Origin: Acidimicrobiia bacterium
GTDB taxonomy: Bacteria; Actinomycetota; Acidimicrobiia; Spongiisociales; ZC4RG35
Assembly: GCA_026002975.1 (NCBI GenBank)
Contig: BPGJ01000003.1
Span: forward strand, 80,552-144,551
Length of the DNA stretch: 64,000 nt
Direction of reading: 5' to 3'
The notes below the pieces were generated by a model that was given only the letters and a program-made list of their open reading frames with translations, did not search any database and was not told the DNA's origin. Both the position numbers and the translations under genes were made by a program. How positions within the stretch are numbered: the stretch's first letter is position 1; every line of letters starts with the position of its first letter. Below, piece by piece: positions 1 through 64,000 of this stretch.

Positions 1-426
1 GCCTCCCTGCCGGAGTTCAGAACCGACGCCGACCGGGAAGCCTTCATGCGTAGTCTCCGTTCGTCCCGGTATCTGGCCGAGCACCTCGACGAAGCCGCGG
101 CGCTGGTTGCGTTCCTGGTCCCCGACGTGGACCTGGCCCCGTCGGATGCCGACGGCCGGGTGGACATCGGGCCGATCTACGCCTCCGTCTACCCGGCGGT
201 GCAGAACTTCTGTTTGGCTGCTCGAGCCCTCGGGATCGGAACGGTGCTGACCACGGTGTACTGGTCGGAGATGGACCAACTCCGCCGGGTTCTCGACGTT
301 CCCGAGCGATACGTGATCGCCGCGTTGGTGCCGATGGGTCGACCTCGGGGTGCCTTCGGCGTGGCGCCTCGAAGACCGGCCGAGACAGTGACCCACTGGA
401 ACCGTTTCGGCAACCGGGAACCGTGA
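1..426 (+). CDS. nitroreductase family protein, C-terminal part (5' end lies left of the window)
   Basis: Frame 1 is open from base 1. Translation has the nitroreductase-like core NFCLAARALGIGTVLTT. Stop overlaps the next start (GTGA at 423-426). Confidence 0.7.
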   Translation, partial: ASLPEFRTDADREAFMRSLRSSRYLAEHLDEAAALVAFLVPDVDLAPSDADGRVDIGPIYASVYPAVQNFCLAARALGIGTVLTTVYWSEMDQLRRVLDVPERYVIAALVPMGRPRGAFGVAPRRPAETVTHWNRFGNREP

Positions 427-1349
427 ACACCGTCGTCGTCCCCTACTGGCAGGACCGGCCTCCCGAGGAGGCGATCGCAGTGGCGGAGAACGCGGCGCGG
501 TTCGGCTGCTCGGAGTTGTGGATGGGCGAGCTGCACCACTTCGACGCCTTCGCCCTGGCCGGCTACCTCGCGGCGGCGACCCGCGACCTCACCCTATGTG
601 TCGGTCCGCTGCCGGTGGGGGTCAGGGATCCGGTCACGTTGGCTCGTGGGGTTGCGTCGGTGGCCCGGCTGGGGAGCAGGCCTGCACGGCTGGCCCTGGG
701 GTCGGCCAACCCCACCATCGTCGAGGGATTCCATGGGCGTTCCTGGGCCGATCCCGTGTCCCGGATCGAGGAGGCGGTGAACGCCGTGCGGGTGCTCCTC
801 GAAGGGGGTCGGTATCGGGGTTATCGGTCGGCTCTGGCTCCGCAGGAATGCCACATCACCGTCGCCGGTTTCGGTCCCCGGGTCCTCGACCTGGCGGCCC
901 GGATCGCGGACCGGGTGGTCTTCAACCTGGTGACGGTGGAGCAGGCGGCCCGCCTCGCACGTAGGGTCGTCGAGATAGCCACCTCGGCCGGCCGGCCGGT
1001 ACCTGGGTTGGCGGCCTGGGTGGTGGCCGCCGTGGATCCCGGCTCGGCCACCCGAGACCAGGTCGCCGCGCAGTTGGCCCGCTATCTGGCTGCACCGGGC
1101 TATCGGGACCTCCTCGCCGAGGCCGGTTTCGGGGAGGCGGTGGCCCGGGCGAGGGCAGGCGAGCCCCTGGGGCGGATCCGAGAGCTCTTGGACGAACCGA
1201 CCCTGTCCCAGGTGGTGGCCTGGGGGAGTGAGGACCAGGTGAGATCCCGGCTGGACGCCTACCGGGAGGTAGGGGTGGAACCGGCCGTGTTGCCGGCCAC
1301 CGCCGACGACCCCGGCGGTTTACGGACGTTGCGAGCGCTAGCCATCTAG
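423..1349 (+). CDS. LLM-class (luciferase-like) F420-dependent oxidoreductase
   Basis: 308-aa ORF with GTG start overlapping the upstream stop. Luciferase-like TIM-barrel pattern (ELWMGELHHFDAFALAG, VAGFGPRVLDLAARIADRVVFN). Confidence 0.7.
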   Translation: MNTVVVPYWQDRPPEEAIAVAENAARFGCSELWMGELHHFDAFALAGYLAAATRDLTLCVGPLPVGVRDPVTLARGVASVARLGSRPARLALGSANPTIVEGFHGRSWADPVSRIEEAVNAVRVLLEGGRYRGYRSALAPQECHITVAGFGPRVLDLAARIADRVVFNLVTVEQAARLARRVVEIATSAGRPVPGLAAWVVAAVDPGSATRDQVAAQLARYLAAPGYRDLLAEAGFGEAVARARAGEPLGRIRELLDEPTLSQVVAWGSEDQVRSRLDAYREVGVEPAVLPATADDPGGLRTLRALAI

Positions 1350-2422
1350 GCGGAGTCGCGCCGCTCCTCCGCCAGCTCCAGGAGATGCTGGGCTCCTTCA
1401 CCCATGACCGCGAAGCGGGAGTCCTGGGTCTGGCCCCGCAGCCAGCGGATGTAGATCTGCTGGAGGATCACCGCGAGCTTGAAGGTTCCGAACACCAGGT
1501 ACCAGTTGAAGTCCGAAAGGTCCCTACCCGACAGCCGGGCGTAACGCTCGACCGCGTCGTCCCGATCCATGAACCCGGGGGTTTGGGTCGGCATCGGATT
1601 GAGCGAGGAAGGGACCTCTCCCTCGTCGTACCAGACCGCCATCACCGTTCCCAGGTCTGCGAGGGGATCGCCCCTCGTGCACATGTCCCAGTCGTAGACC
1701 GCGACGCATCGACCCGGGTCGTCCTCGGCCACCGCCATGTTGTCGAGACGCCAGTCGTTGTGGAGCAGGGTGGGCGGCGGTGAAGCCGGCATCCGTTCGA
1801 CCAGCCAAGAAGCGAGATGGTCGGCCAACGGGTTCTCTTCGTGTTTGGCCCGGTGCCAACGCTCCACCCATCCCCTGACCTGCCTCTCCAGGAACCCGTC
1901 GGGACGGCCCAGGTCCCCCAACCCGGCTTCTGCGGGATCGACCGCGTGGAACTCGACCAGGGTGTCCACCACGACCTCCGACAGCTTCCGGTTGGCGGTC
2001 GGGTCTCTCCCACCGCCGAACTCGGGAGGGACCACGTTCTGCACCACCACCCCTCGTCTTCGTTCCATCACGAAGAACGGGGCCCCGATCACCTCGGGGT
2101 CGTCGCAGAACAGGTACGCCCGAGGCGCCTTGGGGAACGCCCGCCACAGGGTGGACAGCACCCGATACTCCCGAGCCATGTCGTGGGCTCCCGGCGCAAC
2201 CGGACCGAGGGGAGGGCGTCGCATCACGTACTCGACGGCTCGGTCGCCCTCACCGAACCGGAGCAGGTAGGTGAGGTTGGCCTTGCCCCGGGAGAACTGT
2301 TTCACCGTGAGCGGAGCCTCCGCACCGGGGAGGCGACCTCTGAGCCAGGAGGCCAGACTGCGCTCGTCGAACCGTTCGTCGGGTCGGACGTCGATCAGTT
2401 CTGGTTCGACCGGCCCGGACAT
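1346..2422 (-). CDS. phosphotransferase (APH/choline-kinase-like) family protein
   Basis: I chose the internal start MSGPVEPELIDVRPD at 2422; the ORF-track extension to 2803 overlaps the DUF885 gene. Kinase-like motifs LLHNDWRLDNM and VYDWDMCTRGDPLADL. Confidence 0.75.
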   Translation of the reverse strand: MSGPVEPELIDVRPDERFDERSLASWLRGRLPGAEAPLTVKQFSRGKANLTYLLRFGEGDRAVEYVMRRPPLGPVAPGAHDMAREYRVLSTLWRAFPKAPRAYLFCDDPEVIGAPFFVMERRRGVVVQNVVPPEFGGGRDPTANRKLSEVVVDTLVEFHAVDPAEAGLGDLGRPDGFLERQVRGWVERWHRAKHEENPLADHLASWLVERMPASPPPTLLHNDWRLDNMAVAEDDPGRCVAVYDWDMCTRGDPLADLGTVMAVWYDEGEVPSSLNPMPTQTPGFMDRDDAVERYARLSGRDLSDFNWYLVFGTFKLAVILQQIYIRWLRGQTQDSRFAVMGEGAQHLLELAEERRDSA

Positions 2423-2449
2423 GGGCGCGAACTGTAACAACCCGTACCC

Positions 2450-4141
2450 TTGGACGGCATGGACAGCATCGACGATCTCTCCTCCCGGCTGGTAGACGAA
2501 CTGGCCGCTCTCGACCCGGTCCTGGCGACCGAGCTCGGGATTCCAGGCTACGACCACCTCTGGCCCGACATGTCGCCCGACGGTTTCGAAGCCCGGCGGG
2601 ATCTGTTCCAGCGTTACCGGTGGTCCTTCGAGCCCTACCTGGGGGATCGAGACGCCAGAACGGCGTTGGCGGCCGGGGTCCTGTGCGACTGGTTGGACGA
2701 GCGTCTCCGCCATCTGTCGGCCGGGGAGCACTTCCGGAGTCTGCGCCACATCGCCTCTCCCTTCCAAGAGATCCGCGAGATCTTCGACCAGATGCCGAAG
2801 CACACGAACGAGGATTGGGAGGCGGTGGCTTCCCGCCTACGGGCCGTCGGGGACGTGTTGGGGGGCTACCGAAGCACCCTGTCGGAAGGGATCCGCCTCG
2901 GGTTGACAGCGGCGCGTCGCCAGGTCGAGTCGGTGGTTCGACAAGCCGAGCATCTGGCCGGTCCGGAGTCGGCGTGGAACCTCCTGGCGACCTCCTGTCC
3001 CGACGACCAGCTCCTCGACCGGCCCCTCCGTTCGGCCAAGGAAGCCGTGGCCGAATTCGCCCGATGGCTGAGAGACGACTATCTGCCGGAGGCTCCGACC
3101 CGCGACGCAGTCGGCGGGGAGCGGTACGAGCGGGAGGCGGACCGGCTCGTTGGAGGGAGGGTGGATCCCGTCGAGACGTACGAGTGGGGCTGGGAGGAGA
3201 TCGCCCGGATCCGCTCGGAGATGAGCCGGACCGCCGAGGAGATCCAACCCGGCGCCCGGATCGAGGAGGTGGCGGAGCTCCTCGAGACCGACCCCGACCG
3301 TGCCGTCCACTCTCCCGAGGATCTGGTGGCGTTCGTCGAGAACCGGCTGAACGAGGCTTTGGAGAGACTGGACGGGCAGCACTTCGACGTGCCCGACCAG
3401 ATCAAGAAGGTGACGGTCCACATCGCACCGCCCGGTGGAGCCCTCGGCGCCTATTACCTGCCCCCATCCGAGGATTTCACCCGGCCGGGATCGGTCTGGT
3501 ATTCGGTCGGTTCCCGCCGCTCGTTCCCCGTCTACCAGGAGGTGTCCACCGCCTACCACGAGGGTTTCCCCGGGCATCATCTCCAGGTGGGCACCGCCAT
3601 GGTCCAGGCGGACCGGCTCACCCGAGCCCATCGGCTCCTGGTGTGGTACTCGGGTTATGGGGAAGGCTGGGCGCTATATGCCGAACGGGTCATGGAACAG
3701 CTCGGGTTCCTCGAAAAGCCCGAATACCGTTTCGGATACCTGGCCAGCCAGATCCTCAGGGCGGTGAGGGTGGTGGTCGACATCGGCCTCCATCTCGAGC
3801 TGTCCATCCCCGAGGGAGCTCCCCTCCTCGAGGGTAGGCCGTGGGACTACGAGGCCGCCGTCGACTACGTAGAACGTGTAGCCCTCCAACCCCGCGACGT
3901 GGCCGCCTCCGAGGTCACCCGCTATCTGGGGTGGCCCGGCCAGGCGATCAGCTACAAGGTGGGCGAGCGGGCGCTCCTCGACCTGAGGGAGCTGGCCGAG
4001 AGCCGCCTCGGGGAGGGGTTCGACCCGCGCTGGTTCCACCGGGTGCTGCTGGTCAACGGCGAGATGAGACTCGACAGGCTCCGCCGGTTGGTTCTCTCCG
4101 AGATCAGCAGCCGTGCCGGCGAAGAGTCGGATACGGGTTGA
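2450..4141 (+). CDS. DUF885 family protein (metallopeptidase-like)
   Basis: 563-aa ORF with the characteristic AYHEGFPGHHLQ and GYGEGWALYAE motifs. Confidence 0.8.
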   Translation: MDGMDSIDDLSSRLVDELAALDPVLATELGIPGYDHLWPDMSPDGFEARRDLFQRYRWSFEPYLGDRDARTALAAGVLCDWLDERLRHLSAGEHFRSLRHIASPFQEIREIFDQMPKHTNEDWEAVASRLRAVGDVLGGYRSTLSEGIRLGLTAARRQVESVVRQAEHLAGPESAWNLLATSCPDDQLLDRPLRSAKEAVAEFARWLRDDYLPEAPTRDAVGGERYEREADRLVGGRVDPVETYEWGWEEIARIRSEMSRTAEEIQPGARIEEVAELLETDPDRAVHSPEDLVAFVENRLNEALERLDGQHFDVPDQIKKVTVHIAPPGGALGAYYLPPSEDFTRPGSVWYSVGSRRSFPVYQEVSTAYHEGFPGHHLQVGTAMVQADRLTRAHRLLVWYSGYGEGWALYAERVMEQLGFLEKPEYRFGYLASQILRAVRVVVDIGLHLELSIPEGAPLLEGRPWDYEAAVDYVERVALQPRDVAASEVTRYLGWPGQAISYKVGERALLDLRELAESRLGEGFDPRWFHRVLLVNGEMRLDRLRRLVLSEISSRAGEESDTG

Positions 4142-5285
4142 ACGTGCGGCCGTCGACGCTCATCTCGAAGTGGAGGTGGGGTTCGGATCCTTCGGCGTTG
4201 CCGGTGCTTCCCACGTAGCCGATCACGGTCCCGGCGGCCACTCTGCCCTTCTCGCCGAACCGGTTGAGGTGGCTTCCTATGTAGGTGTATCCGTCGTCGC
4301 CTTCGAGGACGAACTGGTATCCGCCCACCGAGCCGATCTTCTGGGTCACCACCCCCGACACGGGGGCCAGTACCGGGGTGTCGAGGGGAGCGAACAGGTC
4401 GTTGCCCCGGTGGTAGCGGTTGTTCGACCTGGGGAACCCCCAGTCGTTGAAGTAGCGAGCGTCCGAGACCGGGCACACCCAGCGGCTGCCTTCGGCCACC
4501 TCGAGTTCCTGGCCCACGTAGATGCGGTCGGGGTTCGAGATGCCGTTGGCAGCGGCTAGTTCGGCGGTCGAGACACCGTACCGTCGGGCGATGGACGACA
4601 GGGTCTCGCCTGGGGCCACCCGGTGGATGACCGTGGTGGCCGTCCCTCCCGCCACCGGGGTTGGCGGTCCCCCGATGATCAGCCCGGTACCCGCGTAGAT
4701 GGTCCAAGGCTGGAGGATCCCGTTGGAGGCAGCGATCGAGTCGGGTGTCGTTCCGTAGCGGGCCGCGATCGAATACAGGGTCTCGCCGGGGCGGACCACG
4801 TGGATGGTCTCGCCCGATGTCGACCCGGCTGAGGAGCCGGGCACTACCAGCACCTGCCCGACGTAGATCCGGTTGGGATCGGAGATCCCGTTGGCTTTCG
4901 CCAGGGCGGATACCGACGTCCCGAAACGCCGGGCGATGCTCGCCAGTGTGTCCCCGGGCTGCACCCGATAGGTGGCCGATTCGGTGCCTGGGATGGTCAG
5001 AACCTGGCCTACCCGGATCAGGTCCGGGTTGGTGATCCCGTTGACTCGGGCCAGTTCGCTCACCGACACTCCATGAGCCGCGGCGATCCCCGACAGGGTG
5101 TCGCCTGGTCGCACCACGTATCCGGCGGATCCTGCCGCGACCAGACCGGCCGTCAACAGTCCCGCGAGCGCCACCGCCCATCGGGATGGCCGGGGAGCGT
5201 CCGGATGACGGAGATGTCGTCCGCGAGGTGCGATGTTTGTGGTTCGTGGCAACTCGATCCCTCCTGGATCGGTGCCCCTGACCAC
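4104..5285 (-). CDS. secreted LysM (x4) - M23 family peptidoglycan peptidase
   Basis: N-terminal TM/signal (WAVALAGLLTAGLVAAG). Four LysM repeats (Y.V.PGDTL..IA...G.....LA..NGI..P..I.VGQVL..P). C-terminal M23 motifs (HRGNDL, GSTGNAEGSEPHLHFEM). Confidence 0.85.
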   Translation of the reverse strand: MVRGTDPGGIELPRTTNIAPRGRHLRHPDAPRPSRWAVALAGLLTAGLVAAGSAGYVVRPGDTLSGIAAAHGVSVSELARVNGITNPDLIRVGQVLTIPGTESATYRVQPGDTLASIARRFGTSVSALAKANGISDPNRIYVGQVLVVPGSSAGSTSGETIHVVRPGETLYSIAARYGTTPDSIAASNGILQPWTIYAGTGLIIGGPPTPVAGGTATTVIHRVAPGETLSSIARRYGVSTAELAAANGISNPDRIYVGQELEVAEGSRWVCPVSDARYFNDWGFPRSNNRYHRGNDLFAPLDTPVLAPVSGVVTQKIGSVGGYQFVLEGDDGYTYIGSHLNRFGEKGRVAAGTVIGYVGSTGNAEGSEPHLHFEMSVDGRTFNPYPTLRRHGC

Positions 5286-5300
5286 GCCCGACGAATCACT

Positions 5301-6347
5301 CTAGTGGTCGGGACGCCCCGCGGGAAGCTTCGACCTGACACGGAGCTGCCCGCAGGCGGCGTCGATGTCGGCTCCCCGGATGTCCCGTACCGTGACCTCC
5401 ACACCGCGACTGCGTACCCGCCGGGCGAACTCCTCCACCCGGTCGGGAGGGGAGGGACGATCCTGGGACAGGGGGGTGGGGTTCAACGGGATCAGGTTCA
5501 CGTGGGCTCGGAGCCGTAGCGCGATCCGGGCCAGGCGGTCGGCCTGGTCGTCGGTGTCGTTGACCCCGTCGATGAGGGTCCATTCGATCGAGAGCCGTCG
5601 CCGCTTGGCCCGGGCGTATTCGTCGGCAGCGGCTACCAGCTCCTCCAACGGGTAACGCCGATTGATGGGCACCAGCCGGGACCTGAGCTCGTCGTCGGCG
5701 GCGTGCAGGGAAACCGCCAGTCGGATCGGCCAGGGTTCTCCGGCCAGACGGCGGATCCCGGGAACGATGCCCACCGTAGACACCGTGATCGCCCTGGCCG
5801 AGAACCCCATCACCTCGATGATCCGCCGGAGAGCCTCCCGCAGGTTTCGATAGTTGGCCAACGGCTCGCCCATTCCCATGAACACGATGTTGGTCAGGTG
5901 GTCGGATGCGCCGTGGACACCCACCGATCTGAGATAGGCCTGGGCGTAGGCGACCTGCGCGACCATCTCACCTGCGTCCAGTTGCCGCTCGAACCCGAAC
6001 TGGCCGGTTGCGCAGAAGGTGCACCCGAGTGCACAGCCGGCCTGACTCGACAGGCACAGGGTGGCCCTCCCCGGGTACCCCATGAGAACCGCCTCGATGT
6101 CCTTGGCGTCGTCGGTGCGGAACAGCCACTTGACGGTCGCCCCGCCGTCACCCACCTGCTGTCGTTCTACCCGAAACGGATAGAGGACCAGTCGTCTCCT
6201 CAGGTCCTTAGGCAGGTCGGTCATCTCCGCAGGGTCCAGGACCGGCCTCCGGTACAGCCAATCCCTGAGCTGATCGGCCCTGTACCGGGGATGGTCGGGG
6301 ACGATCTCGCCGAGCCGCTCCGGTTCGATCAGGTACAGCGGTGTCAC
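5301..6347 (-). CDS. rlmN: 23S rRNA/tRNA (adenine-C2)-methyltransferase, radical SAM
   Basis: 348 aa. Radical-SAM CALGCTFCATGQ, MGMGEPLANY and C-terminal DIDAACGQL, all typical of RlmN. Confidence 0.9.
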   Translation of the reverse strand: MTPLYLIEPERLGEIVPDHPRYRADQLRDWLYRRPVLDPAEMTDLPKDLRRRLVLYPFRVERQQVGDGGATVKWLFRTDDAKDIEAVLMGYPGRATLCLSSQAGCALGCTFCATGQFGFERQLDAGEMVAQVAYAQAYLRSVGVHGASDHLTNIVFMGMGEPLANYRNLREALRRIIEVMGFSARAITVSTVGIVPGIRRLAGEPWPIRLAVSLHAADDELRSRLVPINRRYPLEELVAAADEYARAKRRRLSIEWTLIDGVNDTDDQADRLARIALRLRAHVNLIPLNPTPLSQDRPSPPDRVEEFARRVRSRGVEVTVRDIRGADIDAACGQLRVRSKLPAGRPDH

Positions 6348-6676
6348 TTCGTGGCGATCGCCGAAGCCTCCCGGACGATGTCCTCTGCCCTGCCTATGGG
6401 GACGTCGAGGATCTCGGCCACCCGTTGGGCGTCCGTGTTGGCGAGCTGGTGGGCGGTGGCTATCCCCGCTTCTCTGAGGCGCCTGGCGAACACCGGACCG
6501 ACCCCCTTCACCTCGGTTAGCTCCGTCGGCTCGGGGGGAGGCACAACCCGGAATCTGGGAGGTTGAGGTTCACGTGGGGCCGCGATCGACACTAGCCGGT
6601 CTCTCATCGCCCAGATCAGGGCGACGATCCCGCCGACCACCCCCACCAGACGGGCGACTTTTCTCACGTTCAGCAT
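6344..6676 (-). CDS. small membrane-anchored helix-hairpin-helix protein
   Basis: 110 aa. N-terminal TM (LVGVVGGIVALIWAM), Pro-rich linker and HhH-like VKGVGPVFARRLREAGI. 4-nt overlap with the rlmN start. Confidence 0.55.
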   Translation of the reverse strand: MLNVRKVARLVGVVGGIVALIWAMRDRLVSIAAPREPQPPRFRVVPPPEPTELTEVKGVGPVFARRLREAGIATAHQLANTDAQRVAEILDVPIGRAEDIVREASAIATK

Positions 6677-6687
6677 CCTAACCCTGC

Positions 6688-7737
6688 ATGGGTCGAGCCG
6701 ATGCTCTACCGTGCGGTCCCATGAAGGTCGACTACTACCTGCCTCCCGTCCTGTTCCCTGCTGCGGCGGAGGCCGCTCGGAGGGCGGAGCGGCTCGGCTT
6801 CGACGGGTTCTTCACCGCCGAGACCACCCACGACCCGTTCCTGCCCCTGGCGGTCGCCGCCGTCGAGACGGAGCGACTCGATCTCGGCACCGCCATCGCG
6901 GTTGCCTTTCCCAGATCACCGATGGTCGTTGCTCAGACCTCATGGGATCTCGCCGCTGCCTCGCAGGGTCGGTTCATCCTCGGGCTGGGAACCCAGGTCC
7001 GGGCTCACATAACCCGGCGGTTCTCGACGACTTGGGACTCGCCGGGACCTCGCCTCCGCGACTACATCCTGTCTCTCAGGGCGATCTGGCATTCCTTCCA
7101 GACGGGCGAGCCGCTCCGCTACGAAGGGGATTTCTACCGGTTCTCGCTGCTCACACCGTTCTTCAACCCGGGTCCCATCCCCCATCCCGACGTTCCGATC
7201 GCCATCGCCGGGGTCAACCCGTACCTGTGCAGGCTGGCCGGTGAGCTCTGCCAGGGGTTCCACGTACACCCGTTCCACACCGTCGACTACCTGGACCAGG
7301 TGGTGCTTCCCGCCATCAGGGAAGGAGCCGAGGCGGCGGGCAGAGATCCCGGGGAGGTGGAGCTGATCACCACGGTGTTCGTTGTCACCGGTCGGAACCG
7401 GGACGAGATGGACCAGATGCGGGAGGCGGTGAGAAACCAGATCGCCTTCTACGCCTCGACGCCCTCGTATCGGATCGTGTTGGACACCCACGGTTGGGGG
7501 GAGATCGGAGACCGGCTGAACGCGCTGAGCCGCCGCGGTGAATGGGAGGAGATGACCCGCCTCGTTCCCGACGAGATGGTGGAGGCCGCCGCCGTCATCG
7601 CCCCTCCCGACGAGCTGGGTGAGGCGATCAAGAACCGGTACGACGGCCGGGTCCAGCGGGTCGGTTACTACTTGATGATGGGGGAGGGGATCTTCGACGA
7701 CGACCTCTGGGAGCGGGTGGTCGCGTCGACCAAGTGA
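6688..7737 (+). CDS. LLM-class F420-dependent oxidoreductase
   Basis: 349 aa. Luciferase-like pattern (ERLGFDGFFTAETTHDPFLPLA, GRFILGLGTQV). Confidence 0.8.
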   Translation: MGRADALPCGPMKVDYYLPPVLFPAAAEAARRAERLGFDGFFTAETTHDPFLPLAVAAVETERLDLGTAIAVAFPRSPMVVAQTSWDLAAASQGRFILGLGTQVRAHITRRFSTTWDSPGPRLRDYILSLRAIWHSFQTGEPLRYEGDFYRFSLLTPFFNPGPIPHPDVPIAIAGVNPYLCRLAGELCQGFHVHPFHTVDYLDQVVLPAIREGAEAAGRDPGEVELITTVFVVTGRNRDEMDQMREAVRNQIAFYASTPSYRIVLDTHGWGEIGDRLNALSRRGEWEEMTRLVPDEMVEAAAVIAPPDELGEAIKNRYDGRVQRVGYYLMMGEGIFDDDLWERVVASTK

Positions 7738-7739
7738 TC

Positions 7740-9284
7740 TCAGCGGGCGGCAGCGGCTGCCGTGTCGACCCGCGGGTCGGGTGCCCCGGTCCGCACACCC
7801 CGGGAGTCGACCGTGATGATCGACACCGGACCCCACCCGGACATCCGTGGAGCCACCTCCTCCACGCTGTGGCCTCGGCGGCGTAGACCTCTCACCACTT
7901 CGTCGGGGGTGTCGGCTTCTACTCGGATCACCCCGGTGTCGAGATCCATCCACCATCTCGGGGCGGCCTGGGCCACGTCCGGGTCCTGTCCCGACCCGAA
8001 AACCCGGGCGGCCATCTGGGCGAGGAGCTGAGGCTGCTGATCTCCTCCCCGGGTGCCGAGCAACCCGGCCAGGCGACCTTCGAGGGTCCACAGCGTGGGA
8101 GAGAGTGTGTGGAGTGGCCGCTTACCCGGCTCGAGGCGGTTGGGATCTCCGGCGTGGATGCCGAAACCCGCTCCCCGGTTGTGGAGGAGGATCCCCGTGT
8201 TCCCCGCCCCGATCCCGGATCCGACACCCCAGAAGTTGGACTGGATGAGCGAAACCCCCCAACCGTTCCTGTCGACCACGCACATGTACGCGGTGCCGCC
8301 CAGCGAGGGACCGGGGTTGGGCCAGGCGACCGCCGCGTCGGGTCGGATTCGGCTGGCCCGGTCCGCGAGCCGTGCAGGGTCGAGGAGACTGGAGGGGTCG
8401 AGGCCGGTGAAACGAGGATCTGCGGCCAGATCGCTTCGTTCCCACACCACCGACCGGTAGGCCTCGATCAGGCTGTGCCACCAGACCGGCTCTGACGGAT
8501 CGTCGGGAGGGTCGGTCTGGATGAAGACGAGGAGGGTGGCCAAGGTCAGGTATCCCTGGGAGTTGGGGGGCACGGTCCAGGCCGTCCTTCCGTAGATCGT
8601 TGTGCCGATCGGCTGCACCCACTCGGGCTGGTAGGAGGCCAGGTCGTCGAGGGTGATTCGGCCGTCCACGGCCTTCGAGATGGCATCGGCGATGGGTCCC
8701 TGGTAGAAACCGGCCGATCCCTGGTCGGCGATCGTCTCGAGCGTACGGGCCAGCAGCGGTCGCCTGATGATCTCTCCCGGTCCGGGTGGTGAGCCCCCGG
8801 GGTACATCTCGGCTCCCGACGGATGGCCGGAGAGATCCCTGGCAGCGAAGGCCCTACACAGCTCCCGCGACGCGGGGAATCCGTCGTGGGCCAGACGGAT
8901 CGCCGGAACCAGCAGGTCCGACAGAGGCAGGCTCCCAAACCTCTGGGAGAGGTGCTCCCATCCGGCCACACATCCCGGCACCGTCACGCTGAGGGGATGG
9001 AACGGAGGTATGCGATCCTCGCCTCGGAGCTCGTCGAGGTCGGCGTTGGATCCGGCCGGCCCGCTGGCGTTGATGGCGTGGGGGATCTCGACTTCGGGCT
9101 GATGGACCAGGGCGAACAGGTCCCCTCCGATCCCGCAGGTCTCCGGCGCGACCACGCCCTGCACCGCGTTCACCGCGATCGCGGCGTCCACGGCGTTTCC
9201 GCCCGCGGCCAGCACGTCCATGCCGGCTTGGACGGCCAAGAGGTGGGGGCCGACCACCAGGTCTCCCAAGCCTTGGGCGATCAC
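7740..9284 (-). CDS. ggt: gamma-glutamyltransferase
   Basis: 514 aa. GGT signature including the autoprocessing Thr context (LGGTAYMCVVDRNGWGVSLIQSNF) and C-terminal GAPDPRVD. Confidence 0.9.
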   Translation of the reverse strand: MIAQGLGDLVVGPHLLAVQAGMDVLAAGGNAVDAAIAVNAVQGVVAPETCGIGGDLFALVHQPEVEIPHAINASGPAGSNADLDELRGEDRIPPFHPLSVTVPGCVAGWEHLSQRFGSLPLSDLLVPAIRLAHDGFPASRELCRAFAARDLSGHPSGAEMYPGGSPPGPGEIIRRPLLARTLETIADQGSAGFYQGPIADAISKAVDGRITLDDLASYQPEWVQPIGTTIYGRTAWTVPPNSQGYLTLATLLVFIQTDPPDDPSEPVWWHSLIEAYRSVVWERSDLAADPRFTGLDPSSLLDPARLADRASRIRPDAAVAWPNPGPSLGGTAYMCVVDRNGWGVSLIQSNFWGVGSGIGAGNTGILLHNRGAGFGIHAGDPNRLEPGKRPLHTLSPTLWTLEGRLAGLLGTRGGDQQPQLLAQMAARVFGSGQDPDVAQAAPRWWMDLDTGVIRVEADTPDEVVRGLRRRGHSVEEVAPRMSGWGPVSIITVDSRGVRTGAPDPRVDTAAAAAR

Positions 9285-9904
9285 GAGCCTCGACGGAGAG
9301 AGGGAACTATCCGGTTGAGGGCGTCGAGCACCGCCCGGACCGTGGCCCGGGACGAGTCGCCGTTGACGAGGGCCGAGCCGACGAGCATGCGTTCCTTGTC
9401 GCCTACCACGATCACTACCTGCACGACCGCCACCTCATGGGTGCCCACCATTGGGGTGGCTACCGCCTGTACTGCGAAGGCGGCTTGGTCGTCGAGTGCT
9501 TGCTCGAGGGCCGCGATGGTCGCTTCGGCCACCAGGCGTAGCCGGGTGGAGGCGGCGGCGGGTCCGGTGGCTCGACCTACCAGTCTCTCGTCGTGCCAGG
9601 AGAGGGTCACCGTCACCGTGGTCCGCGAGCCGTCGATCTGCTCGGCCACGTCCTCCACCACCGGGCGGTCCCCGGTGATCAGGTCGGCGTTCTCGATCTG
9701 GACGATGGAGACGATCCTGCGGTCGATCTTCAACCCGTAGGCGGCCAGCGCCACCGATTCGACGTCACGGACGAGCTGCTTGGCCGGCTTCCCCGGCTGG
9801 GCGAGGATGTGGATCTCGACCGGCTCGGCGCCGTTCATCACCACCCGGGCGGCCTCCACCCCGGGTATCCGCCTGATCGTCTTCTCGAAGGAGCGCACGT
9901 CCAT
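9281..9904 (-). CDS. hypothetical protein
   Basis: 207-aa ORF with protein-like composition and a 4-nt overlap with the ggt start. I recognise no family. Confidence 0.5.
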   Translation of the reverse strand: MDVRSFEKTIRRIPGVEAARVVMNGAEPVEIHILAQPGKPAKQLVRDVESVALAAYGLKIDRRIVSIVQIENADLITGDRPVVEDVAEQIDGSRTTVTVTLSWHDERLVGRATGPAAASTRLRLVAEATIAALEQALDDQAAFAVQAVATPMVGTHEVAVVQVVIVVGDKERMLVGSALVNGDSSRATVRAVLDALNRIVPSLRRGS

Positions 9905-10187
9905 GGGTGACGAAGGCTAGTTGGGGTGTCGATCCGGTCTGGGGCTTGTCGGAAGCCTTCGTCGTGCCTAGATTGCTTCCCGTCGATCCGGGCGCATGGG
10001 GGTCGGCACAACGGAGCGGGCGGAGCAAGGGCCTCACGAGGTTGACAAGTGAGGTTTCCCGGCGTGTGCCGGGAGAGACGCGGAGGGAGCCCGACGGTCC
10101 ACGAGCCAACCACACCCACAGCGGAGCGGAGAAGACCCTCCGGGGACGAGAGGACCCGGCGGAAATCCATGCAGAGGGTGATGTCGC

Positions 10188-10277
10188 ATGAAGGGCAAGA
10201 TCGTCCGGATCGTTGCGACCCTCGGCGGCCTCGCCATGATGATCGTGGCGGGTTCCGCCAGTCTGAAGATCGGCTGA
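10188..10277 (+). CDS. candidate 29-aa single-TM mini-protein (MKGKIVRIVATLGGLAMMIVAGSASLKIG)
   Basis: ATG preceded by GAGGG about 9 nt upstream. Hydrophobic core flanked by Lys. Ends 36 nt before the HD-domain gene. Not in the ORF track (too short). Confidence 0.25.
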   Translation: MKGKIVRIVATLGGLAMMIVAGSASLKIG

Positions 10278-10313
10278 CCGGGATCGTCGGCCCCTCCGCC
10301 CCTTGGACCTGAA

Positions 10314-11672
10314 GTGAGAGCTCCCGTACGTCGTTTCCTGGTTGGTTCTGCCTACTTCCTCGCCGGAGTGGGTGTTCTCTGGTTGACCTATCCCGGCGCG
10401 TTCGGCGTCGATCTCCCGCTTTGGTTGTTGTTCACCGCGGCCTATGTGGTCCTGTCGTATCAGTCGGTTGAGGTGAATGACCGCTTGTACGCGTCGTCGA
10501 GTGTTATGCCCGTCCTCACTGCCGGTGTTGCGTTCGCGTTGGTCAGTGATCGTCCTGGGATCGATCAGTCTGTGGTCTTTGCAATGACGTTGATGGCTGC
10601 GTTGGGCCCTCTAGTCCCTGAAGATCTCAGATTGCGGCGGCTATTCCAACCAGCAGCCAATCTCGGTCAGCTTGCTGTTAGCGCTGCACTCGCAGGCCTC
10701 GTGATAGAGGCTGTGGTTGGTGATCTATCGGTCTCGATGGTTCTTGAGACGCGAGAGGCTTTTCGAGTTGCGGTAGCAGGCTCTGCGGGAGCCGCAACCT
10801 ACAGCGCCGTCAACTTCGTCCTGGTGCGAAACGCGGTGGTGTGGACCTACGGTCGCCGGGATCTGATCCCCTGGTCCCGGATGGGGATGATCGTCGGTTC
10901 CCAGACCCTGATGGGCGTCCTCGGGGGGCTCCTCGGGGCGGTGGTGGTCACCGCCCGGCCGGCGGTGGTGCCGCTCATCCTCTTCGTCTACGTGATGGGC
11001 CACCTGAGCATCATCGCCTACTCCCGGCTCCGGGAGGCTCACGAATCGACCCTGCGGGGTTTCGTCAAGACCCTGGAGACTCGGGACCTCTACACCCGAG
11101 GGCACACCGAGCGGGTCGCCTACTTCTCCCGCCTGATCGGTGAACGCCTCGGATTCAACGGCACCCAACTAGAACAGATGCGCTGGGCGGCGTTGATCCA
11201 CGACGTCGGTAAGTTGGCGGTCCCGGTCGAGCTGATGCAGAAGCGGGGTCCCCTCGACGACGACGAATACCGCCGTCTGCGGACCGCCACCCACCTGGTC
11301 GACGACCTGCTCAGCGAGGTGGATTTCCTCCGGCCCATGGTCGACATCGCTTCCGGATGTCACCCCAGGCTGGCCGGCGAGGACTTCGGGCAGGTGGGAC
11401 ACACACATACCACTTCACCGTCGTTGGAGCAGAAGGTGTTGGCGGTCGCCGACGCCTTCGACGCGATGACCAGCAACCGCTCGTACCGGATGGCGTCCTC
11501 ACAGTCGAGGGCCTTCGCCGCGCTTCGGCGAGACACGAGCCCGCTGTTCGACCCTCTGGTGATCGACGCGCTGGAACAGGCCCTGGCCGAGGTTGGCCAA
11601 ACCTACGGACCGCCCGACTATCTCACCGAAGTCGGAGTAGAGACAGGGGAAGCCGCCCATGCGCACGACTGA
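10314..11672 (+). CDS. multi-TM HD-GYP-related (HD domain) protein with a degenerate GYP region
   Basis: GTG start. About 230 aa of TM helices, then YTRGHTERVA, AALIHDVGKLAVP and VADAFDAMTSNRSYR. The expected HHE..DG.GYP stretch is replaced by IASGCHPRLAGEDFG. Confidence 0.8.
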   Translation: MRAPVRRFLVGSAYFLAGVGVLWLTYPGAFGVDLPLWLLFTAAYVVLSYQSVEVNDRLYASSSVMPVLTAGVAFALVSDRPGIDQSVVFAMTLMAALGPLVPEDLRLRRLFQPAANLGQLAVSAALAGLVIEAVVGDLSVSMVLETREAFRVAVAGSAGAATYSAVNFVLVRNAVVWTYGRRDLIPWSRMGMIVGSQTLMGVLGGLLGAVVVTARPAVVPLILFVYVMGHLSIIAYSRLREAHESTLRGFVKTLETRDLYTRGHTERVAYFSRLIGERLGFNGTQLEQMRWAALIHDVGKLAVPVELMQKRGPLDDDEYRRLRTATHLVDDLLSEVDFLRPMVDIASGCHPRLAGEDFGQVGHTHTTSPSLEQKVLAVADAFDAMTSNRSYRMASSQSRAFAALRRDTSPLFDPLVIDALEQALAEVGQTYGPPDYLTEVGVETGEAAHAHD

Positions 11673-12966
11673 CCTGGGCCTGCCCCGCCCGTCGCCTGGC
11701 CCGGTTCGCCCCTGGATGTGGGCGGCGGCGGCGCTGGTCCCGGTAGCCGGAGCCGTCGTCGCGGTTGCGCTTCTCCCCGTCGACGCGGCCAACCCGATGT
11801 GGGTGTGGGGGGCTGCCGCGGTGGTCGGTGTCGGTTCCCTCATCAAGGTCCCCACCACCAGCGGCAGTGAGTTCACCCCGGCGGCGATCGTGGTCGGCGC
11901 CTTGCCCCTCCTCGCCCGACAGACCCCCGGCGGGATCGAACACATCTTCACTCTTCACGACTCCATGCTGGTGGTCACCCTCGGGCTCACCTTCTCCTGG
12001 GTGCTCAGGGCGGCCCGTGGGGACGACCCGCGACGCCTCGCGGCCGGGGTGCTGCGGCGGGCGGCGTCGTTCACGGTGTATCTGTGGGTCTTCGACTGGG
12101 TTCAACGAGCTGTGGTGTTGCCAACTGGACCCGACGGCTCGCCCAACGGGTGGGAGCCGTTCGTCCACTTCGTCTTCGCGGCAGGCGCGTCGTTCATGGC
12201 GGAGGTGCTCTCGGCAGGATTCGATCAGACGCTGGGGAGCTGGCACCGGTGGGAAGGGCGAGTCAGGTTGGCGCTGCGGGACTTGAACGTCTTCACCGCG
12301 TTGTGGGCGGCCGGTGCGTTGTTCGGCTTGGCCTACGAGGCGATCGGGTGGTGGGCGCTGGCCGTGGCTGCGCTCCCTTATCTGTTCACCGACGGGGCGT
12401 TTCGGCGGCTCCACGCCGCCCGCCGCACCTACGCCCAGATGATGAGGGCCTTGGCCCAGATCCCCGAAGTTGGGGGCCACACCCAGCCGGGCCACGCCCA
12501 CCGGACGGCGGCGTTGGCCTCCGAGGTGGCGGTGGAACTGGGGTTGGGTCCTGAGGAGACCGAGACGGTGGAGCTGGCGGCCCTAATGCATGCGATCGGC
12601 CGCGTCACCCTCAACGAGCCCAACATCCTCAGGATGGGGTACACCGACGCCGACCTGGCCCGCTGGGGCTCGGAGATCGTGGGGGAGGCTTCGGCGCTCG
12701 CCGAGGTGGCAGAGGTGATCCGGCGTCAACACGAGCCCTACCGGAGTCCCGGCGAGGACCGCGATCCCGACGTGCCGATCGCCTCCCGGATCATCAAGGT
12801 CTGCTCGGCCTACGACATCGCCACCGCCGAAACAGGGTTCTCCCCCCTGGAGGCGATGGAGAGGCTCCATCAAGGCTCGGTCTACGACTACGACCCCGAC
12901 GTGGTAGCCGCCCTTCGGAAGGTCCTCGAACGCCGCGGTGCCTTCGGTTTGGTTCGGTCCCGCTGA
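11659..12966 (+). CDS. multi-TM HD-domain-like protein with the HD Asp replaced (HAIGR)
   Basis: 14-nt overlap with the upstream paralogue. TM-rich N-terminus. GHAHRTAALASEV and LAALMHAIGRVTL stand where GHS.RV and HDIGK are expected; KVCSAYDIAT replaces VADAFDAMT. Confidence 0.7.
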   Translation: MRTTDLGLPRPSPGPVRPWMWAAAALVPVAGAVVAVALLPVDAANPMWVWGAAAVVGVGSLIKVPTTSGSEFTPAAIVVGALPLLARQTPGGIEHIFTLHDSMLVVTLGLTFSWVLRAARGDDPRRLAAGVLRRAASFTVYLWVFDWVQRAVVLPTGPDGSPNGWEPFVHFVFAAGASFMAEVLSAGFDQTLGSWHRWEGRVRLALRDLNVFTALWAAGALFGLAYEAIGWWALAVAALPYLFTDGAFRRLHAARRTYAQMMRALAQIPEVGGHTQPGHAHRTAALASEVAVELGLGPEETETVELAALMHAIGRVTLNEPNILRMGYTDADLARWGSEIVGEASALAEVAEVIRRQHEPYRSPGEDRDPDVPIASRIIKVCSAYDIATAETGFSPLEAMERLHQGSVYDYDPDVVAALRKVLERRGAFGLVRSR

Positions 12967-12967
12967 G

Positions 12968-13561
12968 TCAGCGACGGGTCCGCACCGCCGAGCCGGCCTG
13001 CAGTTTCACCCCCGGCTTGAACCATCTGACCGGTCGGCGCAGTTCGGATTCGAGGAACCGACCCAGCCCGACTGCCAGGAACACGTCGCCCAGTGAGAGC
13101 ACCTGACCGTGGCCGACCAGCCTCAGCGGGATCACATCGGCGAGGAAAGGGAGCCGGGTCGAACGGTCGAGCACCACGTGCTTGTAACCCTCGACCGTCT
13201 CCGGGGTGATCGTGTATCCGGAGGCGACCACCATCGCCTCGGTCAGAACCGGCATACCCCCGTTGAGGGCGATGACCGTGAAGTTCATCAGCACACCGAC
13301 CCCAGCCAGCCACATACCTGGACGCGCCCGGTTGGCCACGATCATGGCCAGCAGGGGCACATACGAGGAGAGGATCATGCCCACCCCCACCGGCTCGGCC
13401 CAATCGGCGTCGGGGAGGAGCGACGTGGCGGCTTGGAGGCCGAAGCCGACCGGGAGGAGCCACCAGAGCCTGAGGCGTATGTCCGCCAGGTTGGTGAGGC
13501 GTCCCCCCCGGAGAACGGCCACGGCCATCGCCACGAACAGGACGAGGGCCAGCCATAGCAT
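12968..13561 (-). CDS. integral membrane protein (DUF5317-like, low certainty on family)
   Basis: 197 aa with 5-6 predicted TM helices, convergent with the HD-domain genes. The family name is from memory of actinobacterial neighbourhoods and is not verified. Confidence 0.6.
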   Translation of the reverse strand: MLWLALVLFVAMAVAVLRGGRLTNLADIRLRLWWLLPVGFGLQAATSLLPDADWAEPVGVGMILSSYVPLLAMIVANRARPGMWLAGVGVLMNFTVIALNGGMPVLTEAMVVASGYTITPETVEGYKHVVLDRSTRLPFLADVIPLRLVGHGQVLSLGDVFLAVGLGRFLESELRRPVRWFKPGVKLQAGSAVRTRR

Positions 13562-13591
13562 GAACCCCTACCGTATCAGGAAGGAGAGGTC

Positions 13592-14359
13592 ATGGTCCGA
13601 TACGAGGTGGCGGAGGGTCGAGCCACCATCACCATCGACGACCCCGAACGCCGCAACCCCATGTCCACCCAGACGATGGAAGCCCTGGTCGAATCGACGC
13701 TGGCGGCGCTGCGAGATCCAACGGTACGGGTGCTGGTCTACACGGGGGCGGGCGACCGGGCCTTCTCCGCCGGGGGCGATCTGGCCGGCGGGTTCGCCGA
13801 CGACCCCATCGGGCTCCACCGCAGCCGAGGAGCTTTGGCCGATCTGTTCCGTCTGATGCGCAGGGGAGGTAAACCGACCGTCGCCCGGGTCAACGGCCAC
13901 GCCCTCGCCGGCGGGTTCGGCTTGGCGGTTTCATGCGACATCGTGATCTGCGTCGAGGACGCCAAACTGGGCATGCCCGAGATAGACGTCGGACTCTGGC
14001 CAATGATGATCACCGCGGTCGTGGCGAGAACCATGCCGCCGAGAGTCGCCTTGGACCTGATGATGACCGGAAGGTTGATCGACGCCCGGGAGGCCCTCGC
14101 ATTGGGGGCGGTCTCGCGGGTCGTTCCCAGGAATCGACTCGACGTCACCGTCGACGAGGTCGTCGAAGGGTTGAAGTCGAAGAGCCCCGCCACGCTCGAG
14201 TTGGGTCGGGACGCCTTCTACGCCACCCTGGACATGGGGTTCGACGCCGCCCTCGACTACCTGCAGTCGGGCCTCACCGCGGTGACCCTCACCCACGACG
14301 CCCGGGAAGGGGTCCAGGCGTTTCTGGAGAAGCGCCGTCCGAGCTGGTCGGGCCGGTAG
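13592..14359 (+). CDS. enoyl-CoA hydratase/isomerase (crotonase) family
   Basis: 255 aa. Crotonase pattern (VLVYTGAGDRAFSAGGDL, VNGHALAGGFGLAVSCDI, EKRRP). Confidence 0.85.
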   Translation: MVRYEVAEGRATITIDDPERRNPMSTQTMEALVESTLAALRDPTVRVLVYTGAGDRAFSAGGDLAGGFADDPIGLHRSRGALADLFRLMRRGGKPTVARVNGHALAGGFGLAVSCDIVICVEDAKLGMPEIDVGLWPMMITAVVARTMPPRVALDLMMTGRLIDAREALALGAVSRVVPRNRLDVTVDEVVEGLKSKSPATLELGRDAFYATLDMGFDAALDYLQSGLTAVTLTHDAREGVQAFLEKRRPSWSGR

Positions 14360-14360
14360 G

Positions 14361-15062
14361 TCAGCCGACGTCGGTCAGGGTGCTGACGATCTCGGAGACC
14401 GGATAGTCCACCACGGTCGACGTGGCGCCCACCGGCAGTGGAGACCAGGGGTTCGAATCCACCCTCCACCTGGCGTTCCACACGATAGCGGACCGTGATC
14501 GCGGTACGGGGCGCAATCGGGGCAGGTCTTCTTCTCGTACACGTGGGGCTCGGCCCCGTCGGGGTAGCCCGTCATGTGGGGAAGCAGCTCCACCGGGACC
14601 ACCACCGTGGTTCCGTCACCCCAGTCGATCTCCACCGCCTCCACCCAGGTCTCCACCGAGATGGTGCGCCCGGTGAGCGGAGATGTCGAGGCTGGCCGAC
14701 CATGGTGGTGGAGCGGTGACGGAGACGAACGTCTCCATCCCGGTGACTCCCCGCCCGGGCGGCGGGTCGATCCTGGGATCGGGTAGAGGATGCCGATAGG
14801 TGGCGAGGAGGCTGTATGCCTCCTCCAACGGATCCACGGCAGGTACCGGCTCGGAGGTGCAGGCCGGTTCCAGACCCTCGATCACCGGCGGTCCGTTCGG
14901 GTCGAGGTAGTAGGCGAGGACGGCTCTCCCCTGGTCGTCGTAGCCCAGGATCCTCCACGGCGACTCCGCCGAGGTCCAGTACCAGCAGCTCCCGTTGGCG
15001 TCGAAGCCGACCATCGGCTGGAGCCGAACAGGAGGAGACTCGCCTTCGCCGTAGTCGATCAC
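14361..15062 (-). pseudogene. unknown protein gene that needs at least 3 frame changes to read through
   Basis: Protein-like translation moves between frames. It runs MIDYGEGE...VSVTAPPPW, then TWVEAVEIDWGDGTTVVVP...HVYEKKTCPDCAPY, then ITVRYRVERQVEGGFEPLVST, then PVGATSTVVDYPVSEIVSTLTDVG*. Confidence 0.4.
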
Positions 15063-15188
15063 CGCCGATCCGGCGATCCGACACCGGGTGACGGCTGACT
15101 TTCTCCGTATGCATCAACTGATCGTTGCCGACCAGCAGACCCACGTCTCTTCGTTGCGTCTGGATGAGATGAGCCCAAGAGCAAGAGA

Positions 15189-15793
15189 TTACGGTGTAGA
15201 GGGCCGCTGCATTAGATCGCAGTCGTTGAGCCATAAGTCGTTCTTGTATTGCCACTTGCTTGCGAATCGCCAGCGTCCTACGTTCGTCCGGCCAGAGCAC
15301 ATCGACGCCCGAGGATCCTGCGTCCGAGAACCGGGCATATGTGGTCGAGTAGATGACGAGACAGTCCGGCCTGTCCAAGAGGATTTCGATCGTTTCAATC
15401 TCGAAGTCCTGCCGGTTTGGCGCGTCGAGAACTGCAGCGTCTCCATGGCTCGCACCCCAGCTGCGTGATAACTGGGTGTCGCTACCACCCGCCACAGGGC
15501 GTCGGGGTCTTTCCGGTAGATGGCGTCGAACCATCCGTAATACAGGTCCTGGAGAATGCTCCGGACCTCCTCGAGCCGTTTCGACTCGGCGGTTGACGCC
15601 GCGGTAGTGGTGGGGGCGGCCGTGGTGGTGGTCGACGGCGTCGGGAGTCGAGGTGGGGGAGGCCGAGGTGGTCGGTGGAGGTCGCGAGGGTGGTGTTCGC
15701 CGCCACTGGTGCCGGATCCTTCATCTGTCCCCAGACGATCACCGACACGAGTCCGGCGAACACCACCGCCACGACCACGTAGCGAGCCGTCAC
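15189..15793 (-). pseudogene. membrane-anchored protein with Pro/Thr linker and possible NTF2-like domain, needing about 3 frame changes
   Basis: The N-terminal TM (MTARYVVVAVVFAGLVSVIVWG) is in one frame. PTPSTTTTAAPTTT..LQDLYYGWFDAIYRKDPDALWRVV is in a second and DFEIETIEILLDRPDCLVIYSTTYARF in a third. The tail GRWRFASKWQYKNDLW returns to the second frame. The central part is visibly lower in GC. Confidence 0.4.
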
Positions 15794-15922
15794 GGCTCTC
15801 CAACTCCCCTAACCACTCCACCCGAAAACCTACCGGAGGCCACGCCCTGGAGGCCAGGGGGTTGGCACGCGGATCTTTCGCGGCCTTGAGTCGGGTTGCG
15901 GTACCGGATAGCCTGAGCCGAG

Positions 15923-16634
15923 ATGCGGGCGGTTCGGATCACGGGTTGGACGATGGTGTGGCTGGGGACGTTCATCCTCGGCTACGCCGGGTATCAGCTC
16001 TGGGTCACCGACCTGCTGAACCGACAGGCCCAGCAGTCGGCCCGGACCGAGCTGGTGGCCGAACTCGCCACCCGCCGGGCCAACCTGGCCGCTCCGGTCG
16101 AGATCGAAGTCCCTGCGCCGGCCGGCCCGGGTGAGGGCGAAGAGTCAGACGACGTTCGGTTCTTCCCCGAGGAGGCGCCCCAGGTCGGTGAACCGTTGGG
16201 GACGATCAGGATTCCCAAGATCGGACTGGATCAGGGTGGTGGTGGAGGGAGTCGACACCGAGAACCTCAAACTCGGACCCGGCCACATGCCCTGGACCCC
16301 GGTGCCCGGGCAGCCGGGCAACGCCGTGATCTCCGGCCACCGCACCACCTACGGTCGGCCCTTCTTCGACCTCGATCTCCTTCAGCCCGGCGATCTCATC
16401 GAGGTGGAGACGGCGATCGGAATCCACCAGTTCACGGTGAGGGAGACGGTGATCGTCACACCCTTCGACGTTTGGGTGACCGAGCCTCGGCGGGGCGCCT
16501 GGTTGACCCTCACCACCTGCAATCCCAAGTACTCGGCGCGGGAGCGGCTGGTCGTGTTCGCCGAGCTCACCGGGGGACCCAACCTGGAGTACGCTCGTCA
16601 TCTCGTCGCCGAAGAGCTCCAGGGGGTGTCGTGA
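15923..16634 (+). pseudogene. class E sortase, interrupted by one frameshift near 16233-16236
   Basis: N-terminus (TM, then LGTIRIPKIGLD) is in the frame of ORF 15923. The rest (VVVEGVDTENLKLGPGH...AVISGHRTTYG...LTLTTCNP) is in ORF 16131..16634. The join sits at the cagggtggtg run. Confidence 0.7.
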
Positions 16635-16855
16635 CGCCGGTGCGGTCCGAGATGCCAGCCACCGTGGTCGAGGTGTCGGTCTCGGAGGGCCAGCACATCG
16701 ACCGGGGTGCCCAGCTGGTGGTACTCGAGTCGATGAAGATGGAGATCCCCGTCGCCAGCCCCGTCGGCGGGAAGGTGAGCCGGGTGGTGGTCGCGGCCGG
16801 GGACCTGGTGGAGGCCGGGGACGTGTTGGTGGAGATCGAACCGGCGTTACCGTAG
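16632..16855 (+). CDS. small biotinyl/lipoyl-domain protein (BCCP-like)
   Basis: GTG overlapping the sortase stop (GTGA). 74 aa containing the biotin-attachment motif LESMKMEIP. Confidence 0.65.
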
Positions 16856-16861
16856 GAGCCC

Positions 16862-17473
16862 ATGAGCTTCTTCACCCGCCGCGCGAGAGAACTCGAAGCC
16901 AAAGGCGTGGATCCCTCCCGGGTTCCACCGGGACAGTACGTGACCGATCGGTTCCCGGTCCTACACGCCGGGGTGGTTCCCAACGTGGACCTCGACAAGT
17001 GGGACTTCCGGGTCGAGGGTCTGGTCGAACGACCCCTCAGATTCACCTATGAGGAGATCCGGGCGCTCCCCAGAGAGAAGCGGGTGGTGGACATCCACTG
17101 TGTGACCAAGTGGTCCAAGCTCGACACCGAGTGGGAGGGGGTGCCGGTGAGGGAGGTGATCCAACGTTGCCGTCCCCTGCCGGAGGCCACCCACGTTCTG
17201 GTGTGGGCCGAGCACGGCTTCACCGCGAACCTTCCGCTCGCCGATCTGGCCCGAGACGACAACCTCCTCGCCTATCGGTACGGAGGCGAGGAGCTCGAAC
17301 CCGAGCACGGATGGCCGCTCAGGCTGGTGGTGCCCCACCTCTACTTCTGGAAGTCGGTCAAATGGGTGAGGGGTTTCCGGTTCCTCGATCACGACGAACC
17401 GGGTTTCTGGGAGAGAAACGGCTACCACATGTACGGCGACCCGTGGCGGGAACAGCGGTACTGGGGGGATTGA
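16862..17473 (+). CDS. sulfite-oxidase-like molybdopterin oxidoreductase (small, ~200 aa type)
   Basis: 203 aa. VDIHCVTKWSKLD, GWPLRLVVPHLYFWKSVKWV and FWERNGYH are typical of this family. Confidence 0.8.
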   Translation: MSFFTRRARELEAKGVDPSRVPPGQYVTDRFPVLHAGVVPNVDLDKWDFRVEGLVERPLRFTYEEIRALPREKRVVDIHCVTKWSKLDTEWEGVPVREVIQRCRPLPEATHVLVWAEHGFTANLPLADLARDDNLLAYRYGGEELEPEHGWPLRLVVPHLYFWKSVKWVRGFRFLDHDEPGFWERNGYHMYGDPWREQRYWGD

Positions 17474-17477
17474 CCGG

Positions 17478-20208
<2,731 letters not shown>

Positions 20209-20274
20209 TTCGTCCTTTCCTATGCCTGCCGTTCGAGTCTAACGACGGGTCGACCCCGACTCTTCGGGTGGCCC

Positions 20275-21013
20275 TCAGCCGCGGTTGATGGCCACCGGCA
20301 CCTCGGTGACGCACTCCTCGGAGGGCCGGGAATGGGGATGCAGCACCGGCTGACACTCGGCGCCCAAGGACTCGAACAGGCCGATCACGATCCCTCGATC
20401 CAGGGAACAGACCACGTCGGGATGCCCGGTGGCCGCCTCGCCGAAGGGACAGTTGGCCAGGACGAGGCGCTGCAGGTCGGCCTCCCCTTTGGCTTCGAAA
20501 CCCAAACCGGTGAGGGCTTTGGCCACCGCCTTGATCGCCTCCGGATAGCCGGCGTCCCCTGGAGCGCCGATCTCGGCTGCCAGTTCCCTTCCGTACTCGC
20601 GGCCCACGTCCTCGGCGATGGTCGCCACCTCGTCCGGTGCCGCCCGTTGGATGATCCTCACCAGCAGGTCGACCAGCAGGTCGTATCGACGGGCAGGGAA
20701 GTGCACGTCGATCGACTTGCCCGTCGCCTCGTAGCACTTCGCCGGCCGTCCGGCACCCGGGCCCGGTACGTCCGCTGGGACGCCGGTAGCTCACCTTCAG
20801 GTAGCCGTCGGCGGCCAGCTTGTCCAGATGATGACGCGCCACGTTCGGGTGGATCCCGAACATGTCGGCCACCTGACTGCTGGTGACGGGTTCGGCCGAC
20901 TCCCTGACCGTGACGTAGATGGCCCGGCGGGTGGGATCGCCCAGGGCGGCGGTCAGGTCTCCGATCGTGCGATCCAGCTGCCGCGACTCCCGGGATATGG
21001 GCCTAACCACCAT
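20275..21013 (-). pseudogene. ArsR-type winged-helix regulator with C-terminal domain, one frameshift near 20755
   Basis: The N-terminal HTH (LGDPTRRAIYVTVRE...SSQVADMFGIHPNVARHHLDKLAADGYL...SGRTGPG) is in one frame. AGRPAKCYEATGKSIDVHFPARRYDLL...ANCPFGEAA continues in ORF 20275..20706 after one extra base. Confidence 0.65.
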
Positions 21014-21066
21014 GAGAACTATAGTTTCCGGGGCCGTTTCTAACCACGATCTCGGTAGGGGAAATC

Positions 21067-22128
21067 ATGGGAGACCTCCCATTCGACGCGGTTCTGGATC
21101 CCCTGCTCGGCCGAACCCTGGGCGAGCTGGGCATGCTGCGCCAGGCTTCGCGTCGACGGCTTCGATCGGATCGTGTCACCGTCGCCCTCCCGGTACCCAA
21201 CTATCCCCTGGCCGACGTGTTGGCCGAACGGATCCGTCAGGCGGCCGGGGCCGACGTCGACGTGCGTTTCGAGGTGATGAACGACGAGGAGCGGCGGGCC
21301 CTGATGGACCGCCTCCGGGAGAGCTCAGGTCCCGGGATCGGCCAGCCGGGCTCTCGCACCCGGGTGTTGGCGGTCGGATCGGGGAAGGGCGGGGTCGGTA
21401 AGTCTTCGGTGACCACCAACCTGGCGGTGGCTCTCGCCCAGCGGGGTCACCGTGTCGGGGTGATCGACGCCGACATCTGGGGGTTCTCGATTCCCAGGAT
21501 GCTCGGGGTCGCCCACCCGCCGGTGGTCATCGAACAGTCGATCATCCCACCTGTGGCCCACGGCGTGAGCGCCATTTCGATGGACTACTTCGTGGGCGAC
21601 GACCAGGCGGTCATCTGGCGGGGTCCGATGTTGCACAAAGCCATCCAGCAGTTCCTGGAAGACGTCTTCTGGGACGCCCCCGACTTCCTGCTGGTCGACA
21701 TGCCTCCCGGGACGGGCGACGTGTCGATCTCGCTCTCCCAGCTCCTGCCGAGAGCCCAGGTCCTGCTCGTCACGACCCCGCAGCCCACCGCCCAGCGGGT
21801 CGCCAAACGGGCCGGGTTGATGGCCCGCAAGGTGTCTCAGGAGCTGATCGGGGTGGTGGAGAACATGTCGTGGTTCACCGGCGACGACGGAAAGCGGTAC
21901 GAGCTGTTCGGATCGGGGGGAGGGGAGCGACTGGCCGAGGAGCTCGACGTGCCGCTGCTGGCGAAGATCCCGCTGGTTCCCGCGATGAGAGAGGGCGCCG
22001 ACGAAGGCAAGCCGGTGATGCTGGCCGATCCCGAGGGTGAGGCCGCCGAGGCTTTCCGCAGGCTCGCCGAAGAGGTGATCGCCCGTAAGCCGCGGGTTCG
22101 CACCCACCCGGAGTTGGTCATCCGGTGA
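21067..22128 (+). CDS. Mrp/NBP35 (ApbC) family Fe-S cluster carrier ATPase
   Basis: 353 aa. Deviant Walker A VGSGKGGVGKSS, DMPPGTGD and ENMSWF. Confidence 0.9.
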   Translation: MGDLPFDAVLDPLLGRTLGELGMLRQASRRRLRSDRVTVALPVPNYPLADVLAERIRQAAGADVDVRFEVMNDEERRALMDRLRESSGPGIGQPGSRTRVLAVGSGKGGVGKSSVTTNLAVALAQRGHRVGVIDADIWGFSIPRMLGVAHPPVVIEQSIIPPVAHGVSAISMDYFVGDDQAVIWRGPMLHKAIQQFLEDVFWDAPDFLLVDMPPGTGDVSISLSQLLPRAQVLLVTTPQPTAQRVAKRAGLMARKVSQELIGVVENMSWFTGDDGKRYELFGSGGGERLAEELDVPLLAKIPLVPAMREGADEGKPVMLADPEGEAAEAFRRLAEEVIARKPRVRTHPELVIR

Positions 22129-22976
22129 CCATGAGACCGAGCCGACGTCACGTCGTGGGTGTGGTGTCCTGGCTGTTCGGCCTGGCCACCACCGTCACCC
22201 TCATATCCACCTGGGGTCGGGCGGTGAGTGCCGATCCGGCGGCTCTGGTCGACGTCGCCCGGCCGCTGGCCACGGCGACGGTGGTCGTGGACCGCTTCGA
22301 GGATCTGGCCGCCCAGGCTGTGGCGTCGGGGTTGGGCCTCGACCCGGCTACGTCTCGGGCGCTGGTCGATGGCGCCTTCGAAGAGGTCGACGCCGACGGC
22401 ATCCTGGCCGGCCTCCTCTCCGACATGGTCATGGCCGCCGCTTCTTCGGAGAGGACAGTCATCGACCTGGGAGCAAGGCTGATCCCGCTGGCCGAAACGA
22501 TCACCCGGCGTCTGGCCGAGGCGGGGATCCCGGTGGAGCGGACGACGGTGGAGGCCAGTCTCCGATCCCTCGATCCGGTGGTGGTAGAAGGCGGCAGCGT
22601 GGGAAGCGATTCCCAAGCGGCCCGCGGGTTCACCGTGGCGTCCCTGCTGGGCCTGTTGGGCATGTTGGTCACCGGGGGGACGCTGATCGCCATGTCCGAC
22701 CGCAAGGTCGCCGAGGCCCGGGCCCTCCTCAGCCGGGTTGCGCTATCCGCCTTCACCTTCGCCGTCCTCCTCCGCCTCGGATCGTGGCTATCCGACCCGC
22801 GGGGCGGCAGGACCCCCGTCCGTTCGGCCCTGTCGACGCTGCTCGCCCAGAAGACCTGGGTTCCTCTCCTGGTGGGCGCGCTGGCCCTGTCGATCAGCGG
22901 AACCTGGGGCTGGCTGCGCCGCCGGCGCAGGATCGTGCCGTCACCGGAGGAGCGGACGCCGGCGAGGGTCGGCTAG
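22125..22976 (+). CDS. hypothetical membrane protein
   Basis: 283 aa with a GTGA overlap with the upstream gene. One N-terminal and about three C-terminal TM helices. No family recognised. Confidence 0.5.
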   Translation: MTMRPSRRHVVGVVSWLFGLATTVTLISTWGRAVSADPAALVDVARPLATATVVVDRFEDLAAQAVASGLGLDPATSRALVDGAFEEVDADGILAGLLSDMVMAAASSERTVIDLGARLIPLAETITRRLAEAGIPVERTTVEASLRSLDPVVVEGGSVGSDSQAARGFTVASLLGLLGMLVTGGTLIAMSDRKVAEARALLSRVALSAFTFAVLLRLGSWLSDPRGGRTPVRSALSTLLAQKTWVPLLVGALALSISGTWGWLRRRRRIVPSPEERTPARVG

Positions 22977-22989
22977 GTTGCGGGGCCCG

Positions 22990-24579
22990 ATGGCCCCCAC
23001 TCACCTGGCTTTCGTCAACGGGACCGTGTTCACCGGTGATCCCGCTTTCCCGAGAGCTCGTGCGTTGGCCGTCAGGAAAGGTGTGATCTCGGCGCTGGGT
23101 GACGATCGGGAGGTCCTCGCCGACCTCGACGGGAAGACCGAGGTCTTCGACCTGGCGGGCAGGATGCTCCTGCCGGGGTTCCGGGATGCACACGTGCATC
23201 CCATCCACGGGGGGTTGGCGCTGATCGGCTGCGACCTCTCCACGTGCCGCGGTCCCGGGGAGGCAGTCGAGCTGGTGGCGAGCCACGCCGCCCAACTGCC
23301 CGAAGGCGCCTGGGTGAAGGGACGTGGCTGGGCCTACGACTGGTTCGAAGGGGGCTGCCCCGACGCGGAGCTGCTCGACCAGGTGGTGCCGGACCGTCCC
23401 GTCTACCTCGTGGTCCGGGACGGCCACTCCGCCTGGGTCAACCAGGCGGCACTCCTGGCGGCGGGGATCACCCGCTCGACCCCCGACCCGCCCGGTGGGC
23501 GTATCGAACGGAGGCCCGACGGGACCCCTCGGGGGACCCTCCACGAAGCGGCGATGGACCTGGTCGAGGACATCATGCCTCCCGAAACCGACGACGAACT
23601 CGACCGAGCCCTCCAGGCGGGGATCGGGCATCTCGTTTCCTGCGGGGTGACCGGGTTCTGCGACCCGTGGGTCACTCCCTCCTACCACCGGGCCTACCGA
23701 CGGGCGGCCGAACGCTGGGACCTCGCGCTGCCGGTGCGGGGAGCCCTCTGGTGGGACCGGGAAGCCGGGCTCGACCAGATCGAGACCCTGGTCGCCCTCA
23801 GGGAAGAAGGACTCGGCCCGTACCGACCCGGCGCGGTCAAACTGATGCTCGACGGCGTGATCGAGAACCGAACCGCCTCGGTCCTCGAGCCGTACTCGGA
23901 CGGCGGGACCGGCATGGACTTCATCGACCCCGAGCACCTTCCCGAGATCGTCGCCCGCCTCGACCACCTCGGCTTTCAGTGCCACTTCCACGCGATCGGC
24001 GATGCCGCCGTCAGGTCGGCGCTCGACGCGGTCGAGACCGCCCGAGCCCGAAACGGGTTCAGGGACCTGAGGCACACCATCGCCCATCTCCAGCTCGTAG
24101 CTCCCGAGGACGTACCCCGATTCCGACGCCTGGGAGTGGTGGCGAACTGCCAGCCCCTTTGGGCATGCCGGGACGAAGCCATGGTCGACCTCACGGTGCC
24201 GGCTCTGGGCGCCGATCGGGTGCCTCGCCAGTATCCCTTCGGGTCTCTACACCGGAGCGGCGCAGTACTGGCGATGGGCAGCGACTGGCCGGTATCGACC
24301 TCCCAGGTCCCGCCTCAGCTGTGGGTGGCGACTCATCGGACCCCGCCCGACGCTCCCGACGTCGAGCCGCTCGGCCCGGACGAGCGACTCGACCTGCCGA
24401 CCAGCCTGGCTGCGTTCACCGCCGGATCGGCCTACGTCGACCATTCGCCCTCGCCGGGAGTTCTGCAGGTGGGTAACGTTGCCGACCTTGTGGTGTTGGA
24501 CCGCGATCCGTTCGAGGACCTCGCCGGAGCCATGGTCGACCTGACCGTCGTAGCCGGACGCATCCTGTACGAGAGGTGA
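22990..24579 (+). CDS. amidohydrolase family protein (Amidohydro_3-like)
   Basis: I chose the start MAPTHLAFVNGTVFTGD at 22990; the ORF-track N-terminal extension overlaps the previous gene. Motifs LPGFRDAHVHP, HFHAIGD and GSDWPV. Confidence 0.8.
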   Translation: MAPTHLAFVNGTVFTGDPAFPRARALAVRKGVISALGDDREVLADLDGKTEVFDLAGRMLLPGFRDAHVHPIHGGLALIGCDLSTCRGPGEAVELVASHAAQLPEGAWVKGRGWAYDWFEGGCPDAELLDQVVPDRPVYLVVRDGHSAWVNQAALLAAGITRSTPDPPGGRIERRPDGTPRGTLHEAAMDLVEDIMPPETDDELDRALQAGIGHLVSCGVTGFCDPWVTPSYHRAYRRAAERWDLALPVRGALWWDREAGLDQIETLVALREEGLGPYRPGAVKLMLDGVIENRTASVLEPYSDGGTGMDFIDPEHLPEIVARLDHLGFQCHFHAIGDAAVRSALDAVETARARNGFRDLRHTIAHLQLVAPEDVPRFRRLGVVANCQPLWACRDEAMVDLTVPALGADRVPRQYPFGSLHRSGAVLAMGSDWPVSTSQVPPQLWVATHRTPPDAPDVEPLGPDERLDLPTSLAAFTAGSAYVDHSPSPGVLQVGNVADLVVLDRDPFEDLAGAMVDLTVVAGRILYER

Positions 24580-24582
24580 ACC

Positions 24583-25641
24583 TTGCCGGCGGTGGAGCTG
24601 ATCGGGGTCACGAAGCGGTTCGGTGAGGTGATCGCGGTCGACCGGCTCGACCTGGCCGTCGACGACGGGGAGTTCTTCTCACTCCTCGGACCGTCGGGCT
24701 GCGGGAAGACCACCACGCTCAGGCTCATCGCCGGGTTCGAGTTCCCCACGGCCGGATCGGTCCGCATCCATGGACGGGAGGTGGGTCTGGAACCGCCCAA
24801 CCGCCGACCGGTCAACACCGTGTTCCAGTCCTACGCCCTGTTCCCCCACATGACCGTCGCCGAGAACGTTGCCTTCGGGCTCGAGATGCGCCGCCTGCCT
24901 TCTGCGGAGATAGCCGAACGGGTACGGAAGGCCCTCGACATGGTCCAGCTCGCCCATCGGGCGGATGCCCGACCTTCGCAGCTCTCCGGCGGGCAACAGC
25001 AGCGGGTCGCCCTGGCCCGGGCGCTGGTATGCGAACCGGAGGTCCTCCTACTCGACGAGCCGCTGGGGGCGTTGGATCTGAAACTCCGTCAGGCCATGCA
25101 AGTGGAACTCAAGGACCTGCAGGAGAGAGTGGGGATCACCTTCGTGTACGTCACCCACGACCAGCAGGAGGCGCTCACCATGAGCGACCGGATCGGGGTC
25201 ATGAACGAAGGCCGGCTCCTCCAGGTGGGACGGCCGGAGGACATCTACGAACGGCCAACGTCTCGCTTCGTGGCCGACTTCATCGGGGACATCAACCTGC
25301 TGGAAGGTCGAAGGGTCGATTCCGAGACGGTCGAGCTGGTCGGTGGCCACAAGATCAGGGTGCTCGGAGACCCGTCCTCTTCGCACGTCACGGTGGCGGT
25401 TCGCCCGGAACGTCTGGAGCTGATGTCCGACTCCGACCGGCCGCCCGATCGGTTGAACCGGCTCCCCGGCCGCGTGATACGCCGCACCTACCTGGGCGAC
25501 GTGATCGGGTACCGGGTCGACTGTGGGGGAGTGGTCGTCGAAGTCAAGGAGGAGAACCGTTCGGGCCTGGTGGTCCGGCAGGTCGGTGACGACGTTCTGG
25601 TGGTATGGGAACCCGAGGCCGGCGGGATAGTGGTCGACTGA
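24583..25641 (+). CDS. potA: spermidine/putrescine-type ABC transporter ATPase
   Basis: TTG start. Walker A GPSGCGKTT, signature LSGGQQQRVALARA, Walker B LLLDEPLGALD and a PotA-like C-terminal TOBE region. Confidence 0.85.
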   Translation: MPAVELIGVTKRFGEVIAVDRLDLAVDDGEFFSLLGPSGCGKTTTLRLIAGFEFPTAGSVRIHGREVGLEPPNRRPVNTVFQSYALFPHMTVAENVAFGLEMRRLPSAEIAERVRKALDMVQLAHRADARPSQLSGGQQQRVALARALVCEPEVLLLDEPLGALDLKLRQAMQVELKDLQERVGITFVYVTHDQQEALTMSDRIGVMNEGRLLQVGRPEDIYERPTSRFVADFIGDINLLEGRRVDSETVELVGGHKIRVLGDPSSSHVTVAVRPERLELMSDSDRPPDRLNRLPGRVIRRTYLGDVIGYRVDCGGVVVEVKEENRSGLVVRQVGDDVLVVWEPEAGGIVVD

Positions 25642-26507
25642 TGGGCGACGCCAGTCCCGAGGCGGCGGCCGCCAAGGCGGAAGCGATGAGAGGATTCCTC
25701 ATCTCCCTCCCTTCCTACCTGTACCTCGTCTTGTTCTTCGCCGTTCCCTTCGTGATCGTCCTGGTGTATTCGTTCGCCTCCCGATCGTCCACCGGGAGGA
25801 CCGTCCTCGGGGACTGGAACCTGGTGTCCTACAAACGGCTGTTCGATCCGCTGGTAGCCCAGATCGCCTTCCGGTCCCTCTGGTTGGCTTTGGCCACCAC
25901 GCTGCTGTGCCTCGTCGTCGCCTACCCATTCGCCTATTTCATCGCGACCCGCACTCCCCGGGTCCGGAACGCCCTCCTGATCCTGGTGATGATCCCCTTC
26001 TGGTCCAACTTCCTGGTGCGGACGTATGCGTGGCGGGTCCTCCTCGGCAGCGACGGGCCGGTGTCCCAGATCACCCAGGTTCTCGGACTGGGGGAGACGC
26101 GGCTCCTGTTCACCGTTTGGGCGATCCTCATCGGGCTGGTCTACGGGTTCCTGCCCTTCATGGTGTTGCCGCTGTACGCGGCGATCGAGAGGATGGACTG
26201 GAGCCTGGTCGAAGCCGCCCGGGACCTGTACGCCTCGGGATGGACGGCGTTCAGGAAAGTGACCTGGCCCCTCACCACGCCCGGCGTCATCGCAGGGTCC
26301 ATCCTCGTCTTCATCCCGGCTCTCGGGGCCTACGTGACCCCTGCCATCCTCGGCGGGGCCCGAACCGTGCTGTTGGGCGACTACATAGTCGACCAGTTCC
26401 TCGCCGCCCGTAACTGGCCCTACGGCTCGGCCCTATCGGTCGCCCTGATGACGGTCATGCTGTTCGCCACGTTCGTGTACTTCCGGGCAGGGGGCCGCAA
26501 CCTGTGA
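25641..26507 (+). CDS. potB: ABC transporter permease (PotB-like)
   Basis: ATG overlaps the potA stop (ATGA). Six TM helices and an EAA-like loop (EAARDLYASGWTAFRKVTWP). Confidence 0.8.
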   Translation: MGDASPEAAAAKAEAMRGFLISLPSYLYLVLFFAVPFVIVLVYSFASRSSTGRTVLGDWNLVSYKRLFDPLVAQIAFRSLWLALATTLLCLVVAYPFAYFIATRTPRVRNALLILVMIPFWSNFLVRTYAWRVLLGSDGPVSQITQVLGLGETRLLFTVWAILIGLVYGFLPFMVLPLYAAIERMDWSLVEAARDLYASGWTAFRKVTWPLTTPGVIAGSILVFIPALGAYVTPAILGGARTVLLGDYIVDQFLAARNWPYGSALSVALMTVMLFATFVYFRAGGRNL

Positions 26508-27343
26508 ACGGGCGACCACGGTCACCTGTGGAGCGCCTCCTGGCGGCCAACGCCTGGGCGGTGTTCGCCTTCTTCTACCTGCCGATCCTGGTGTTGATCG
26601 TCCTCTCGTTCAACGAGAACCGCAACGTGAACATCTGGACCGGGTTCTCCACCCGCTGGTACGGAGAGATCCTCGACAACGCCGACGTGCTGAGGGCGTT
26701 GCGGAACTCCCTCGTGGTCGCAGGTGTGTCCACCGTGTGTTCCACTGCCTTGGGCACAGCCGCGGCCCTCGCGGTGGAACGCTTCAGATTCCGGGGTCGC
26801 CGTCTCTTCGACGGGCTTTTGTATCTCCCCATCATCATCCCCGACGTCACCATGGCGGTGATGATGCTCCTGTTCTTCGTGCAGGCCCTCGATCTGGTCA
26901 ACGGCCTGTTGGGTACCCGCCTCAACCTTGGTCTGGCGACCATCAGCCTCAGCCACATCGCTTTCAACATCTCCTTCGTGGCCGTGGTGGTGAGAGCCCG
27001 TCTGGGTCAGCTGGATCCGGCGATCGAGGAGGCCGCCGCCGACCTGTATGCCGGGCGGTGGCAGGTGTTCCGTCGGGTCACCCTGCCCCTCATACTCCCA
27101 GGGGTGCTGGGCGGCGCCCTCCTCGCCCTCACCTTGTCCCTCGACGACGTTGTGATCACCTCTTTCGTGTCGGGTCCGGGGTCCACCACCCTTCCTGTGT
27201 ACGTCTTCGGCCTGGTCAGGCGAGGCGTGACCCCCCTGATCAACGCGGTCTCCACCGTGATGTTGTTAGGGTCGATGCTGCTCGTGGGCCTGTCGCTAAT
27301 GGTGCAGCGTCGGCCGGCGACCCTAGGAGGAGGAAACCGATGA
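26504..27343 (+). CDS. potC: ABC transporter permease (PotC-like)
   Basis: 279 aa with a 4-nt overlap upstream. EAA loop EEAAADLYAGRWQVFRRVTLP. Confidence 0.8.
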   Translation: MNGRPRSPVERLLAANAWAVFAFFYLPILVLIVLSFNENRNVNIWTGFSTRWYGEILDNADVLRALRNSLVVAGVSTVCSTALGTAAALAVERFRFRGRRLFDGLLYLPIIIPDVTMAVMMLLFFVQALDLVNGLLGTRLNLGLATISLSHIAFNISFVAVVVRARLGQLDPAIEEAAADLYAGRWQVFRRVTLPLILPGVLGGALLALTLSLDDVVITSFVSGPGSTTLPVYVFGLVRRGVTPLINAVSTVMLLGSMLLVGLSLMVQRRPATLGGGNR

Positions 27344-28452
27344 GACGCAGAACGACCTGGATGGTCCCGATCGCCGTGGTGGGCCTGATGTTGGCCGCAT
27401 GCGGGGGCGGCGGAGGGGCTGGGGGAGACACCACCGCAGCGGCCGACACCACCTGCGAACTCGACCAGACGGACGGCAACCTGAACCTGTACAACTGGTC
27501 CGACTACATCGACCCCGAACTCGTCACCGCCTTCGAGGAGCAGTACGGAGTCGAGGTGGTGGAGAGCTTCTACGAGTCCAACGAGGCGATGTTGGCCCAG
27601 ATCCAGTCGGGCGTCTCCTACGACCTGATCGTCCCGTCCGACTACATGGTGTCGATCATGATCGAGGAAGAGCTGCTCCTGCCGCTCCAGAAGGACGCCA
27701 TCCCCAACATCGCCAACCTGGCCCCCGAATTCACCGACCCGCCCTACGACCCCGGCCTCCGGTACTCGGTGGCCTACCAGTGGGGAACCACCGGCCTCGG
27801 GGTGAACCTGGAAGCGGTAGGCGACGCCTTCGTGGAGAGCTGGGCGCTCGTCTTCGACCCTGAGTTGACCCAGAACTTCCCGGGAGGTGTGTCCCTCCTC
27901 GACGACCCCCGTGAGACGATGGGGGCAGCCCTCAAGTACCTGGGATACTCCCTCAACGACACCGACCTCGATCACCTCGCCGAAGCGAGGGACGTCATCA
28001 GGGCCGCCAAGCCCTACATCGCCACCTTCGATTCGGACCAGTACGACGAAGCCCTGGTCAACGGGGAGGTCTCGGTCTCGCACGGATACTCGGGGGACCT
28101 GCTGGCTGCGATCTGGGACGCCGAGAACCCGGACGCCTACACCTACGTGATCCCCGAGGAAGGTGGAACCCTGTGGGTCGACAACATGGCGATCCCCGCC
28201 GACGCCGAGCATCCCTGCACGGCCCACACCTTCGTCAACTTCATGCTCGACGGTGAGAACGGCGCGGCCCTCACCAACTGGACCTACTACGCCAGTCCCA
28301 ACGCGGCGGCCGAACCGCACATCCTGCCCGAGATCCTCGAGGATCCCACCATCTACCCCTCCGACGAGATCCGGCAGCGCCTGGAGATCATCGCCGACAC
28401 CGGCGACTACGAGATCAACTTCACCGACTACTTCGCCCAGGCCAAGAGCTGA
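27340..28452 (+). CDS. potD: polyamine-type ABC substrate-binding lipoprotein (PotD-like)
   Basis: ATGA overlap with potC. Lipobox LMLAACGG. PotD/PotF-like body (LNLYNWSDYI, YDLIVPSDY, WVDNMAIP). Confidence 0.8.
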   Translation: MRRRTTWMVPIAVVGLMLAACGGGGGAGGDTTAAADTTCELDQTDGNLNLYNWSDYIDPELVTAFEEQYGVEVVESFYESNEAMLAQIQSGVSYDLIVPSDYMVSIMIEEELLLPLQKDAIPNIANLAPEFTDPPYDPGLRYSVAYQWGTTGLGVNLEAVGDAFVESWALVFDPELTQNFPGGVSLLDDPRETMGAALKYLGYSLNDTDLDHLAEARDVIRAAKPYIATFDSDQYDEALVNGEVSVSHGYSGDLLAAIWDAENPDAYTYVIPEEGGTLWVDNMAIPADAEHPCTAHTFVNFMLDGENGAALTNWTYYASPNAAAEPHILPEILEDPTIYPSDEIRQRLEIIADTGDYEINFTDYFAQAKS

Positions 28453-28458
28453 GCGGTG

Positions 28459-28540
28459 CCGGCTGGGGGGGTGCTCACCGCTCCCCCCAGTCGTAGGTCT
28501 GCTTGACCAGCCGGAGATAGCCGTAAATCTCGGAGGACAC
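28459..28540. repeat. copy 1 of 3 of the lrp 3'-end + GC hairpin repeat (diverged)
   Basis: Minus-strand reading gives ..VSSEIYGYLRLVKQTYDWGER*, against the native Lrp end VSSEVFSYLRLVKQTYDWGAR*. Contains the G7/C6 hairpin directly after the potD stop. Confidence 0.85.
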
Positions 28541-28606
28541 CGCGTTCTTGGCCTCGGCTGAAGATATGGCACACACGCCTGTCGAGACTTGAGGCGGTTT
28601 CGGGCG

Positions 28607-29677
28607 TCAGGGAACCCGTAGTACCCGGACTGGATCGCGGAAGGCAGCCACTACTGCGGGTGGGAGGGCGGCCGCCACTGCGGTGAGGACGGCGAGGACA
28701 GCGATAGCCAGACCGAAGCGTGGCTCGGGAGGCAACCCGGTTATCCGGTAGAGGGCCAGCCAGGCGCCTGTTGACCCGATTCCGGCCCCGAGTGTGGCGG
28801 AGAGACTGGTTTGGAGGCACACCAGGGTGACGATGGCGGGTCGGGATGCTCCCAGGGCGCGGCGGCGGCCGAAGTCGCGTCGTCTTCCGCTCACCGCCCC
28901 GTAGACGTTCAACCCGGTGAGAACCAGCCCGGCGGCCAGGACCGCGGTGATCAGGTTGCGTCCGAACCGTCCCAGTTCGCCCTGCACGGCCGCTCTCACC
29001 TGCGCCAACGCCTCCGAGGTCTCTATGGCTACGGCGGTGGGATCGGCGGGAGCGAGGACCATGAGGGCGGCGTCGGCGACTTTTCCCACCAGGGAGGGGC
29101 GCTCCACCAGGATGTGGATCGACCGCAGCTGGGTGGCCGGGGCGGTGAGGAGGCTCCGGTTGAGGAAGGCGAGGGGGTCGTCGGCGGTGAAAGAGCCCAC
29201 GATGGCGACATCGCCCTGGTTGGTCACCCCTCCGCCGAAGGGCAACTCGAGTCCCAGGGTTTGGGCGGCTTCGGGTCCGACCAGGGCCCGGCCTGGTCCC
29301 ATGGCGGCGCCGTCGGTGTGGATTTGGGGAGGAAGGTCCCCGTAGATGGCCCGCATCGCAGCCGGGTCGCCTCCCGGGTTTCCCGCCGGGCGTACGTCGG
29401 TGGTCGGTCCCAGACCGATCACCCATTCCACCCCGGCGATCCTGGTGATCCGGTCCACGGCTTCGGTGGTGAGGCCGGCGGCTCCGTTGGTGTCGGAGAT
29501 GACAATCGACCTGGTGCCCGCCTCGTCGATCCTGGCCAACACCTGTTGTTCCGCCTGTACGGTCTGACCGGTGGTGGAGAGGATGACGGCACACACCCCG
29601 GCGACGATGAGAGCGGTCACCGCTGAGCTCACCGGCTGGGCCACCGCCGAACGCAGCGCCTCCAACACCAGCTTCAC
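28607..29677 (-). CDS. FtsX/MacB-type ABC permease, copy 1
   Basis: GTG start at 29677 overlaps the ATPase stop (GTGA). N-terminal TM, ~200-aa extracytoplasmic domain, then 3 C-terminal TM helices. The ORF-track N-terminal extension is Arg/Pro-rich junk. Confidence 0.8.
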   Translation of the reverse strand: MKLVLEALRSAVAQPVSSAVTALIVAGVCAVILSTTGQTVQAEQQVLARIDEAGTRSIVISDTNGAAGLTTEAVDRITRIAGVEWVIGLGPTTDVRPAGNPGGDPAAMRAIYGDLPPQIHTDGAAMGPGRALVGPEAAQTLGLELPFGGGVTNQGDVAIVGSFTADDPLAFLNRSLLTAPATQLRSIHILVERPSLVGKVADAALMVLAPADPTAVAIETSEALAQVRAAVQGELGRFGRNLITAVLAAGLVLTGLNVYGAVSGRRRDFGRRRALGASRPAIVTLVCLQTSLSATLGAGIGSTGAWLALYRITGLPPEPRFGLAIAVLAVLTAVAAALPPAVVAAFRDPVRVLRVP

Positions 29678-30306
29678 AGTTCTAGCACCTCGTCGCAGAC
29701 CCCGACGATGTCGGGGTCGTGGGTGGCGATGATCACTGTCCGTTGCTCGCCGGCCAGTTCGGCGAGGGTGTCCACTACGAGCTGGGAGGTGCGGACGTCC
29801 AGGTTTCCTGTGGGCTCGTCGGCGAGGATCAGGTCGGGTCGGGCCAGCAGGGCACGGCATAGGGCGATCCGCTGTGCCTGACCACCCGACACCTCCCCCG
29901 GCTTGTGGTCGGCACGCAAAGCAACCTCGAATCTCTCCATCAGCTTTCGAGCCCGCCGCACCGCCTCACCTCGTGGGATGTCGTTGTAGAGGTGGGATTC
30001 GACGATGTTGTCGAGGACGGTGCGGGTGGGGTCCAGGGCAGCGTCCTGGAACACGAACCCCACCCTGGTCGCCCGGAAGCGAGACTTTCGCCCATCCGAA
30101 AGCCTGCCCAGGTCGACATCACCAGCCCGCACCGCTCCCGACCAGGGTGTGAGCAGCAGCCCGATCAGGTAGAGGAGGGTCGACTTGCCCCTCCCCGACG
30201 GGCCGGTGACCGCCGTCATCGCCCCCGGGGTGAAACGCCAGGTGAGGTCGGAGATGATGGGTTCGTCGCGCCGGTATCCGAACCAGACCGAGTCGAGGGT
30301 GATCAT
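29674..30306 (-). CDS. ABC transporter ATP-binding protein (MacB/LolD-like), copy 1
   Basis: 210 aa. Walker A GPSGRGKSTLL, signature VSGGQAQRIALCRAL and Walker B ILADEPTGNLD. Confidence 0.9.
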   Translation of the reverse strand: MITLDSVWFGYRRDEPIISDLTWRFTPGAMTAVTGPSGRGKSTLLYLIGLLLTPWSGAVRAGDVDLGRLSDGRKSRFRATRVGFVFQDAALDPTRTVLDNIVESHLYNDIPRGEAVRRARKLMERFEVALRADHKPGEVSGGQAQRIALCRALLARPDLILADEPTGNLDVRTSQLVVDTLAELAGEQRTVIIATHDPDIVGVCDEVLEL

Positions 30307-31352
30307 CGCTGGGGAAGCAGGATCACCGTGCCCGGCTCGATTCCATCCACCACTGCGATCCCCTGGGCCGACTCTACGATCTCCACCGGCACCTGGGTGC
30401 CGTCAGGACGGGTCACGAAGGGGTGGTTGGCCGGGTCGGTGCCGATCGCAGCCACCGGAACCACCGGGCCGGTGGTGTCGGGGACGACTATCACATCGGC
30501 GCGGAAGCTGGTCCGTCCCTGGAGATCCACCCACCGGGCACAGTCGTCACCACACACCGACCCCCCATCAGCCCCGACCAGGAACAGGTCGAGCTGACCC
30601 GTCTGCGGGCTTTCCACAGCCCGGTCGATAAGAGCATCCCACACACCCCCGGAGTAGTGGACTCGAACCTGGCCAGTCAACGGAACCAGGGCGGCCTGTT
30701 CCACGGCGAGGGGAATCCGGAAAACCGGGTCATCGGGAACGAGGAGGATCGCCGTCTCCCCTCCCCCAACCCTGGCGCCCACACTGAGATCTTCCGCCAC
30801 GGCGATCCGCGCCGGGAGAGCCGGCACGAAGACGAGATCCCCCGCCTCCACCACCCCCGTATCCTCCACTCCCAGGGCTCTCTGCCACACCCGCACCGCG
30901 GTCCGGGTGGCGGTGCCGTACCAGCCATCGGCATCACCCGAGTACAAGCCGAGGTAGGCGAGCAGCCGCTGCAGCTGAGCCACGTCAGCCCCCCGATCCC
31001 GCAGCCGCAAAGACCGGAACATCGGAACCTCACCCTCGGCGACCACCACGGGACGGAGATTCACCGTATACACAACTTCGCCAGGTCCGACCACGTCCCC
31101 GGGCGCGACCTCCACCGAAGTGACCACCCCGGCGGCCGAGTTGAGCCCGGCCGGGACCAGAGACCACTCCGCCACGGCGGTGAAACTAAACGACCGGCCT
31201 ACCGTCCCCACCTCCACGACATATGTGAGAGGGGTCGAATCTTCGGCAAGCGGGTTGGCGGGAGGCTCCAAAGCCACCCGCCCCGCCCAATAGCCGGCTG
31301 CTCCCGTGGCGACGAGCAGAAGGGCCAAGCCGGCGATGCGCAAGAGCCTCAT
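30303..31352 (-). CDS. membrane-fusion/HlyD-like adaptor with peptidoglycan-binding domain, copy 1
   Basis: ATG 31352 overlaps the regulator stop (ATGA). N-terminal TM. PG_binding_1-like GADVAQLQRLLAYLGLYSGDADGWYGTATRTAVRVWQ inserted in a beta-rich adaptor-like protein. Confidence 0.7.
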   Translation of the reverse strand: MRLLRIAGLALLLVATGAAGYWAGRVALEPPANPLAEDSTPLTYVVEVGTVGRSFSFTAVAEWSLVPAGLNSAAGVVTSVEVAPGDVVGPGEVVYTVNLRPVVVAEGEVPMFRSLRLRDRGADVAQLQRLLAYLGLYSGDADGWYGTATRTAVRVWQRALGVEDTGVVEAGDLVFVPALPARIAVAEDLSVGARVGGGETAILLVPDDPVFRIPLAVEQAALVPLTGQVRVHYSGGVWDALIDRAVESPQTGQLDLFLVGADGGSVCGDDCARWVDLQGRTSFRADVIVVPDTTGPVVPVAAIGTDPANHPFVTRPDGTQVPVEIVESAQGIAVVDGIEPGTVILLPQR

Positions 31353-31831
31353 AGCTCCGACAGCTTCGGGAACAGCGGGGCCAGCCGAGTCCAGCGGCAC
31401 TCATGCGTCAGGTGTGCGGCTTCCTTGAGCTCGGCGAGGCGGCGCCGGATCTGTCTTCCCGAGTAGCCGATGAGCTCCGAAGCCTCCTCTGGGCTCACCC
31501 CATTGGCGGCCAGAGCCACAATCCTCCATTCGAGCTCGCGTGCCCCGAGGTCGCTGGGACGGAACAGTGAGTACACCCGACTTCCAGAAGCAATGCTCAC
31601 CAAGTGGCCCACTCCGATCTCCTCTGCCCGCAAGATACCCGCCACGTCCAAGTCGCAAAGGGCCTTGAGAACTGCGGGCAGCCCAGAGGGAATGAACGCC
31701 ACCGGATCGGATGCCATTGCAGCCACCTCGACCCTGTCGGTCACCACAACGTCGGACTCTGCCGGAATGTTGGTGGGCAGCCTGGAGGCGAGGGCGGCGG
31801 CCAGCTCGGGGTTGCGGACGTTGATGATCAC
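31349..31831 (-). CDS. HTH regulator (LuxR/GerE-like C-terminus, unknown N-terminal domain), copy 1
   Basis: GTG 31831 is preceded by AGGAG at 8 nt (alternative GTG at 31840). C-terminal ARELEWRIVALAANGVSPEEASELIGYSGRQIRRRLAELKE resembles a LuxR/sigma-r4 HTH. Confidence 0.55.
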   Translation of the reverse strand: MIINVRNPELAAALASRLPTNIPAESDVVVTDRVEVAAMASDPVAFIPSGLPAVLKALCDLDVAGILRAEEIGVGHLVSIASGSRVYSLFRPSDLGARELEWRIVALAANGVSPEEASELIGYSGRQIRRRLAELKEAAHLTHECRWTRLAPLFPKLSEL

Positions 31832-31874
31832 ATCGCCCACTCCTGCCCCCTTTCCTCGGCGATCGCACGTGATT

Positions 31875-32123
31875 CTATGGGGGGGGGTCGGTTGAAGATG
31901 CCTCGGCCAGCTCGGCCTCCTGATCCGAGTTCGAGCCCGGTCGCAGCCCAGCGTCCCGCTCGACCCGACGCAACCAGCCCCGCAGTGTCTCAGATGCACA
32001 CCCGAACTTCGCGGCGATCGAACAGATCGCCGACCACTCCGAGGGGTACTCCTCTCGATGCTCGACCACCCGGCGAACCGCACGCTCAAGGACCTCCAGC
32101 GGATACCTGATTGTCTTTGCCAT
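31875..32123 (-). pseudogene. IS3-family OrfA (HTH) fragment
   Basis: MAKTIRYPLEVLERAVRRVVEHREEYPSEWSAICSIAAKFGCASETLRGWLRRVERD is typical of IS3/IS911 OrfA. No OrfB follows, and the ORF runs into the G-tract. Confidence 0.6.
31879..31887. repeat. homopolymeric G9 tract (C9 on the operon strand)
   Basis: Read directly: gattctat-ggggggggg-tcggttgaagatg. The equivalent tract in copy 2 is G11. Confidence 0.95.
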
Positions 32124-32170
32124 AGCTCCATCCTCCCAAGGATCAGAGCCTCCGGGAAACCGGGGCGGGT

Positions 32171-32575
32171 TCAGAGGTATCGCTGCCGGGTGGCTGGGTC
32201 GATGCGTTTCAGGGTGTAGGCCCACCAGTTGAAGGTGTCTCTGAGACGGGTGTTGCAGGCTCGACGCATCCGCACCCGGGCGGTCTTGCCTGAAGAGCAG
32301 GCCACCGGTGCTAGGCCGGCTTCGGCGAGGAGAGCGGCCGGGGTGGGGAACCGGTTTCGGTCTTCTCCGATTCAGGTGAGAAGGTTGGCGGCGATCACTG
32401 GGCCGGCTCCTGGGAAGCTGGTGAACAGCTCAGCGTCGGGATGGCGGGCAAACACGGTGGCGATCCGCTCGTCGAATCCTTTGAGTTGTTTGTTGAGCAG
32501 TTCGAGCTGGCCAGCCAGAGCGAGTGCTCCGCAGCTACGCCCGTTGGGCTGGTTCGGATGACGGCTGGTGACCAT
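32171..32575 (-). pseudogene. IS110-family transposase C-terminal fragment with an in-frame stop
   Basis: LFTSFPGAGPVIAANLLT*IGEDRNRFPTPAALLAEAGLAPVACSSGKTARVRMRRACNTRLRDTFNWWAY matches the IS110 C-terminal domain. The N-terminal catalytic part is missing. Confidence 0.6.
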
Positions 32576-32683
32576 CGCGCTGGCGGTGGGTCTGGTCCTA
32601 GCTGGTAGCGGCGTTCCGGGATCCGAGGCGGGTGTTGCGCAGCCCGTGAAGGTCGCGAAATCCCGGCTGGCGGATCGCTTGCG

Positions 32684-32703
32684 GTGTGTGTGTGTGTGTG
32701 TGT
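32684..32703. repeat. (GT)10 dinucleotide microsatellite
   Basis: Read directly: gcg-gtgtgtgtgtgtgtgtgtgt-cagg. Confidence 0.95.
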
Positions 32704-32870
32704 CAGGATAAGGGGTGCGGGGTCGGGCTTAGGGAGGCCCGGAGAGCAGGGGAGGCCCTCATGGGTGGGAAGGTGCCGCCGCCAGATCAGCACCCTCGGC
32801 CAACAGCCGGTCCGACTTCCCGCAGCCTCCCGATGATCTCCTCCGGTGTATGCCGTCGTCGTCTTCCCAT
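32703..32870 (-). pseudogene. second IS3-like OrfA N-terminal remnant (frameshifted)
   Basis: MGRRRRHTPEEIIGRLREV, then in the next frame SDRLLAEGADLAAA. This resembles the start of IS3-family OrfA proteins. It is short and broken. Confidence 0.4.
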
Positions 32871-33144
32871 CGTGATGATCCCTCCTTCACCCACCATTGT
32901 GGGCAACAGGCTCTCAATACGAGTGGGCCAATCTCAAGGGGTCACTCCGGGTTTCGTTCTCGATCTCCTCAGGAGCTGGAGAAGGCGAAGGAAGCGATCA
33001 AGCGGATCACGGAGCAGTTGGGTTACGGCTGGGTTACGGCGCGGAGTCGGTACTGCTCCCACGCAACCGATCGGGGCGATTGCAGCGAATGTCCGAATGA
33101 GGACGACGCATCGGCACAGATGACAACTGAATAGAAGGAGCGAC

Positions 33145-34515
33145 ATGATTGCAGGTGATCAACCGCAAGCGAAGAGCGAGCATCGGTCCATCATTGCCTG
33201 GTTGATAGCCGGCTTCGTCTTGGGCTTCGCCAGCCTCGGTGTGCTGCTGCAGGGCGGATTCGCCGGCGCCGCGCCCTCTCCAGACCCGACACAATGGGAT
33301 CCGGACGTACACCCGCCATTGTATATCGTACATGAAGCTCGGTCAGTCACGGACGCCGGGAGCATCGTCGACGTGCAAGTTCATGTCGCTTGTGACTTCG
33401 CAGCCCTGCGAACTTCGGAGTGTTCACCCGATGTGACGTTGTGGGCGTCGTGGGGCGGAAGCCCGTATGTCGAAGTGCCGCTAGCTGAGACACGTGTGGA
33501 CTCACTGCAAGTGTGGACCGCCCACTTGCCAGCCAGGCACCCACAATTGGGTTCTCTCAGGTACTACTTCGAAGCGTCGCACCGCGCTTTAGGCGAGCCA
33601 GTCCGCTCCCCTATCTCCGGGGTCTATGAACCTGCAGTGTTCGATTCGTTCGTTGCGGTACCACTCGATGCCCCCACATTCGTGGAACCGGAGATTGTCT
33701 TGGAAGCCCCATGGGGAACCGGTCCAACCGAGATCGGGCTGGAAGATGGCTCTGAACAAGCAACAGTTGGGCCCGACGCCTTCGCTTACGCGGAGGACGG
33801 TACCCTGGCGCTGCTCGACCAGGTGAATGGTCGTGTCGTTACGGTTAGCCCGGAAGGAGTATGGACGACGTTTGACGCGCCGTTAAAGGGCGTAGGGGAC
33901 GTCGCGTTCAGCGGATCAAGCATACTAGTGCTTGACCTAGTCGGGGAGACCCAAGGACTTTCTCGTGTCCGGATCCCGCAGATCCTGAAGTACGACAGAG
34001 AAGGTTCGCTATTGGCGAAAGCTCCAGTGTTTGCAATGGAGCCCCGCAGGTTGCTCGCATCAGGTGCCGTAGTCGACGAATCGTCGAACTCACTGGTCTA
34101 CCCATTCGACGGCACCGCTGCCCGATCCCGATCTGAGCAGCGAGCAACGAGAAAGCCACACTCGTTCCGCGTTCAGGTCGTGTCCGACCAAGTAGCGTGG
34201 CTGGCAGATCTCGGCACTGACACTGCCTTCGAAGTCGATGCGACAACTGGTGAGCTCGGCGCAATTCCGGAGTTCACGCGTCTAGGCGATTCGTATCTCG
34301 TGGTTTTCGACCAGCCAAACACTTTTCGCATTGTCTGGTTCGACTCGAACGGCACTGTCGAGCGAGATGTGACGGTCGCCAACGAACGACATTCCGTATT
34401 CCTCCCGAAGGGGAGAGTCGCCGTGACTTCGAGGGGTGACGTTCTCATCTTGAACTCCGACGAGGATGGGATATCCATTATGCGTGTCCCAGGACCGAGG
34501 GGAGGTAAGTCATGA
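33145..34515 (+). CDS. membrane-anchored extracytoplasmic protein, unknown function (cargo A1)
   Basis: GAAGGAG RBS 5 nt before the ATG. N-terminal TM (IIAWLIAGFVLGFASLGVLL). The C-terminal half has repeated beta-strand-like segments and shares a GP..A...DG....LD....RV motif with cargo A5. Confidence 0.65.
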   Translation: MIAGDQPQAKSEHRSIIAWLIAGFVLGFASLGVLLQGGFAGAAPSPDPTQWDPDVHPPLYIVHEARSVTDAGSIVDVQVHVACDFAALRTSECSPDVTLWASWGGSPYVEVPLAETRVDSLQVWTAHLPARHPQLGSLRYYFEASHRALGEPVRSPISGVYEPAVFDSFVAVPLDAPTFVEPEIVLEAPWGTGPTEIGLEDGSEQATVGPDAFAYAEDGTLALLDQVNGRVVTVSPEGVWTTFDAPLKGVGDVAFSGSSILVLDLVGETQGLSRVRIPQILKYDREGSLLAKAPVFAMEPRRLLASGAVVDESSNSLVYPFDGTAARSRSEQRATRKPHSFRVQVVSDQVAWLADLGTDTAFEVDATTGELGAIPEFTRLGDSYLVVFDQPNTFRIVWFDSNGTVERDVTVANERHSVFLPKGRVAVTSRGDVLILNSDEDGISIMRVPGPRGGKS

Positions 34516-35129
34516 AATCTCGGGTCGCGATCTTGACCGGCGGAGTGCTACTGGGGATGGGAGTCGCCCTCTTGGTCTCGAAACCAGTGGAAGCTGGGTA
34601 CTCCATCACATGTTGGACCCGTAGTAACGCCGTCAGTTACTCGTACACTGCTCTGCACGAAGGATACGAGTGGGGAGGCGGGTGGTGGACCGACAACAAC
34701 TACGACGACACGCCGAGCTGCCCTACAGATGGCGGGTCTGGCTGTGAAGGTCCTGATTGCTCCGGGCTCGTATTCAAATCCTGGGCGATGGTGAACTCGT
34801 GGGGCAGCACTGGCAAGTACTACTGGTATGCCGGTGACAACGTACACGGGCCATACTCATCGACCTCTTTCCGAGACGGCTGTGGCGGGGCTTGCTACGA
34901 CGTTTGCACCCGGCCCTGCGGGTCAGGTTCATATTCACTCACGATCCCGATGGATGCATTCGCAAAGAGTGGTCACATTGGCCTAATCTGGTCGGAAGGG
35001 TCCGACGGTTACGACGATATCCTTGAGGCGCACTCGAATAACGCTGGCGTTATTCTTTCCGAACGCTCGTACCGGCTCTCCAGCTCTTATGACGGAGTAC
35101 GTAGAAAGAACTGGAGCACTAGCTGTTGA
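34512..35129 (+). CDS. secreted NlpC/P60-like cysteine peptidase with Cys-rich N-terminal extension (cargo A2)
   Basis: ATGA overlap with A1. Signal peptide ending VEA. Catalytic-type motifs GPDCSGLVFKSW, SGHIGLIW and LEAHS in the NlpC/P60 Cys...His...His order. Confidence 0.6.
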   Translation: MKSRVAILTGGVLLGMGVALLVSKPVEAGYSITCWTRSNAVSYSYTALHEGYEWGGGWWTDNNYDDTPSCPTDGGSGCEGPDCSGLVFKSWAMVNSWGSTGKYYWYAGDNVHGPYSSTSFRDGCGGACYDVCTRPCGSGSYSLTIPMDAFAKSGHIGLIWSEGSDGYDDILEAHSNNAGVILSERSYRLSSSYDGVRRKNWSTSC

Positions 35130-35188
35130 AGAAGGGAGGTCTGAAGAGAGGCCAGAGAAGGGAGAAGAGTCGACATACTATTGGATGA

Positions 35189-35587
35189 GTGACCGCCAAG
35201 GATGGAGGTACTAAGATGCGACGAGAGATCGACAGGACGGGTGGATTATTCACGAAAGACGTTGCACAGAACAGGCTCCGGCAACGACTTGTCGCCGGGC
35301 TTATCCTCGTATTCTTAGTGGTACTTGCTTTCGCGCCAGCTGCTTTCGCCTACGGATACCGATCGGGCTCCTCGAGCTGCCCGTACGGTAAACAGGTGAG
35401 AATCGTGTCCCGGACAACGATGAACTACAAGCACTACTGGGAGTCGGGCCTTGCCGAAGACTGGTTTGGGGATAGCAGTCCCCACTGGGCCTACACGAAG
35501 ACGTGGGAGCAGAGCACCGATTGGACCGTGACCACAGACGGTGCCCTGTACAATGCATACACCGACTGCGTCTATATGCCTGTGTGA
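35189..35587 (+). CDS. small secreted protein (cargo A3); alternative start at 35216
   Basis: TM/signal (LVAGLILVFLVVLAFAPAAFA), then a ~85-aa mature part with 2 Cys ending WTVTTDGALYNAYTDCVYMPV. Its 3' 113 bp recur at 44411..44523. Confidence 0.55.
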   Translation: MTAKDGGTKMRREIDRTGGLFTKDVAQNRLRQRLVAGLILVFLVVLAFAPAAFAYGYRSGSSSCPYGKQVRIVSRTTMNYKHYWESGLAEDWFGDSSPHWAYTKTWEQSTDWTVTTDGALYNAYTDCVYMPV

Positions 35588-36300
35588 GAGCCGTTGTGCG
35601 ACACCCCTCGATGCTGATAGCGGCTGCTCTCTTGATGCTGATCTCTGCGTGTGCAGGCGAGACGGAGACGTCTACTACCGCTCCAGGGTCTTCGACCCTT
35701 TCTACCCTGGTTGGAGCCACTGAGAGCCCCTCGAAGTCGCCGGCTGCCGGCCTGTCGGCGGGCCAGGAGGAGCCGTCCGATACGGCGGGGGAGGGGGAGC
35801 CGTCCGATACGGGTGGCCTTCAGGGTGGTGGGCCATCCCAGCCGCCGCGGGTGGGTCGTAACTGGACTCCGGACCAGATCAAGCGATTCCTCAAGGCATG
35901 TGTCGAGGCTGAGGGCTTCACTGTGTCTTTGTCCGACACCGGCGCACTGGAGTGGCGCGGACCGGCGGAACAGCGTGAGGCAGCCAGCGCAGCCTTCGCC
36001 CGATGTCGAGAGCAGCTGCCTGTTTCTGTGCGCACCTATCACCCACCAACGGAGGAGGAGATCCGCGGTTGGTACGACGTCTTCCTCGAGGTGGCAGCGT
36101 GTCTTGAACGGGAAGGCTACGAGGTTCCGCCGCCACCGTCGATCGACTCGTTCGTCGAGTCGCAGGGATCCAACTGGCATCCTTATGACCTGGTGGTGGC
36201 GGATCCGACCCTGCCGTGGGGGGAGTGGGTGCGGCTGAACGAAGTGTGCCCCCAGGGCGGGGTCGAGGGCACTTCCACCGGAGACGATCATGCGGACTGA
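35584..36300 (+). CDS. lipoprotein, unknown function (cargo A4), paralogue of 44752..45474
   Basis: GTG overlaps the A3 stop (GTGA); alternative starts at 35596 and 35611. Lipobox LMLISAC, low-complexity linker, and a C-terminal Cys-containing domain (ACLEREGYEVPPPPSIDSFVE). Confidence 0.6.
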   Translation: MRAVVRHPSMLIAAALLMLISACAGETETSTTAPGSSTLSTLVGATESPSKSPAAGLSAGQEEPSDTAGEGEPSDTGGLQGGGPSQPPRVGRNWTPDQIKRFLKACVEAEGFTVSLSDTGALEWRGPAEQREAASAAFARCREQLPVSVRTYHPPTEEEIRGWYDVFLEVAACLEREGYEVPPPPSIDSFVESQGSNWHPYDLVVADPTLPWGEWVRLNEVCPQGGVEGTSTGDDHAD

Positions 36301-37387
36301 TCACTGTTGGCGGCACAGGGTGCTCGCGGTGGCGGTCCTGGCGGCTGCATGCACGGGATCGGCAGGCGACGTCCGCGAGGTATCGGACACTGCGACCACC
36401 GCCGTCGAGACTGCGGGAGTGTCGACGACCGTTCCCGAGGTCTCGGGGCCTGCCACATCGACCTCTACGACCTCGATCGTTGACGATTCCACGTCTGGAT
36501 CTGCGGAGCCGGTGGTGCAGGAGGCGGTGGTGGAGTTGACGCCTCTGGTCGCGGCTGAGGAGCTGGATGTGTGGGAGCACGTCTTGACGCTCGGGTACGG
36601 TCCGGGGCGCAGCCAGCTCGGTTTCGATCGGTTCGGTCCCGAGTACGCGACGGTGGGGCGTGATGGGGTGTGGTGGGTGTTGGACACCATGAAGAAGCGG
36701 GTCGCGAGGTTCGACGCCGAAGGCAGGTTCATCGACGACATCCCGGTCGAGCGCCCTGGGCAATTTCCGTTTCTGTTGGACGACGGGACATTTCTGGCGT
36801 TTGGCTACGACGAACTGGTGGTCGTGCGTCGCGGTCTGGTCTCTACCCGCAGGCTCGACGAGTCGTTTTCGCCGTTGATGGACGACGGGTCTGTGGTCTT
36901 CGGACGCGGCTACCCCTATCCGGCGCTTTTCTTCTCCGACGGGATCCTCCAGATCGGGAAGACAGAGTGGCTGCGTACCCGTGGCGGTGCCCGTTTCAAG
37001 CTGAGGTCGCATCCGGAGACGCTGGAACTGGAGTGGGACGGCCGACCCGCGACCGTACTGGGGCTGTCCTTTGTCGGTCCAGATGGAGCGGCGGTCACCC
37101 GCGGCGGCTTCGAGGTCGACACAACCCACGGCGACGTCGTCTACCTGCTCGTCGATGGCTACCGGAACGAAGGCGACGAGATGCAGCTGGTGGCGCGTCT
37201 CGTGGCATTCACCTCCGCAGGAGTGGTAGGGACAGTGTCCGTTCCCGGCGTCGTCTTCGACGAAGCGGGTCCCAGCACCCCGGCGCACCTCGTAATCCAC
37301 CCCGCTACCAGTACACCCCATCTTGTGGCCGTAGACGTGACCGGTCTGCACATCTGGCGGCTCGCCGGCCCAGAAGCCCCCAAGTGA
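36290..37387 (+). CDS. lipoprotein, beta-rich, unknown function (cargo A5)
   Basis: 11-nt overlap with A4. Lipobox VLAAAC and a Thr/Ser-rich linker. The body shares motifs with A1 (GYGPGRSQLGFDRFGPEYATVGRDGVWWVLDTMKKRVARFDAEG). Confidence 0.6.
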   Translation: MRTDHCWRHRVLAVAVLAAACTGSAGDVREVSDTATTAVETAGVSTTVPEVSGPATSTSTTSIVDDSTSGSAEPVVQEAVVELTPLVAAEELDVWEHVLTLGYGPGRSQLGFDRFGPEYATVGRDGVWWVLDTMKKRVARFDAEGRFIDDIPVERPGQFPFLLDDGTFLAFGYDELVVVRRGLVSTRRLDESFSPLMDDGSVVFGRGYPYPALFFSDGILQIGKTEWLRTRGGARFKLRSHPETLELEWDGRPATVLGLSFVGPDGAAVTRGGFEVDTTHGDVVYLLVDGYRNEGDEMQLVARLVAFTSAGVVGTVSVPGVVFDEAGPSTPAHLVIHPATSTPHLVAVDVTGLHIWRLAGPEAPK

Positions 37388-37447
37388 ACCCGGCACCCCG
37401 AGAGCAGGCGTCGCTCGGAGGGGACATCGGATCAAGACGACATCTTT

Positions 37448-37490
37448 CTGTGCGGATCTTTCCCGTCCAGGCCGCAGCAGATCCGCACAG
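37448..37490. terminator. 12-bp perfect inverted repeat (possible terminator or protein-binding site)
   Basis: ctgtgcggatct-(19 nt)-agatccgcacag, 60 nt after the A5 stop. No T-tract follows. Confidence 0.35.
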
Positions 37491-37650
37491 AACCTGAGGA
37501 GCCCCAACGCCGACCCGGAGGGGCAACGCCTCCCGGCATGGGGTGGTGGTAGGTAGGCGTCCCGTGAAGTGGTGGAAATGGGGGTGGGGGTCCTTGGACA
37601 TGTGGGGCCACCGTGTGACTCTCAGCGAGTTCAAGCAACGAGCTCGAGAC

Positions 37651-38010
37651 ATATGAGTCGGTCGACACCTCCGGCGCGTCCTGGGAAGGCATCCAGATGC
37701 GGTGCCCACAGTCGCCGGCAGGCGGCTACGGCGCCTGGGATCCAGGCGACCCGATCCGCCCCCTCAACTCGCCACGAGAGCAGTGACGGCGAAGACGATC
37801 GGGGTTGTCTCTTCTCCAACAGGTTCGGGACGAAAGGCCAATCGGTGCGCATTGCGTCCCGTTCCCGTCGACCACCGTGGACGACGGGATCTACGCCAAC
37901 ACCCTGCTCCACGGTGGTCATGTGCCCCGGCCGGCTGGGGGGCGCTCACCGCGCCCCCCAGTCGTAGGTCTGTTTGACCAGCCGGAGATAGCTGAAACCT
38001 CGGAGGAGAC
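37651..38010. repeat. ~360-bp direct repeat of 45339..45699 (lipoprotein 3' end, spacer, hairpin, lrp 3' end; copy 2 of the lrp repeat is 37931..38010)
   Basis: Same sequence apart from about 2 substitutions and a 1-nt deletion (gttttc to gtttc). Encodes YESVDTSGASWEGIQMRCPQSPAGGYGAWDPGDPIRPLN(S/P)PREQ*. Confidence 0.9.
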
Positions 38011-38160
38011 CCGATTCGGTCGACCACCACCTGATGTCATGGTCGATCCCGCCGATCCACCCAGTGCAGTGCGGATTCTGAGCCGACCCGTATGCCATGG
38101 GCTTTTTCCTTGTGCTCGTATGACACGCACACCTGTCGGGACTTTGGGCGGTTTCGGGCC

Positions 38161-39231
38161 TCAGGGAACTCGTAGTACCCGGACCGGGTCGCGGAAGGCG
38201 GCCACTACGGCGGGTGGGAGGGCAGCCGCTACTGCGGTGAGGACGGCGAGGACAGCGATAGCCAGACCGAAGCGTGGCTCGGGGGGTAACCCGGTTATCC
38301 GGTAGAGGGCCAGCCAGGCGCCTGTTGACCCGATTCCGGCTCCGAGTATGGCGGAGAGACTGGTTTGGAGGCACACCAGGGTGATGATGGCGGGTCGGGA
38401 TGCTCCCAGGGCGCGGCGGCGGCCGAAGTCGCGTCGTCTTCCGCTCACCGCCCCGTAGACGTTCAACCCGGTGAGAACCAGCCCGGCGGCCAGGACCGCG
38501 GTGATCAGGTTGCGTCCGAACCGTCCCAGTTCGCCCTGCACGGCCGCTCTCACCTGCGCCAACGCCTCCGAGGTCTCTATGGCTACGGCGGTGGGATCGG
38601 CGGGAGCGAGGACCATGAGGGCGGCGTCGGCGACTTTTCCCACCAGGGAGGGGCGCTCCACCAGGATGTGGATCGACCGCAGCTGGGTGGCCGGGGCGGT
38701 GAGGAGGCTCCGGTTGAGGAAGGCGAGGGGGTCGTCGGCGGTGAAGGAGCCCACGATGGCGACATCGCCCTGGTTGGTCACCCCTCCGCCGAAGGGCAAC
38801 TCGAGTCCCAGGGTTTGGGCGGCTTCGGGTCCGACCAGGGCCCGGCCTGGTCCCATGGCGGCGCCGTTGGTGTGGATTTGGGGAGGAAGGTCCCCGTATA
38901 TAGGCCGCATCGCAGCCGGGTCGCCTCCCGGGTTTCCCGCCGGGCGTACGTCGGTGGCCGGTCCCAGACCGATCACCCATTCCACCCCGGCGATCCTGGC
39001 GATGCGGTCCACGGCTTCGGTGGTGAGGCCGGCGGCTCCGTTGGTGTCGGAGATGACAATCGACCTGGTGCCCGCCTCGTCGATCCTGGCCAACACCTGT
39101 CGTTCCGCCTGGACGGTCTGACCGGTGGTGGAGAGGATGACCGCGCACACCCCGGCGACGATGAGAGCTGTCACCGCCGAACTCACCGGCTGGGCCACCG
39201 CCGAACGCAGTGCCTCCAACACCAGCTTCAC
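38161..39231 (-). CDS. FtsX/MacB-type ABC permease, copy 2
   Basis: Same architecture as copy 1, with 7 amino-acid differences by my comparison. Confidence 0.8.
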   Translation of the reverse strand: MKLVLEALRSAVAQPVSSAVTALIVAGVCAVILSTTGQTVQAERQVLARIDEAGTRSIVISDTNGAAGLTTEAVDRIARIAGVEWVIGLGPATDVRPAGNPGGDPAAMRPIYGDLPPQIHTNGAAMGPGRALVGPEAAQTLGLELPFGGGVTNQGDVAIVGSFTADDPLAFLNRSLLTAPATQLRSIHILVERPSLVGKVADAALMVLAPADPTAVAIETSEALAQVRAAVQGELGRFGRNLITAVLAAGLVLTGLNVYGAVSGRRRDFGRRRALGASRPAIITLVCLQTSLSAILGAGIGSTGAWLALYRITGLPPEPRFGLAIAVLAVLTAVAAALPPAVVAAFRDPVRVLRVP

Positions 39232-39860
39232 AGTTCCAGCACCTCGTCGCAGACCCCGACGATGTCGGGGTCGTGGGTGGCGATGATCACTGTCCGTTGC
39301 TCGCCGGCCAGTTCGGCGAGGGTGTCCACTACGAGCTGGGAGGTGCGGACGTCCAGGTTTCCTGTGGGCTCGTCGGCGAGGATCAGATCGGGTCGGGCCA
39401 GCAGGGCACGGCATAGGGCGATCCGCTGTGCCTGACCACCCGACACCTCCCCCGGCTTGTGGTCGGCACGCAAAGCAACTTCGAATCTCTCCATCAGCTC
39501 TCGAGCCCGCCGCACCGCCTCACCTCGTGGGATGTCGTTGTAGAGGTGGGATTCGACGATGTTGTCGAGGACGGTGCGGGTGGGGTCCAGGGCAGCGTCC
39601 TGGAACACGAACCCCACCCTGGTCGCCCGGAAGCGAGACTTTCGCCCATCCGAGAGCCCACCCAGGTCGACATCACCAGCCCGCACCGCTCCCGACCACG
39701 GTGTGAGCAGCAGCCCGATCAGGTAGAGGAGGGTCGACTTGCCCCTCCCCGACGGGCCGGTGACCGCCGTCATCGCCCCCGGGGTGAAACGCCAGGTGAG
39801 GTCGGAGATGATGGGTTCGTCGCGCCGGTATCCGAACCAGACCGAGTCGAGGGTGATCAT
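39228..39860 (-). CDS. ABC transporter ATP-binding protein, copy 2
   Basis: 210 aa, with 2 amino-acid differences from copy 1 (R/G and K/E). Confidence 0.9.
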   Translation of the reverse strand: MITLDSVWFGYRRDEPIISDLTWRFTPGAMTAVTGPSGRGKSTLLYLIGLLLTPWSGAVRAGDVDLGGLSDGRKSRFRATRVGFVFQDAALDPTRTVLDNIVESHLYNDIPRGEAVRRARELMERFEVALRADHKPGEVSGGQAQRIALCRALLARPDLILADEPTGNLDVRTSQLVVDTLAELAGEQRTVIIATHDPDIVGVCDEVLEL

Positions 39861-40906
39861 CGCTGCGGAAGCAGGATCACCGTGCCCGGCTCGATTCCAT
39901 CCACCACTGCGATCCCCTGGGCCGACTCTACGATCTCCACCGGCACCTGGGTGCCGTCAGGACGGGTCACGAAGGGGTGGTTGGCCGGGTCGGTGCCGAT
40001 CGCAGCCACCGGAACCACCGGGCCGGTGGTGTCGGGGACGACTATCACATCGGCGCGGAAGCTGGTCCGTCCCTGGAGATCCACCCACCGGGCACAGTCG
40101 TCACCACACACCGATCCCCCATCAGCCCCGACCAGGAACAGGTCGAGCTGACCCGTCTGCGGGCTTTCCACAGCCCGGTCGATAAGAGCATCCCACACAC
40201 CCCCGGAGTAGTGGACTCGAACCTGACCCGTCAGCGGAACCAGGGCGGCCTGTTCCACGGCGAGGGGAATCCGGAAAACCGGGTCATCGGGAACGAGGAG
40301 GATCGCCGTCTCCCCTCCCCCAACCCTGGCGCCCACACTGAGATCTTCCGCCACGGCGATCCGCGCCGGGAGAGCCGGCACGAAGACGAGATCCCCCGCC
40401 TCCACCACCCCCGTATCCTCCACTCCCAGGGCTCTCTGCCACACCCGCACCGCGGTCCGGGTGGCGGTGCCGTACCAGCCATCGGCATCACCGGAGTACA
40501 AGCCGAGGTAGGCGAGCAGCCGCTGCAGCTGAGCCACGTCAGCCCCCCGATCCCGCAGCCGCAAAGACCGGAACATCGGGACCTCACCCTCGGCGACCAC
40601 CACGGGACGGAGATTCACCGTATAGACGGCTTCGCCAGGTCCGACCACGTCCCCGGGCGCGACCTCCACCGAAGTGACCACCCCGGCGGCCGAGTTGAGC
40701 CCGGCCGGGACCAGAGACCATTCCGCCACGGCGGTGAAACTAAACGACCGGCCTACCGTCCCCACCTCCACGACATATGTGAGAGGGGTCGAATCTTCGA
40801 CAAGGGGGTTGGCGGGAGGTTCCAAAGCCACCCGCCCCGCCCAATAGCCGGCTGCTCCCGTGGCGACGAGCAGAAGGGCCAAGCCGGCGATGCGCAAGAG
40901 CCTCAT
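39857..40906 (-). CDS. PG-binding membrane-fusion adaptor, copy 2
   Basis: 2 amino-acid differences from copy 1 (A/V and V/A). Confidence 0.7.
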   Translation of the reverse strand: MRLLRIAGLALLLVATGAAGYWAGRVALEPPANPLVEDSTPLTYVVEVGTVGRSFSFTAVAEWSLVPAGLNSAAGVVTSVEVAPGDVVGPGEAVYTVNLRPVVVAEGEVPMFRSLRLRDRGADVAQLQRLLAYLGLYSGDADGWYGTATRTAVRVWQRALGVEDTGVVEAGDLVFVPALPARIAVAEDLSVGARVGGGETAILLVPDDPVFRIPLAVEQAALVPLTGQVRVHYSGGVWDALIDRAVESPQTGQLDLFLVGADGGSVCGDDCARWVDLQGRTSFRADVIVVPDTTGPVVPVAAIGTDPANHPFVTRPDGTQVPVEIVESAQGIAVVDGIEPGTVILLPQR

Positions 40907-41385
40907 AGCTCCGACAGCTTCGGGAACAGCGGGGCCAGCCGAGTCCAGCGGCACTCATGCGTCAGGTGTGCGGCTTCCTTGAGCTCGGCGAGGCGGCGCC
41001 GGATCTGTCTTCCCGAGTAGCCGATGAGCTCCGAAGCCTCCTCTGGGCTCACCCCATTGGCGGCCAGAGCCACAATCCTCCATTCGAGCTCGCGTGCCCC
41101 GAGGTCGCTGGGACGGAACAGTGAGTACACCCGACTTCCAGAAGCAATGCTCACCAAGTGGCCCACTCCGATCTCCTCTGCCCGCAAGATACCCGCCACG
41201 TCCAAGTCACAGAGGGCCTTGAGAACTGCGGGCAGCCCAGAGGGAATGAACGCCACCGGATCGGATGCCATTGCAGCCACCTCGACCCTGTCGGTCACCA
41301 CAACGTCGGACTCTGCCGGAATGTTGGTGGGCAGCCTGGAGGCGAGGGCGGCGGCCAGCTCGGGGTTGCGGACGCTGATGATCAC
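40903..41385 (-). CDS. HTH regulator (LuxR/GerE-like), copy 2
   Basis: GTG at 41385 equals 31831 + 9554. N-terminus is VIISV, against VIINV in copy 1. Confidence 0.55.
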   Translation of the reverse strand: MIISVRNPELAAALASRLPTNIPAESDVVVTDRVEVAAMASDPVAFIPSGLPAVLKALCDLDVAGILRAEEIGVGHLVSIASGSRVYSLFRPSDLGARELEWRIVALAANGVSPEEASELIGYSGRQIRRRLAELKEAAHLTHECRWTRLAPLFPKLSEL

Positions 41386-41431
41386 ACCGCCCACTCCGGC
41401 CCCCTTTCCTCGGCGATCGCACGTGATTTTA

Positions 41432-42813
41432 GGAGACTGCGCGCTGACGTGGGGAGGCGCCTGCCGGTGACAATGCCTGGAAGGTGACCGAAGCCCCTCG
41501 ATACTCGGTGATGAGAAGTCGCCGAGTGAAGGAGGGGCTCCGATGAGTCCGGATGCTATGACGGTACGCCTGCATCTCCGCAGGATTCGTGTGGTGGATG
41601 TGACGGTGGATCTGCCCGAGCGCCTGGAGGTGGTGGTGGAAGACACCCGCCGGGTGGTGCGGTGCCCTCACTGTGGATTCAGGACCACCAGGGTGCATGA
41701 CCGGCGCCGCGTCCGGGTCCGGGATGTGACCTTTGGGGGAAGACCGACGGTGCTGATCTGGCTGCGTCGACGGCTCACCTGTGAGGACTGCTCGGGGCGG
41801 TTCTTGGAGGAGCATCCCGAGTTCGTTCTCGGACGGGTCAGCCACGTGACCCGCCGCCTGGCCCGCACCCTGGTCCGAGATGTCAACCGGCTTCCCATCC
41901 GGGAGCTGTCCCGCCGTTGGGGTCTCGGCTGGCATTTCATCATGGGGCTGGTGGCCTCCTGGTCGGAGTTGGTGGTGGCGGAGCGGCGTCGCCGCCGCTG
42001 CCGGGTCCTCATGGTCGACGAGACCAGCCTGCGTCGTCGCCACCGGTATGTGACGGTGCTGATCAACGGGGAGACCGGGGAGGGCCTGGGGGTGGTCAGA
42101 CACCGAAACAGCCAGGCGTTGTCGGGGTTCTTCGCCTCCCAGGGCCACCGCTGGTGTCGGGGAGTGCGGGTGGTGGTGACCGACGGCTCGGAGGCCTACC
42201 GGGCGGCGATCCGATCCCACTTGGGTCACGCCACTCATGTGGTCGACCGGTTTCATGTGGCTCGCTGGTTCGCCTCCGCCCTCATCGAGGTGCGGCGTAG
42301 GATCCAGCGGATCGGGCCCCACGGTTCTCGGCCTGCCTACGACCCAGACGTGTTCCGATCCCGCTACTTGCAGCTGAGACGAGAGGACCGCCCTCGACGA
42401 GGAAGCGAGGAACCGCCTCGAACCCGTCCTTGCCGCCCACCCCGAGCTGGCTCACGCCTGGACCCTCTACCAGCACCTCCACCGCATCTACCTAGCCGAG
42501 GAAGATGAGCAGGCCAACCAGGCTCTGGGAGACTTCATCGCCGGCTACCGAGACCGCTCCCTCCCCGAGTTCGACCAGGTCATCGGCGCCCTCCTCGACT
42601 GGGGAGACGAGATCTTCGCCTTCCACGACACCGACCGGGCTACCAACGGCCGTCTCGAGGGCACCAACGCCAAGCTGGGTGTGCTCAAGAGGATCGCCTA
42701 CGGGTTCGTCTCCGCCACCAACTTCGGCCACCGAGCCCTCCTCCTCACCCCAGGAGTGGCAACATGAGCAAGCCGAGTGACGAGGGACCCATCCCATGTC
42801 ACCGCGCGGAACC
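41432..42813 (+). mobile_element. ISL3-family insertion sequence (~1.38 kb) with imperfect terminal IRs and a 7-bp target duplication
   Basis: Left end GGAGACTGCGCGCTGACGTGGGGAGG; the reverse complement of the right end is GGTTCCGCGCGGTGACATGGGATGGG. Flanked by gatttta at 41425-41431 and 42814-42820. Copy 1 has the uninterrupted site. Confidence 0.8.
41543..42767 (+). pseudogene. ISL3-family transposase with one frameshift near 42385
   Basis: Zn-ribbon N-terminus (CPHCGFRTTRVHDRR...LTCEDC) and the DDE region (MVDETSLRRRHRYVTVL, VVTDGSEAY) lie in ORF 41543..42508. The C-terminus LDEEARNRLEPVLAAHPEL...TNGRLEGTNAKLGVLKRIAYGF is in the next frame. Confidence 0.8.
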
Positions 42814-42820
42814 GATTTTA

Positions 42821-42831
42821 GGGGGGGGGGG
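42821..42831. repeat. homopolymeric G11 tract (counterpart of G9 at 31879)
   Basis: Read directly: gatttta-ggggggggggg-tcggttgaagatg. Confidence 0.95.
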
Positions 42832-42993
42832 TCGGTTGAAGATGTCGAGAAGTGGACATCGCTGCTGGGTATGTTGACGCGGGAAGGCTAAAGGGGGTGA
42901 TACAGCCGAGGGTTTGATGGAGGAGACGATCCGGCGGCGTCGGTACCGGCGAGAACTCGATCCCGACGCCACCAGACCAGGAGGTAAGAGTAG

Positions 42994-43866
42994 ATGTGGA
43001 GAGGGAGAACATGGGGGCTCGTCTCCTGGGTGACGGCGCTCTCGATGTTGGTTCCGGGAATTGCGGGAGCAGCCAGCGAATCGGAAGTCGTTCTGGCAGA
43101 GAATCCGGACGTACGGGTCATTCAGAAGGGCGACTGGGTGATCTGGGATTTCACCGAGGAGCTACCGAACCCCGAGACTGTGACTGTCAAGGGGAGCCTG
43201 CTTCCGTCCGGTGAGTGCTACTACGCAAGGTCTGTGACCTCAGACGGGTCAACGATCCCCGGGTATTTCCGGATCTACCGCGAGGTGGCACACAATGCGT
43301 CGGACTGCATTCTCAGACTCGAGGCAGCAAATCTGCCACTCCGAAGACTCGGCGAGTTCGACGGTTCGGAACCTGACAGCGTCTCGGTTTCTGAGAGCTT
43401 CCTAGTGAACTCGCCCATCGAAGCAAGCATGACTGGCGGTGGCGAGCAGTTCGCCGCGACGTCAACAACGTCCACTGCCTGGTTCAAGTCCGTATATGAG
43501 GATCCGATTGAGATCGACGTCAACAGCGTCAAGGTGAATCTCCAGTGGACGTGGAATGGGTCCTGTGTGACTTCGAGCACGAACCACTCGGCAGTGTGGT
43601 ACTGGTTCGAGGGCACAGGCTGGTTCCTGAAGTCGAAGTCGGGAAGCGGCGGCCGGACTTGCTCGTCTGCCTACACGAAGGCGACTGGTGAGTTTTGGAA
43701 TTGGACCTGGGGAGACGACTCCCTCTTGACTTGGACGAAGCACACAGACACGAAGATCAGCGGGCTCGCAAACGGGTCGATCACGGTCTCTTGGAACCTG
43801 ACAAAGGGTGGCGAGGACAGCGGGTTGTTGCACACCGACTTCGTATGCTCTTGGACATCGTGTTGA
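42994..43866 (+). CDS. secreted Trp/Cys-containing protein, unknown function (cargo B1)
   Basis: AGGAGG lies 9 nt before the ATG. Signal peptide (LVSWVTALSMLVPGIAGAAS). Beta-rich, Trp-rich C-terminal half (VNLQWTWNGSC...WYWFEGTGWF...FWNWTWG). No family recognised. Confidence 0.6.
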   Translation: MWRGRTWGLVSWVTALSMLVPGIAGAASESEVVLAENPDVRVIQKGDWVIWDFTEELPNPETVTVKGSLLPSGECYYARSVTSDGSTIPGYFRIYREVAHNASDCILRLEAANLPLRRLGEFDGSEPDSVSVSESFLVNSPIEASMTGGGEQFAATSTTSTAWFKSVYEDPIEIDVNSVKVNLQWTWNGSCVTSSTNHSAVWYWFEGTGWFLKSKSGSGGRTCSSAYTKATGEFWNWTWGDDSLLTWTKHTDTKISGLANGSITVSWNLTKGGEDSGLLHTDFVCSWTSC

Positions 43867-43891
43867 AGGCCAGATAGAGGAGGGTGTGACC

Positions 43892-44353
43892 GTGGATCGC
43901 GAGTTGGGACTTGCCCTTGCCGCCACCGGCGTCGTCGTCGTATTGGCCGAGATCGGGGGACTTGGGACACGATTCCCCAAGTGGATTCAGACGATTGTCA
44001 GGCTCCTCAGCTTTGGAGTCGGTCTGATCCTCTTTGTAGTCGGGGTCTTCGCGGTCGTTGCTGAAACCTTCTCGGGTCCGACTACCGAACCATCGCGGCT
44101 TGTCTGGGCCGTTCCCGTGGTGGTGACGGTTGCTGGAGGTTTGCTCGTGTGGGGATCGGAACGATGGGAGGGTCAACAGGCAGCTTGGCTGCGAAGGAGC
44201 GGCTGGGTTGTGTCGATTGCAGGCGTTTCCCTGACCGCGCTGTCGGATCTCTATCTCCTGGTAGCAATCGTGATGGCTCCAAGCCTGCTGACCTTTTCGT
44301 CGCCTGGTGAAGTGGAATCAGCGGGCCGTCGTGGAAGGGTTACAGCCTCTTAA
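43892..44353 (+). CDS. 4-TM small membrane protein (cargo B2)
   Basis: GTG lies 7 nt after GAGGAGGG. 153 aa with four hydrophobic helices. The ORF-track N-terminal extension overlaps B1. Confidence 0.5.
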   Translation: MDRELGLALAATGVVVVLAEIGGLGTRFPKWIQTIVRLLSFGVGLILFVVGVFAVVAETFSGPTTEPSRLVWAVPVVVTVAGGLLVWGSERWEGQQAAWLRRSGWVVSIAGVSLTALSDLYLLVAIVMAPSLLTFSSPGEVESAGRRGRVTAS

Positions 44354-44410
44354 GGACTTATCGAGACATCGCGAATCCGTGGGGTGGAGCCTTTGACCTG
44401 GAGTCTTGAA

Positions 44411-44681
44411 GGGCCTACACGAAAACGTGGGAGCAGAGCACCGATTGGACCGTGACCACCAACGGTGCGCTGTACAATGCATCCACCGACTGCGTCTATA
44501 TGCCTGTGTGAGAGCCGTTGTGCACGACGCGCCCACCAGCACCTGGCTCGCCAGCTATCCCAATGGCAGCGAGTGGAAGACCCGCACTACCACGACGAAT
44601 CTGACTAGCACGTCGTGGCGGGTAACAACGGATGGCGCATTGAGCGACTCCGGGACCTACGCGTTCTGTTGGGGGACATGA
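44411..44681 (+). pseudogene. remnants of two small-secreted-protein modules (A3 family)
   Basis: 44411..44523 is ~95% identical to the 3' end of A3 but lacks the 5' half. It is followed in the overlapping frame by VRAVVHDAPTSTW...TSTSWRVTTDGALSDSGTYAFCWGT*, a diverged second copy without a signal peptide. Confidence 0.5.
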
Positions 44682-44751
44682 CTGCCCATTCGGCGGGCTG
44701 CGGTGTCGCCAGGCTCAAGCCAGGCGACACCGCGCGTCGTCTCGCTCGACG

Positions 44752-45474
44752 GTGATGCTTTTCGGGTGGACTGTGATGGGGGTCATCGTGATGGTTCTGG
44801 CAGCCGCGTGCACACAGCCGAGCGCCGATCGCAACGTCACCACTCTCGGGAGCAGCCTCCTCGAAGGCAACACCGATGAATCGCGAACGACGACCACCGC
44901 CACGGCTCAGGCATCTTCCACCTCGCAACCCGAGCAGTCAGCTCCGGATTCGAGAACCGAAGGCGTTGCTCCCATCACCGGGTACGGGGACTTCTCGGAC
45001 CGGCCAGCGTTCGAGGTGGACTGGTATCGGGTGTCGGAGCTGGTGGTGGAGCGCATGAACGACCAGGGATTCCCTGCCGCGCTGATCCCCCCGGGGGATG
45101 GGATCTCGGTGGCCGAGATCCCCCCCGAGCAGCGAAGCGCTGCAGAGGAGGTGTTCGACGCCTGCTACGCCGGGTTGAACCTGCCTCCGCAGCAGCCCCT
45201 CGACGACGAGCAGATCGCCGAGGTCTACGCCTACCGGCTGGCGGTGGCGGACTGCCTGCGGGCTGAGGGCTACCAGGTGCCGCCGGCGCCGTCGCTGGAC
45301 ACCTTCATCGAGGAGTGGGCCACCGGACCCTGGAACCCATATGAGTCGGTCGACACCTCCGGCGCGTCCTGGGAAGGCATCCAGATGCGGTGCCCACAGT
45401 CGCCGGCAGGCGGCTACGGCGCCTGGGATCCAGGCGACCCGATCCGCCCCCTCAACCCGCCACGAGAGCAGTGA
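44752..45474 (+). CDS. lipoprotein, unknown function (cargo B3), paralogue of cargo A4
   Basis: Lipobox VLAAAC and a Ser/Thr-rich linker. The C-terminal domain aligns by eye with A4 (DCLRAEGYQVPPAPSLDTFIEEWATGPWNPYE against ACLEREGYEVPPPPSIDSFVESQGSNWHPYD). Confidence 0.6.
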   Translation: MMLFGWTVMGVIVMVLAAACTQPSADRNVTTLGSSLLEGNTDESRTTTTATAQASSTSQPEQSAPDSRTEGVAPITGYGDFSDRPAFEVDWYRVSELVVERMNDQGFPAALIPPGDGISVAEIPPEQRSAAEEVFDACYAGLNLPPQQPLDDEQIAEVYAYRLAVADCLRAEGYQVPPAPSLDTFIEEWATGPWNPYESVDTSGASWEGIQMRCPQSPAGGYGAWDPGDPIRPLNPPREQ

Positions 45475-45622
45475 CGGCGAAGACGATCGGGGTTGTCTCT
45501 TCTCCAACAGGTTCGGGACGAAAGGCCAATCGGTGCGCATTGCGTCCCGTTCCCGTCGACCACCGTGGACGACGGGATCTACGCCAACACCCTGCTCCAC
45601 GGTGGTCATGTGCCCCGGCCGG

Positions 45623-45649
45623 CTGGGGGGCGCTCACCGCGCCCCCCAG
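45623..45649. terminator. GC-rich hairpin shared by convergent cargo B3 and lrp (overlaps the lrp stop codon)
   Basis: ctggggggcgc-tcacc-gcgccccccag: an 11-bp perfect stem and 5-nt loop. It is also present in the two upstream repeat copies. Confidence 0.6.
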
Positions 45650-46107
45650 TCGTAGGTCTGTTTGACCAGCCGGAGGTAGCTGAAAACCTCGGAGGAGACC
45701 ACTCCGTCGACGGTGCGGATCTGGTTCAGGACATCGAGGAAATGCTCGGTCGACTCGCAGACGATCTCGGCGAGGAGGTCGAACCGGCCGGTGGTGATCA
45801 CCAGGTAATCGACCTCTTCGATGGCCGAGAGCTTGGAGGAGACCTGCTCGAGGTCGCCTTCGATACGCAGACCCACCATTGCCTGGATGTCGAAACCGAG
45901 CGATATCGGGTCGGTCACCGCCACGATCTGCATCACCCCGTCTCTGACCAGGCGCAGGACGCGTTGCCGGACCGCTGCCGGTGACAGTCCCACCGTGGAA
46001 GCCAGCTCCGCATACGACATCCGGCCATCCTCCTGGAGGAGGCGGATGAGCGCCTTGTCGACCTCGTCGAGCCGGGGTCGGGGAACGGTCCGGGATGGGG
46101 CCCGCAT
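45634..46107 (-). CDS. Lrp/AsnC family transcriptional regulator
   Basis: I chose the start MRAPSRTVPRPRLDEVDKALIRLLQEDGRMSYAELA. HTH plus a RAM-like C-terminal domain. Divergent from gabT. Confidence 0.85.
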   Translation of the reverse strand: MRAPSRTVPRPRLDEVDKALIRLLQEDGRMSYAELASTVGLSPAAVRQRVLRLVRDGVMQIVAVTDPISLGFDIQAMVGLRIEGDLEQVSSKLSAIEEVDYLVITTGRFDLLAEIVCESTEHFLDVLNQIRTVDGVVSSEVFSYLRLVKQTYDWGAR

Positions 46108-46226
46108 TGGTTCCAGTATCACTTGCCATGGACTCCGGCGCAAGCGATACTGATGCTTCTGATGGTTTTCACGATCGATTCGGCTGATTTCCTCCAAATC
46201 CGCTATCGAACCGACAGGGTCGGTGT

Positions 46227-47576
46227 GTGATGCCGTCGATCAGGCTGGTCACCGAGATTCCGGGTCCCAAGAGCCGGGAGATCGTCGCGCGGCGGGAAGC
46301 CGCCATGCCCCATGGCGCGGCCAAACTCACACCGATCGCGGTCGACTACGGCCACGGTGCGGTGGTGGTGGACGCAGACGGGAACCACCTGATCGACCTG
46401 GCCGGGGGTATAGGCGTTCTGGCAGTCGGCCACACCCCCAAGGCGGTGGTGGACGCCATCGAGCGCCAGGCCCGCAGCCTGATCCACATGTGCGCGATCG
46501 TCGCCACCTATGAGCCGCTGGTGGAACTGGCAGAACGGCTCAACGCCCTCCACCCGGGCGAGTTCCCCACCAAGACGGTCTTCATGAACAGCGGTGCCGA
46601 AGCGGTCGAAACCGCGGTCAACATCTGTCGAGCTCACACCGGACGTCAGGGGGTGGTGGTGTTCGAAGGCGCCTACCACGGCCGAACCAACCTGACGATG
46701 GCGATGACCTCCAAGTTCAACCTGTTCAAGAAGGGGTTCGGTCCGTTCGCCCCCGAGGTGTACCGGTTCCCCTTCCCCAACCCGTACCGCCGACCTCCCG
46801 GGATGAGCGAGGACGAGTACGTGGCGTGGCACATCGACAACCTCGACCACTGTTTCACGGCCATCGTCGATCCCACCCACGTCGCCGCGATCGTGGTCGA
46901 ACCGGTGCAAGGGGAGGGGGGGTTCATACCCGCGCCGGCGGCCTGGCTGGCCCGCCTCCGAGAGATCGCCGATCAGTGGGGGATCGTGCTGGTGGCAGAC
47001 GAGATCCAATCCGGCATGGGCCGAACCGGGAAGGTCTGGGCGATCGAGCATTCGGGGGTGGTGCCCGACCTGATCCTCACCGCCAAGTCGCTGGCCGCGG
47101 GGATGCCGCTCTCGGCGGTGATCGGAAGAGCCGACATCATGGATGCCCCACACCCGGGCGGCCTCGGCGGCACCTACTCGGGCAACCCCCTCGCCTGCGT
47201 CGCCGCCCTGGCCGCGGTCGAGCAGATCTCCGACCCGCAGTTCCTCCAGAGATCGGCCGAGGTGGGCCGCTGGATGAGGACCCGGTTGGAGGAGATCGGC
47301 GCCGCCAGCCCGGGTCTGGTCGGCGACGTCCGGGGCCTCGGCTCGATGTTGGTGTTGGAGCTGGTCAAAGACCCCGAAACCAAAGAGCCGTGGATGGAGG
47401 CCACCGCCCGGGTCTGTCACGAGACCCTGCGCCGAGGGGTGATCACCATCCGGGCGGGCCTCTACTCCAACTGCGTCAGGTTCCTGCCTCCGCTCACCAT
47501 CACCGACGACCAGCTCGCCGAAGCCTTCGACGTGGTCGCCGAGGCGGTCGCCGTGGTCGAGAGGGAGGGTCCGTGA
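46227..47576 (+). CDS. gabT: 4-aminobutyrate aminotransferase (class III PLP aminotransferase)
   Basis: 449 aa. GabT-like N-terminus (EIPGPKSREIVARRE), GAYHGRT, DEIQSGMGRTGK and TAKSLAAGMPLSA. Confidence 0.8.
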   Translation: MMPSIRLVTEIPGPKSREIVARREAAMPHGAAKLTPIAVDYGHGAVVVDADGNHLIDLAGGIGVLAVGHTPKAVVDAIERQARSLIHMCAIVATYEPLVELAERLNALHPGEFPTKTVFMNSGAEAVETAVNICRAHTGRQGVVVFEGAYHGRTNLTMAMTSKFNLFKKGFGPFAPEVYRFPFPNPYRRPPGMSEDEYVAWHIDNLDHCFTAIVDPTHVAAIVVEPVQGEGGFIPAPAAWLARLREIADQWGIVLVADEIQSGMGRTGKVWAIEHSGVVPDLILTAKSLAAGMPLSAVIGRADIMDAPHPGGLGGTYSGNPLACVAALAAVEQISDPQFLQRSAEVGRWMRTRLEEIGAASPGLVGDVRGLGSMLVLELVKDPETKEPWMEATARVCHETLRRGVITIRAGLYSNCVRFLPPLTITDDQLAEAFDVVAEAVAVVEREGP

Positions 47577-49003
47577 AGTTCGCCCAGCTCATCGGAGGTG
47601 AATGGGTGGAAGCCTCCGACGGAGGTTGGTGGGATCTGGTCGATCCCGGCCGAGGGGAAGTCGTCGACCGGGTGCCGTTCGGCGGAGCCGAAGACGCCCG
47701 GCGCGCCATCGACGCAGCCGCCGAGGCCCTCTACACGTGGGCCGACACCAACCCGTACGAACGAGCCGACATCCTGCATCGGGCCGCCGACCTACTGGTG
47801 GAACGAGCCGACGAATACGCGGTCGTCACCACCGAGGAGTCGGGTAAACCCCTAGCCCAGTCCAGAGCCGAGTGGCTGTCGGCTCCCAACTACCTGCGGT
47901 TCGCAGCCGAAGAGGCAAAACGGGCGGGAGGACGGCTCATCCCGGCCCGGGCCCGAGGTCGCCGAATCGACGTCACCTACCGGCCGGTGGGAGTGGTCGG
48001 GGTGATAACCGCATGGAACTTCCCGGTGTACAACCCGAACCGAGCCACCTCGTCGGCGCTGGCCGCGGGCTGTACGGTGGTGATACGCCCCTCCGAATAC
48101 ACCCCGCGGTCGGCGATGCTCTACGCGGCCGCCCTGGTCGACGCCGGCGTGCCGCCCGGCGTCGTCAACGTGATCAACGGAAGACCCTTGGAGATGGCAG
48201 ACGTGATGATGGCCGACCCGCGGGTTCGAAAAGTCGCGTTCACCGGTTCGGTCGAGACCGGCAAGAGCCTGCTCGCCAAAGCGTCCCAGACCGTGACCCG
48301 CCTCTCGCTCGAACTGGGCGGCAACGCCCCGGTGATCGTCCTCGACGACGTCGACCCCGAGGAAGTCGCCGCCGGTGGCGTCGTCGCCAAGAACCGCAAC
48401 GGGGGCCAGGTGTGCATAGCCCCCCAGCGCTTCTACGTTCACGCTTCGCTGGCCGAGGAGTTCACCCGTGCCGCAGCCGCCGCCAACGAGAAGGAGCGTC
48501 TCGGTCACGGACTGGCGCCGGACACCACCGTCGGGCCCCTCATCAACCACGACCAGCTGGAACGGGTGACCCGCATCGTGGACCAGACCGTCGATGCGGG
48601 AGCCACCGTGGTGACGGGGGGCAGGAGGGAAGAGAGTCCGGGCTTCTTCTACCGGCCGACCGTCCTGACCGACGTGCCCCCCGATGCCCCAGCCTGCACC
48701 GAGGAGATCTTCGGGCCGGTGATGCCCGTCATCCCCTTCGACGACGTCGACGCCGCCGTCGAATGGGCCAACTCCACCGAACACGGGCTGGCCGCATTCG
48801 TGTGGACCCACCGGCTCGAGCAGGCCCACCGAATATCCGAGCGGCTCGAATACGGTTTGGTCGGCATCAACGACTGGTACCCGGTCACCCCCGAAGCTCC
48901 GTTCGGTGGGTTCAAACAGTCGGGGATAGGGCGGGAGTCCGGCATGGAAGGGCTGTACGAGTATCTCGAGGTCAAGACCCGTTACTGGGGAGGAATCCGA
49001 TGA
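47573..49003 (+). CDS. gabD: NAD(P)-dependent succinate-semialdehyde/aldehyde dehydrogenase
   Basis: GTG overlaps the gabT stop (GTGA). ALDH motifs FTGSVETGK, LELGGNAP, GQVCIAPQR and EEIFGPV. Confidence 0.75.
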   Translation: MKFAQLIGGEWVEASDGGWWDLVDPGRGEVVDRVPFGGAEDARRAIDAAAEALYTWADTNPYERADILHRAADLLVERADEYAVVTTEESGKPLAQSRAEWLSAPNYLRFAAEEAKRAGGRLIPARARGRRIDVTYRPVGVVGVITAWNFPVYNPNRATSSALAAGCTVVIRPSEYTPRSAMLYAAALVDAGVPPGVVNVINGRPLEMADVMMADPRVRKVAFTGSVETGKSLLAKASQTVTRLSLELGGNAPVIVLDDVDPEEVAAGGVVAKNRNGGQVCIAPQRFYVHASLAEEFTRAAAAANEKERLGHGLAPDTTVGPLINHDQLERVTRIVDQTVDAGATVVTGGRREESPGFFYRPTVLTDVPPDAPACTEEIFGPVMPVIPFDDVDAAVEWANSTEHGLAAFVWTHRLEQAHRISERLEYGLVGINDWYPVTPEAPFGGFKQSGIGRESGMEGLYEYLEVKTRYWGGIR

Positions 49004-50082
49004 GGGTCCCACCCTACGGCCCGATTCGCCTGCTCGAGCTCTCGGGCGAACCGGAGGACATCGGACGGGGGCACGGGGAGGCCTATGCCGACGAGATCCG
49101 GGCCTATGCCGACGACCGGATCGAACGGTCGCTGGTCGGCGCCGAACTCGACCGGGAAACGGTTCTCGCGTTGGCCGCCGAGACGCTGGACGCCCACCGC
49201 GACTACGCCCCCGACCTGTACCGGGAGATGGTGGCCATGGCGGAAGCGGCCGGGCTGACTCCAGCCGAGGCGGTCGTCGTCGGGGGTTTCACCGACTTCG
49301 TGGACCTGGTCCGGGCCCGGGCCGGTGGATCGGCCACCGAGGACACCTGCACCGCGGTGATGGTTCCCGATGCCATGGCGGACGGTCACGGTTACCTCGC
49401 CCAGACCTGGGACATGCACGCCAGCGCCACCCCCCACATCATCGTCCTCCGGCTCCAACCAGCCGGCCGACCCTCCGCGGTCGTCTTCACGACGGTCGGC
49501 TGCCTGGGCCAGATCGGACTCAACGAAGCCGGGATCGCGGTCGGCATCAACAACCTGACCGCGGCCGACGGCCGGGTCGGTGTCACCTGGCCGTTCGTGG
49601 TGCGGAAGGTGTTGCAGCAGACCGACGTCGATGCCGCAGTCCGGTGCGTGATGGAAGCCGACCTGGCCGGGGGACACAACTTCCTGATCCTCGACCGGAG
49701 AGGGGTCGGGTATTCGATCGAGGCCATGCCCACCGCACGTCACGTGTTCGAGCTCGGCGACGAGGCTCTGATCCACACCAACCACTGTCTGGCTCCCGAA
49801 ACACAGGCGGTGGAGGCCGAACGGCCGGCGGCGCTCCAAGAGTCGTCGTTGGAACGGCTCGAACACGCCTCCCACCTGGCGGCGCCGGTCACCGTCGCCA
49901 AACTCATGGCGCTCACCCGGGACGAACGGGCCATCTGCCGCCGACCCGAGCCGCCCTTCGACTACGAGACCTGCGGCGCGGTGATCATGCGGCCCGCCAC
50001 CGGAGAGCTGTGGGCCTGCTGGGGTTTGCCCTCCGAGAGCGAGTTCGAACGGTTCGTGATGGAGGTGGGTGGCCTTGTCTGA
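49000..50082 (+). CDS. C45 family peptidase / acyl-CoA:6-APA acyltransferase-like protein
   Basis: ATGA overlap with the upstream gene. Nucleophile context EDTCTAVMVP, then QTWDMH and GHNFLILD. Confidence 0.65.
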   Translation: MRVPPYGPIRLLELSGEPEDIGRGHGEAYADEIRAYADDRIERSLVGAELDRETVLALAAETLDAHRDYAPDLYREMVAMAEAAGLTPAEAVVVGGFTDFVDLVRARAGGSATEDTCTAVMVPDAMADGHGYLAQTWDMHASATPHIIVLRLQPAGRPSAVVFTTVGCLGQIGLNEAGIAVGINNLTAADGRVGVTWPFVVRKVLQQTDVDAAVRCVMEADLAGGHNFLILDRRGVGYSIEAMPTARHVFELGDEALIHTNHCLAPETQAVEAERPAALQESSLERLEHASHLAAPVTVAKLMALTRDERAICRRPEPPFDYETCGAVIMRPATGELWACWGLPSESEFERFVMEVGGLV

Positions 50083-50713
50083 GATCCGTTTCGTGAACCT
50101 GACCGAAGACCTCGCTCCCCAGTGCGCCGAGCTGGAACGTCAGGCCTTCCCCACCGCCGACCCAGAGCATCTCCTCTCCGAGGAGGACTTCCGCGCCTAC
50201 GCCCGTATCTTCCCCGAGGGGGTGTTCGTTGCGTTGGACGGGGACCGGGTGGTCGGGCAGGGCGCGGGCATATTCCTCGACTTCGACTTCGACCATCCCC
50301 AGCACACCATCGCCGAGATCACAGGGGAACACCAGTGCGGCAACCACGACCCCGACGGCGACTGGTACTACGGCACCGACATCGTGGTCCACCCCGACTA
50401 CCGACGACGCGGCATCGGACGGCGCCTCTACGAACTGCGGAAGGATCTCGTCCGACGGCACAACAAGCGGGGGATCATCGCCGGGGGCCACATGCCGGGG
50501 TTCGCCCAGCACAAACACGCCATGTCGGCGGCCGAATACGTCGAGAAGGTGGCCGCCGGGGAGCTCTACGACCCGACCCTCACCTTCCAGATCGAGAACG
50601 GCTTTCGGATAAGAGGCGTCCTCGAGAACTACCTACCCAACGAAGAAACCGACGGATGGGCTGCGCTCATCGTGTGGGAGAACCCCGACTACCGGGAGAG
50701 GAGGCAGACATGA
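50069..50713 (+). CDS. GNAT family N-acetyltransferase
   Basis: GTG start with a 14-nt overlap upstream. Acetyl-CoA-binding motif VHPDYRRRGIGRRLY. Confidence 0.75.
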   Translation: MALSEIRFVNLTEDLAPQCAELERQAFPTADPEHLLSEEDFRAYARIFPEGVFVALDGDRVVGQGAGIFLDFDFDHPQHTIAEITGEHQCGNHDPDGDWYYGTDIVVHPDYRRRGIGRRLYELRKDLVRRHNKRGIIAGGHMPGFAQHKHAMSAAEYVEKVAAGELYDPTLTFQIENGFRIRGVLENYLPNEETDGWAALIVWENPDYRERRQT

Positions 50714-51948
50714 CACCGCGGAGAAGAGGATCACGCGACGCTCTGGTCGGACATCTAGCCCGGTCGGCGGTGACCCGCCGGGAGTTCCTCCGCCGGATGG
50801 GAGGGGCAGGTGCCATGTTGGTAGCCGGCCCCACCCTGCTGGCCGCCTGCGGCGGGGAGCAAGCCGCCGGCTGCGAGTTCACCACCACCAACATCGGGGA
50901 CAACCGGACCCTGAACTTCGCCAACTGGCCCTTCTACATCGACGTTGTCGAGGACGGCTTCTTCGAGACGACGTCCATCCAGGATTTCGAATCCGAAACG
51001 GGGATCGACGTCAACTACCTGGAAGAGGTGAACGACAACGATCAGTGGTTCGCCAAGGTGCAGGCCCAGCTCTCCCAATGCCAGGACATCGAGCGGGACC
51101 TCACCGTCCTGACCGACTGGATGGCCGCCCGGTTCATCCGTCTCGGTTGGGCCGAGCAGATCGACAAGTCCAACGTGCCCAACTGGGTCAACCTGGTGGA
51201 CTCGCTCAAGAGCCCCGGGTTCGATCCCAACCGGGACTACACCCTTCCCTGGCAGTCGGGGATGACCGCCATCGGCTACAACCCGCAGCTCACCGGTCGG
51301 GAGCTCACCTCCATCAACGACATCTTCGACCCGGCGTTCGCCGGGCGGGTGACCATGCTCACCGAGATGCGTGACACCATGGGTCTGGTGATGCTGGGGA
51401 TGGGGATCGACCCCTCCGAGGCCACCGTCGACGACGCCCGGGCTGCTGCCCAGAAGATCAAGGAACACCGCGAGAACGGCCACATCCGGCGGTTCACCGG
51501 CAACGACTACACCGAGGACCTCGCATCCGGGAACGTGGTCGCCGCCTTCGCCTGGTCGGGTGACGTCATCCAGCTCCAGGCGGACAACCCCGACCTCCGG
51601 TTCTTGATCCCCGAGGAGGGGCTGATGTTGTGGTCCGACAACATGCTCATCCCCGGTGGGGCCCGCAACAAGACCGCGGCCGAGACCTGGATGAACTACG
51701 TCTACCAACCCAGAGTGGCCGCCAAGATCGAGTCGTGGGTGAACTTCATCTGCCCGGTGAAGGGCGCGAGGGAGGCGATGATCGAGCTGGGCGAGGAGAT
51801 AGGCGACGAAGAGCTGATCGCCCTGGCCGACGATCCGCTCATCTTCCCCGACGACGAGACCCTGGCCAAGACCCACATCTTCAAGAACCTGGATGAGGAA
51901 GAGGAAAGGGAATTCAACGAGCTCTTCCAAGATGCGATCGGTGCCTGA
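50710..51948 (+). CDS. polyamine-type ABC substrate-binding protein with Tat/lipoprotein signal
   Basis: ATGA overlap upstream. TRREFLRRMGGAGAMLVAGPTLLAACGG, and a PotD/PotF-like body (FANWPFYID, MLWSDNMLIP). Confidence 0.8.
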   Translation: MTPRRRGSRDALVGHLARSAVTRREFLRRMGGAGAMLVAGPTLLAACGGEQAAGCEFTTTNIGDNRTLNFANWPFYIDVVEDGFFETTSIQDFESETGIDVNYLEEVNDNDQWFAKVQAQLSQCQDIERDLTVLTDWMAARFIRLGWAEQIDKSNVPNWVNLVDSLKSPGFDPNRDYTLPWQSGMTAIGYNPQLTGRELTSINDIFDPAFAGRVTMLTEMRDTMGLVMLGMGIDPSEATVDDARAAAQKIKEHRENGHIRRFTGNDYTEDLASGNVVAAFAWSGDVIQLQADNPDLRFLIPEEGLMLWSDNMLIPGGARNKTAAETWMNYVYQPRVAAKIESWVNFICPVKGAREAMIELGEEIGDEELIALADDPLIFPDDETLAKTHIFKNLDEEEEREFNELFQDAIGA

Positions 51949-53044
51949 GGAACTGGTGACGACGGCGGGAATCGAGGCGGTTCCCGCCGTCCGCCTCGAC
52001 CACGTCACCAAGAAGTTCGGTGACTTCACTGCGGTCGACGACATCTCCCTGGAAGTGGGGGAGAACCGCTTCTTCGCCCTGCTCGGACCCTCGGGCTGCG
52101 GGAAGACGACCACCCTCCGGATCATCGGAGGCTTCGAGGAGCCGACCGCGGGTGTTGTGTACCTACACGGCGATGACGTGACCGGCCTCAAGCCGTATCG
52201 CCGACCCGTCAACACCGTGTTCCAGTCCTACGCCCTCTTCCCCCACCTGACCGTTTGGGAGAACGTGGCGTTCGGTCTCCGCCGCCGTCGCTTCGACGAC
52301 GCCGAGATTCGGCGGCGCGTCGCCGAGATGCTGGAGCTGGTGCAGCTGACGGGACGCGAGAACCAGAAGCCCGGTCAGCTCTCCGGTGGTCAGCAACAGA
52401 GGGTCGCCCTGGCCCGTGCCCTCATCAACCATCCCAGGGTGCTGCTCCTCGACGAACCCCTGGGGGCCCTCGACCTCAAACTGCGCAAGGAGATGCAGAT
52501 AGAGCTGAAGCGGATCCAGCAGGAGGTCGGTATCACCTTCATCCACGTGACCCACGACCAGGAAGAAGCCATGACCATGGCCGACACGATCGCGGTGATG
52601 AACCACGGCCGGATCGAGAGGCTGGGTTCGCCCACCGAGATCTACGAGGATCCAAAGACCGAGTTCACCGCCTCGTTCCTCGGCGCCTCCAACCTGATGG
52701 AGGTCCAGGTGGTGGACGGTTCTGCGGGACGGGTAGCCCTTCCCGGCGGCGACGAGCTTCGGGTTCCCGCCGGTCGGCTTCCGGCGGGAGAGCGGAAAGC
52801 CAAGGTGGGGGTGCGGCCGGAGAAGATCCGGCTGGTCGAACCGGGGTCGGCGGTCCAGGGCAACACGGTGACGGGTCGAGTCGTGGATGCTTCGTTCATC
52901 GGTGTCTCCACCCATTACCTGGTGAAGACCGCTCCGGGTCAGGAGATGGCGGTGACCGTCCAGAACCTGGAGGACCACCGGTTCCGTCCCGGGGACGACG
53001 TGGTCTGCGTGTGGAATCCGGAGCACACCTTCGTGGTGAGATGA
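51932..53044 (+). CDS. polyamine-type ABC transporter ATPase (second PotA-like)
   Basis: Start is uncertain (ATG 51932 or GTG 51956). Walker A GPSGCGKTT, signature LSGGQQQRVALARA and Walker B LLLDEPLGALD. Confidence 0.8.
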   Translation: MRSVPEELVTTAGIEAVPAVRLDHVTKKFGDFTAVDDISLEVGENRFFALLGPSGCGKTTTLRIIGGFEEPTAGVVYLHGDDVTGLKPYRRPVNTVFQSYALFPHLTVWENVAFGLRRRRFDDAEIRRRVAEMLELVQLTGRENQKPGQLSGGQQQRVALARALINHPRVLLLDEPLGALDLKLRKEMQIELKRIQQEVGITFIHVTHDQEEAMTMADTIAVMNHGRIERLGSPTEIYEDPKTEFTASFLGASNLMEVQVVDGSAGRVALPGGDELRVPAGRLPAGERKAKVGVRPEKIRLVEPGSAVQGNTVTGRVVDASFIGVSTHYLVKTAPGQEMAVTVQNLEDHRFRPGDDVVCVWNPEHTFVVR

Positions 53045-53904
53045 CGACGACCGCCGCGGTCACGGGACGACGACGATGGGTGCCGTATCTGTTGATGGCG
53101 CCGGGCGGGCTGTGGCTCCTGATCTTCTACTTCGTACCGATCGCCCGTCTGGTCGAGGTGTCACTCCAATCCGGCATCTTCCCTCGCTACCGGTTCACCT
53201 GGGAGGTCGGCAACTATCTGCGGCTGTTCACCGACTTCCTCCCCCATCTCCAGCGGTCCCTCCTCTACGGACTGGGAGCCACCCTGATCGGACTGCTGAT
53301 CGCCTACCCGCTCGCCTACGGCATCGCCTTCCGGGGCGGCCGCTACAAGAACCTGCTGCTCGTGTTGCTGCTCATGCCGTTCCTGATGCCGTTCCTCCTC
53401 CGCACCCTCTCATGGCGGATCATCCTGGCCGACAACGGACCGGTGGTGGAGGCCCTACGGACCGTGGGGCTACTGGGCGCCGACGGGAGGCTGCTCGCAA
53501 CCGGGGTGGCGGTGGTGGCCGGCATCACCTACAATTTCCTTCCCTTCACGACTCTTCCCATCTACGTGTCCCTGGAGAAGATCGACCGGTCGCTGATCGA
53601 AGCCGCCAACGACCTCTACGCCTCGCCGGTGGTGGCGTTCTGGAAGGTCACCTTCCCCCTCTCCATGCCGGGGGTCGTGGCCGGTTCGCTGCTCACGGGC
53701 ATCCCCGCCATCGGCGACTACGTCAACGCCGAACTCCTCGGCACACCCGAGCAGTACATGTTGGGTAACGTCATCCAATCCCGGTTCCTACGGGTCCTCG
53801 ACTACCCGTCCGCAGCCGCCCTCTCGTTCTCGCTGATGTTGGCCATCCTCCTCATCCTCATCCCCTACATCCGGGCCACCGGCACCGAGGACCTGGTGGC
53901 ATGA
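53041..53904 (+). CDS. ABC transporter permease (PotB-like)
   Basis: ATGA overlap upstream. Six TM helices. EAA loop EAANDLYASPVVAFWKVTFP. Confidence 0.8.
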   Translation: MTTTAAVTGRRRWVPYLLMAPGGLWLLIFYFVPIARLVEVSLQSGIFPRYRFTWEVGNYLRLFTDFLPHLQRSLLYGLGATLIGLLIAYPLAYGIAFRGGRYKNLLLVLLLMPFLMPFLLRTLSWRIILADNGPVVEALRTVGLLGADGRLLATGVAVVAGITYNFLPFTTLPIYVSLEKIDRSLIEAANDLYASPVVAFWKVTFPLSMPGVVAGSLLTGIPAIGDYVNAELLGTPEQYMLGNVIQSRFLRVLDYPSAAALSFSLMLAILLILIPYIRATGTEDLVA

Positions 53905-54722
53905 CCACGCTCACCGGTCGCAGGCCACGGTGGGGACGCATCGGGTTGATCGTCTACATGGTGGCGGCGTTCGTCTACCTGTTCACCCCGGTGGTGCTGG
54001 TCATCGTCTTCGGGTTCAACGACAACCGAGGGCGCTTCAACTTCACATGGGTGGGATTCACCTGGGATCACTGGAGGAACGTCTTCTTCGGGGAGACCTT
54101 CGGTGGTGTTCCCGGGGTGTTCGATGCCCTGGTCTCCTCGCTGCGCCTGGCTTTCCTGTCGTCGTTGGGGGCTACGGCACTGGGCACGTTCATCGCCCTA
54201 GCCCTGGTCCGCTATCGGTTCAAGGGGCGATCGGCCGCCAACGTGGCTCTGTTCCTGCCGATGGCCACCCCCGAGGTGGTGATGGGGTCGTCGCTGCTGG
54301 CTCTCTTCATCGCCCTCCGCTTCCCGCTCGGCTTCCCGTCCCTGCTCGTGGCCCACATCCTGTTCAACATCAGCTACGTGGTGGTGACGGTCAAGGCCCG
54401 ACTGCAGGGGTTCGACCGGCACCTCGAGGAAGCCGCCATGGACCTCTATGCCAACGAATGGGAGACCTTCCGGCGTGTCACGCTTCCCATGATCATGCCG
54501 GGGGTCTTCGCGGCGTTCCTGCTCGGGTTCGCCCTCTCGTTCGACGACTTCATCATCTCCAACTTCGTCGCCGGGCCCACCGAGGTCACCTTCCCGCTGT
54601 GGATCTGGGGTGCCGCCCAACGGGGCATACCGCCCGAGGTGAACGTGCTGGGAACTCTGGTGTTCCTCACCACGGTTTCGCTCATGTTGGCCAACATCCT
54701 GTGGCAGCGCCGCAGGGCCTGA
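53901..54722 (+). CDS. ABC transporter permease (PotC-like)
   Basis: 4-nt overlap upstream. EAA loop EEAAMDLYANEWETFRRVTLP. Confidence 0.8.
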   Translation: MTTLTGRRPRWGRIGLIVYMVAAFVYLFTPVVLVIVFGFNDNRGRFNFTWVGFTWDHWRNVFFGETFGGVPGVFDALVSSLRLAFLSSLGATALGTFIALALVRYRFKGRSAANVALFLPMATPEVVMGSSLLALFIALRFPLGFPSLLVAHILFNISYVVVTVKARLQGFDRHLEEAAMDLYANEWETFRRVTLPMIMPGVFAAFLLGFALSFDDFIISNFVAGPTEVTFPLWIWGAAQRGIPPEVNVLGTLVFLTTVSLMLANILWQRRRA

Positions 54723-54729
54723 CCCCCGC

Positions 54730-55746
54730 TCACACCCCCAGCTTGCGTTCTGCCATACCGTTGAGGATCTCGAGCACCACCCGGTTGGCCAGATAGGCGG
54801 TGACCTCGGCGGTGTCGTAGGGCGGGGAGACCTCCACCACGTCGGCTCCCAACACGACCAACTCCTTGGCGAGCCGCCGAACCGCGTCCAGCAGCTGCCG
54901 GGACGTCAACCCGCCAGGCTCCGGCGTGCCCGTGCCTGGAGCCATCCCGGGGTCGACCACGTCGATGTCCACCGAGATGAACACCCCCTTCACTCCACCT
55001 CGCGAGGCGTAAGCGACCGCTTCGTCGACCACCGTACGCAGTCCCCGCTCCTCGATGTCGGACATCAAGTAGAAGCGCATGTCCTGAGACCGCATCCACT
55101 CCACCACCTCAGGCTCCGGCCAGTAGCCCCGCAGCCCGATCTGGACGAACCTGTGCCCGGGCACCGCCCCGGACTCGACGAGACGGCGCATGGGGGTTCC
55201 ATGCCCGTACAGCTGGTCGTTCTGATGCTCCCCGGTGTCGGCGTGAGCGTCGAAATGGATGAGGGCCACTTGCCCGAATCCGTGCACCCGGGCGACGCCG
55301 GTGGCGTCGGCGAAGGTGATGGTGTGGTCCCCGCCCAGCACCAGCGGCACCTTTCCCGTCCGGGCCACTCGTTCGACCACCTCCGTTATCCGTTCCAACG
55401 ACAGTTCCACCTGGCCGGGGACCACGAACACGTCGCCGATGTCCACCACCCCGAGGGTCCCCAGAGGATCGATCCCGGTGGGCAGATGCGGACGGTATCC
55501 ATCCATCGCGCCGTAGTCGGCTTCCCTGATGGCCTTGGGACCGAACCGGGCCCCCGGGCGATAAGTGGTGCCCCAATCGAAGGGAGCGCCGAGGATCACC
55601 ACCTCGGCCGGATCGTCGGTGAGCTGGTCGAGCCGACGGGCCGGCACACCCAGGAAGGTGTCCCGGGAGGCGAAGGCGATGTACTCGGCGGTGGCCAGAG
55701 GCACTTCGGCGGCTCGCCTCTGGTAACGCTCATACTGTGTGCTCAT
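54730..55746 (-). CDS. agmatinase/guanidinobutyrase-type ureohydrolase (arginase family)
   Basis: 338 aa. Mn-binding motifs GGDHTITF, IHFDAHADT and SVDIDVVDP. Confidence 0.8.
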   Translation of the reverse strand: MSTQYERYQRRAAEVPLATAEYIAFASRDTFLGVPARRLDQLTDDPAEVVILGAPFDWGTTYRPGARFGPKAIREADYGAMDGYRPHLPTGIDPLGTLGVVDIGDVFVVPGQVELSLERITEVVERVARTGKVPLVLGGDHTITFADATGVARVHGFGQVALIHFDAHADTGEHQNDQLYGHGTPMRRLVESGAVPGHRFVQIGLRGYWPEPEVVEWMRSQDMRFYLMSDIEERGLRTVVDEAVAYASRGGVKGVFISVDIDVVDPGMAPGTGTPEPGGLTSRQLLDAVRRLAKELVVLGADVVEVSPPYDTAEVTAYLANRVVLEILNGMAERKLGV

Positions 55747-55789
55747 CTACGATCACGGTACCCGGAGGATGTGGCAACATCCGGTTCTG

Positions 55790-56005
55790 ATGGAAACGAC
55801 TCGAGACCACGACCGCAGAATGGGACAGGCGATCACCCACGGGATCCTGGTGGGCATCCCGGTGGCGATAGTCGTCTTGGCGATCGCCATCCGCATCGTC
55901 GGCGACCTGGGCTGGGGAGCGGCGATCGAGACCGCCATCCTTCCCGGGGTGCTCGTCGGGGTGTTCTTCGGAGGTTTCGTCGGCCTGGTCAGGACGATGG
56001 ACTGA
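55790..56005 (+). CDS. possible small 2-TM membrane protein
   Basis: 71 aa from METTRDHDRR, with two hydrophobic helices. No family and no clear RBS. Confidence 0.3.
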   Translation: METTRDHDRRMGQAITHGILVGIPVAIVVLAIAIRIVGDLGWGAAIETAILPGVLVGVFFGGFVGLVRTMD

Positions 56006-56011
56006 CCCGGA

Positions 56012-57451
56012 TCACAGTTCCCTGAGCGAGAACACCACGGTCTGCAGGTCGGTGAACTCTTCGATCCGCTGCCGACCCCACCCGGTTTCGGTGCCCGCCG
56101 CCCCGCCGAACGGCTGGAAGGTCTCCCAGAAGTCGGTGGAGTCGTTCACGATCACCGTCCCCGCCCTGATGTGGTCGGCGTACCAGAACGCCTTCGACAG
56201 GTCGTTGGTGAACACCGCGGCCTGCAAACCCAGATGAGAACGGTTGGCGATGGCCGCCGCCTCGGCGTCGTCCCGGGCCACCAGGATCGGGACGACGGGA
56301 CCGAAGGACTCCTCCCGGGAGAGCAGCGAGTCCTCCGGCACCTGGTCGACGACGGTGAACTCGTAGTAGAGGCGGGTGGGGAACCCCTCGGCCCTCTTGC
56401 CCCCCATGAGCACTTTGGCTCCCTTCGCGGCGGCGTCGGCGATGTGACGGTCCATCTTCTGGGCGGTTGGTTCGTTGTTGAGCGGCCCCATCGTGGTGGC
56501 CTCGTCGAACGGGTCGCCCAGCCGCACAGCCTCGGCTGCCTTGAGGGTCGCCTCCACGAATGCGTCGTGTACGTCCTCCAGCACGATCACCCTCTCGGTT
56601 GCGCAGCACACCTGCCCGGCGTTGTAGTAGGCGCCGTAGACCGCGGCTTCCGCCGCAGCGGTCACGTCGGCGTCACCTGCGACGATCAGCGGGCCGTTAC
56701 CCGACATCTCCATGATGGAGCGCTTCAACCCCATCTTGGAGACGATCTTCTTCCCGGTCTCCGACGAACCGGTGAAACCGATGGCGTCCACTCCGGCATG
56801 GGTGACCAACGCCTCGCCTATGTCTCCTGCTCCCGGGATGATGTTGATCGCGCCGGGCGGCACCCCGGCTTCTTCGAAGACCTTCGCCATCTCCAAGAGC
56901 GCCCAACAGGTGAACTCGGGCGGCTTGACGATGAAGCTGTTCCCCGTCGCCAACCCTGGTCCCACATACTCCATGGGAATCATGACCGGGAAGTTCCACG
57001 GGGTTATGGCCGCCCACACCCCCACCGGGCGTCGAATCGTGAACATGCGACGGTGACGTTCGGTGGTGGGAATCAGCTCGCCTTTGAGTCGTTTCACGTC
57101 TTCCGCGGCGATGTAGAAGTAGTCGCCCGACTCGGCGATGTCGTCGATGGCTTCTGCCTTGTACGGCTTCCCCTGCTCCAGGGTGAGGATCCGAGCCACC
57201 TCCTCGACCCGTTCCTGCCAAAGGCGGTGGATCCGAAGACAGAGGTCGGCCCTTTCGAACGCCGTCCAATGGCGCATCTCCTCGGTCGCCCGGCGGGCGG
57301 CCTCCACCGCCCGGTCTATGTCGGCTTGGGAAGCCTTCGGAACCGTGTAGATGTGCTCCCCGGTGACCGGCGAGTGGATCTCGTACGCGTCGTCGCCGGT
57401 GCCTTCGGTCCACTCGCCGGCGATGAACAGCTTCAGGTCGACAGCAGCCAT
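56012..57451 (-). CDS. aldehyde dehydrogenase family protein
   Basis: 479 aa. FTGSSETGKKI, MEMSGNGP, GQVCCATER and EESFGPV. Confidence 0.85.
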   Translation of the reverse strand: MAAVDLKLFIAGEWTEGTGDDAYEIHSPVTGEHIYTVPKASQADIDRAVEAARRATEEMRHWTAFERADLCLRIHRLWQERVEEVARILTLEQGKPYKAEAIDDIAESGDYFYIAAEDVKRLKGELIPTTERHRRMFTIRRPVGVWAAITPWNFPVMIPMEYVGPGLATGNSFIVKPPEFTCWALLEMAKVFEEAGVPPGAINIIPGAGDIGEALVTHAGVDAIGFTGSSETGKKIVSKMGLKRSIMEMSGNGPLIVAGDADVTAAAEAAVYGAYYNAGQVCCATERVIVLEDVHDAFVEATLKAAEAVRLGDPFDEATTMGPLNNEPTAQKMDRHIADAAAKGAKVLMGGKRAEGFPTRLYYEFTVVDQVPEDSLLSREESFGPVVPILVARDDAEAAAIANRSHLGLQAAVFTNDLSKAFWYADHIRAGTVIVNDSTDFWETFQPFGGAAGTETGWGRQRIEEFTDLQTVVFSLREL

Positions 57452-57717
57452 GTTGTACCTCCGTCGTCAACGCTACCAATGCCGCCGGGCAGCGGGTAAC
57501 CTCGTCTGCGGGTGAGATAGTGATCCTCCAACCGAGCTCTCAGGTCGACCCGGTCGACCGTCGACTCTCATCGGGAAGGGCAGGTCCGTTTCCGGTGACC
57601 CGGAGGAACGACGTGCCCACCTACTTCGAGGACAACCTCCTGGCTCTCCGCCACTGGCGTCCTCCGGGGTCGTTCGCCATCACCTGAGCAGACGACCCCG
57701 ATACCAAGGAGGAGAGC

Positions 57718-59061
57718 ATGCCAAGAGGTCCCAAGACAACCGAATGGTTCGAACGCGCCCGCAAAGTCATGGTGCACGGCGTGTCGTCCGGGTTCAGATA
57801 CTGGGGGGAGCACGACACCCCGGTGGTCGCGGCCGGTAAGGGAGCCCACATCTGGGACATGGACGGCCGTCGGTACATCGACTATCAGCTCGGGTTCGGA
57901 CCGGTGATCCTCGGCCACGGCGACGAGTACGTCGTCGAGCGGGTCTGCCGAGCCGCATCCCAGGGAACCGTGTTCGCCCTGACCCAACAGATCGAGGTGG
58001 AAGCAGCCGAGAAGGTGATGTCGGCCTTGAAGTGGCCGGCGGCCATGCGGTTCACCAACACGGGAACCGAAGCCACCATGCACGCCATCCGTCTCGCCCG
58101 GGGTTGGGGCGCCCGGGATCTGATCCTCAAGTTCGAAGGGGCGTACCACGGAGCCCACGACTATGTGCTGTACTCGACCGCCGGGGCCCCTGCCGCCCAC
58201 CTGGGGTCGAGGCTCAGGCCGGTTCCGTGGCAGGCGTCGTCGGGGATCCCCGATTCGATCCGCACCTTCATAGCCACCCTTCCCTACAACGACACCGAGC
58301 TGGTGGAGGAGTTCTTCGACGACCACGGTCACGAGCTGGCCGCGGTGATCGTCGAGCCCATGGCGGGCAACTTCCTGGGGGTGTTGCCGGAGCCGGGTTT
58401 CCTGGAGACGCTCAGGCGCCTGTGCGACGAGAACGAGGTGGTTCTCATCTTCGACGAGGTGAAGACGGGTTTCCGTCTCGGGCTGGGCGGCGCGGTGGAG
58501 GCGTTCGGGGTGGTGCCCGACTTGGCCACCTACGCCAAGGCGATGGGCAACGGCTTCCCGGTGGCCGCCATAGCCCTCTCAGAGAAGATGGTGGAAGGGT
58601 GGGCGATGGGAGGCATCACCCAGGCGGGAACCTATTCGGGCAACTCGGTGGCCGCAGCGGCCGCCCTGGCCACCATCGAACGTCTGGAAGAAGGCGACGC
58701 CTACGACCGGATCGAGAAGGCCGGAACCGCCCTGATGGCGGGGATTCGAGCCATCCTCGACGAACGGGGCTATCCCGGCTGCGTGGTGGGCCACCCGGCC
58801 ATGTTCTCGGTGTTCTTCGGGGAGGGAACCCCCCGCGAGTATCGGGACCTGGTGCGTCACGACGCCCGGGTGTACAACGCCACCATCATGGCCATGATCG
58901 ACAGGGGGGTGATGCCCTGTCCCGACGCACGTGAGCCCTGGTTCATCTGCGCCGCCCACAGCGAAGAGGATGTGACCCGAACCTTGGAGGTCTTCAGCGA
59001 CGCCTTCGACGAGACTCTGGCTCGGGCCGGCAGCCTCCGCTCGGTGGGTGAGGACGAGTGA
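57718..59061 (+). CDS. class III PLP aminotransferase (GSA-aminomutase-like)
   Basis: 447 aa. GAYHG, FDEVKTGFRLG and the PLP-lysine context YAKAMGNGFP. Confidence 0.8.
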   Translation: MPRGPKTTEWFERARKVMVHGVSSGFRYWGEHDTPVVAAGKGAHIWDMDGRRYIDYQLGFGPVILGHGDEYVVERVCRAASQGTVFALTQQIEVEAAEKVMSALKWPAAMRFTNTGTEATMHAIRLARGWGARDLILKFEGAYHGAHDYVLYSTAGAPAAHLGSRLRPVPWQASSGIPDSIRTFIATLPYNDTELVEEFFDDHGHELAAVIVEPMAGNFLGVLPEPGFLETLRRLCDENEVVLIFDEVKTGFRLGLGGAVEAFGVVPDLATYAKAMGNGFPVAAIALSEKMVEGWAMGGITQAGTYSGNSVAAAAALATIERLEEGDAYDRIEKAGTALMAGIRAILDERGYPGCVVGHPAMFSVFFGEGTPREYRDLVRHDARVYNATIMAMIDRGVMPCPDAREPWFICAAHSEEDVTRTLEVFSDAFDETLARAGSLRSVGEDE

Positions 59062-60437
59062 GCCCGTACCGGTCGCTCAGCCTGTGGCACGACAACCTGG
59101 GTGAGGAGCTCTCTCCCCGCGACCCGCTCGACGGAGACACCCGGGCGGACGTCGTAGTGGTGGGTGGGGGATACACCGGTCTGTGGGCCGCCTACTACCT
59201 GAAGAAGGCGGAACCGACCCTGGACGTGGTGGTCCTCGAAGCCGAGATATGCGGGTTCGGGGCGTCGGGTCGCAACGGCGGTTGGGCCACCCACGAGATC
59301 GCCCTCGACCGTGACCGGGCCGCCGCTCGACACGGGCGGGACGCCACCATCCGGATGTTGCGGGAGGTGTGTGATGCGGTCGACGAGATCGGGCGGGTCG
59401 CGGCGGCGGAGGGGATCGACTGCGACTTCGCCAAGGGAGGGACCCTCACCTTCGCCACCAACCGGGCCCAGGTGGCGCGGCTCCGCCGCTCGATCGAGGA
59501 GGAGCACGCCTGGGGGTTCGGCGACGAGGACTTCCGATGGCTCGACGAACACGAAACACGGGAGCGGGCCCGCTGTGCCGGTGCGCTGGGAGCCGTCTAC
59601 ACGCCCCATTGCGCCGCCCTGCACCCGGCGAAGCTGGTGGTGGGGCTGGCTCGGACGGTGGAGCGTCTAGGGGTACGCATCTACGAGCAGACCAAGGTCA
59701 CCTCCATCGAACCGGGGCGGGTCCGGACGTTGCGGGGTGACGTTACCTGCGACACCTCGTTGAGGTGCACCGAGGCGTTCACGGTGCAGTTGCCCGGTAT
59801 GGCCCGCGCCTACGTGCCGGTGTACTCGTTGATGATCGCCACCGAGCCGCTTCCCCGGGACAGTTGGGAGGAGATCGGCCTCGAGGGGCGGCCGACGTTC
59901 AACGACGGTCGCCACCTGGTGATCTACGGACAGCGGACCGCCGACGGCCGGTTCGCCTTCGGGGGGAGGGGCGCTCCGTACCACTTCGGATCGCGGATCT
60001 CCCCCGCCTACGACCGGCACCCCGTGACCCACCGGGCGGTGGAGCAGGTGCTGCGATCCCTGTTCCCCCAGATCGGCGAGGCGAAGGTCACCCACCGTTG
60101 GGGAGGCGCGGTGGCCATCCCCCGGGACTGGCAGGCGTCGGTGCGATACGACCCGGCCACCGGGATGGGGGAAGCCGGCGGATACGTAGGTGGGGGAGTG
60201 GCCGCCTCCAATCTGGCAGGCCGAACCCTGGCCGACCTGGTGCTCCAACGCGACACTGACCTGGTCAGCCTCCCTTGGGTGGGGCACGTCTCCCGCAGAT
60301 GGGAGCCGGAGCCCCTCCGGTGGGTCGGCGTCAACCTGGGGAGGTTGCTGGCCCCCGCCGCCGACGCGGTGGAAGCCCGCACGGGCAGACCGTCCCGGAT
60401 CCTCGGGGGGATGCTCGATCTGCTCACCGGCCGCTGA
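59058..60437 (+). CDS. FAD-dependent oxidoreductase (DAO family, gamma-glutamylputrescine-oxidase-like)
   Basis: 4-nt overlap upstream. Dinucleotide-binding VVVVGGGYTGLWAAYYL. Confidence 0.75.
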   Translation: MSPYRSLSLWHDNLGEELSPRDPLDGDTRADVVVVGGGYTGLWAAYYLKKAEPTLDVVVLEAEICGFGASGRNGGWATHEIALDRDRAAARHGRDATIRMLREVCDAVDEIGRVAAAEGIDCDFAKGGTLTFATNRAQVARLRRSIEEEHAWGFGDEDFRWLDEHETRERARCAGALGAVYTPHCAALHPAKLVVGLARTVERLGVRIYEQTKVTSIEPGRVRTLRGDVTCDTSLRCTEAFTVQLPGMARAYVPVYSLMIATEPLPRDSWEEIGLEGRPTFNDGRHLVIYGQRTADGRFAFGGRGAPYHFGSRISPAYDRHPVTHRAVEQVLRSLFPQIGEAKVTHRWGGAVAIPRDWQASVRYDPATGMGEAGGYVGGGVAASNLAGRTLADLVLQRDTDLVSLPWVGHVSRRWEPEPLRWVGVNLGRLLAPAADAVEARTGRPSRILGGMLDLLTGR

Positions 60438-60513
60438 CGGACATGAGCGATGCCGCCAAGGACGTCGTGACACACCTCCCCTCGGGCGGGTCGTCAACTA
60501 CCGTGCCGAAACG

Positions 60514-62142
60514 ATGAGCACCATCCACGGCGGCCAGATCGTTGCCCGAGCGCTGAAGGCCGAGGGGGTGGACACCGTGTTCACCCTCACCGGTGGCCAC
60601 ATCCTGCCCATCCTCGACGGCTGCGTCCAAGAAGGCATACGGGTGGTCGACACCCGGCACGAGCAGGCGGCCGCCCACGCCGCCGAGGCCTACACCAGGC
60701 TGACCGGACGGTTGGGGGTCGCCGTGGTGACCGCAGGGCCGGGGGTCACCGACGCCGTCACCGCGGTGGCCACCGCCTGGCACGCCAACACACCGATGCT
60801 GCTCATCGGGGGACGGCATCTGCGACGACAGGAACTGAAGGGTGGTCTCCAGGAGATGAACCATCCGCCCTTGTTCGCGGGGATCACCGCCTGGGCGGGT
60901 ACCGCCTGGGAGACGCACCGTCTCGCCGAATACGTCGCCGCCGCGGCCCGACACGCATTCGCCGGTCGGGGAGCACCCACCTTCCTGGACATCCCCATGG
61001 ACGTGCAGATGGACATGGTCCGGGAGGACGCGGTGATCTGGCCGACCGGCTACCGGACCAGGCTCCGACCGGGCGCCGATCCCTCGACGCTCGAGCGGAT
61101 GTGTGAGTTGCTGGCCGCCGCCGAACGACCGGTGGTGTTCTCCGGGGCGTGGTCCTGGGGGGAGACCAACCGGCTGGTCGAGCTGGCCGAGGCCCTGCAG
61201 GCGCCCACCTACCTGAATGGGCGCGCCCGCGGGTCCCTCCCTCACGGCCATCCCCTCCTGGGGAACCACACCCGGACCCGTGCCCTGGCGGAGTGCGACC
61301 TGGTTCTCGCCCTGGGCGTCGATTGGGACTTCCGGACCGGATACGGAGAGAAGGTGGGGAGCGACGCCAAGGTGATCCACGTCGACGCCGACCCCACCAA
61401 GATCGGTTGGAACCGGCCGGTCGACCTGGGGGTGGTGGCCGACCCGATGACGGTCGTGTCCCAGCTCGTCGACCTGTCGGACCGGTTCGTCCGGACGGAG
61501 ACACCCCGTTGGACCGTCGACGTGATGGCCGAAGACGCCGCAGCCCAGGCCGAGTTCGCACGGCAGGCCGAGTCCGACGACACCCCGATCCATCCACAGC
61601 GGTTCGCCCGGGATGTCGCCCGGTTCTTCGGACCCGACGCGGTGGTGGCGGTCGACGGCGGTGACATCGTTTCGACCACGGCCCGCTGGTTACAGGTGTC
61701 GCATCCCGGTCACGTGCTGGATCCCGGCCCGTTCGGAACGTTGGGCACCGGGGCGCCTTATGCGATCGCCGCCAAGGTCGTCTTCCCGGACAAGCTGGTG
61801 GGCATCGTCTACGGAGACGGAGCCTTCGGTTTCAACGGAATGGAGTACGACACACTGGTGCGGCTCGGGCTGGCGGTGGTGGGCGTCGTCGGCAACGACG
61901 GGGTGTGGGCCAACATCAAGACCCTCCACCGCATGTTGTATCCGGATCGGGTGGTGGCCGCCGACCTGGGGGTCCGCCCCTACCACGACATGGTCCGGGG
62001 GCTGGGCGGACACGGCGAGTTCGTCGAACATCCGGCGGAGATAGTGCCCGCCTTGGAAAGGGCCCGAGCATCCGGGTTGCCCGCCCTGGTGAACGTCCAC
62101 ATCGCGGAGACGATGCGGGCTTCCTCCAACTACCAGCAGTGA
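60514..62142 (+). CDS. thiamine-diphosphate-dependent enzyme (acetolactate-synthase-large-subunit-like)
   Basis: I chose the start MSTIHGGQIVARALKAEGVDTVFTLTGGH. Contains the TPP motif GDGAFGFNGMEYDTLVRLGLAVVGVVGNDG. Confidence 0.8.
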   Translation: MSTIHGGQIVARALKAEGVDTVFTLTGGHILPILDGCVQEGIRVVDTRHEQAAAHAAEAYTRLTGRLGVAVVTAGPGVTDAVTAVATAWHANTPMLLIGGRHLRRQELKGGLQEMNHPPLFAGITAWAGTAWETHRLAEYVAAAARHAFAGRGAPTFLDIPMDVQMDMVREDAVIWPTGYRTRLRPGADPSTLERMCELLAAAERPVVFSGAWSWGETNRLVELAEALQAPTYLNGRARGSLPHGHPLLGNHTRTRALAECDLVLALGVDWDFRTGYGEKVGSDAKVIHVDADPTKIGWNRPVDLGVVADPMTVVSQLVDLSDRFVRTETPRWTVDVMAEDAAAQAEFARQAESDDTPIHPQRFARDVARFFGPDAVVAVDGGDIVSTTARWLQVSHPGHVLDPGPFGTLGTGAPYAIAAKVVFPDKLVGIVYGDGAFGFNGMEYDTLVRLGLAVVGVVGNDGVWANIKTLHRMLYPDRVVAADLGVRPYHDMVRGLGGHGEFVEHPAEIVPALERARASGLPALVNVHIAETMRASSNYQQ

Positions 62143-62146
62143 CCCG

Positions 62147-62917
62147 TCACAGGAAGACCAGCCCGGCCACCGCCACCGCCGCCGTGTACCAGGCGAACAC
62201 CCCCAAGCCCAGCCTGACGATCGCCTTGATCAGGACGGCGATCGCCAGATAGCCGGACAGGGCCGACACCACGAACCCGACGACCATCTCGGCTGCTCCT
62301 ACTCCGGAACCCGCCAAGTCGGGGAGGGACGTCAAGCCGGCGGCCGCCACCGCGGGAACCGCCAGCAGGAACGACAAACGGGCTGCCTCGGTGGGTTCGA
62401 ACCCCCGTCCCAGCCCCCCGACGATGGTCGCTCCCGAGCGGGAGATCCCCGGGACGAGGGCGATCGCCTGGAGCAAACCGACCACCAGCCCGTCCAACCA
62501 GCCGGCGCCCTCCAGCCTCCGACCGCCCCGAGCCAGCAATCCGCCCAGGATGAGCAGGCCGGTGGTGACCAGCATGGCGACCGCCACCGCGTGGGGGTCG
62601 TCTTCCAACCGGTCCAAGGTGGCCTTCAAGGGGAGGCCGGCCGCAGCCGGGAGGGTTCCCAGTACGAGCACCGCCAGGATGCGCCGGGACTCGGGACGGG
62701 ATAGACGGGCCAGCCCCGCCAGGTCGCGTCGGTAGTAGGTCACCACCGCCAGCAACGTACCGAGATGAAGCACCGCCGACACCGCCAGATCCGGGGTGGC
62801 GACGACCACACCGGCTCGGCGGAGGAAGGCGGGGACGAGGACGAGATGGCCCGAGGAACTTATCGGAAGGAACTCGGTTAACCCCTGGATGAGACCCCAG
62901 AGCAGAGCATCGAGCAC
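62147..62917 (-). CDS. uppP: undecaprenyl-diphosphate phosphatase
   Basis: 256 aa. N-terminal LIQGLTEFLPISSSGHL and PGISRSGATI motifs, with 7-8 TM helices. Confidence 0.9.
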   Translation of the reverse strand: MLDALLWGLIQGLTEFLPISSSGHLVLVPAFLRRAGVVVATPDLAVSAVLHLGTLLAVVTYYRRDLAGLARLSRPESRRILAVLVLGTLPAAAGLPLKATLDRLEDDPHAVAVAMLVTTGLLILGGLLARGGRRLEGAGWLDGLVVGLLQAIALVPGISRSGATIVGGLGRGFEPTEAARLSFLLAVPAVAAAGLTSLPDLAGSGVGAAEMVVGFVVSALSGYLAIAVLIKAIVRLGLGVFAWYTAAVAVAGLVFL

Positions 62918-62926
62918 TCCGACACA

Positions 62927-63445
62927 TTACCGGTCGGTCGACCCGACCAGCACCGCCACCCTTCCCTCCATGGCAGCCGCCGCCACGTGAGGCGCTTCGG
63001 ACCCGGGTACCGCCACCAGCGCCGTCGAGCCGCCGAAGGTGTCTTCCCCCGGCGGAGACACCGTCAGACCCTCGACGGACCTGTCCGGTGTCACGACCAG
63101 CACCTCCTGACCCGGCAGGGCTCCCGGCGGAGTGGGAAGCTCCAGCCCGAACCATCCGGGCGGGACGTCGGTTTCGGTGGGGGCGGCGAGGCTCGCCAAC
63201 ACCGGCACCCCCTCGGGCAGTGAACGAGCAGCCACCAGGGGCAACTCGACCGGGGGGAACAGGCCGGCAGGGACGGGACGCCAAACCACGGCGGTGTCGT
63301 CGATGGTCTCTCCCGCCGTCACCGGACGGATGAGGAAGGGGTGGTCGACCGAGGTGTCGGGAGCGAACTCGATCGCCAGACCGGCCGCCACGAGGAGCGC
63401 GGCCCCCAGATATCGGAGGTATGGGGGGCGGGAAAGCCAGTACAC
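62927..63445 (-). CDS. membrane-anchored hypothetical protein (possibly SAF-domain-like)
   Basis: 172 aa with an N-terminal TM. IRPVTAGETIDDTAVVWRPVP resembles a SAF domain, which is a weak call. Confidence 0.5.
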   Translation of the reverse strand: MYWLSRPPYLRYLGAALLVAAGLAIEFAPDTSVDHPFLIRPVTAGETIDDTAVVWRPVPAGLFPPVELPLVAARSLPEGVPVLASLAAPTETDVPPGWFGLELPTPPGALPGQEVLVVTPDRSVEGLTVSPPGEDTFGGSTALVAVPGSEAPHVAAAAMEGRVAVLVGSTDR

Positions 63446-63508
63446 CCCGGGAACGTATCGAACGTCCCGGGGGGTAGGGAAGAGGGTCGGGGACCGACGG
63501 CAGGGCCC

Positions 63509-63763
63509 TCAGTCGTCGGCGGCGTCGGAAACCGCCTCAGCCTTGGGTTTCTCGCTGTCGGTCTTGGTCTTCGACTTCGACCCGTTGGATCGGCTGTCGG
63601 TCGCGTAGAAGCCGGAACCCTTGAACACCACACCGCGGGCGTGGAACACCTTCTGGAGCTCCCCCCCGCAGCCGTCGTGGGTCTTCAGGGGCCGCTCCCT
63701 GAACGACTGGAAGACCTCCAGCCGCTGTCCGCACGAGCGACACAGGTATTCGTATGTGGGCAT
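63509..63763 (-). CDS. FmdB-family zinc-ribbon protein
   Basis: MPTYEYLCRSCGQRLEVFQS...HDGCGGELQKV (CxxC...CxxC) with a GSGFYATDSR tail. Confidence 0.85.
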   Translation of the reverse strand: MPTYEYLCRSCGQRLEVFQSFRERPLKTHDGCGGELQKVFHARGVVFKGSGFYATDSRSNGSKSKTKTDSEKPKAEAVSDAADD

Positions 63764-63885
63764 CGTGGTCTCTTCCCTTCCCGCTGACCCTGGCAGTCTC
63801 CAGCTCGGACTGCCAAACAGTGTAACCCGGGACCGTATTCCCGAATAGTTAGGCTCCTGGAAGGTCTAGGGAACAGGAGACCGAG

Positions 63886-64000
63886 TTGGACGTCGAAGTG
63901 GCAGTTATCCCCGCGGCGGGTCGGGGAACCAGGATGCGTCCCGCCACCAGGGTGGTGCCGAAAGCGCTGCTCACGGTGGTGGACCGGCCCGCCATCCAGT
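63886..64000 (+). CDS. galU: UTP--glucose-1-phosphate uridylyltransferase, N-terminal part (continues past the window)
   Basis: TTG lies 5 nt after [38 protein letters not shown] matches the GalU N-terminal motif. Confidence 0.7.

Follow-up and report, generated by a model that had tools for sequence, protein, structure and literature searches.

The window, a 64,000-nucleotide stretch of an Acidimicrobiia metagenome-assembled genome, carries an island between potD (stop at 28452; SBP_bac_8, E 1e-31, Pfam) and an intact lrp gene (Table 1). A four-gene operon is present twice within it (28565-31874 and 38119-41428; 98.1% identity over 3,310 bp at an offset of 9,554 bp by self-BLASTN), in each unit the match between modules breaks off ~45 bp before the regulator gene starts, on its upstream side, and debris of IS3, IS110 and ISL3 elements sits at the points where module identity ends. 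As the differences between the unit A and B copies are mostly synonymous (pN/pS 0.08-0.18), both copies are judged to be under selection. The 3' end of lrp occurs in three copies, bounding the island on both sides and splitting the units; copy 1, on the left, abuts the potD stop and is the more diverged one. At the middle junction, a B4-type remnant is followed by an lrp fragment, 107 unique bp and then the permease gene of unit B, and the unit A copy of a 363-bp repeat, which includes this remnant, is 99.2% identical to 45338-45700. No integrase was found within the island. The GC content falls to 0.54-0.60 at 33.0-35.5 kb and to 0.58-0.59 at 43.0-44.5 kb, whereas the surrounding DNA has 0.65-0.70.

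Table 1. Features of the island and its lrp flank (positions in the window).
Feature	Position	Strand	Basis
lrp 3'-end copy 1, last ~22 codons plus GC hairpin, displaced	28458..28541		89-90% identity to copies 2 and 3
Unit A FtsX/MacB-type permease, 356 aa	28607..29677	-	Pfam FtsX E 2.4e-7, above gathering score
Unit A ABC ATPase, 210 aa	29674..30306	-	ABC_tran E 9e-28
Unit A membrane-fusion adaptor	30303..31352	-	PG_binding_1 E 1e-13
Unit A small weak-HTH protein ("regulator"), HTH C-terminal	31349..31825	-	HTH_23 E 1.3e-3, below gathering score
IS debris: IS3 orfA-like and IS110 Transposase_20 fragments	31875..32575	-	HTH_28/HTH_Tnp_1 weak; Transposase_20 E 3e-11
A1, 456 aa, membrane-anchored (N-terminal TM), no family	33145..34515	+	ORF, Pfam, NCBIfam, hydropathy
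A2, secreted, Cys-rich, NlpC/P60-like motifs, signal peptide	34512..35129	+	Motifs DCSGLV ... GHIGLI ... LEAH
A3, small, Sec signal peptide, one Cys near each mature end	35216..35587	+	A3-family HMM E 4e-17
A4, lipoprotein, A4/B4 family, lipobox	35611..36300	+	Family HMM E 1e-50
A5, lipoprotein with lipobox, DUF7485	36290..37387	+	Pfam E 2.6e-30
Remnant of B4-type lipoprotein gene, last 47 codons	37650..37786	+	363-bp repeat; HMM E 5e-13
lrp 3'-end copy 2, unit A/unit B boundary	37930..38022		Repeat comparison
Unit B FtsX permease	38161..39231	-	98% identical to unit A; pN/pS 0.15
Unit B ABC ATPase	39228..39860	-	Repeat of unit A copy; pN/pS 0.12
Unit B membrane-fusion adaptor with PG_binding_1	39857..40906	-	Repeat of unit A copy; pN/pS 0.08
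Unit B weak-HTH protein	40903..41379	-	Pfam search; pN/pS comparison
ISL3 transposase, split across two reading frames	41543..42764	+	DDE_Tnp_ISL3 profile 1-126, then 125-239 in other frame
B1, Trp-rich (5.9% Trp) secreted protein, 290 aa, signal peptide, no family	42994..43866	+	Hydropathy, family searches
B2, 4-TM membrane protein, start uncertain	43808..44353	+	Hydropathy; weak NrsF match, E 5e-4
Two fused A3-family 3' remnants	44397..44681	+	A3-family HMM E 1e-28; translations
B4, lipoprotein, A4/B4 family, lipobox	44752..45474	+	Family HMM
lrp 3'-end repeat copy 3, incl. hairpin downstream of stop	45618-45700	-	Repeat comparison
lrp, intact Lrp/AsnC regulator	45634..46197	-	Pfam HTH_AsnC + AsnC_trans_reg

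Three of the operon's products form a MacAB-like (type VII) ABC pump, in which an FtsX permease with four TM segments is joined by a stand-alone ATPase and a membrane-fusion adaptor. Hydropathy places the permease helices at residues 11-38, 241-263, 282-300 and 318-347, with an external loop of ~200 aa. The top NCBIfam matches of the ATPase are L_ocin_972_ABC, LolD, FtsE, DarD, DevA and MacB, each under its own cutoff. The AF2 model of the adaptor (pLDDT 92) matches MexA, AcrA, BesA, CusB and MacA at E ~1e-11 in Foldseek, and PG_binding_1 replaces the alpha-hairpin (Pfam and AF2 model). Much of this had been anticipated by a sequence-only reading of the window, whose claims of two operon copies with ~98% identity at an offset of 9,554 bp, potD and lrp as flanks, a peptidoglycan-binding adaptor of the membrane-fusion type (now shown by the model), an ABC ATPase with an FtsX/MacB-type permease (both significant in Pfam) and chaining by start-stop overlaps (4 bp each in the unit A ORF coordinates, at 29674-29677, 30303-30306 and 31349-31352) are all borne out. 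Its "conserved regulator" did not survive; the HTH_23 match lies below the gathering score, and the protein has a single partial match among related loci (L052).

The same reading placed low-GC genes for secreted, lipid-anchored or membrane proteins opposite each operon, and the GC values above, signal peptides (A2, A3, B1), lipoboxes (A4, A5, B4) and TM helices (A1, B2) agree, as does its unit B set of a Trp-rich secreted protein, a 4-TM protein and a lipoprotein. The cargo does face the operon, although not in tight divergence, since 1.3-1.6 kb of IS remnants lies between them in the two units. Similarly, A2 has the motifs of an NlpC/P60-like hydrolase but no significant homology, its best PDB matches being RipA and RipB at E 0.15 only, with no Pfam match. 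The A1 and A2 genes overlap by 4 bp, and A1 and A5 share weak pairwise similarity (E 0.002). No close homologue of A3 was present among the 5.8e9 proteins searched; A4 starts 23 bp after it. The cargo sets, described earlier as different, are better seen as mosaic relatives, each retaining remnants of the other's genes. In unit A the A3-A4 pair is intact and accompanied by strain-specific secreted genes, and unit B has an intact B4 beside a truncated small-protein gene, where a 113-bp A3-family remnant is 95.6% identical to 35487-35599 and the fused remnants lack a signal peptide and therefore constitute a pseudogene. A4 and B4 share only 28% identity, whereas the pump proteins of both units are 98-99% identical, and the model of B4 found no significant structural neighbour among PDB folds. 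The lrp 3'-end copies, the IS debris and this mosaic relationship had all been overlooked, and the small-protein/lipoprotein pair had not been picked out as the pump's partner.

Tabulation of the neighbours of homologous modules, as that reading had proposed, revealed a consistent association with secreted proteins. The adaptor-ATPase-permease trio recurs in the 25 loci found by their adaptor (35-70% protein identity) and is counted as conserved in 21 of them, a Clavibacter plasmid included; its only consistent neighbour is the A4/B4 lipoprotein family, present in 21/25 (21/23 with usable flank). In the reverse direction, two of three look-ups from lipoprotein homologues adjoin a pump. The family, characterized by four Cys, numbers 3,271 cluster representatives and is covered by no Pfam or NCBIfam model. 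The trio and cassette (the same five genes) are also found next to lepB on a plasmid of Clavibacter (pCL-A6099 of Clavibacter sp. A6099), which is mobilizable. Elsewhere, several small-protein/lipoprotein pairs share one pump (L049, L003, L007, L013), lipoproteins form arrays of up to ~10 paralogs without small genes (L015, L045), and in L041 an anti-sigma factor, encoded downstream of an ECF sigma factor, has the lipoprotein domain fused to it as its external part. Cassette accretion like that in the window is seen in L003 (partial tandem), and L051 has a second module. L001 is an independent unitig from the same sample that ends at repeat edges. The proposal of a conserved machine with variable secreted neighbours stands, but most of the cargo named in it are not regular partners: A1, A2, A5, B1 and B2 have no homologues in any related locus and are strain-specific passengers.

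Across actinobacteria the pump's regular partner is a variable pair, namely a lipoprotein gene of the A4/B4 family that usually has the gene of an A3-type small Cys...Cys protein in front of it. The mature small proteins are 65-95 aa long and aromatic-rich, with a single Cys near either end. An ORF with a signal peptide and this Cys...Cys pattern lies directly upstream of 24/55 lipoprotein genes, compared with ~3 expected by chance (the pattern fits only 38/2,992 ORFs in 252.7 kb). An HMM of the A3 family gathers 17 members (0/3,450 hits in a reversed-sequence control), and the genes of this family pair with the B4-like subfamily of lipoproteins (median -log10 E 62.5 versus 17.4; Mann-Whitney p 2e-5). 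Small proteins outside the A3 family share 12-24% identity; they are placed together because of their common design and position, as homology between them cannot be demonstrated. What the sequences show directly is the anatomy, the synteny and the way in which the types of small protein and lipoprotein go together. No bacteriocin or immunity homologue was detected for any component by Pfam, NCBIfam, PDB sequence or PHROGs searches, and the small secreted protein and the lipoprotein are, on sequence grounds, two undescribed families. The conserved core is described, from gene content, as a predicted five-part envelope system comprising the three-protein pump and one or more small-protein/lipoprotein cassettes.

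The locus looks most like an unrecognised bacteriocin-and-immunity system, and of the export, immunity or antagonism roles first suggested for it, antagonism or immunity stays the best, if tentative, fit. On this account of a polymorphic antagonism locus, the small proteins would be effectors, each lipoprotein would bind its cognate effector or confer immunity to it, and the effectors would be cleared or exported by the MacAB-like pump; we infer these toxin, immunity and pump roles from the patterns above. The small protein would be exported by Sec, acquire its disulfide bond outside the membrane and then, as an effector able to diffuse, most probably work as a toxin of the bacteriocin kind. 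The cognate lipoprotein would bind it at the membrane surface for self-protection, and the wall-anchored pump, by MacB-type mechanotransmission, would remove it from the surface of the membrane and drive it across the zone of the wall. Sec-secreted proteins need no ABC exporter, and the pump's role is for this reason conjectural. Also counting against the account are the negative searches for bacteriocin and immunity homologues, the lack of a significant structural neighbour for B4, the undemonstrated homology of small proteins outside the A3 family, and the detection of a small partner for only 24/55 lipoprotein genes. Near-identical pumps with such divergent A4 and B4 would suit toxin/immunity-like evolution, as would multiple pairs per pump, lipoprotein-only arrays, the truncation in unit B of the small gene but not of the neighbouring lipoprotein gene, and carriage of the five genes by the mobilizable plasmid; the L041 fusion would agree with the lipoprotein domain serving to bind or sense. 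The three lrp 3'-end copies and IS debris would explain how the tandem array formed: two variant units may have been added at the 3' end of lrp through recombination, site-specific or Campbell-type, at a short lrp-derived anchor, after which IS insertions and deletions would have scrambled both and cost unit B its small-protein gene.

An alternative, though an unlikely one, is envelope trafficking or assembly, in which a LolCDE-like pump would extract or position the lipoproteins and their small partners from the membrane into the wall or a surface layer, with the cassettes as structural or surface-variation cargo rather than weapons. LolCDE, itself of the MacB type, handles lipoproteins (PMC5985334), the pump's consistent neighbour is an often arrayed lipoprotein family, the ATPase's score against LolD comes close to its score against the bacteriocin ABC group, and the adaptor is peptidoglycan-anchored according to PG_binding_1 and the model. 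However, LolCDE operates without a membrane-fusion adaptor, and the ATPase misses the LolD equivalog cutoff widely (157 versus 308 bits). Tight one-to-one pairing, the co-variation of subfamilies and the truncation of a small gene whose lipoprotein neighbour is intact are all explained less directly than by toxin/immunity, and location on plasmids and islands speaks against housekeeping.

Less probable again is a signal-receptor pair, the small protein serving as a diffusible signal and the lipoprotein domain as its receptor in kin or quorum recognition, with output through the pump or through a pathway of ECF sigma type. The anti-sigma fusion of L041 and the co-variation of the two partners would fit, but most copies are plain lipoproteins without a signalling domain, Pfam found neither a kinase nor a sigma factor in the window's island, and neither the large paralog arrays nor retention of the lipoprotein by a truncated small gene is expected of a signalling pair. 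It is also rather improbable that the assembler joined two strain variants of one locus head to tail, which would bear only on the tandem array and not on the system. The metagenomic origin, the allele-like 1.9% difference between module copies and the break of the same-sample unitig at repeat edges all favour such an artefact; nevertheless, a simple allelic bubble would contain nothing that corresponds to the middle junction, the lrp copy on the left brings the number to three and is more diverged, related loci show partial tandem accretion or two modules, and the assembly was built from PacBio HiFi reads whose N50 of 10.5 kb exceeds both the 3.3-kb repeat and the 9.55-kb period (PMC9671151). 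Lastly, the wall remodelling envisaged earlier, through FtsEX-like activation of peptidoglycan hydrolases such as A2, is very improbable, for despite the catalytic motifs of A2, the resemblance of the ATPase to FtsE (E 9e-45), the peptidoglycan-binding adaptor and an actinobacterial precedent in FtsEX-RipC (PMC10694151), A2 is not a regular pump partner and not significantly similar to RipA/RipB, most related loci yielded no hydrolase gene, a membrane-fusion adaptor is absent from FtsEX systems, and the ATPase misses the FtsE cutoff (153 versus 265 bits).

Among the known systems closest to the putative antagonism locus are Bacillus subtilis YknWXYZ, directed against SDP, and Enterococcus faecalis AS-48EFGH, which likewise combine, in a monoderm, an adaptor, a separate ATPase and a 4-TM FtsX/MacB permease. 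Their target is an endogenous peptide toxin, Sec-dependent or secreted, which they engage from the outer side of the membrane. YknXYZ and AS-48EFGH shield producers from their own peptides, and the YknX adaptor binds peptidoglycan (PMC5985334). Here, however, a dedicated PG_binding_1 domain takes the place of the hairpin in the adaptor, and the cassettes are multiple and polymorphic. They supply as partners a family of lipoproteins together with disulfide proteins of 65-95 aa, without similarity to SDP, AS-48 or YknW. The Escherichia coli MacAB-TolC pump exports STII, which is Sec-delivered and disulfide-bonded (PMC5985334), and the proposed route likewise joins Sec export, disulfide formation and outward movement of a small folded protein by a MacB-type pump; in contrast, there is neither an outer membrane nor TolC here, the adaptor ends in the wall, and each small protein is accompanied by a cognate lipoprotein gene.

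Lantibiotic immunity pairs the LanI lipoprotein with LanFE(G) (PMC8538875), and thus similarly joins a toxin-binding surface lipoprotein with an ABC transporter that expels the toxin, although LanFEG is not of the FtsX/MacB type and has no adaptor, lanthipeptide genes are absent here, and A4/B4 show no detectable similarity to Pfam or NCBIfam families or PDB folds, including any LanI ones there. The lactococcin 972 loci also set a Sec-dependent, unmodified, aromatic-rich small secreted protein beside an ABC system, yet Lcn972 is without cysteines (PMC8538875). The best NCBIfam match of the ATPase here is to that group's ABC, with a score below the family cutoff; no small protein matched Lactococcin_972 in family-model searches, and neither a lipoprotein nor an adaptor is described for that system. 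Finally, pneumococcal blp-type loci place conserved transport genes beside strain-variable effector/immunity pairs, and such polymorphic loci bear orphan immunity genes along with what is left of cassettes that were displaced, and signs of recombination at conserved anchors. Although its components are unrelated, its export would run by Sec and its host belongs to the Actinomycetota, the island resembles them in the variability of its pairs, its orphan immunity-like genes, its remnants and its probable recombination at an anchor.

Self-comparison of the 24-50 kb region, which holds the island between a PotD-type solute-binding protein and an Lrp/AsnC regulator, returned one long direct repeat, as well as three shorter repeats that were absent from the sequence-only reading; the tandem offset and approximately 98% identity that this reading had given for the two transporter operons were borne out (see table). 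The long repeat is filled by four minus-strand genes, chained by 4-bp overlaps, which encode an FtsX permease, an ABC ATPase, a PG_binding_1 protein (the adaptor), and a 158-aa protein whose sole annotation is a sub-threshold HTH_23 match. In units A and B alike, module identity stops ~45 bp upstream of the weak-HTH gene. The plus-strand cargo genes of the two units (A1-A5 and B1, B2, and B4, respectively) have a GC content of 0.54-0.60, versus 0.65-0.70 in the surroundings, and their products carry signal peptides, lipoboxes, or TM segments.

Coordinates of repeats, genes, and other features in the window and in loci retrieved from other genomes and metagenomes
Feature	Sequence	Position (nt)	Remarks
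Long direct repeat	Window	28565-31874 = 38119-41428	3,310 bp, 98.1%, offset 9,554
Shorter repeat	Window	37650-38011 = 45338-45700	363 bp, 99.2%
Shorter repeat	Window	35487-35599 = 44411-44523	113 bp, 95.6%
~84-bp element, three copies	Window	28458-28541, 37930-38022, 45618-45700	
(GT)n microsatellite	Window	32686-32702	~9 units
A1	Window	33145-34515	
A5	Window	36290-37387	DUF7485 lipoprotein
ISL3 transposase	Window	41543-42764	Frames overlap at ~42378-42508
B2	Window	43808-44353	4 TM
Permease 3' end copies	L003	7152-7388 / 9543-9779	90%
Small-gene leader copies	L003	7483-7570 / 9872-9959	91%
Toxin-antitoxin pairs	L042	979-1607 and 7244-7790	PIN/FitA-like and PemK/RHH
ECF sigma/anti-sigma pairs	L041	565-2090 and 5918-7368	10-kb contig
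Lipoprotein-family paralogs around pump	L015	1-14256	612-kb contig, MFD09964.bin.1.235
Genes missing from distributed gene table	L067 (pCL-A6099)	10991-11868, 12833-13465	Small secreted gene, lipoprotein gene, adaptor

Of the 62 differences between the copies of the module, most are synonymous (pN/pS 0.08-0.18), which indicates that both copies were functional genes as they diverged and that the differences do not stem from sequencing noise. That the tandem array is an artefact of assembly appears quite improbable, given that the middle junction (in order, B4 remnant, lrp fragment, 107 unique bp, and permease B) is a sequence that a two-allele bubble would not generate. The window adaptor and B4 are identical to KatS3mg011_0707 and KatS3mg011_0725 of an Acidimicrobiia MAG, where they lie on a contig of 220,771 bp; the MAG project employed PacBio HiFi reads (N50 10.5 kb) and metaFlye assembly (PMC9671151). 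Such reads are long enough to span a 3.3-kb repeat that recurs after 9.55 kb, which likewise argues against an artefact.

The pump encoded by the module has three traits of a MacB-type (type VII) ABC transporter with adaptor, in its permease, its ATPase, and its adaptor fold. The permease belongs to the FtsX family (Pfam E 2.4e-7, above the gathering score), with TM segments at residues 11-38, 241-263, 282-300, and 318-347 and a ~200-aa external loop between the first and second. The top NCBIfam matches of the ATPase are L_ocin_972_ABC, LolD, FtsE, DarD, DevA, and MacB (E 1e-38 to 1e-47); as no equivalog cutoff is reached, it is placed in the MacB/LolD/FtsE clade without orthologue assignment. 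The AF2 model of the adaptor (pLDDT 92) has the membrane-fusion protein fold, with Foldseek matches to MexA, AcrA, BesA, CusB, ZneB, and MacA (E 2e-11 to 1e-7, probability 1.0). The long alpha-helical hairpin for docking the outer-membrane duct of a tripartite pump is absent from this model, the best TM-scores and superposition are with BesA, itself hairpin-less, and a PG_binding_1 domain (residues ~117-170) stands at the hairpin position.

Adaptor-seeded searches yielded 25 non-redundant loci in MAGs and metagenomes of Acidimicrobiia and other Actinomycetota, among them Arachnia and Propionicimonas, and all loci with enough sequence contain adaptor, ATPase, and permease in this order. The sole recurrent neighbour is the lipoprotein family of A4 and B4, which is found at 21 of the 25 loci (21 of the 23 with usable flank); A1, A2, A5, B1, B2, and lrp have no match in the related loci, and the weak-HTH protein has just one, of 36 aa, at the edge of locus L052. 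At locus L015, a pump with fragmented genes stands amid at least 10 paralogs of the lipoprotein family; the gene breaks may reflect either true decay or indel errors in long reads.

Look-ups seeded with B4 homologues uncovered three contexts. In the first (L042-44), the pump is laid out divergently as in the window, with toxin-antitoxin pairs on either side (PIN/FitA-like and PemK/RHH at L042), a setting that points to a mobile or variable region. In the second (L045), the permease 3' end is followed by seven lipoprotein paralogs, and in the third (L041), the external part of the anti-sigma factor of an ECF sigma/anti-sigma pair is a B4-like domain. The latter contig holds two such pairs and no pump; the B4-like domain, with a PITGYGDFS motif, is C-terminal in the first anti-sigma factor. 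Lastly, a MOBF mobilizable plasmid, pCL-A6099 of Clavibacter sp. A6099 (NZ_CP083440.1), carries, at ~15.4-19.6 kb of the record, the same five genes in the order adaptor, ABC, FtsX, small Cys...Cys protein, and lipoprotein, together with a plasmid-borne signal peptidase I gene (lepB) ~1 kb downstream of the cassette. Three of the five genes are missing from the distributed gene table of this plasmid.

Members of the A4/B4 family consist of a lipobox, a Thr/Ser-rich linker, and a ~150-aa domain with four Cys, the core of which is confidently modelled by AF2 (pLDDT above 90). The family comprises 3,271 representatives (50% clustering, E <= 1e-3) among 1.84 billion clustered proteins and has no Pfam or NCBIfam model; longer family members, inspected for domain fusions, had no Pfam match. 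Foldseek with the B4 model gave no significant PDB neighbour, and a likeness to the PrgK/EscJ ring-building motif was set aside (E > 2). Directly upstream of many lipoprotein genes lies a small same-strand ORF that encodes a signal peptide followed by a 65-95-aa mature chain rich in W, Y, H, and G, with a first Cys no more than ~10 residues from the cleavage site and a second 0-7 residues from the end. A detector for this Cys...Cys pattern selected 38 of 2,992 ORFs (252.7 kb), at least 24 of which are immediately upstream of one of 55 lipoprotein genes (~3 expected by chance). One family of these small proteins, which includes A3 and a unit-B remnant, shares the motif SW[RK]VTTxGxL...TY[AG]xC; its HMM reaches E values down to 1e-30, with zero matches on reversed sequences, and its genes pair with a B4-like lipoprotein subfamily (p 2e-5). 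The small proteins outside the A3 family have a common design without detectable sequence similarity, and neither partner family is curated.

Within the window, the cargo sets of units A and B are mosaic relatives. A4 and B4 are homologous lipoproteins (28% identity), the 363-bp repeat holds the final 47 codons of a gene of the B4 type, and the 3' remnants of two A3-type genes, fused and lacking a signal peptide, persist in unit B. Pfam, NCBIfam, and PDB searches with the cargo proteins assigned a family only to A5 (DUF7485), with none found for A1, A2, A3, A4, B1, B2, or B4; NlpC/P60 motifs occur in A2 alone (E 0.15). A homologue search with A3 returned A3 itself only, and plasmid searches with B4, A5, A2, and B1 returned no match. 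The strain-specific A1-A2, A5, and B1-B2 could be additional cargo of the effector type or simply passengers. B2 has a weak match to NrsF membrane anti-sigma factors (E 5e-4, below cutoff); B2 and the secreted, Trp-rich B1 may constitute an effector/membrane-protein pair of their own. Similarly, a weak ~100-aa similarity between A1 and A5 (pairwise E 0.002) hints that the two may be paralogous domains on either side of A2-A3-A4.

The shorter repeats also bear on the origin of the array. The 84-bp element consists of the last ~22 codons of lrp and a GC hairpin that includes the lrp stop codon; copy 3 is the end of intact lrp, copy 2 divides unit A from unit B, and copy 1, the most diverged (89-90% identity), lies 5 bp past the potD stop, a proximity suggesting that potD and lrp were formerly directly convergent with a hairpin common to both. 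Direct repeats of the target 3' end around the insert and an intact target gene (lrp) are traits of a site-specifically integrated genomic island. Judged from the sequence, the lrp copies are probably the footprint of two insertions into the lrp 3' end, each insert bringing a replacement end, and the lrp breakpoints coincide within about 10 bp, which is better explained by recombination at one fixed anchor, whether site-specific or Campbell-type, than by two duplications that arose independently. Inspection of the island ORFs, together with Pfam searches, identified no integrase or recombinase, just IS3, IS110, and ISL3 transposase fragments, and neither a tRNA att site nor RNA elements were found; scans for promoters, terminators, and inverted repeats gave no informative signal. 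Beyond the module edge lie an IS3 orfA-like fragment and an IS110 Transposase_20 fragment in unit A, and an ISL3 transposase in two frames in unit B; the latter, for which clear terminal inverted repeats were sought and not found, is either a frameshift pseudogene or the result of a sequencing indel. A (GT)n microsatellite lies within the IS debris between the unit A operon and A1. The most plausible view of the units in the window is that two versions of a single element were stacked at the lrp anchor, after which IS activity eroded them. Accretion of the same kind is found at L051, where a second, diverged adaptor/ABC lies 6.8 kb upstream, and at L003, where two segments, 237 nt from the 3' end of the permease and 88 nt from the 5' region of the small gene, are duplicated at a 2.39-kb spacing with two different cassettes. 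The mature small proteins and lipoproteins between the repeated anchors of L003 differ, a pattern that looks like cassette replacement through recombination in conserved anchors.

Our favoured reading, to which we would grant nearly an even chance, is that these are antagonism/immunity loci, because the gene pattern is that of effector/immunity cassettes on one transporter and because the pump has functional precedents. This pattern comprises a pump that evolves slowly next to small-protein/lipoprotein pairs that evolve fast and co-vary, the presence of several such pairs for one pump, arrays of lipoproteins alone, an intact lipoprotein gene beside a truncated small gene, and plasmid and island location. 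As for precedents, MacAB-TolC exports STII, YknXYZ and AS-48EFGH protect their producers (PMC5985334), and LanI with LanFE(G) confers lantibiotic immunity (PMC8538875). Rival readings of the locus are Lol-like lipoprotein handling, a signal-receptor pair, and the control of hydrolases. Membership of the known LolCDE lipoprotein-release (LolD 157 bits versus a cutoff of 308) and FtsEX-hydrolase (FtsE 153 bits versus 265) systems was rejected, both of which, unlike the window module, have no adaptor; for FtsEX, moreover, the candidate hydrolase A2 is missing from all related loci.

On a bolder form of the antagonism/immunity reading, the small proteins would be Sec-secreted, disulfide-clamped, diffusible toxins, with cognate immunity provided by the dedicated four-Cys lipoprotein family, whose domain would also have been recruited as an anti-sigma sensor. 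One peptidoglycan-anchored MacAB-like pump would serve several cassettes, and recombination at short conserved anchors (in the window, the lrp 3' end; in L003, the permease 3' end) might exchange and stack them. That such loci form a widespread, so far undescribed actinobacterial class with secreted toxins, lipoprotein immunity, a common pump, and recombining cassettes is a somewhat more doubtful proposition; literature searches returned no account of this gene arrangement. If it is true, two sizeable 'dark' families of proteins (that of the lipoprotein domain and the fast-evolving secreted small-protein families) would gain a name, the common, unexplained actinobacterial 'peptidoglycan-binding protein + ABC + FtsX' operon type would gain a role, the role of a membrane-fusion adaptor in a cell without an outer membrane would become apparent, and a phylum best known for small-molecule antibiotics would gain a Sec-dependent protein-bacteriocin system. 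With a copy on the Clavibacter plasmid, the system can be tested directly in a cultured organism. Should the toxin reading prove wrong, the strict synteny of small protein, lipoprotein, and pump would still stand as a solid comparative-genomic result in need of explanation.

Several other identities were considered. The best match of the ATPase, the lactococcin 972 ABC model TIGR03608, scores 159 bits versus a cutoff of 254.85, and neither A3 nor 16 other small proteins matched the Lactococcin_972 precursor in Pfam or NCBIfam (E up to 10). LanI/LanFEG lantibiotic immunity was rejected, as the permease is FtsX-type and not ABC-2-type and as Pfam, NCBIfam, and PDB-fold searches gave no match for the window lipoprotein; no lanthipeptide modification enzyme occurs among the island ORFs. 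Anti-phage defence was dismissed because PADLOC returned generic ABC-ATPase similarity only, as was a phage or prophage origin, since PHROGs match the PG-binding domain alone and the module is absent from viral contigs, the scan of which gave just a PG-binding fragment. The closest comparison is with the Gram-positive MacAB-type producer-protection systems: the window system would work like them but differs in its adaptor, its lipoprotein partner, and its type of effector.

Follow-up and report, generated by a model that had tools for sequence, protein, structure and literature searches.

The window analysed here is a stretch of 64 kb of Acidimicrobiia DNA in which two tandem units, delimited by copies of the lrp tail, lie between the convergent genes potD and lrp. 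The question raised by this locus is how one gene end came to be present three times around two islands. The initial annotation had hesitated between serial site-specific insertion at the 3' end of lrp and amplification of a single island through its flanking repeats. The target gene lrp (45634-46107, minus strand) encodes an AsnC/Lrp-family regulator of 157 aa, as indicated by Pfam, the translation and its orthologs, and is divergent from a class-III aminotransferase gene (46227-47576). On the other side, potD (27340-28452, plus strand) encodes a spermidine/putrescine-type solute-binding lipoprotein (Pfam SBP_bac_8/6/1; synteny in the related loci L106 and L113). It is the final gene of potABCD, its stop codon TGA is located at 28450-28452, and it forms the left chromosomal flank of the island pair. 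The rest of the 64-kb window is composed of housekeeping genes, and no tRNA or tmRNA was found in it.

The lrp tail is present in three direct copies

The copies, all on the minus strand, were compared by direct reading, blastn and alignment. Copy 1 (28458-28541, 84 bp) is attL-like, orphan and decayed; copy 2 (37930-38011, 82 bp) is attI-like and orphan; copy 3 (45618-45700, 83 bp) is attR-like, constitutes the functional 3' end of lrp and is the only one joined to the gene body. Three direct copies, with an intact lrp at the last one only, had been announced from the first reading; both statements hold, with boundaries that are identical or displaced by 1-2 bp. A 39-nt core pattern, searched with at most three mismatches, has exactly three matches in the 64 kb, for none expected (100 shuffles). 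The repeat corresponds to the final 22 codons of lrp (V-S-S-E onward) and to ~16 nt past the stop codon, the coding share of the ~84 bp being about 60-66 bp.

Copy 2 had been described as nearly identical to the native end; compared with copy 3, it displays one substitution and a 1-nt deletion. This deletion is its own, and it carries an A that is common to copy 1. Its lrp-like similarity probably extends ~13 bp further, to position 38024. Copy 1, described as diverged and encoding ..VSSEIYGYLRLVKQTYDWGER*, was read in the same way. It differs from the functional tail by eight substitutions and one indel (an extra G), the substitutions are spread over the codon positions as 2/2/3, and two of its residues are absent at those positions from 43 orthologs. 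Copies 1 and 2 share ~90% identity over 84 bp, with a longest perfect-match run of 19 bp. The 1-nt deletion of copy 2 places the orphan tail in frame with an upstream ATG (37946-38107, minus strand), itself preceded by AAGGAAAAAG; the predicted ORF of 50 aa reads MAYGSAQNPH...YLRLVKQTYDWGAR.

The repeat contains a hairpin (G6CGC/GCGC6) with a G+C-rich stem of 11 bp and a loop of 5 nt that holds the lrp stop codon (45634-45636, in the hairpin 45623-45649). The corresponding hairpin is perfect in copy 2 (37935-37961) and imperfect in copy 1 (28463-28490); the folding energy of copies 2 and 3 is -34.3 kcal/mol (z = -3.1). The structure is palindromic and without U-run, and could terminate lrp, the convergent p240 gene and, at the orphan copies, the FtsX operon. 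The hairpin of L106 differs, and that of the lrp-proximal tail of L113 (tail B) has one mismatch.

Gene content of the two units

Unit 1 (U1; 28542-37929, ~9.4-9.5 kb) is composed, in order, of a 23-bp junction, a four-gene operon, IS debris, a cargo of lower GC, a p132/p265 pair, a DUF7485 gene, a p240 stub and a right arm. The left junction (28542-28564) is unrelated to that of unit 2 (J2). The operon (28607-31825, minus strand) encodes, according to Pfam, an FtsX permease (28607-29860), an ABC ATPase (29674-30306), a PG_binding_1/adaptor-like protein (30303-31352) and an HTH protein (31349-~31825). The IS debris (31878-32728, minus strand) begins precisely at the end of the homology between the two operons (31874). 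It includes an IS3 OrfA-like HTH remnant (31878-32225; 51% to the IS3 OrfA of locus L081) and an IS110-family Transposase_20 fragment (32174-32371, possibly to ~32728). The cargo (33145-37387, plus strand; GC 0.56-0.60 in part) encodes a membrane-anchored protein of 456 aa, a secreted protein of 205 aa, the small secreted protein p132, the lipoprotein p265 and the DUF7485 protein. The right arm (37650-37929, plus strand) consists of a 137-bp 3' end of a p240-type gene, the stub, and of 143 bp of non-coding DNA. The 205-aa protein (34512-35129) displays the motif DCSGLV...GHIGL, with NlpC/P60-like Cys and His; its match to the mycobacterial NlpC/P60 proteins RipA/RipB is weak (E ~0.15), and by its motif it is a possible cell-wall hydrolase.

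Unit 2 (U2; 38012-45617, ~7.6-7.7 kb) contains the junction J2, the operon, an ISL3 element, the genes p290 and p181, an ORF of 91 aa, p240 and the right arm. J2 (38012-38118, 107 bp) separates copy 2 from the block downstream of FtsX and holds no integrase remnant. The four genes of the operon (38161-41379, minus strand; Pfam) are followed by a frameshifted ISL3 transposase gene (41543-42764). The lipoprotein p240 is intact in this unit (44752-45474) and is a paralog of p265. The start of the right arm (45338-45617) falls inside the p240 3' end. U2 is flanked by a repeat of 363-377 bp, made of the 280-bp arm shared with U1 and of the tail (copies 2 and 3). In both units, IS debris adjoins the 5' end of the operon (IS3/IS110 in U1, ISL3 in U2). 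An IS3 lies upstream of the same operon in L081-L083, and the FtsX gene of L113 is cut by another ISL3; the boundary beyond the operon 5' end seems to be a recurrent IS target.

Three blocks are shared by the units. The first (28565-31874 and 38119-41428; 3310 bp, 98.1% identity) includes the complete HTH/PG-binding/ABC/FtsX operon. The second (35487-35599 and 44411-44523) has 113 bp and 95.6% identity, and the third (37650-38011 and 45338-45700) has 99.2% identity, with a single difference in the 280 bp of the right arms. The middles are unrelated and of reduced GC (0.56-0.60 versus 0.66-0.69), and the U1 cargo segment 31875-37649 is entirely unlike U2.

Search for recombinases and transfer genes

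Pfam was applied to the main ORFs and to the stop-free segments of unannotated stretches, and tblastn was run with int, xis, TrwC and all proteins of the loci L088, L084 and L081. No tyrosine or serine recombinase, excisionase or relaxase was detected in the island (all frames of the unannotated stretches) or in the 64-kb window, so that the absence of recombinase first noticed for the island extends to the whole window. The distance between the FtsX stop codon and the tail, 65 bp in U1 and 136 bp in U2, contains no recombinase domain. The mobility-type genes of the island are only the IS3, IS110 and ISL3 debris, and relaxase/oriT, FtsK-type Tra and phage structural genes have no match in it. 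The cargo had no match in PADLOC, NCBIfam or Rfam. The units thus have neither the integration enzyme of their own nor the transfer or phage genes of a self-sufficient element (ICE, IME, AICE or prophage).

Empty and occupied sites in related genomes

The decisive loci came from a metagenome scan with a codon-degenerate pattern of the tail, combined with a search for Lrp homologs. The scan of species-representative genomes with Lrp recovered only distant relatives (at most 72% identity) without conserved synteny, and no additional tails or island proteins.

In L106, whose Lrp has 86% identity, ~25 bp separate lrp from an intact and convergent potD-potC-potB-potA. The window aligns to this locus over 21692-28540 and 45641-54712, both flank alignments overlap on a single tail, and 17.1 kb are inserted in the window. 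L106 is therefore the empty site, with potD directly convergent on lrp, that the initial annotation had proposed to look for. The one-unit variant that it also sought is represented by L113, which contains one U2-type unit and no U1. These two loci together back the reading that the repeats are att-like and mark the junctions of two inserted islands.

L113 is a close relative of the window, with about 94% nucleotide identity in the flanks; third codon positions differ at 41/450 sites in the aminotransferase gene and at 54/371 in potD. It is the full version of a contig found in L089, L104 and L105 (100% identity over 14.2 kb). L089 had been considered as a clean empty site and was rejected, since it belongs to the occupied L113. 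The order in L113 is an intact potD, a spacer, tail A, J2, an FtsX remnant cut by the ISL3, an unrelated ABC cassette, an orphan segment with the last 86 bp of potD, a spacer, tail B and lrp. J2 adjoins tail A with five differences from the J2 of the window (107 bp). The difference between L113 and the window is bounded by the tails, and the left end of U2 is orthologous to the L113 remnant. As J2 is without integrase in both, the resident unit had no integrase before the strains split. Copy 3 differs from tail B of L113/L089 at one position and shares all its coding markers with L106.

The island of L113 (~5.2 kb) is itself flanked by a direct repeat of 187 bp, 95% identical (10408-10581 and 15693-15879), that comprises the last 86 bp of potD, the spacer, the lrp tail and 13 more bp. 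The stretch potD'-spacer-tail B-lrp would most simply be the relic of an unoccupied allele, possibly brought in by a recombination event with its anchor in lrp.

Integrative elements carrying the same operon

Acidimicrobiia metagenomes frequently contain homologs of the PG-binding protein, at identities of up to 75%. In L109, the order is PGB-ABC-FtsX-SEC-C-xis (HTH_17)-int-tRNA-Lys, the integrase being a tyrosine integrase of 411 aa. In the loci L086-L088, several paralogs of p240/p265 and of p132 surround the operon, and genes for xis, an integrase and a TrwC relaxase are present as well. In L107, xis-int adjoins a tRNA-Arg; the context of L107/L108 at tRNA-Arg is unrelated. Because the operon is shared with elements that carry xis-int, the units of the window are regarded as stripped-down relatives of real integrative elements.

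The xis-int pair of L109 lies immediately downstream of FtsX, where the units of the window have only the 65-136 bp before the tail. The integrase-bearing relatives target tRNA genes and have the intact target at the integrase/FtsX end, whereas lrp is found at the opposite, p240 end. No lrp-specific integrase turned up anywhere, these relatives included.

The pair formed by the small secreted protein p132 and the lipoprotein p240/p265 is present, as diverged paralogs, around the operon in every related element examined (window 35189-36300 and 44406-45474; L088 4985-5953 and 12797-15899; L084 13212-13871). It has no match in Pfam, NCBIfam or PADLOC, and may be a toxin/immunity or exported-substrate module.

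Kinship of the two units

The two operon copies show 62 differences, of which 55 are located in genes and 40 of these at third codon positions (40/~1137 third positions). These differences are patchy, with 19 in the first 300 bp and none in the next 300. In a 1059-bp comparison of FtsX, 43 differences from L113 are common to both units, and 15 and 16 are private to U1 and U2, respectively. By this comparison the two units are sisters relative to the L113 unit. Sister status would fit a duplication within the lineage or the arrival of U1 from a very close relative, and gene conversion could contribute to it. As in a segmental duplication, the units are mutual closest relatives; the collinearity and the identical internal junctions of such a duplication are lacking.

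The left end of U1 stands apart. In the first 42 bp of its operon block (28565-28606) there are seven differences from U2, and L113 has the U2 state at 7/7. The 23-bp junction and this 42-bp patch suggest that the left end of U1 has another origin than the rest of its operon.

Exchange point and relative ages of the tails

One marker of the tail, GGA[C/G]ACC, located near the edge that faces the lrp body, separates two groups. GGACACC unites copy 1 with tail A, whereas copies 2 and 3, tail B and L106 all read GGAGACC. Copy 1 agrees with tail A both in the C state and in having potD to its left, and is most economically seen as its ortholog. Copy 2 has the G state, yet its right flank (J2) is that of tail A. 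Since copy 2 combines this marker with this flank, the most economical position for the exchange that would have inserted U1 with its own tail is within the last ~3 bp (ACC), at the edge facing the lrp body. We infer this placement from a single marker and from flank logic. A crossover in the hairpin loop, which one T/C marker had suggested, is not supported; the indel of the G-run conflicts with it, and the opposite end of the repeat is indicated by marker (g).

That edge is where the tyrosine integrases of tRNA genes and gene 3' ends normally cross over, and the rest of the identity block rebuilds the gene end. The last ~3 bp of an 84-bp repeat with 90% identity are, conversely, an unlikely resolution point for RecA.

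Between copy 1 and tail A, ~10/84 positions are different, a divergence within the neutral range between the strains, which makes the orphan tail older than the strain split. Copies 2 and 3 differ at 2/84 positions, similar to the third-position divergence of the operons of U1 and U2. The 2/2/3 spread of the substitutions of copy 1 and its residues unseen in orthologs indicate a decaying relic and not an imported functional tail. For the same reasons, the origin of copy 1 from a foreign functional lrp under coding constraint was rejected.

Origin of the tandem

The explanation that we place first, and to which we give an even chance, is that the tails are the attL-attI-attR sites of two islands without integrase that resemble CIMEs (cis-mobilizable elements), assembled by site-specific accretion with the enzyme acting in trans. 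An integrative element whose att site contains a spare lrp 3' end (66 coding nt and the hairpin) would recombine at the edge nearest to the lrp body, displacing the old tail towards potD and leaving a working tail on lrp. The U2-type element would have lost xis-int, or would never have had them, before its split from the nearest sequenced relative. Later, in the lineage of the window, the closely related U1, possibly arriving as a separate circular element, would have been added by a reciprocal exchange in the orphan tail on the potD side, again at this ~3-bp point. This exchange would most likely have been catalysed in trans by the tyrosine integrase of an integrase-bearing relative. The orphan tails would then decay in the order of their age, and each would probably double as a terminator of the FtsX operon that precedes it.

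Accretion is supported by the agreement of the architecture with the published scheme of decay followed by accretion in CIME arrays (PMC5704250) and with the pathogenicity islands (attL-attI-attR) described in pathogenic Streptomyces (PMC8369830). Against accretion in trans stand the absence of an lrp-specific integrase from everything searched, the tRNA targets of the relatives and their reversed target orientation, the single marker that places the crossover, an adjacency U1-copy 2-J2 known from one metagenome-assembled contig, and the kinship of the units: their sister status relative to L113 (43 versus 15 and 16 sites) is what duplication within the lineage predicts.

Amplification is a serious rival, although we hold it to be rather unlikely. 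In this scenario, a RecA-dependent unequal crossing-over, with tails on sister chromosomes as partners, would have duplicated a single resident island, and U1 would later have become a mosaic by replacement of its junction and cargo. Besides the sister status of the units, it accounts for the similar divergence of copies 2 and 3 (2/84) and of the units, for right arms that differ at only 1/280 bp, for a p240 stub identical to the p240 3' end of U2, and for the lack of an integrase, with a J2 that was integrase-less before the strain split. It predicts, however, J2 at the left of both units, where U1 has an unrelated 23-bp junction and a 42-bp patch with 7/7 private differences, and a common cargo, where 31875-37649 is wholly different. 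With these unlike left junctions and cargo, amplification needs at least two further replacement events, whereas the arrival of a related element needs none. An exchange in the last ~3 bp of the repeat would leave almost no flanking homology for RecA. The 62 changes, with 40/55 of the in-gene ones at third positions, point to both operon copies having been long under selection, and tandem duplications of kilobase scale are usually unstable. The simple amplification of one island envisaged by the initial annotation is, in that form, not supported by these observations (unlike junctions, unlike cargo, mostly third-position changes). Its wider proposal of mobilisation in trans or of exchange via the flanking repeats remains a fair reading, the integrase-less tail-J2-FtsX junction being common to L113.

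A third explanation, which we regard as improbable, dispenses with integrases entirely. Circular copies bearing a tail would integrate by a RecA-mediated single crossover of Campbell type and be lost by the reverse reaction. The window without recombinase and the ancient integrase-less state agree with it, and the repeats of 363-377 bp (U2) and 187 bp (L113) are long enough for RecA. The exchange point placed at the very edge of the homology does not agree, copies 1 and 2 (~90% identical, perfect runs of at most 19 bp) would be a poor RecA substrate, and relatives of the element do carry xis-int.

There is a slim likelihood that the islands are long-lived satellites that never carried a recombinase, outlasted a strain split in this state and were still multiplied by exchange at a fixed 3-bp point of the 84-bp tail. 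The enzyme would then be a recombinase, either encoded by the host or of an unrecognised type, or else the integrase of some unrelated element. If this were true, the convergent ends of potD and lrp would be a dedicated landing pad for cassette swapping, an idea supported by the different ABC cassette that L113 has there between the 187-bp repeats of the potD-lrp junction.

An assembly artefact, in which two strains with one island each (U1 or U2) would have been joined through the shared arm and tail, is very improbable. The source is a 220-kb metagenome-assembled contig, the near-identical blocks of 3.3 kb and 0.36 kb could mislead an assembler, and the adjacency U1-copy 2-J2 was seen in one sample only. 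Copy 2 nevertheless has a sequence of its own (the 1-nt deletion and the A common to copy 1) and is not a re-used copy 1 or 3, assembly k-mers typically exceed the tail in length, so that the path arm-tail-J2 needs real spanning reads, and the adjacency tail-J2-FtsX is independently present in L113.

Finally, the strong G+C-rich hairpin might suggest a generic terminator or a REP-like element, widespread and without relation to lrp, an outcome that the initial annotation had named as fatal to its own reading, and this is refuted, as the 64 kb hold three copies only, none dispersed at unrelated loci, 60 of the 84 bp are lrp coding sequence, all 15 matches of the codon-degenerate pattern in the metagenome scan are inside lrp genes, the pattern has no match in viral contigs nor the arm/tail DNA in phage records, and no Rfam family matched the island or the window.

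Comparison with known integrative islands

The structure is of a known kind; what is new is the lrp target gene and the Acidimicrobiia host clade. As in CIMEs, the repeats at the ends are att-like copies of the target end, of which copy 3 completes lrp, genes for integration or transfer are absent, and the insertion is polymorphic (L106 is empty, and in L113 tail A is joined directly to J2). The relatives that have the same cargo with integration and transfer functions (xis-int, relaxase) sit at tRNA genes and not at lrp.

The closest parallel is given by the CIMEs related to ICESt1/ICESt3 at the 3' end of fda in Streptococcus thermophilus (PMC5704250), which have kept attL and attR and are devoid of integration and transfer genes. 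There too, the att repeat holds the 3' end of a protein-coding gene, tandem attL-attI-attR structures are built up, and IS debris is found in decayed units. The att repeat of fda has 27 bp, versus 84 bp here. Unlike the CIMEs at fda, both units of the window are without integrase and no cognate ICE is in view, the newer unit seems to have inserted into the orphan tail distal to the target and not into the attR beside the gene, and the host is an uncultured Acidimicrobiia lineage.

The toxicogenic region of Streptomyces, or PAISt (TR1, a CIME, and TR2, an ICE, at aviX1; PMC8369830), is likewise a modular actinobacterial island at the end of a protein-coding gene, with three att sites and one module that lacks an integrase and is mobilised in cis. 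It differs by its att site, an 8-bp palindrome (TTCATGAA) where the window has an 84-bp replacement gene end, by the int/xis and conjugation genes of its other module, absent here, and by its size (20-570 kb versus 8-9 kb).

The Acidimicrobiia elements at tRNA genes (L109, L086-L088 and L107) share with the window the cargo operon and the p240/p132 families. As in these elements and in those of the pSAM2/SLP1 type, the 3' end of the target gene is restored in the window by a long block of identity, with the crossover inferred at the 5' edge of the block; long att identity segments are usual in actinomycete integrative elements of this type. Unlike the units of the window, L109, L086-L088 and L107 have genes for xis and a tyrosine integrase, to which L086-L088 add TrwC, and they target tRNA-Lys or tRNA-Arg; the target in the window is a protein-coding gene, and the intact target is placed the other way round with respect to the FtsX end. 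Searches of the literature for lrp as an integration target and for ICEs of Acidimicrobiia gave nothing relevant.

The locus leaves current concepts unchanged. It adds the 3' end of an AsnC/Lrp gene, and the little-studied and mostly uncultured Acidimicrobiia, to the att-bounded tandem islands without integrase. Its empty, one-unit and two-unit states constitute a small natural series that bears on the upkeep, the multiplication and the enzyme of such islands. The module of HTH protein, PG-binding adaptor, ABC ATPase and FtsX, accompanied by small secreted proteins and lipoproteins, is found on integrative elements and on a plasmid across Actinomycetota, and may be an export or immunity cassette. 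The plasmid is pCL-A6099 of Clavibacter (L112, NZ_CP083440.1), where a PGB-ABC-FtsX homolog with 40% identity occupies positions 9001-11773; its PG-binding gene is missing from the gene table of the plasmid. This plasmid is mobilizable (MOBF), and its operon lies near a signal peptidase I gene and a gene for thiopeptide-type bacteriocin biosynthesis.

Follow-up and report, generated by a model that had tools for sequence, protein, structure and literature searches.

The window, that is, the whole stretch of 64,000 nucleotides that was analysed, contains at positions 33145-37387 five plus-strand open reading frames, which are present as initially annotated and each of which has homologues elsewhere. 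The features on which the analysis rests are the following:

28565..31877, - strand: module copy 1, with an HTH regulator, a PG_binding_1/HlyD-like adaptor, an ABC ATPase and an FtsX-type permease (Pfam)
33145..34515, + strand: A1, 456 aa (ORF list), first gene of a conserved trio
34512..35129, + strand: A2, 205-aa secreted Cys/His enzyme of divergent NlpC/P60-type fold
35216..35587, + strand: A3, 123-aa precursor of a secreted protein of ~78 aa, part 1 of an inserted element
35596..36300, + strand: A4, lipoprotein, start GTG 35596 or ATG 35611, part 2 of the inserted element
36290..37387, + strand: A5, 365-aa lipoprotein (DUF7485), third gene of the trio
37652..37786, + strand: scar, 3' end of a B4-like (A4-family) gene, ...YESVDTSGASWEGIQMRCPQSP...REQ* (six-frame translation)
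38119..41431, - strand: module copy 2, same genes (self-BLAST)
44411..44681, + strand: two A3-family 3' fragments of a second unit, just upstream of B4
44752..45474, + strand: B4, A4-family lipoprotein of the second unit (BLASTP against A4, E 2e-14; HMM, E 2e-62)

All five products are envelope-targeted, in agreement with the initial annotation, which had also described five translationally coupled genes. What is found instead is two coupled pairs, A1/A2 with an overlap of 4 nt (ATGA) and A4/A5 with one of 11 nt, and otherwise close spacing, with a gap of 86 nt between A2 and A3. The overlap proposed for A3 and A4 exists only with the longest A4 reading frame (GTG 35503), a start from which the lipoprotein signal peptide would be preceded by 31-36 residues. 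If translation begins at GTG 35596 or ATG 35611, the two genes are 8-23 nt apart, and it is the ATG that matches the called start in relative L085. A1 is preceded by a Shine-Dalgarno sequence (AGGAG, 6 nt before the ATG), and the A3 start is the one called on an identical Logan contig. The lower GC content of the block was also confirmed, GC3 being 0.63-0.69 in A1-A3, 0.71 in A4 and 0.77 in A5, against 0.84-0.90 in the flanking pot genes taken as reference. Rather than a single functional unit, A1-A5 are two nested, separate conserved cassettes.

The outer cassette is the trio A1-A2-A5, whose distribution was followed in more than 80 loci of Actinomycetota and Chloroflexota annotated by HMM. 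An A1-type gene lies directly upstream of the A2-type gene in 78 of the 79 other loci, and the A2-type gene is followed by a lipoprotein gene in 74 of them, of the DUF7485 type in 18 and of a Cys-rich family of ~230 aa in 56; the third gene is unrecognisable in the remaining 5. The two third-gene families are mutually unrelated. Clear 4-nt overlaps join A1 to A2 in at least 11 loci and A2 to the third gene in at least 10, and in the closest, Acidimicrobiia-type loci (L006 and L007) a DUF7485 gene comes immediately after A2 and overlaps it. Neither A3, A4 nor the ABC module was found near the 79 other trio loci, the module having been looked for within 10 kb. In 23 Gaiellales-type loci the trio shares flanking thiolase, aldehyde dehydrogenase, ADH and phosphoesterase genes, a synteny which indicates vertical inheritance. 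The trio is widespread, uncharacterised and cell-wall-hydrolase-like; all 144 homologues of A2 are annotated as 'hypothetical'.

A2 carries the expected signal peptide, ending ...VEA before GY. The residues D82-C83-S84-G85 and H155 are invariant in an alignment of 42 family members, so that the first two elements of the initially proposed triad (DCSGLV, GHIGL, EAHS) stand; the histidine of EAHS (H174) is not conserved, and the third-triad-like position is E172, which varies between E, N and H in the family. The alignment thereby marks C83, H155 and E172 as catalytic candidates. The N-terminal region with six cysteines described earlier does not correspond to the actual positions, which are 34, 70, 78, 83 (catalytic), 124, 128, 132, 136 and 205. 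A2 matches no model of Pfam or NCBIfam, those for NlpC/P60 included, and its family profile found no match among PDB sequences. Nonetheless, the NlpC/P60-type fold put forward for A2 is upheld by its AF2 model (pLDDT 86), for which the best Foldseek matches are RipB and RipA (prob 1.0), followed by other P60 or CHAP domains; the TM score by target is 0.62-0.64 on P60 domains of ~125-136 residues, with E-values of only ~3e-3 and a TM score by query of 0.43-0.47. The Cys motif of RipA aligns with that of A2. Like RipA and RipB (Rv1477/Rv1478), which are NlpC/P60 D,L-endopeptidases (PF00877), A2 is a secreted papain-like Cys/His protein with DCSG and G-H-[IV]-G motifs and, in an x-x-E-A strand, a third residue that is polar. 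Unlike them, it has no PF00877 or NCBIfam match, is lengthened by sizeable insertions, among them a cluster of 4 Cys that lies between the Cys and the His, lacks coiled-coil, SH3, LysM or other wall-binding domains, and has an NHL-type membrane protein as its obligate partner.

This partner, A1, has a single N-terminal hydrophobic segment (residues ~16-39), which agrees with the proposed membrane anchoring, an anchor and a cleaved signal being inseparable by sequence. It is followed by a domain with two cysteines conserved in the family alignment (C83 and C93) and by an NHL-type blade region at residues ~190-290. The A1 family profile matches the PknD sensor domain (1.4e-13) and the Pizza and TRIM71 NHL propellers, with values down to 4.5e-27, while Pfam NHL is matched by only 4 of 32 aligned A1-family proteins, the A1 of the window not among them. 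A5 bears the LAAAC lipobox noted initially and matches PF24303 (DUF7485; E 2.6e-30), as do 17 of 19 proteins in an alignment of A5 with 18 lipoproteins encoded downstream of A2 in other loci. Its NHL-type blade region is homologous to that of A1, and its family profile matches the Thin NHL region (1.4e-20) and TRIM71. The block that A1 and A5 had been noted to share is real homology (BLASTP, E 0.002; hhalign of the A1 family against the A5 family, 98.8%, E 9e-17), and by this comparison the two proteins rank as paralogous over the NHL-type block. Each contains one detectable NHL-type region of ~60-100 residues, about 1.5 recognisable blades in comparison with PknD, Pizza, TRIM71 and Thin; a search for internal repeats in A1 and A5 found none, and the propeller fold is a putative one. 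The PknD sensor (PDB 1RWI), from which the Pizza designs derive, is also an extracytoplasmic, membrane-tethered, actinobacterial domain, although A1 and A5 have no kinase domain.

Wall hydrolases controlled by partner proteins are exemplified by FtsEX-RipC/CwlO/PcsB, NlpI-MepS and SteAB-RipC. A2 may be an active papain-like Cys/His hydrolase that cuts the stem peptides of peptidoglycan or else a related amide in the envelope. It would do so in a stoichiometric complex with membrane-anchored A1 and lipid-anchored A5; by analogy with such partner-controlled NlpC/P60 enzymes, these two would tether it on the membrane's outer face and either gate its activity or direct it to a target. The likeness would consist in a secreted NlpC/P60 or CHAP hydrolase with membrane-tethered partners; in the known systems that part is played by an ABC complex, by a TPR lipoprotein or by coiled-coil proteins, whereas in the trio a lipoprotein is combined with a single-pass protein of NHL type. 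The nearby ABC module is unlinked to the trio in other genomes.

A different role, rather unlikely in our judgement, would be that of a toxin with its immunity protein, A2 being a Sec-secreted antibacterial wall-degrader, the lipoprotein encoded next to it on the downstream side (A5, elsewhere the ~230-aa family) conferring immunity and A1 serving as a second tether or inhibitor. NlpC/P60 amidases do serve as antibacterial effectors, and Tse1 and Tae1 are among the distant Foldseek matches of A2. The third gene, which overlaps A2 and comes from two unrelated families, a frequent pattern of immunity genes, also fits such a role, as do the atypical GC3 and the rearranged island of this window. 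The Tse1 immunity protein Tsi1 is reportedly all-beta, propeller-like and periplasmic, and in the Tse1-Tsi1 and Tae-Tai pairs of type VI secretion, as in the trio, an NlpC/P60-type amidase is found beside an envelope-located, beta-rich partner. The trio, however, lacks a secretion-system context and has conserved metabolic synteny (the 23 loci mentioned above); no secretion-system, Rhs, LXG or WXG marker was found in the loci with Pfam-annotated flanks. Multi-copy arrays or orphan-immunity genes, which are characteristic of toxin-immunity systems, occur at no locus, the only duplication of A2 being a tandem of two copies in L001. Moreover, the universal partner is the upstream A1, an invariant component which is additional to those of the type VI pairs, and not the lipoprotein, for which 5 loci have no recognisable gene.

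The inner cassette consists of A3 and A4, a mobile pair whose insertion separates A2 from A5. A3 is, as first described, a small secreted protein with exactly two cysteines (55 and 118), one near either end of a mature form of ~78 aa; it matches no Pfam family and no similarity to known bacteriocin families was found. Its relatives (82% in L085, 76% in L097) occur as A1-A2-A3 in L004, A3-A4-A5 in L085 and A1-A2-A3-A5, devoid of A4, in L097, so that A3 lies within the trio in three related contigs. This embedding, the absence of a PG-binding domain from A2 (Pfam, NCBIfam) and the family-specific invariant residues of A2 outside the triad (H112-G113, Y115, K89, W91, R198 and W201) would suit a papain-like enzyme, either a peptidase or an acyltransferase, whose substrate is some other envelope component, for instance a wall polymer, a lipoprotein or an A3-like protein, with A1 and A5 as substrate-binding propellers; both acyltransferases and non-PG amidases belong to the NlpC/P60 superfamily. 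We regard this as very improbable, given that the nearest structural matches of A2 are all PG endopeptidases or amidases and that A3, being absent from the 79 other trio loci, cannot be a general substrate of A2. A4 consists of the predicted LISAC lipobox, a disordered linker, a ~125-aa helical domain with four conserved cysteines and a C-terminal CPQ motif; its AF2 model has pLDDT >90 over residues 92-217, a fold for which a structural search of PDB and BFVD returned no match.

The functional tie to the PG-binding adaptor/ABC module suggested initially for the whole block applies to A3 and A4 only, an association seen in five or six loci. Relatives of both adjoin a module 61-64% identical to that of the window in L086, L088, L089 and L092, where small A3-like genes precede A4-family genes and where several A4 paralogues per A3 are common. 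L086 has two A3-like genes and nine A4 paralogues beside a module 61-62% identical; in L088 and L089 the order is A3-like, A4-family, adaptor (64% and 62% identical, respectively), with ATPase and FtsX in addition in L088; in L092 the module is divergent from arrays of both gene types. That all five genes form one horizontally acquired set of secreted enzymes or effectors, working with or exported by the adjacent module, is quite unlikely. It is true that the block adjoins the module, that a second copy of the module comes with a cargo of another kind, and that the five-gene order is apparently present in close relatives (L004 and L085); furthermore, FtsEX-type transporters activate NlpC/P60 or CHAP hydrolases such as RipC, CwlO and PcsB. 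But A1/A2 pairs lack such a module within 10 kb in 78 of 79 loci, the A1-A2-A3-A5 block of L097 adjoins an ECF sigma gene with no recognisable module in ~8 kb upstream, and the A2 model (DSSP) has no long helices of the kind that an FtsX-binding coiled coil would need. Since all five proteins carry Sec or lipoprotein signals, a dedicated exporter is also unneeded for membrane crossing. The wide occurrence without an ABC module that had been named beforehand as contrary to this proposal is therefore what the sampled loci already point to, although the accompanying annotations are 'hypothetical' and not housekeeping.

The region from 28.5 to 45.7 kb is a recently duplicated, IS-scarred island. 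The two 3.3-kb module copies (28565-31877 and 38119-41431) are 98% identical by self-BLAST, and the scar at 37652-37786 is inside a 375-bp repeat (37650-38024 and 45338-45711, 98%). The first A3-family fragment (44411-44523) is 96% identical to the 3' end of A3 and the second is diverged, ending ...TYAFCWGT*; recombination scars of both A3 and A4 are thus present in the window. As to the horizontal acquisition proposed initially, either acquisition or rearrangement in this genome is compatible with the IS remnants, the duplication of the flanks and the unusual GC content by codon position.

The best explanation, with roughly an even chance of being correct, is a membrane-tethered peptidoglycan-peptidase complex (A1-A2-A5) carrying an inserted, exporter-served pair (A3-A4) of the bacteriocin-like or partner-lipoprotein type. 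For the trio it builds on gene order, overlaps, distribution, the fold class of A2 and the NHL-type homology of A1 and A5, and from these and the module-linked loci we infer every function assigned. A3 would be a bacteriocin-like secreted factor with a disulfide bond, which a MacB-type pump might, after Sec export, move across the wall or keep away from the producer, and A4 its membrane-tethered partner or immunity protein. MacAB-type (type VII ABC) tripartite pumps expel extracytoplasmic substrates, for example the enterotoxin STII. As in these pumps and in lactococcin 972-type clusters, the window module combines an ABC ATPase, an FtsX-type permease and an HlyD-like adaptor, and the gene of a small Sec-exported, Cys-bridged protein lies beside it (five or six loci); the top NCBIfam match of the ATPase, below the cut-off, is the lactococcin-972-group ABC subfamily. 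Among the differences, A3 showed no similarity to lactococcin 972 or STII, the window adaptor bears a PG_binding_1 domain, and the A4-family lipoprotein partner is without counterpart there. Homologues of A4 occur in 968 representative clusters (E<=1e-3), and, as a point against the best explanation, its superfamily also includes members that stand alone among housekeeping genes, for example beside gyrA in L094.

Adjacency in one rearranged island hinted at a single "cargo", and the initial annotation had read the five forward-strand genes for exported proteins (A1 to A5) as one such unit. Comparison across genomes gives two: a trio, A1-A2-A5, and a pair, A3-A4. The genes of this block, known as cargo A, are:

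33145-34515, + strand, A1, ORF of 456 aa
34512-35129, + strand, A2, ORF of 205 aa
From ATG 35216 (the start called on an identical public contig; longest-ORF start 35189), + strand, A3, 123 aa
From GTG 35596 or ATG 35611, either giving a lipoprotein signal, to 36300 (longest-ORF start 35503), + strand, A4
36290-37387, + strand, A5, ORF of 365 aa

Read directly at the junctions, the A1 stop and the A2 start have an ATGA in common with GGAGG upstream, A4 and A5 overlap by 11 nt, and 86 nt separate A2 from A3. The first description of the block was largely right, except in three details. The overlap reported between A3 and A4 becomes a gap of 8-23 nt once a realistic A4 start is taken; the "six N-terminal Cys" of A2 do not correspond to its actual Cys, found at positions 34, 70, 78, 83, 124, 128, 132, 136 and 205; and the His of the A2 "EAHS" motif (H174), proposed as a triad residue, is not conserved in a 42-sequence family alignment. 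The remaining Cys are at positions 83 and 93 in A1, 55 and 118 in A3, and 6 and 21 in A5, while A4, numbered from ATG 35611, has its lipobox Cys and four others. A4 and A5 are predicted lipoproteins, with signal peptides ending in a lipobox of the form [LVI][ASTVI][GAS]C (LISAC and LAAAC, respectively) whose Cys is invariant in both families. GC3 is 0.63-0.69 in A1-A3, 0.71 in A4 and 0.77 in A5, as compared with 0.74-0.82 in the ABC module described below and 0.84-0.90 in the flanking pot genes.

The conservation of the trio was followed through its second gene. A scan for A2 relatives in a one-genome-per-species collection returned 185 stretches, mostly from uncultured soil Actinomycetota. 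The 80 loci examined are mostly MAGs of Gaiellaceae, Gaiellales, Thermoleophilia, other Actinomycetota and Acidimicrobiia, with one Nocardioides and one Roseiflexaceae. According to family HMMs, an A1-family gene lies directly upstream of A2 in 78 of the 79 loci with enough upstream DNA, the single exception being fragmented, and a lipoprotein gene lies downstream in 74 of 79. This lipoprotein is of the DUF7485 type in 18 loci, and the Pfam DUF7485 model is matched by 17 of the 19 aligned proteins (A5 plus these 18). In 56 of the loci L001-L084 it belongs to an uncharacterised family of ~230 aa with about six conserved Cys (e.g., L023 10474-11181), which has no Pfam or PDB match; kinship of this family with the A4 of the window or with DUF7485 was considered, and it is unrelated to both. 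Stop/start overlaps of 4 nt occur within the trio in many loci, and none of the 79 other trio loci contains A3 or A4. The trio is a contiguous, overlapping operon kept elsewhere, into which the A3-A4 pair has been inserted here between the second and third genes.

Thiolase, aldehyde dehydrogenase, zinc-ADH and metallophosphoesterase flanks are common to 23 loci, which indicates that within that lineage the cassette has been inherited vertically at one fixed position; a Herpetosiphonaceae locus and a soil contig carry the same trio among unrelated neighbour genes. This synteny among metabolic genes, together with the absence of arrays and the invariance of the upstream partner A1, speaks against the main rival explanation, namely that the trio encodes a secreted toxin and its lipoprotein immunity protein, for which the two alternative families of the third gene would count. 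In the Herpetosiphonaceae locus (L001 9207-10627), two tandem A2 paralogues are found between the A1-type and lipoprotein genes.

The alternative developed here is that the trio is a wall hydrolase, A2, with two partners. A2 has no family at E ≤ 0.1 among the Pfam and NCBIfam models, including NlpC/P60 (PF00877). A homologue search gathered 144 proteins of ~200-230 aa; every one with a source name is "hypothetical", and the taxa, given for only a few, are Acidimicrobiia, Actinomycetota, Nocardioidaceae and Herpetosiphonaceae. In the 42-sequence alignment, D82-C83-S84-G85 and H155 are invariant, and E172, in an x-x-E-A strand, varies between E, N and H. These are all allowed third residues in the triad of the NlpC/P60 superfamily. 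The order of Cys, His and polar third residue is present in A2 and conserved across its family. Compared with the PDB as a single sequence (phmmer), A2 aligned with RipA at the Cys motif only (E 0.15), and the family profile retrieved nothing at E ≤ 1 among PDB sequences. With the AF2 model (mean pLDDT 86.3, pTM 0.81), the best solved structures in Foldseek were RipB, RipA, MAP1204 P60, a C. innocuum NlpC/P60 domain, YkfC-like endopeptidases and CHAP domains (probability 0.84-1.0, E 3e-3 to 2e-2), with TM scores of 0.43-0.47 normalised by the query and up to 0.64 by small targets; Tse1 and Tae1 stand lower in the list. The model therefore gives moderate, not strong, indication of a papain-like alpha+beta fold. 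Since no PF00877 or NCBIfam model matched and the family profile retrieved nothing, A2 is best placed as a superfamily-level relative and not as a PF00877 member. The NlpC/P60-like assignment made at the outset holds at the level of superfamily fold, through Foldseek and the conserved Cys and His, and fails as a curated-family HMM match. The nearest characterised relatives are the RipA/RipB-type NlpC/P60 endopeptidases.

The two partners are related to each other. A5 belongs to DUF7485 (Pfam PF24303; 106.3 bits against a gathering cut-off of 27, profile positions 3-282 of 284) and has a block of ~100 residues in common with A1 (BLASTP E 0.002); the two family profiles match each other at 98.8% (E 9e-17). 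Against the PDB, the A1 profile finds NHL propellers, such as the Pizza designs (4.5e-27), the PknD sensor (1RWI, 1.4e-13) and TRIM71 (~5e-9), and the A5/DUF7485 profile finds the NHL domains of Thin (1.4e-20) and TRIM71 (~1e-16); Pfam NHL is matched by 4 of 32 A1-family members. By sequence, both proteins are predicted to contain NHL-type blades, with the PknD-type NHL sensor domain as the nearest characterised relative. The match is confined to one region (A1 profile positions ~209-270) and self-comparison detected no internal repeats in A1 or A5; a complete beta-propeller in these proteins is plausible.

We infer that A2 is an active peptidoglycan-peptide hydrolase which A1 and A5 regulate and keep at the membrane surface. 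Under the tentative combined reading given below, it would represent a new papain-like family of wall hydrolases working only in complex with two membrane-tethered partners of the NHL type, and the trio would serve Gaiellales, Thermoleophilia, Acidimicrobiia and some Chloroflexota as a machine for wall remodelling across the lineage. Functional analogies are provided by partner-controlled hydrolases such as FtsEX-RipC/CwlO/PcsB and NlpI-MepS. In the literature, DUF7485 was found in no paper, and NlpC/P60 and NHL repeats are brought together in none. The trio is a strictly conserved three-gene operon, wholly unannotated and open to testing; should A2 prove to be a wall hydrolase that NHL-type partners gate, this would be a new control logic for autolysins and would give a testable role to DUF7485 and to two families that lack a Pfam entry.

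The surroundings of cargo A contain a duplicated ABC module and a second cargo:

28565-31877, - strand, ABC module copy 1: HTH regulator, PG_binding_1/HlyD-like adaptor, ABC ATPase and FtsX-type permease (Pfam)
31875-32225, HTH fragment between module copy 1 and A1
32372-32575, IS110-like transposase fragment (by eye, without Pfam support) between module copy 1 and A1
33145-37387, + strand, cargo A, after copy 1
38119-41431, - strand, ABC module copy 2, 3.3 kb, 98% identical to copy 1 (self-BLAST)
41543-42508, ISL3-family transposase ORF, after module copy 2 and before cargo B
42994-45474, + strand, cargo B, different from cargo A, after copy 2

The module matches ABC_tran (9.3e-28), FtsX (3.3e-07) and, in the adaptor, PG_binding_1 (1.1e-13) and weakly HlyD_3 (0.017). 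An ATPase, an FtsX-type permease and an HlyD-like adaptor encoded together are the composition of a putative MacB-type tripartite exporter. The whole block had been considered possibly tied to this module, a link that comparison leaves to the pair: relatives of A3 and A4 adjoin the module elsewhere, and the trio loci do without it. In tblastn searches of these loci, the adaptor and the permease retrieved nothing in any, and the ATPase only generic, distant ABC matches in four, two of which are the same contig copied. Activation of A2 by the ABC module in the manner of FtsEX-RipC was rejected because in other genomes no such module accompanies the trio. The comparison loci with A3 or A4 relatives are the following; scanning metagenomes with the adaptor as query yielded just 4 loci.

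L085: A3 (82%), A4 (53%) and A5 (47%)
L086: nine A4 paralogues interspersed with two A3-like genes (254-10159), adjoining an adaptor/ATPase/FtsX module 61-62% identical to that of the window
L088: A3-like gene, then A4-family gene, then adaptor (64% identical to that of the window), ATPase and FtsX
L089: A3-like gene, then A4-family gene, then adaptor (62% identical to that of the window), where the contig ends
L092/L093: module divergent from an A3-like and three A4 genes, then an A3-like and two A4 genes, with an ECF sigma and a likely anti-sigma gene between
L094, 2783-3457: distant A4-superfamily lipoprotein gene, alone, near gyrA, DUF3566 and PAP2 phosphatase genes
L097: A1 (44%), A2 (77%), A3 (76%) and A5 (38%), without A4, next to the genes of an ECF sigma factor and a likely anti-sigma partner

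Hence, A3/A4-type genes, and not the trio, recur beside the ABC module. The solitary member near gyrA indicates that the four-Cys domain of the A4 superfamily is not restricted to ABC-linked loci. The A4-family arrays of L086 (nine genes) and L092 (five, 4367-8948), with two A3-like genes each, adjoin the ABC module and ECF sigma and likely anti-sigma genes.

An exhaustive HMMER search with A4 gave 968 representative clusters. These lipoproteins, 160-270 aa long, consist of a variable linker and a domain of ~125 aa bearing four conserved Cys and a CPQ end. In the AF2 model, residues 92-217 are mainly helical with pLDDT >90, and this domain found no match in the PDB (best E 1.0) or in BFVD; it is a confidently modelled fold unmatched among solved or viral structures. 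A3 has no family at E ≤ 0.1 in Pfam or NCBIfam; no bacteriocin family, the lactococcin 972 type included, appears among the Pfam matches of A3 and its relatives listed up to E 10. "Bacteriocin-like" is thus a functional guess for A3, made from size, export, disulfide and context. As such a secreted factor, A3 would have A4 for its partner or immunity protein and the MacB-type pump for its exporter or protector; the nearest functional analogy is the export of small disulfide-bonded proteins by MacAB-type pumps. Nothing relevant on this type of adaptor/FtsX module was found in the literature.

The 98% identity over 3.3 kb points either to a very recent segmental duplication or to a possible assembly artefact. 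Both units end with a 375-bp repeat (37650-38024 = 45338-45711), an 84-bp piece of which is present at 28458-28541. By translation, the first part of the repeat is the final 44 codons of an A4-family gene (37652-37786) like B4, the A4-family lipoprotein gene of cargo B, which places the duplication junction inside an A4-family lipoprotein gene. In cargo B, a 113-bp stretch (44411-44523) repeats the 3′ end of A3 at 96% identity; after it, and upstream of B4, comes another A3-like gene, diverged and represented by its C-terminal part, which ends in TYAFCWGT and the stop. Both A3-family 3′ fragments (44411-44681) lack starts and look like gene ends that recombination has displaced, a pattern of polymorphic toxin or bacteriocin loci. 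The island has undergone duplication, and recombination at the ends of A3 and A4 genes. With their A4 arrays and recombination scars, the A3/A4/ABC loci look like a diversifying system of antagonism or signalling, and to our knowledge almost nothing is known on such systems in the lineages that carry them.

Taken jointly, the locus might hold two previously undescribed envelope systems, one nested in the other: an NHL-partnered wall hydrolase and a bacteriocin-immunity-export system. The latter would be polymorphic and recombining, with a disulfide-bridged secreted A3-family protein of ~78 aa paired with arrays of A4-family lipoproteins, whose fold has no counterpart in PDB or BFVD, and with a PG-spanning MacB-type pump. 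This combined reading is advanced tentatively, and we judge it rather unlikely to be correct as a whole. Searches with PADLOC (anti-phage defence) and PHROGs (phage) models gave no matches, Rfam gave nothing, and a promoter/terminator scan performed no better than on shuffles.

Some minor elements complete the island. Cargo B starts (42994-44353) with B1, a secreted protein of 290 aa without family match and without similarity to A2, followed by B2, a membrane protein of 181 aa with a weak NrsF-like (anti-sigma-F) match (E 4.9e-4). Just downstream of the FtsX gene, a 50-codon ORF (37946-38098, - strand), with no Pfam match and no relatives in the comparison loci, may represent either the remnant of a gene or a gene for a small peptide. 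All three copies of the 84-bp repeat (also 28458-28541 and 45618-45700) retain the last ~20 codons of this ORF (...YLRLVKQTYDWG.R and the stop). Farther out, two ABC ATPase genes of the spermidine/putrescine-importer type (24607-25218 and 52004-52615) have ~69% DNA identity and are ordinary paralogues.
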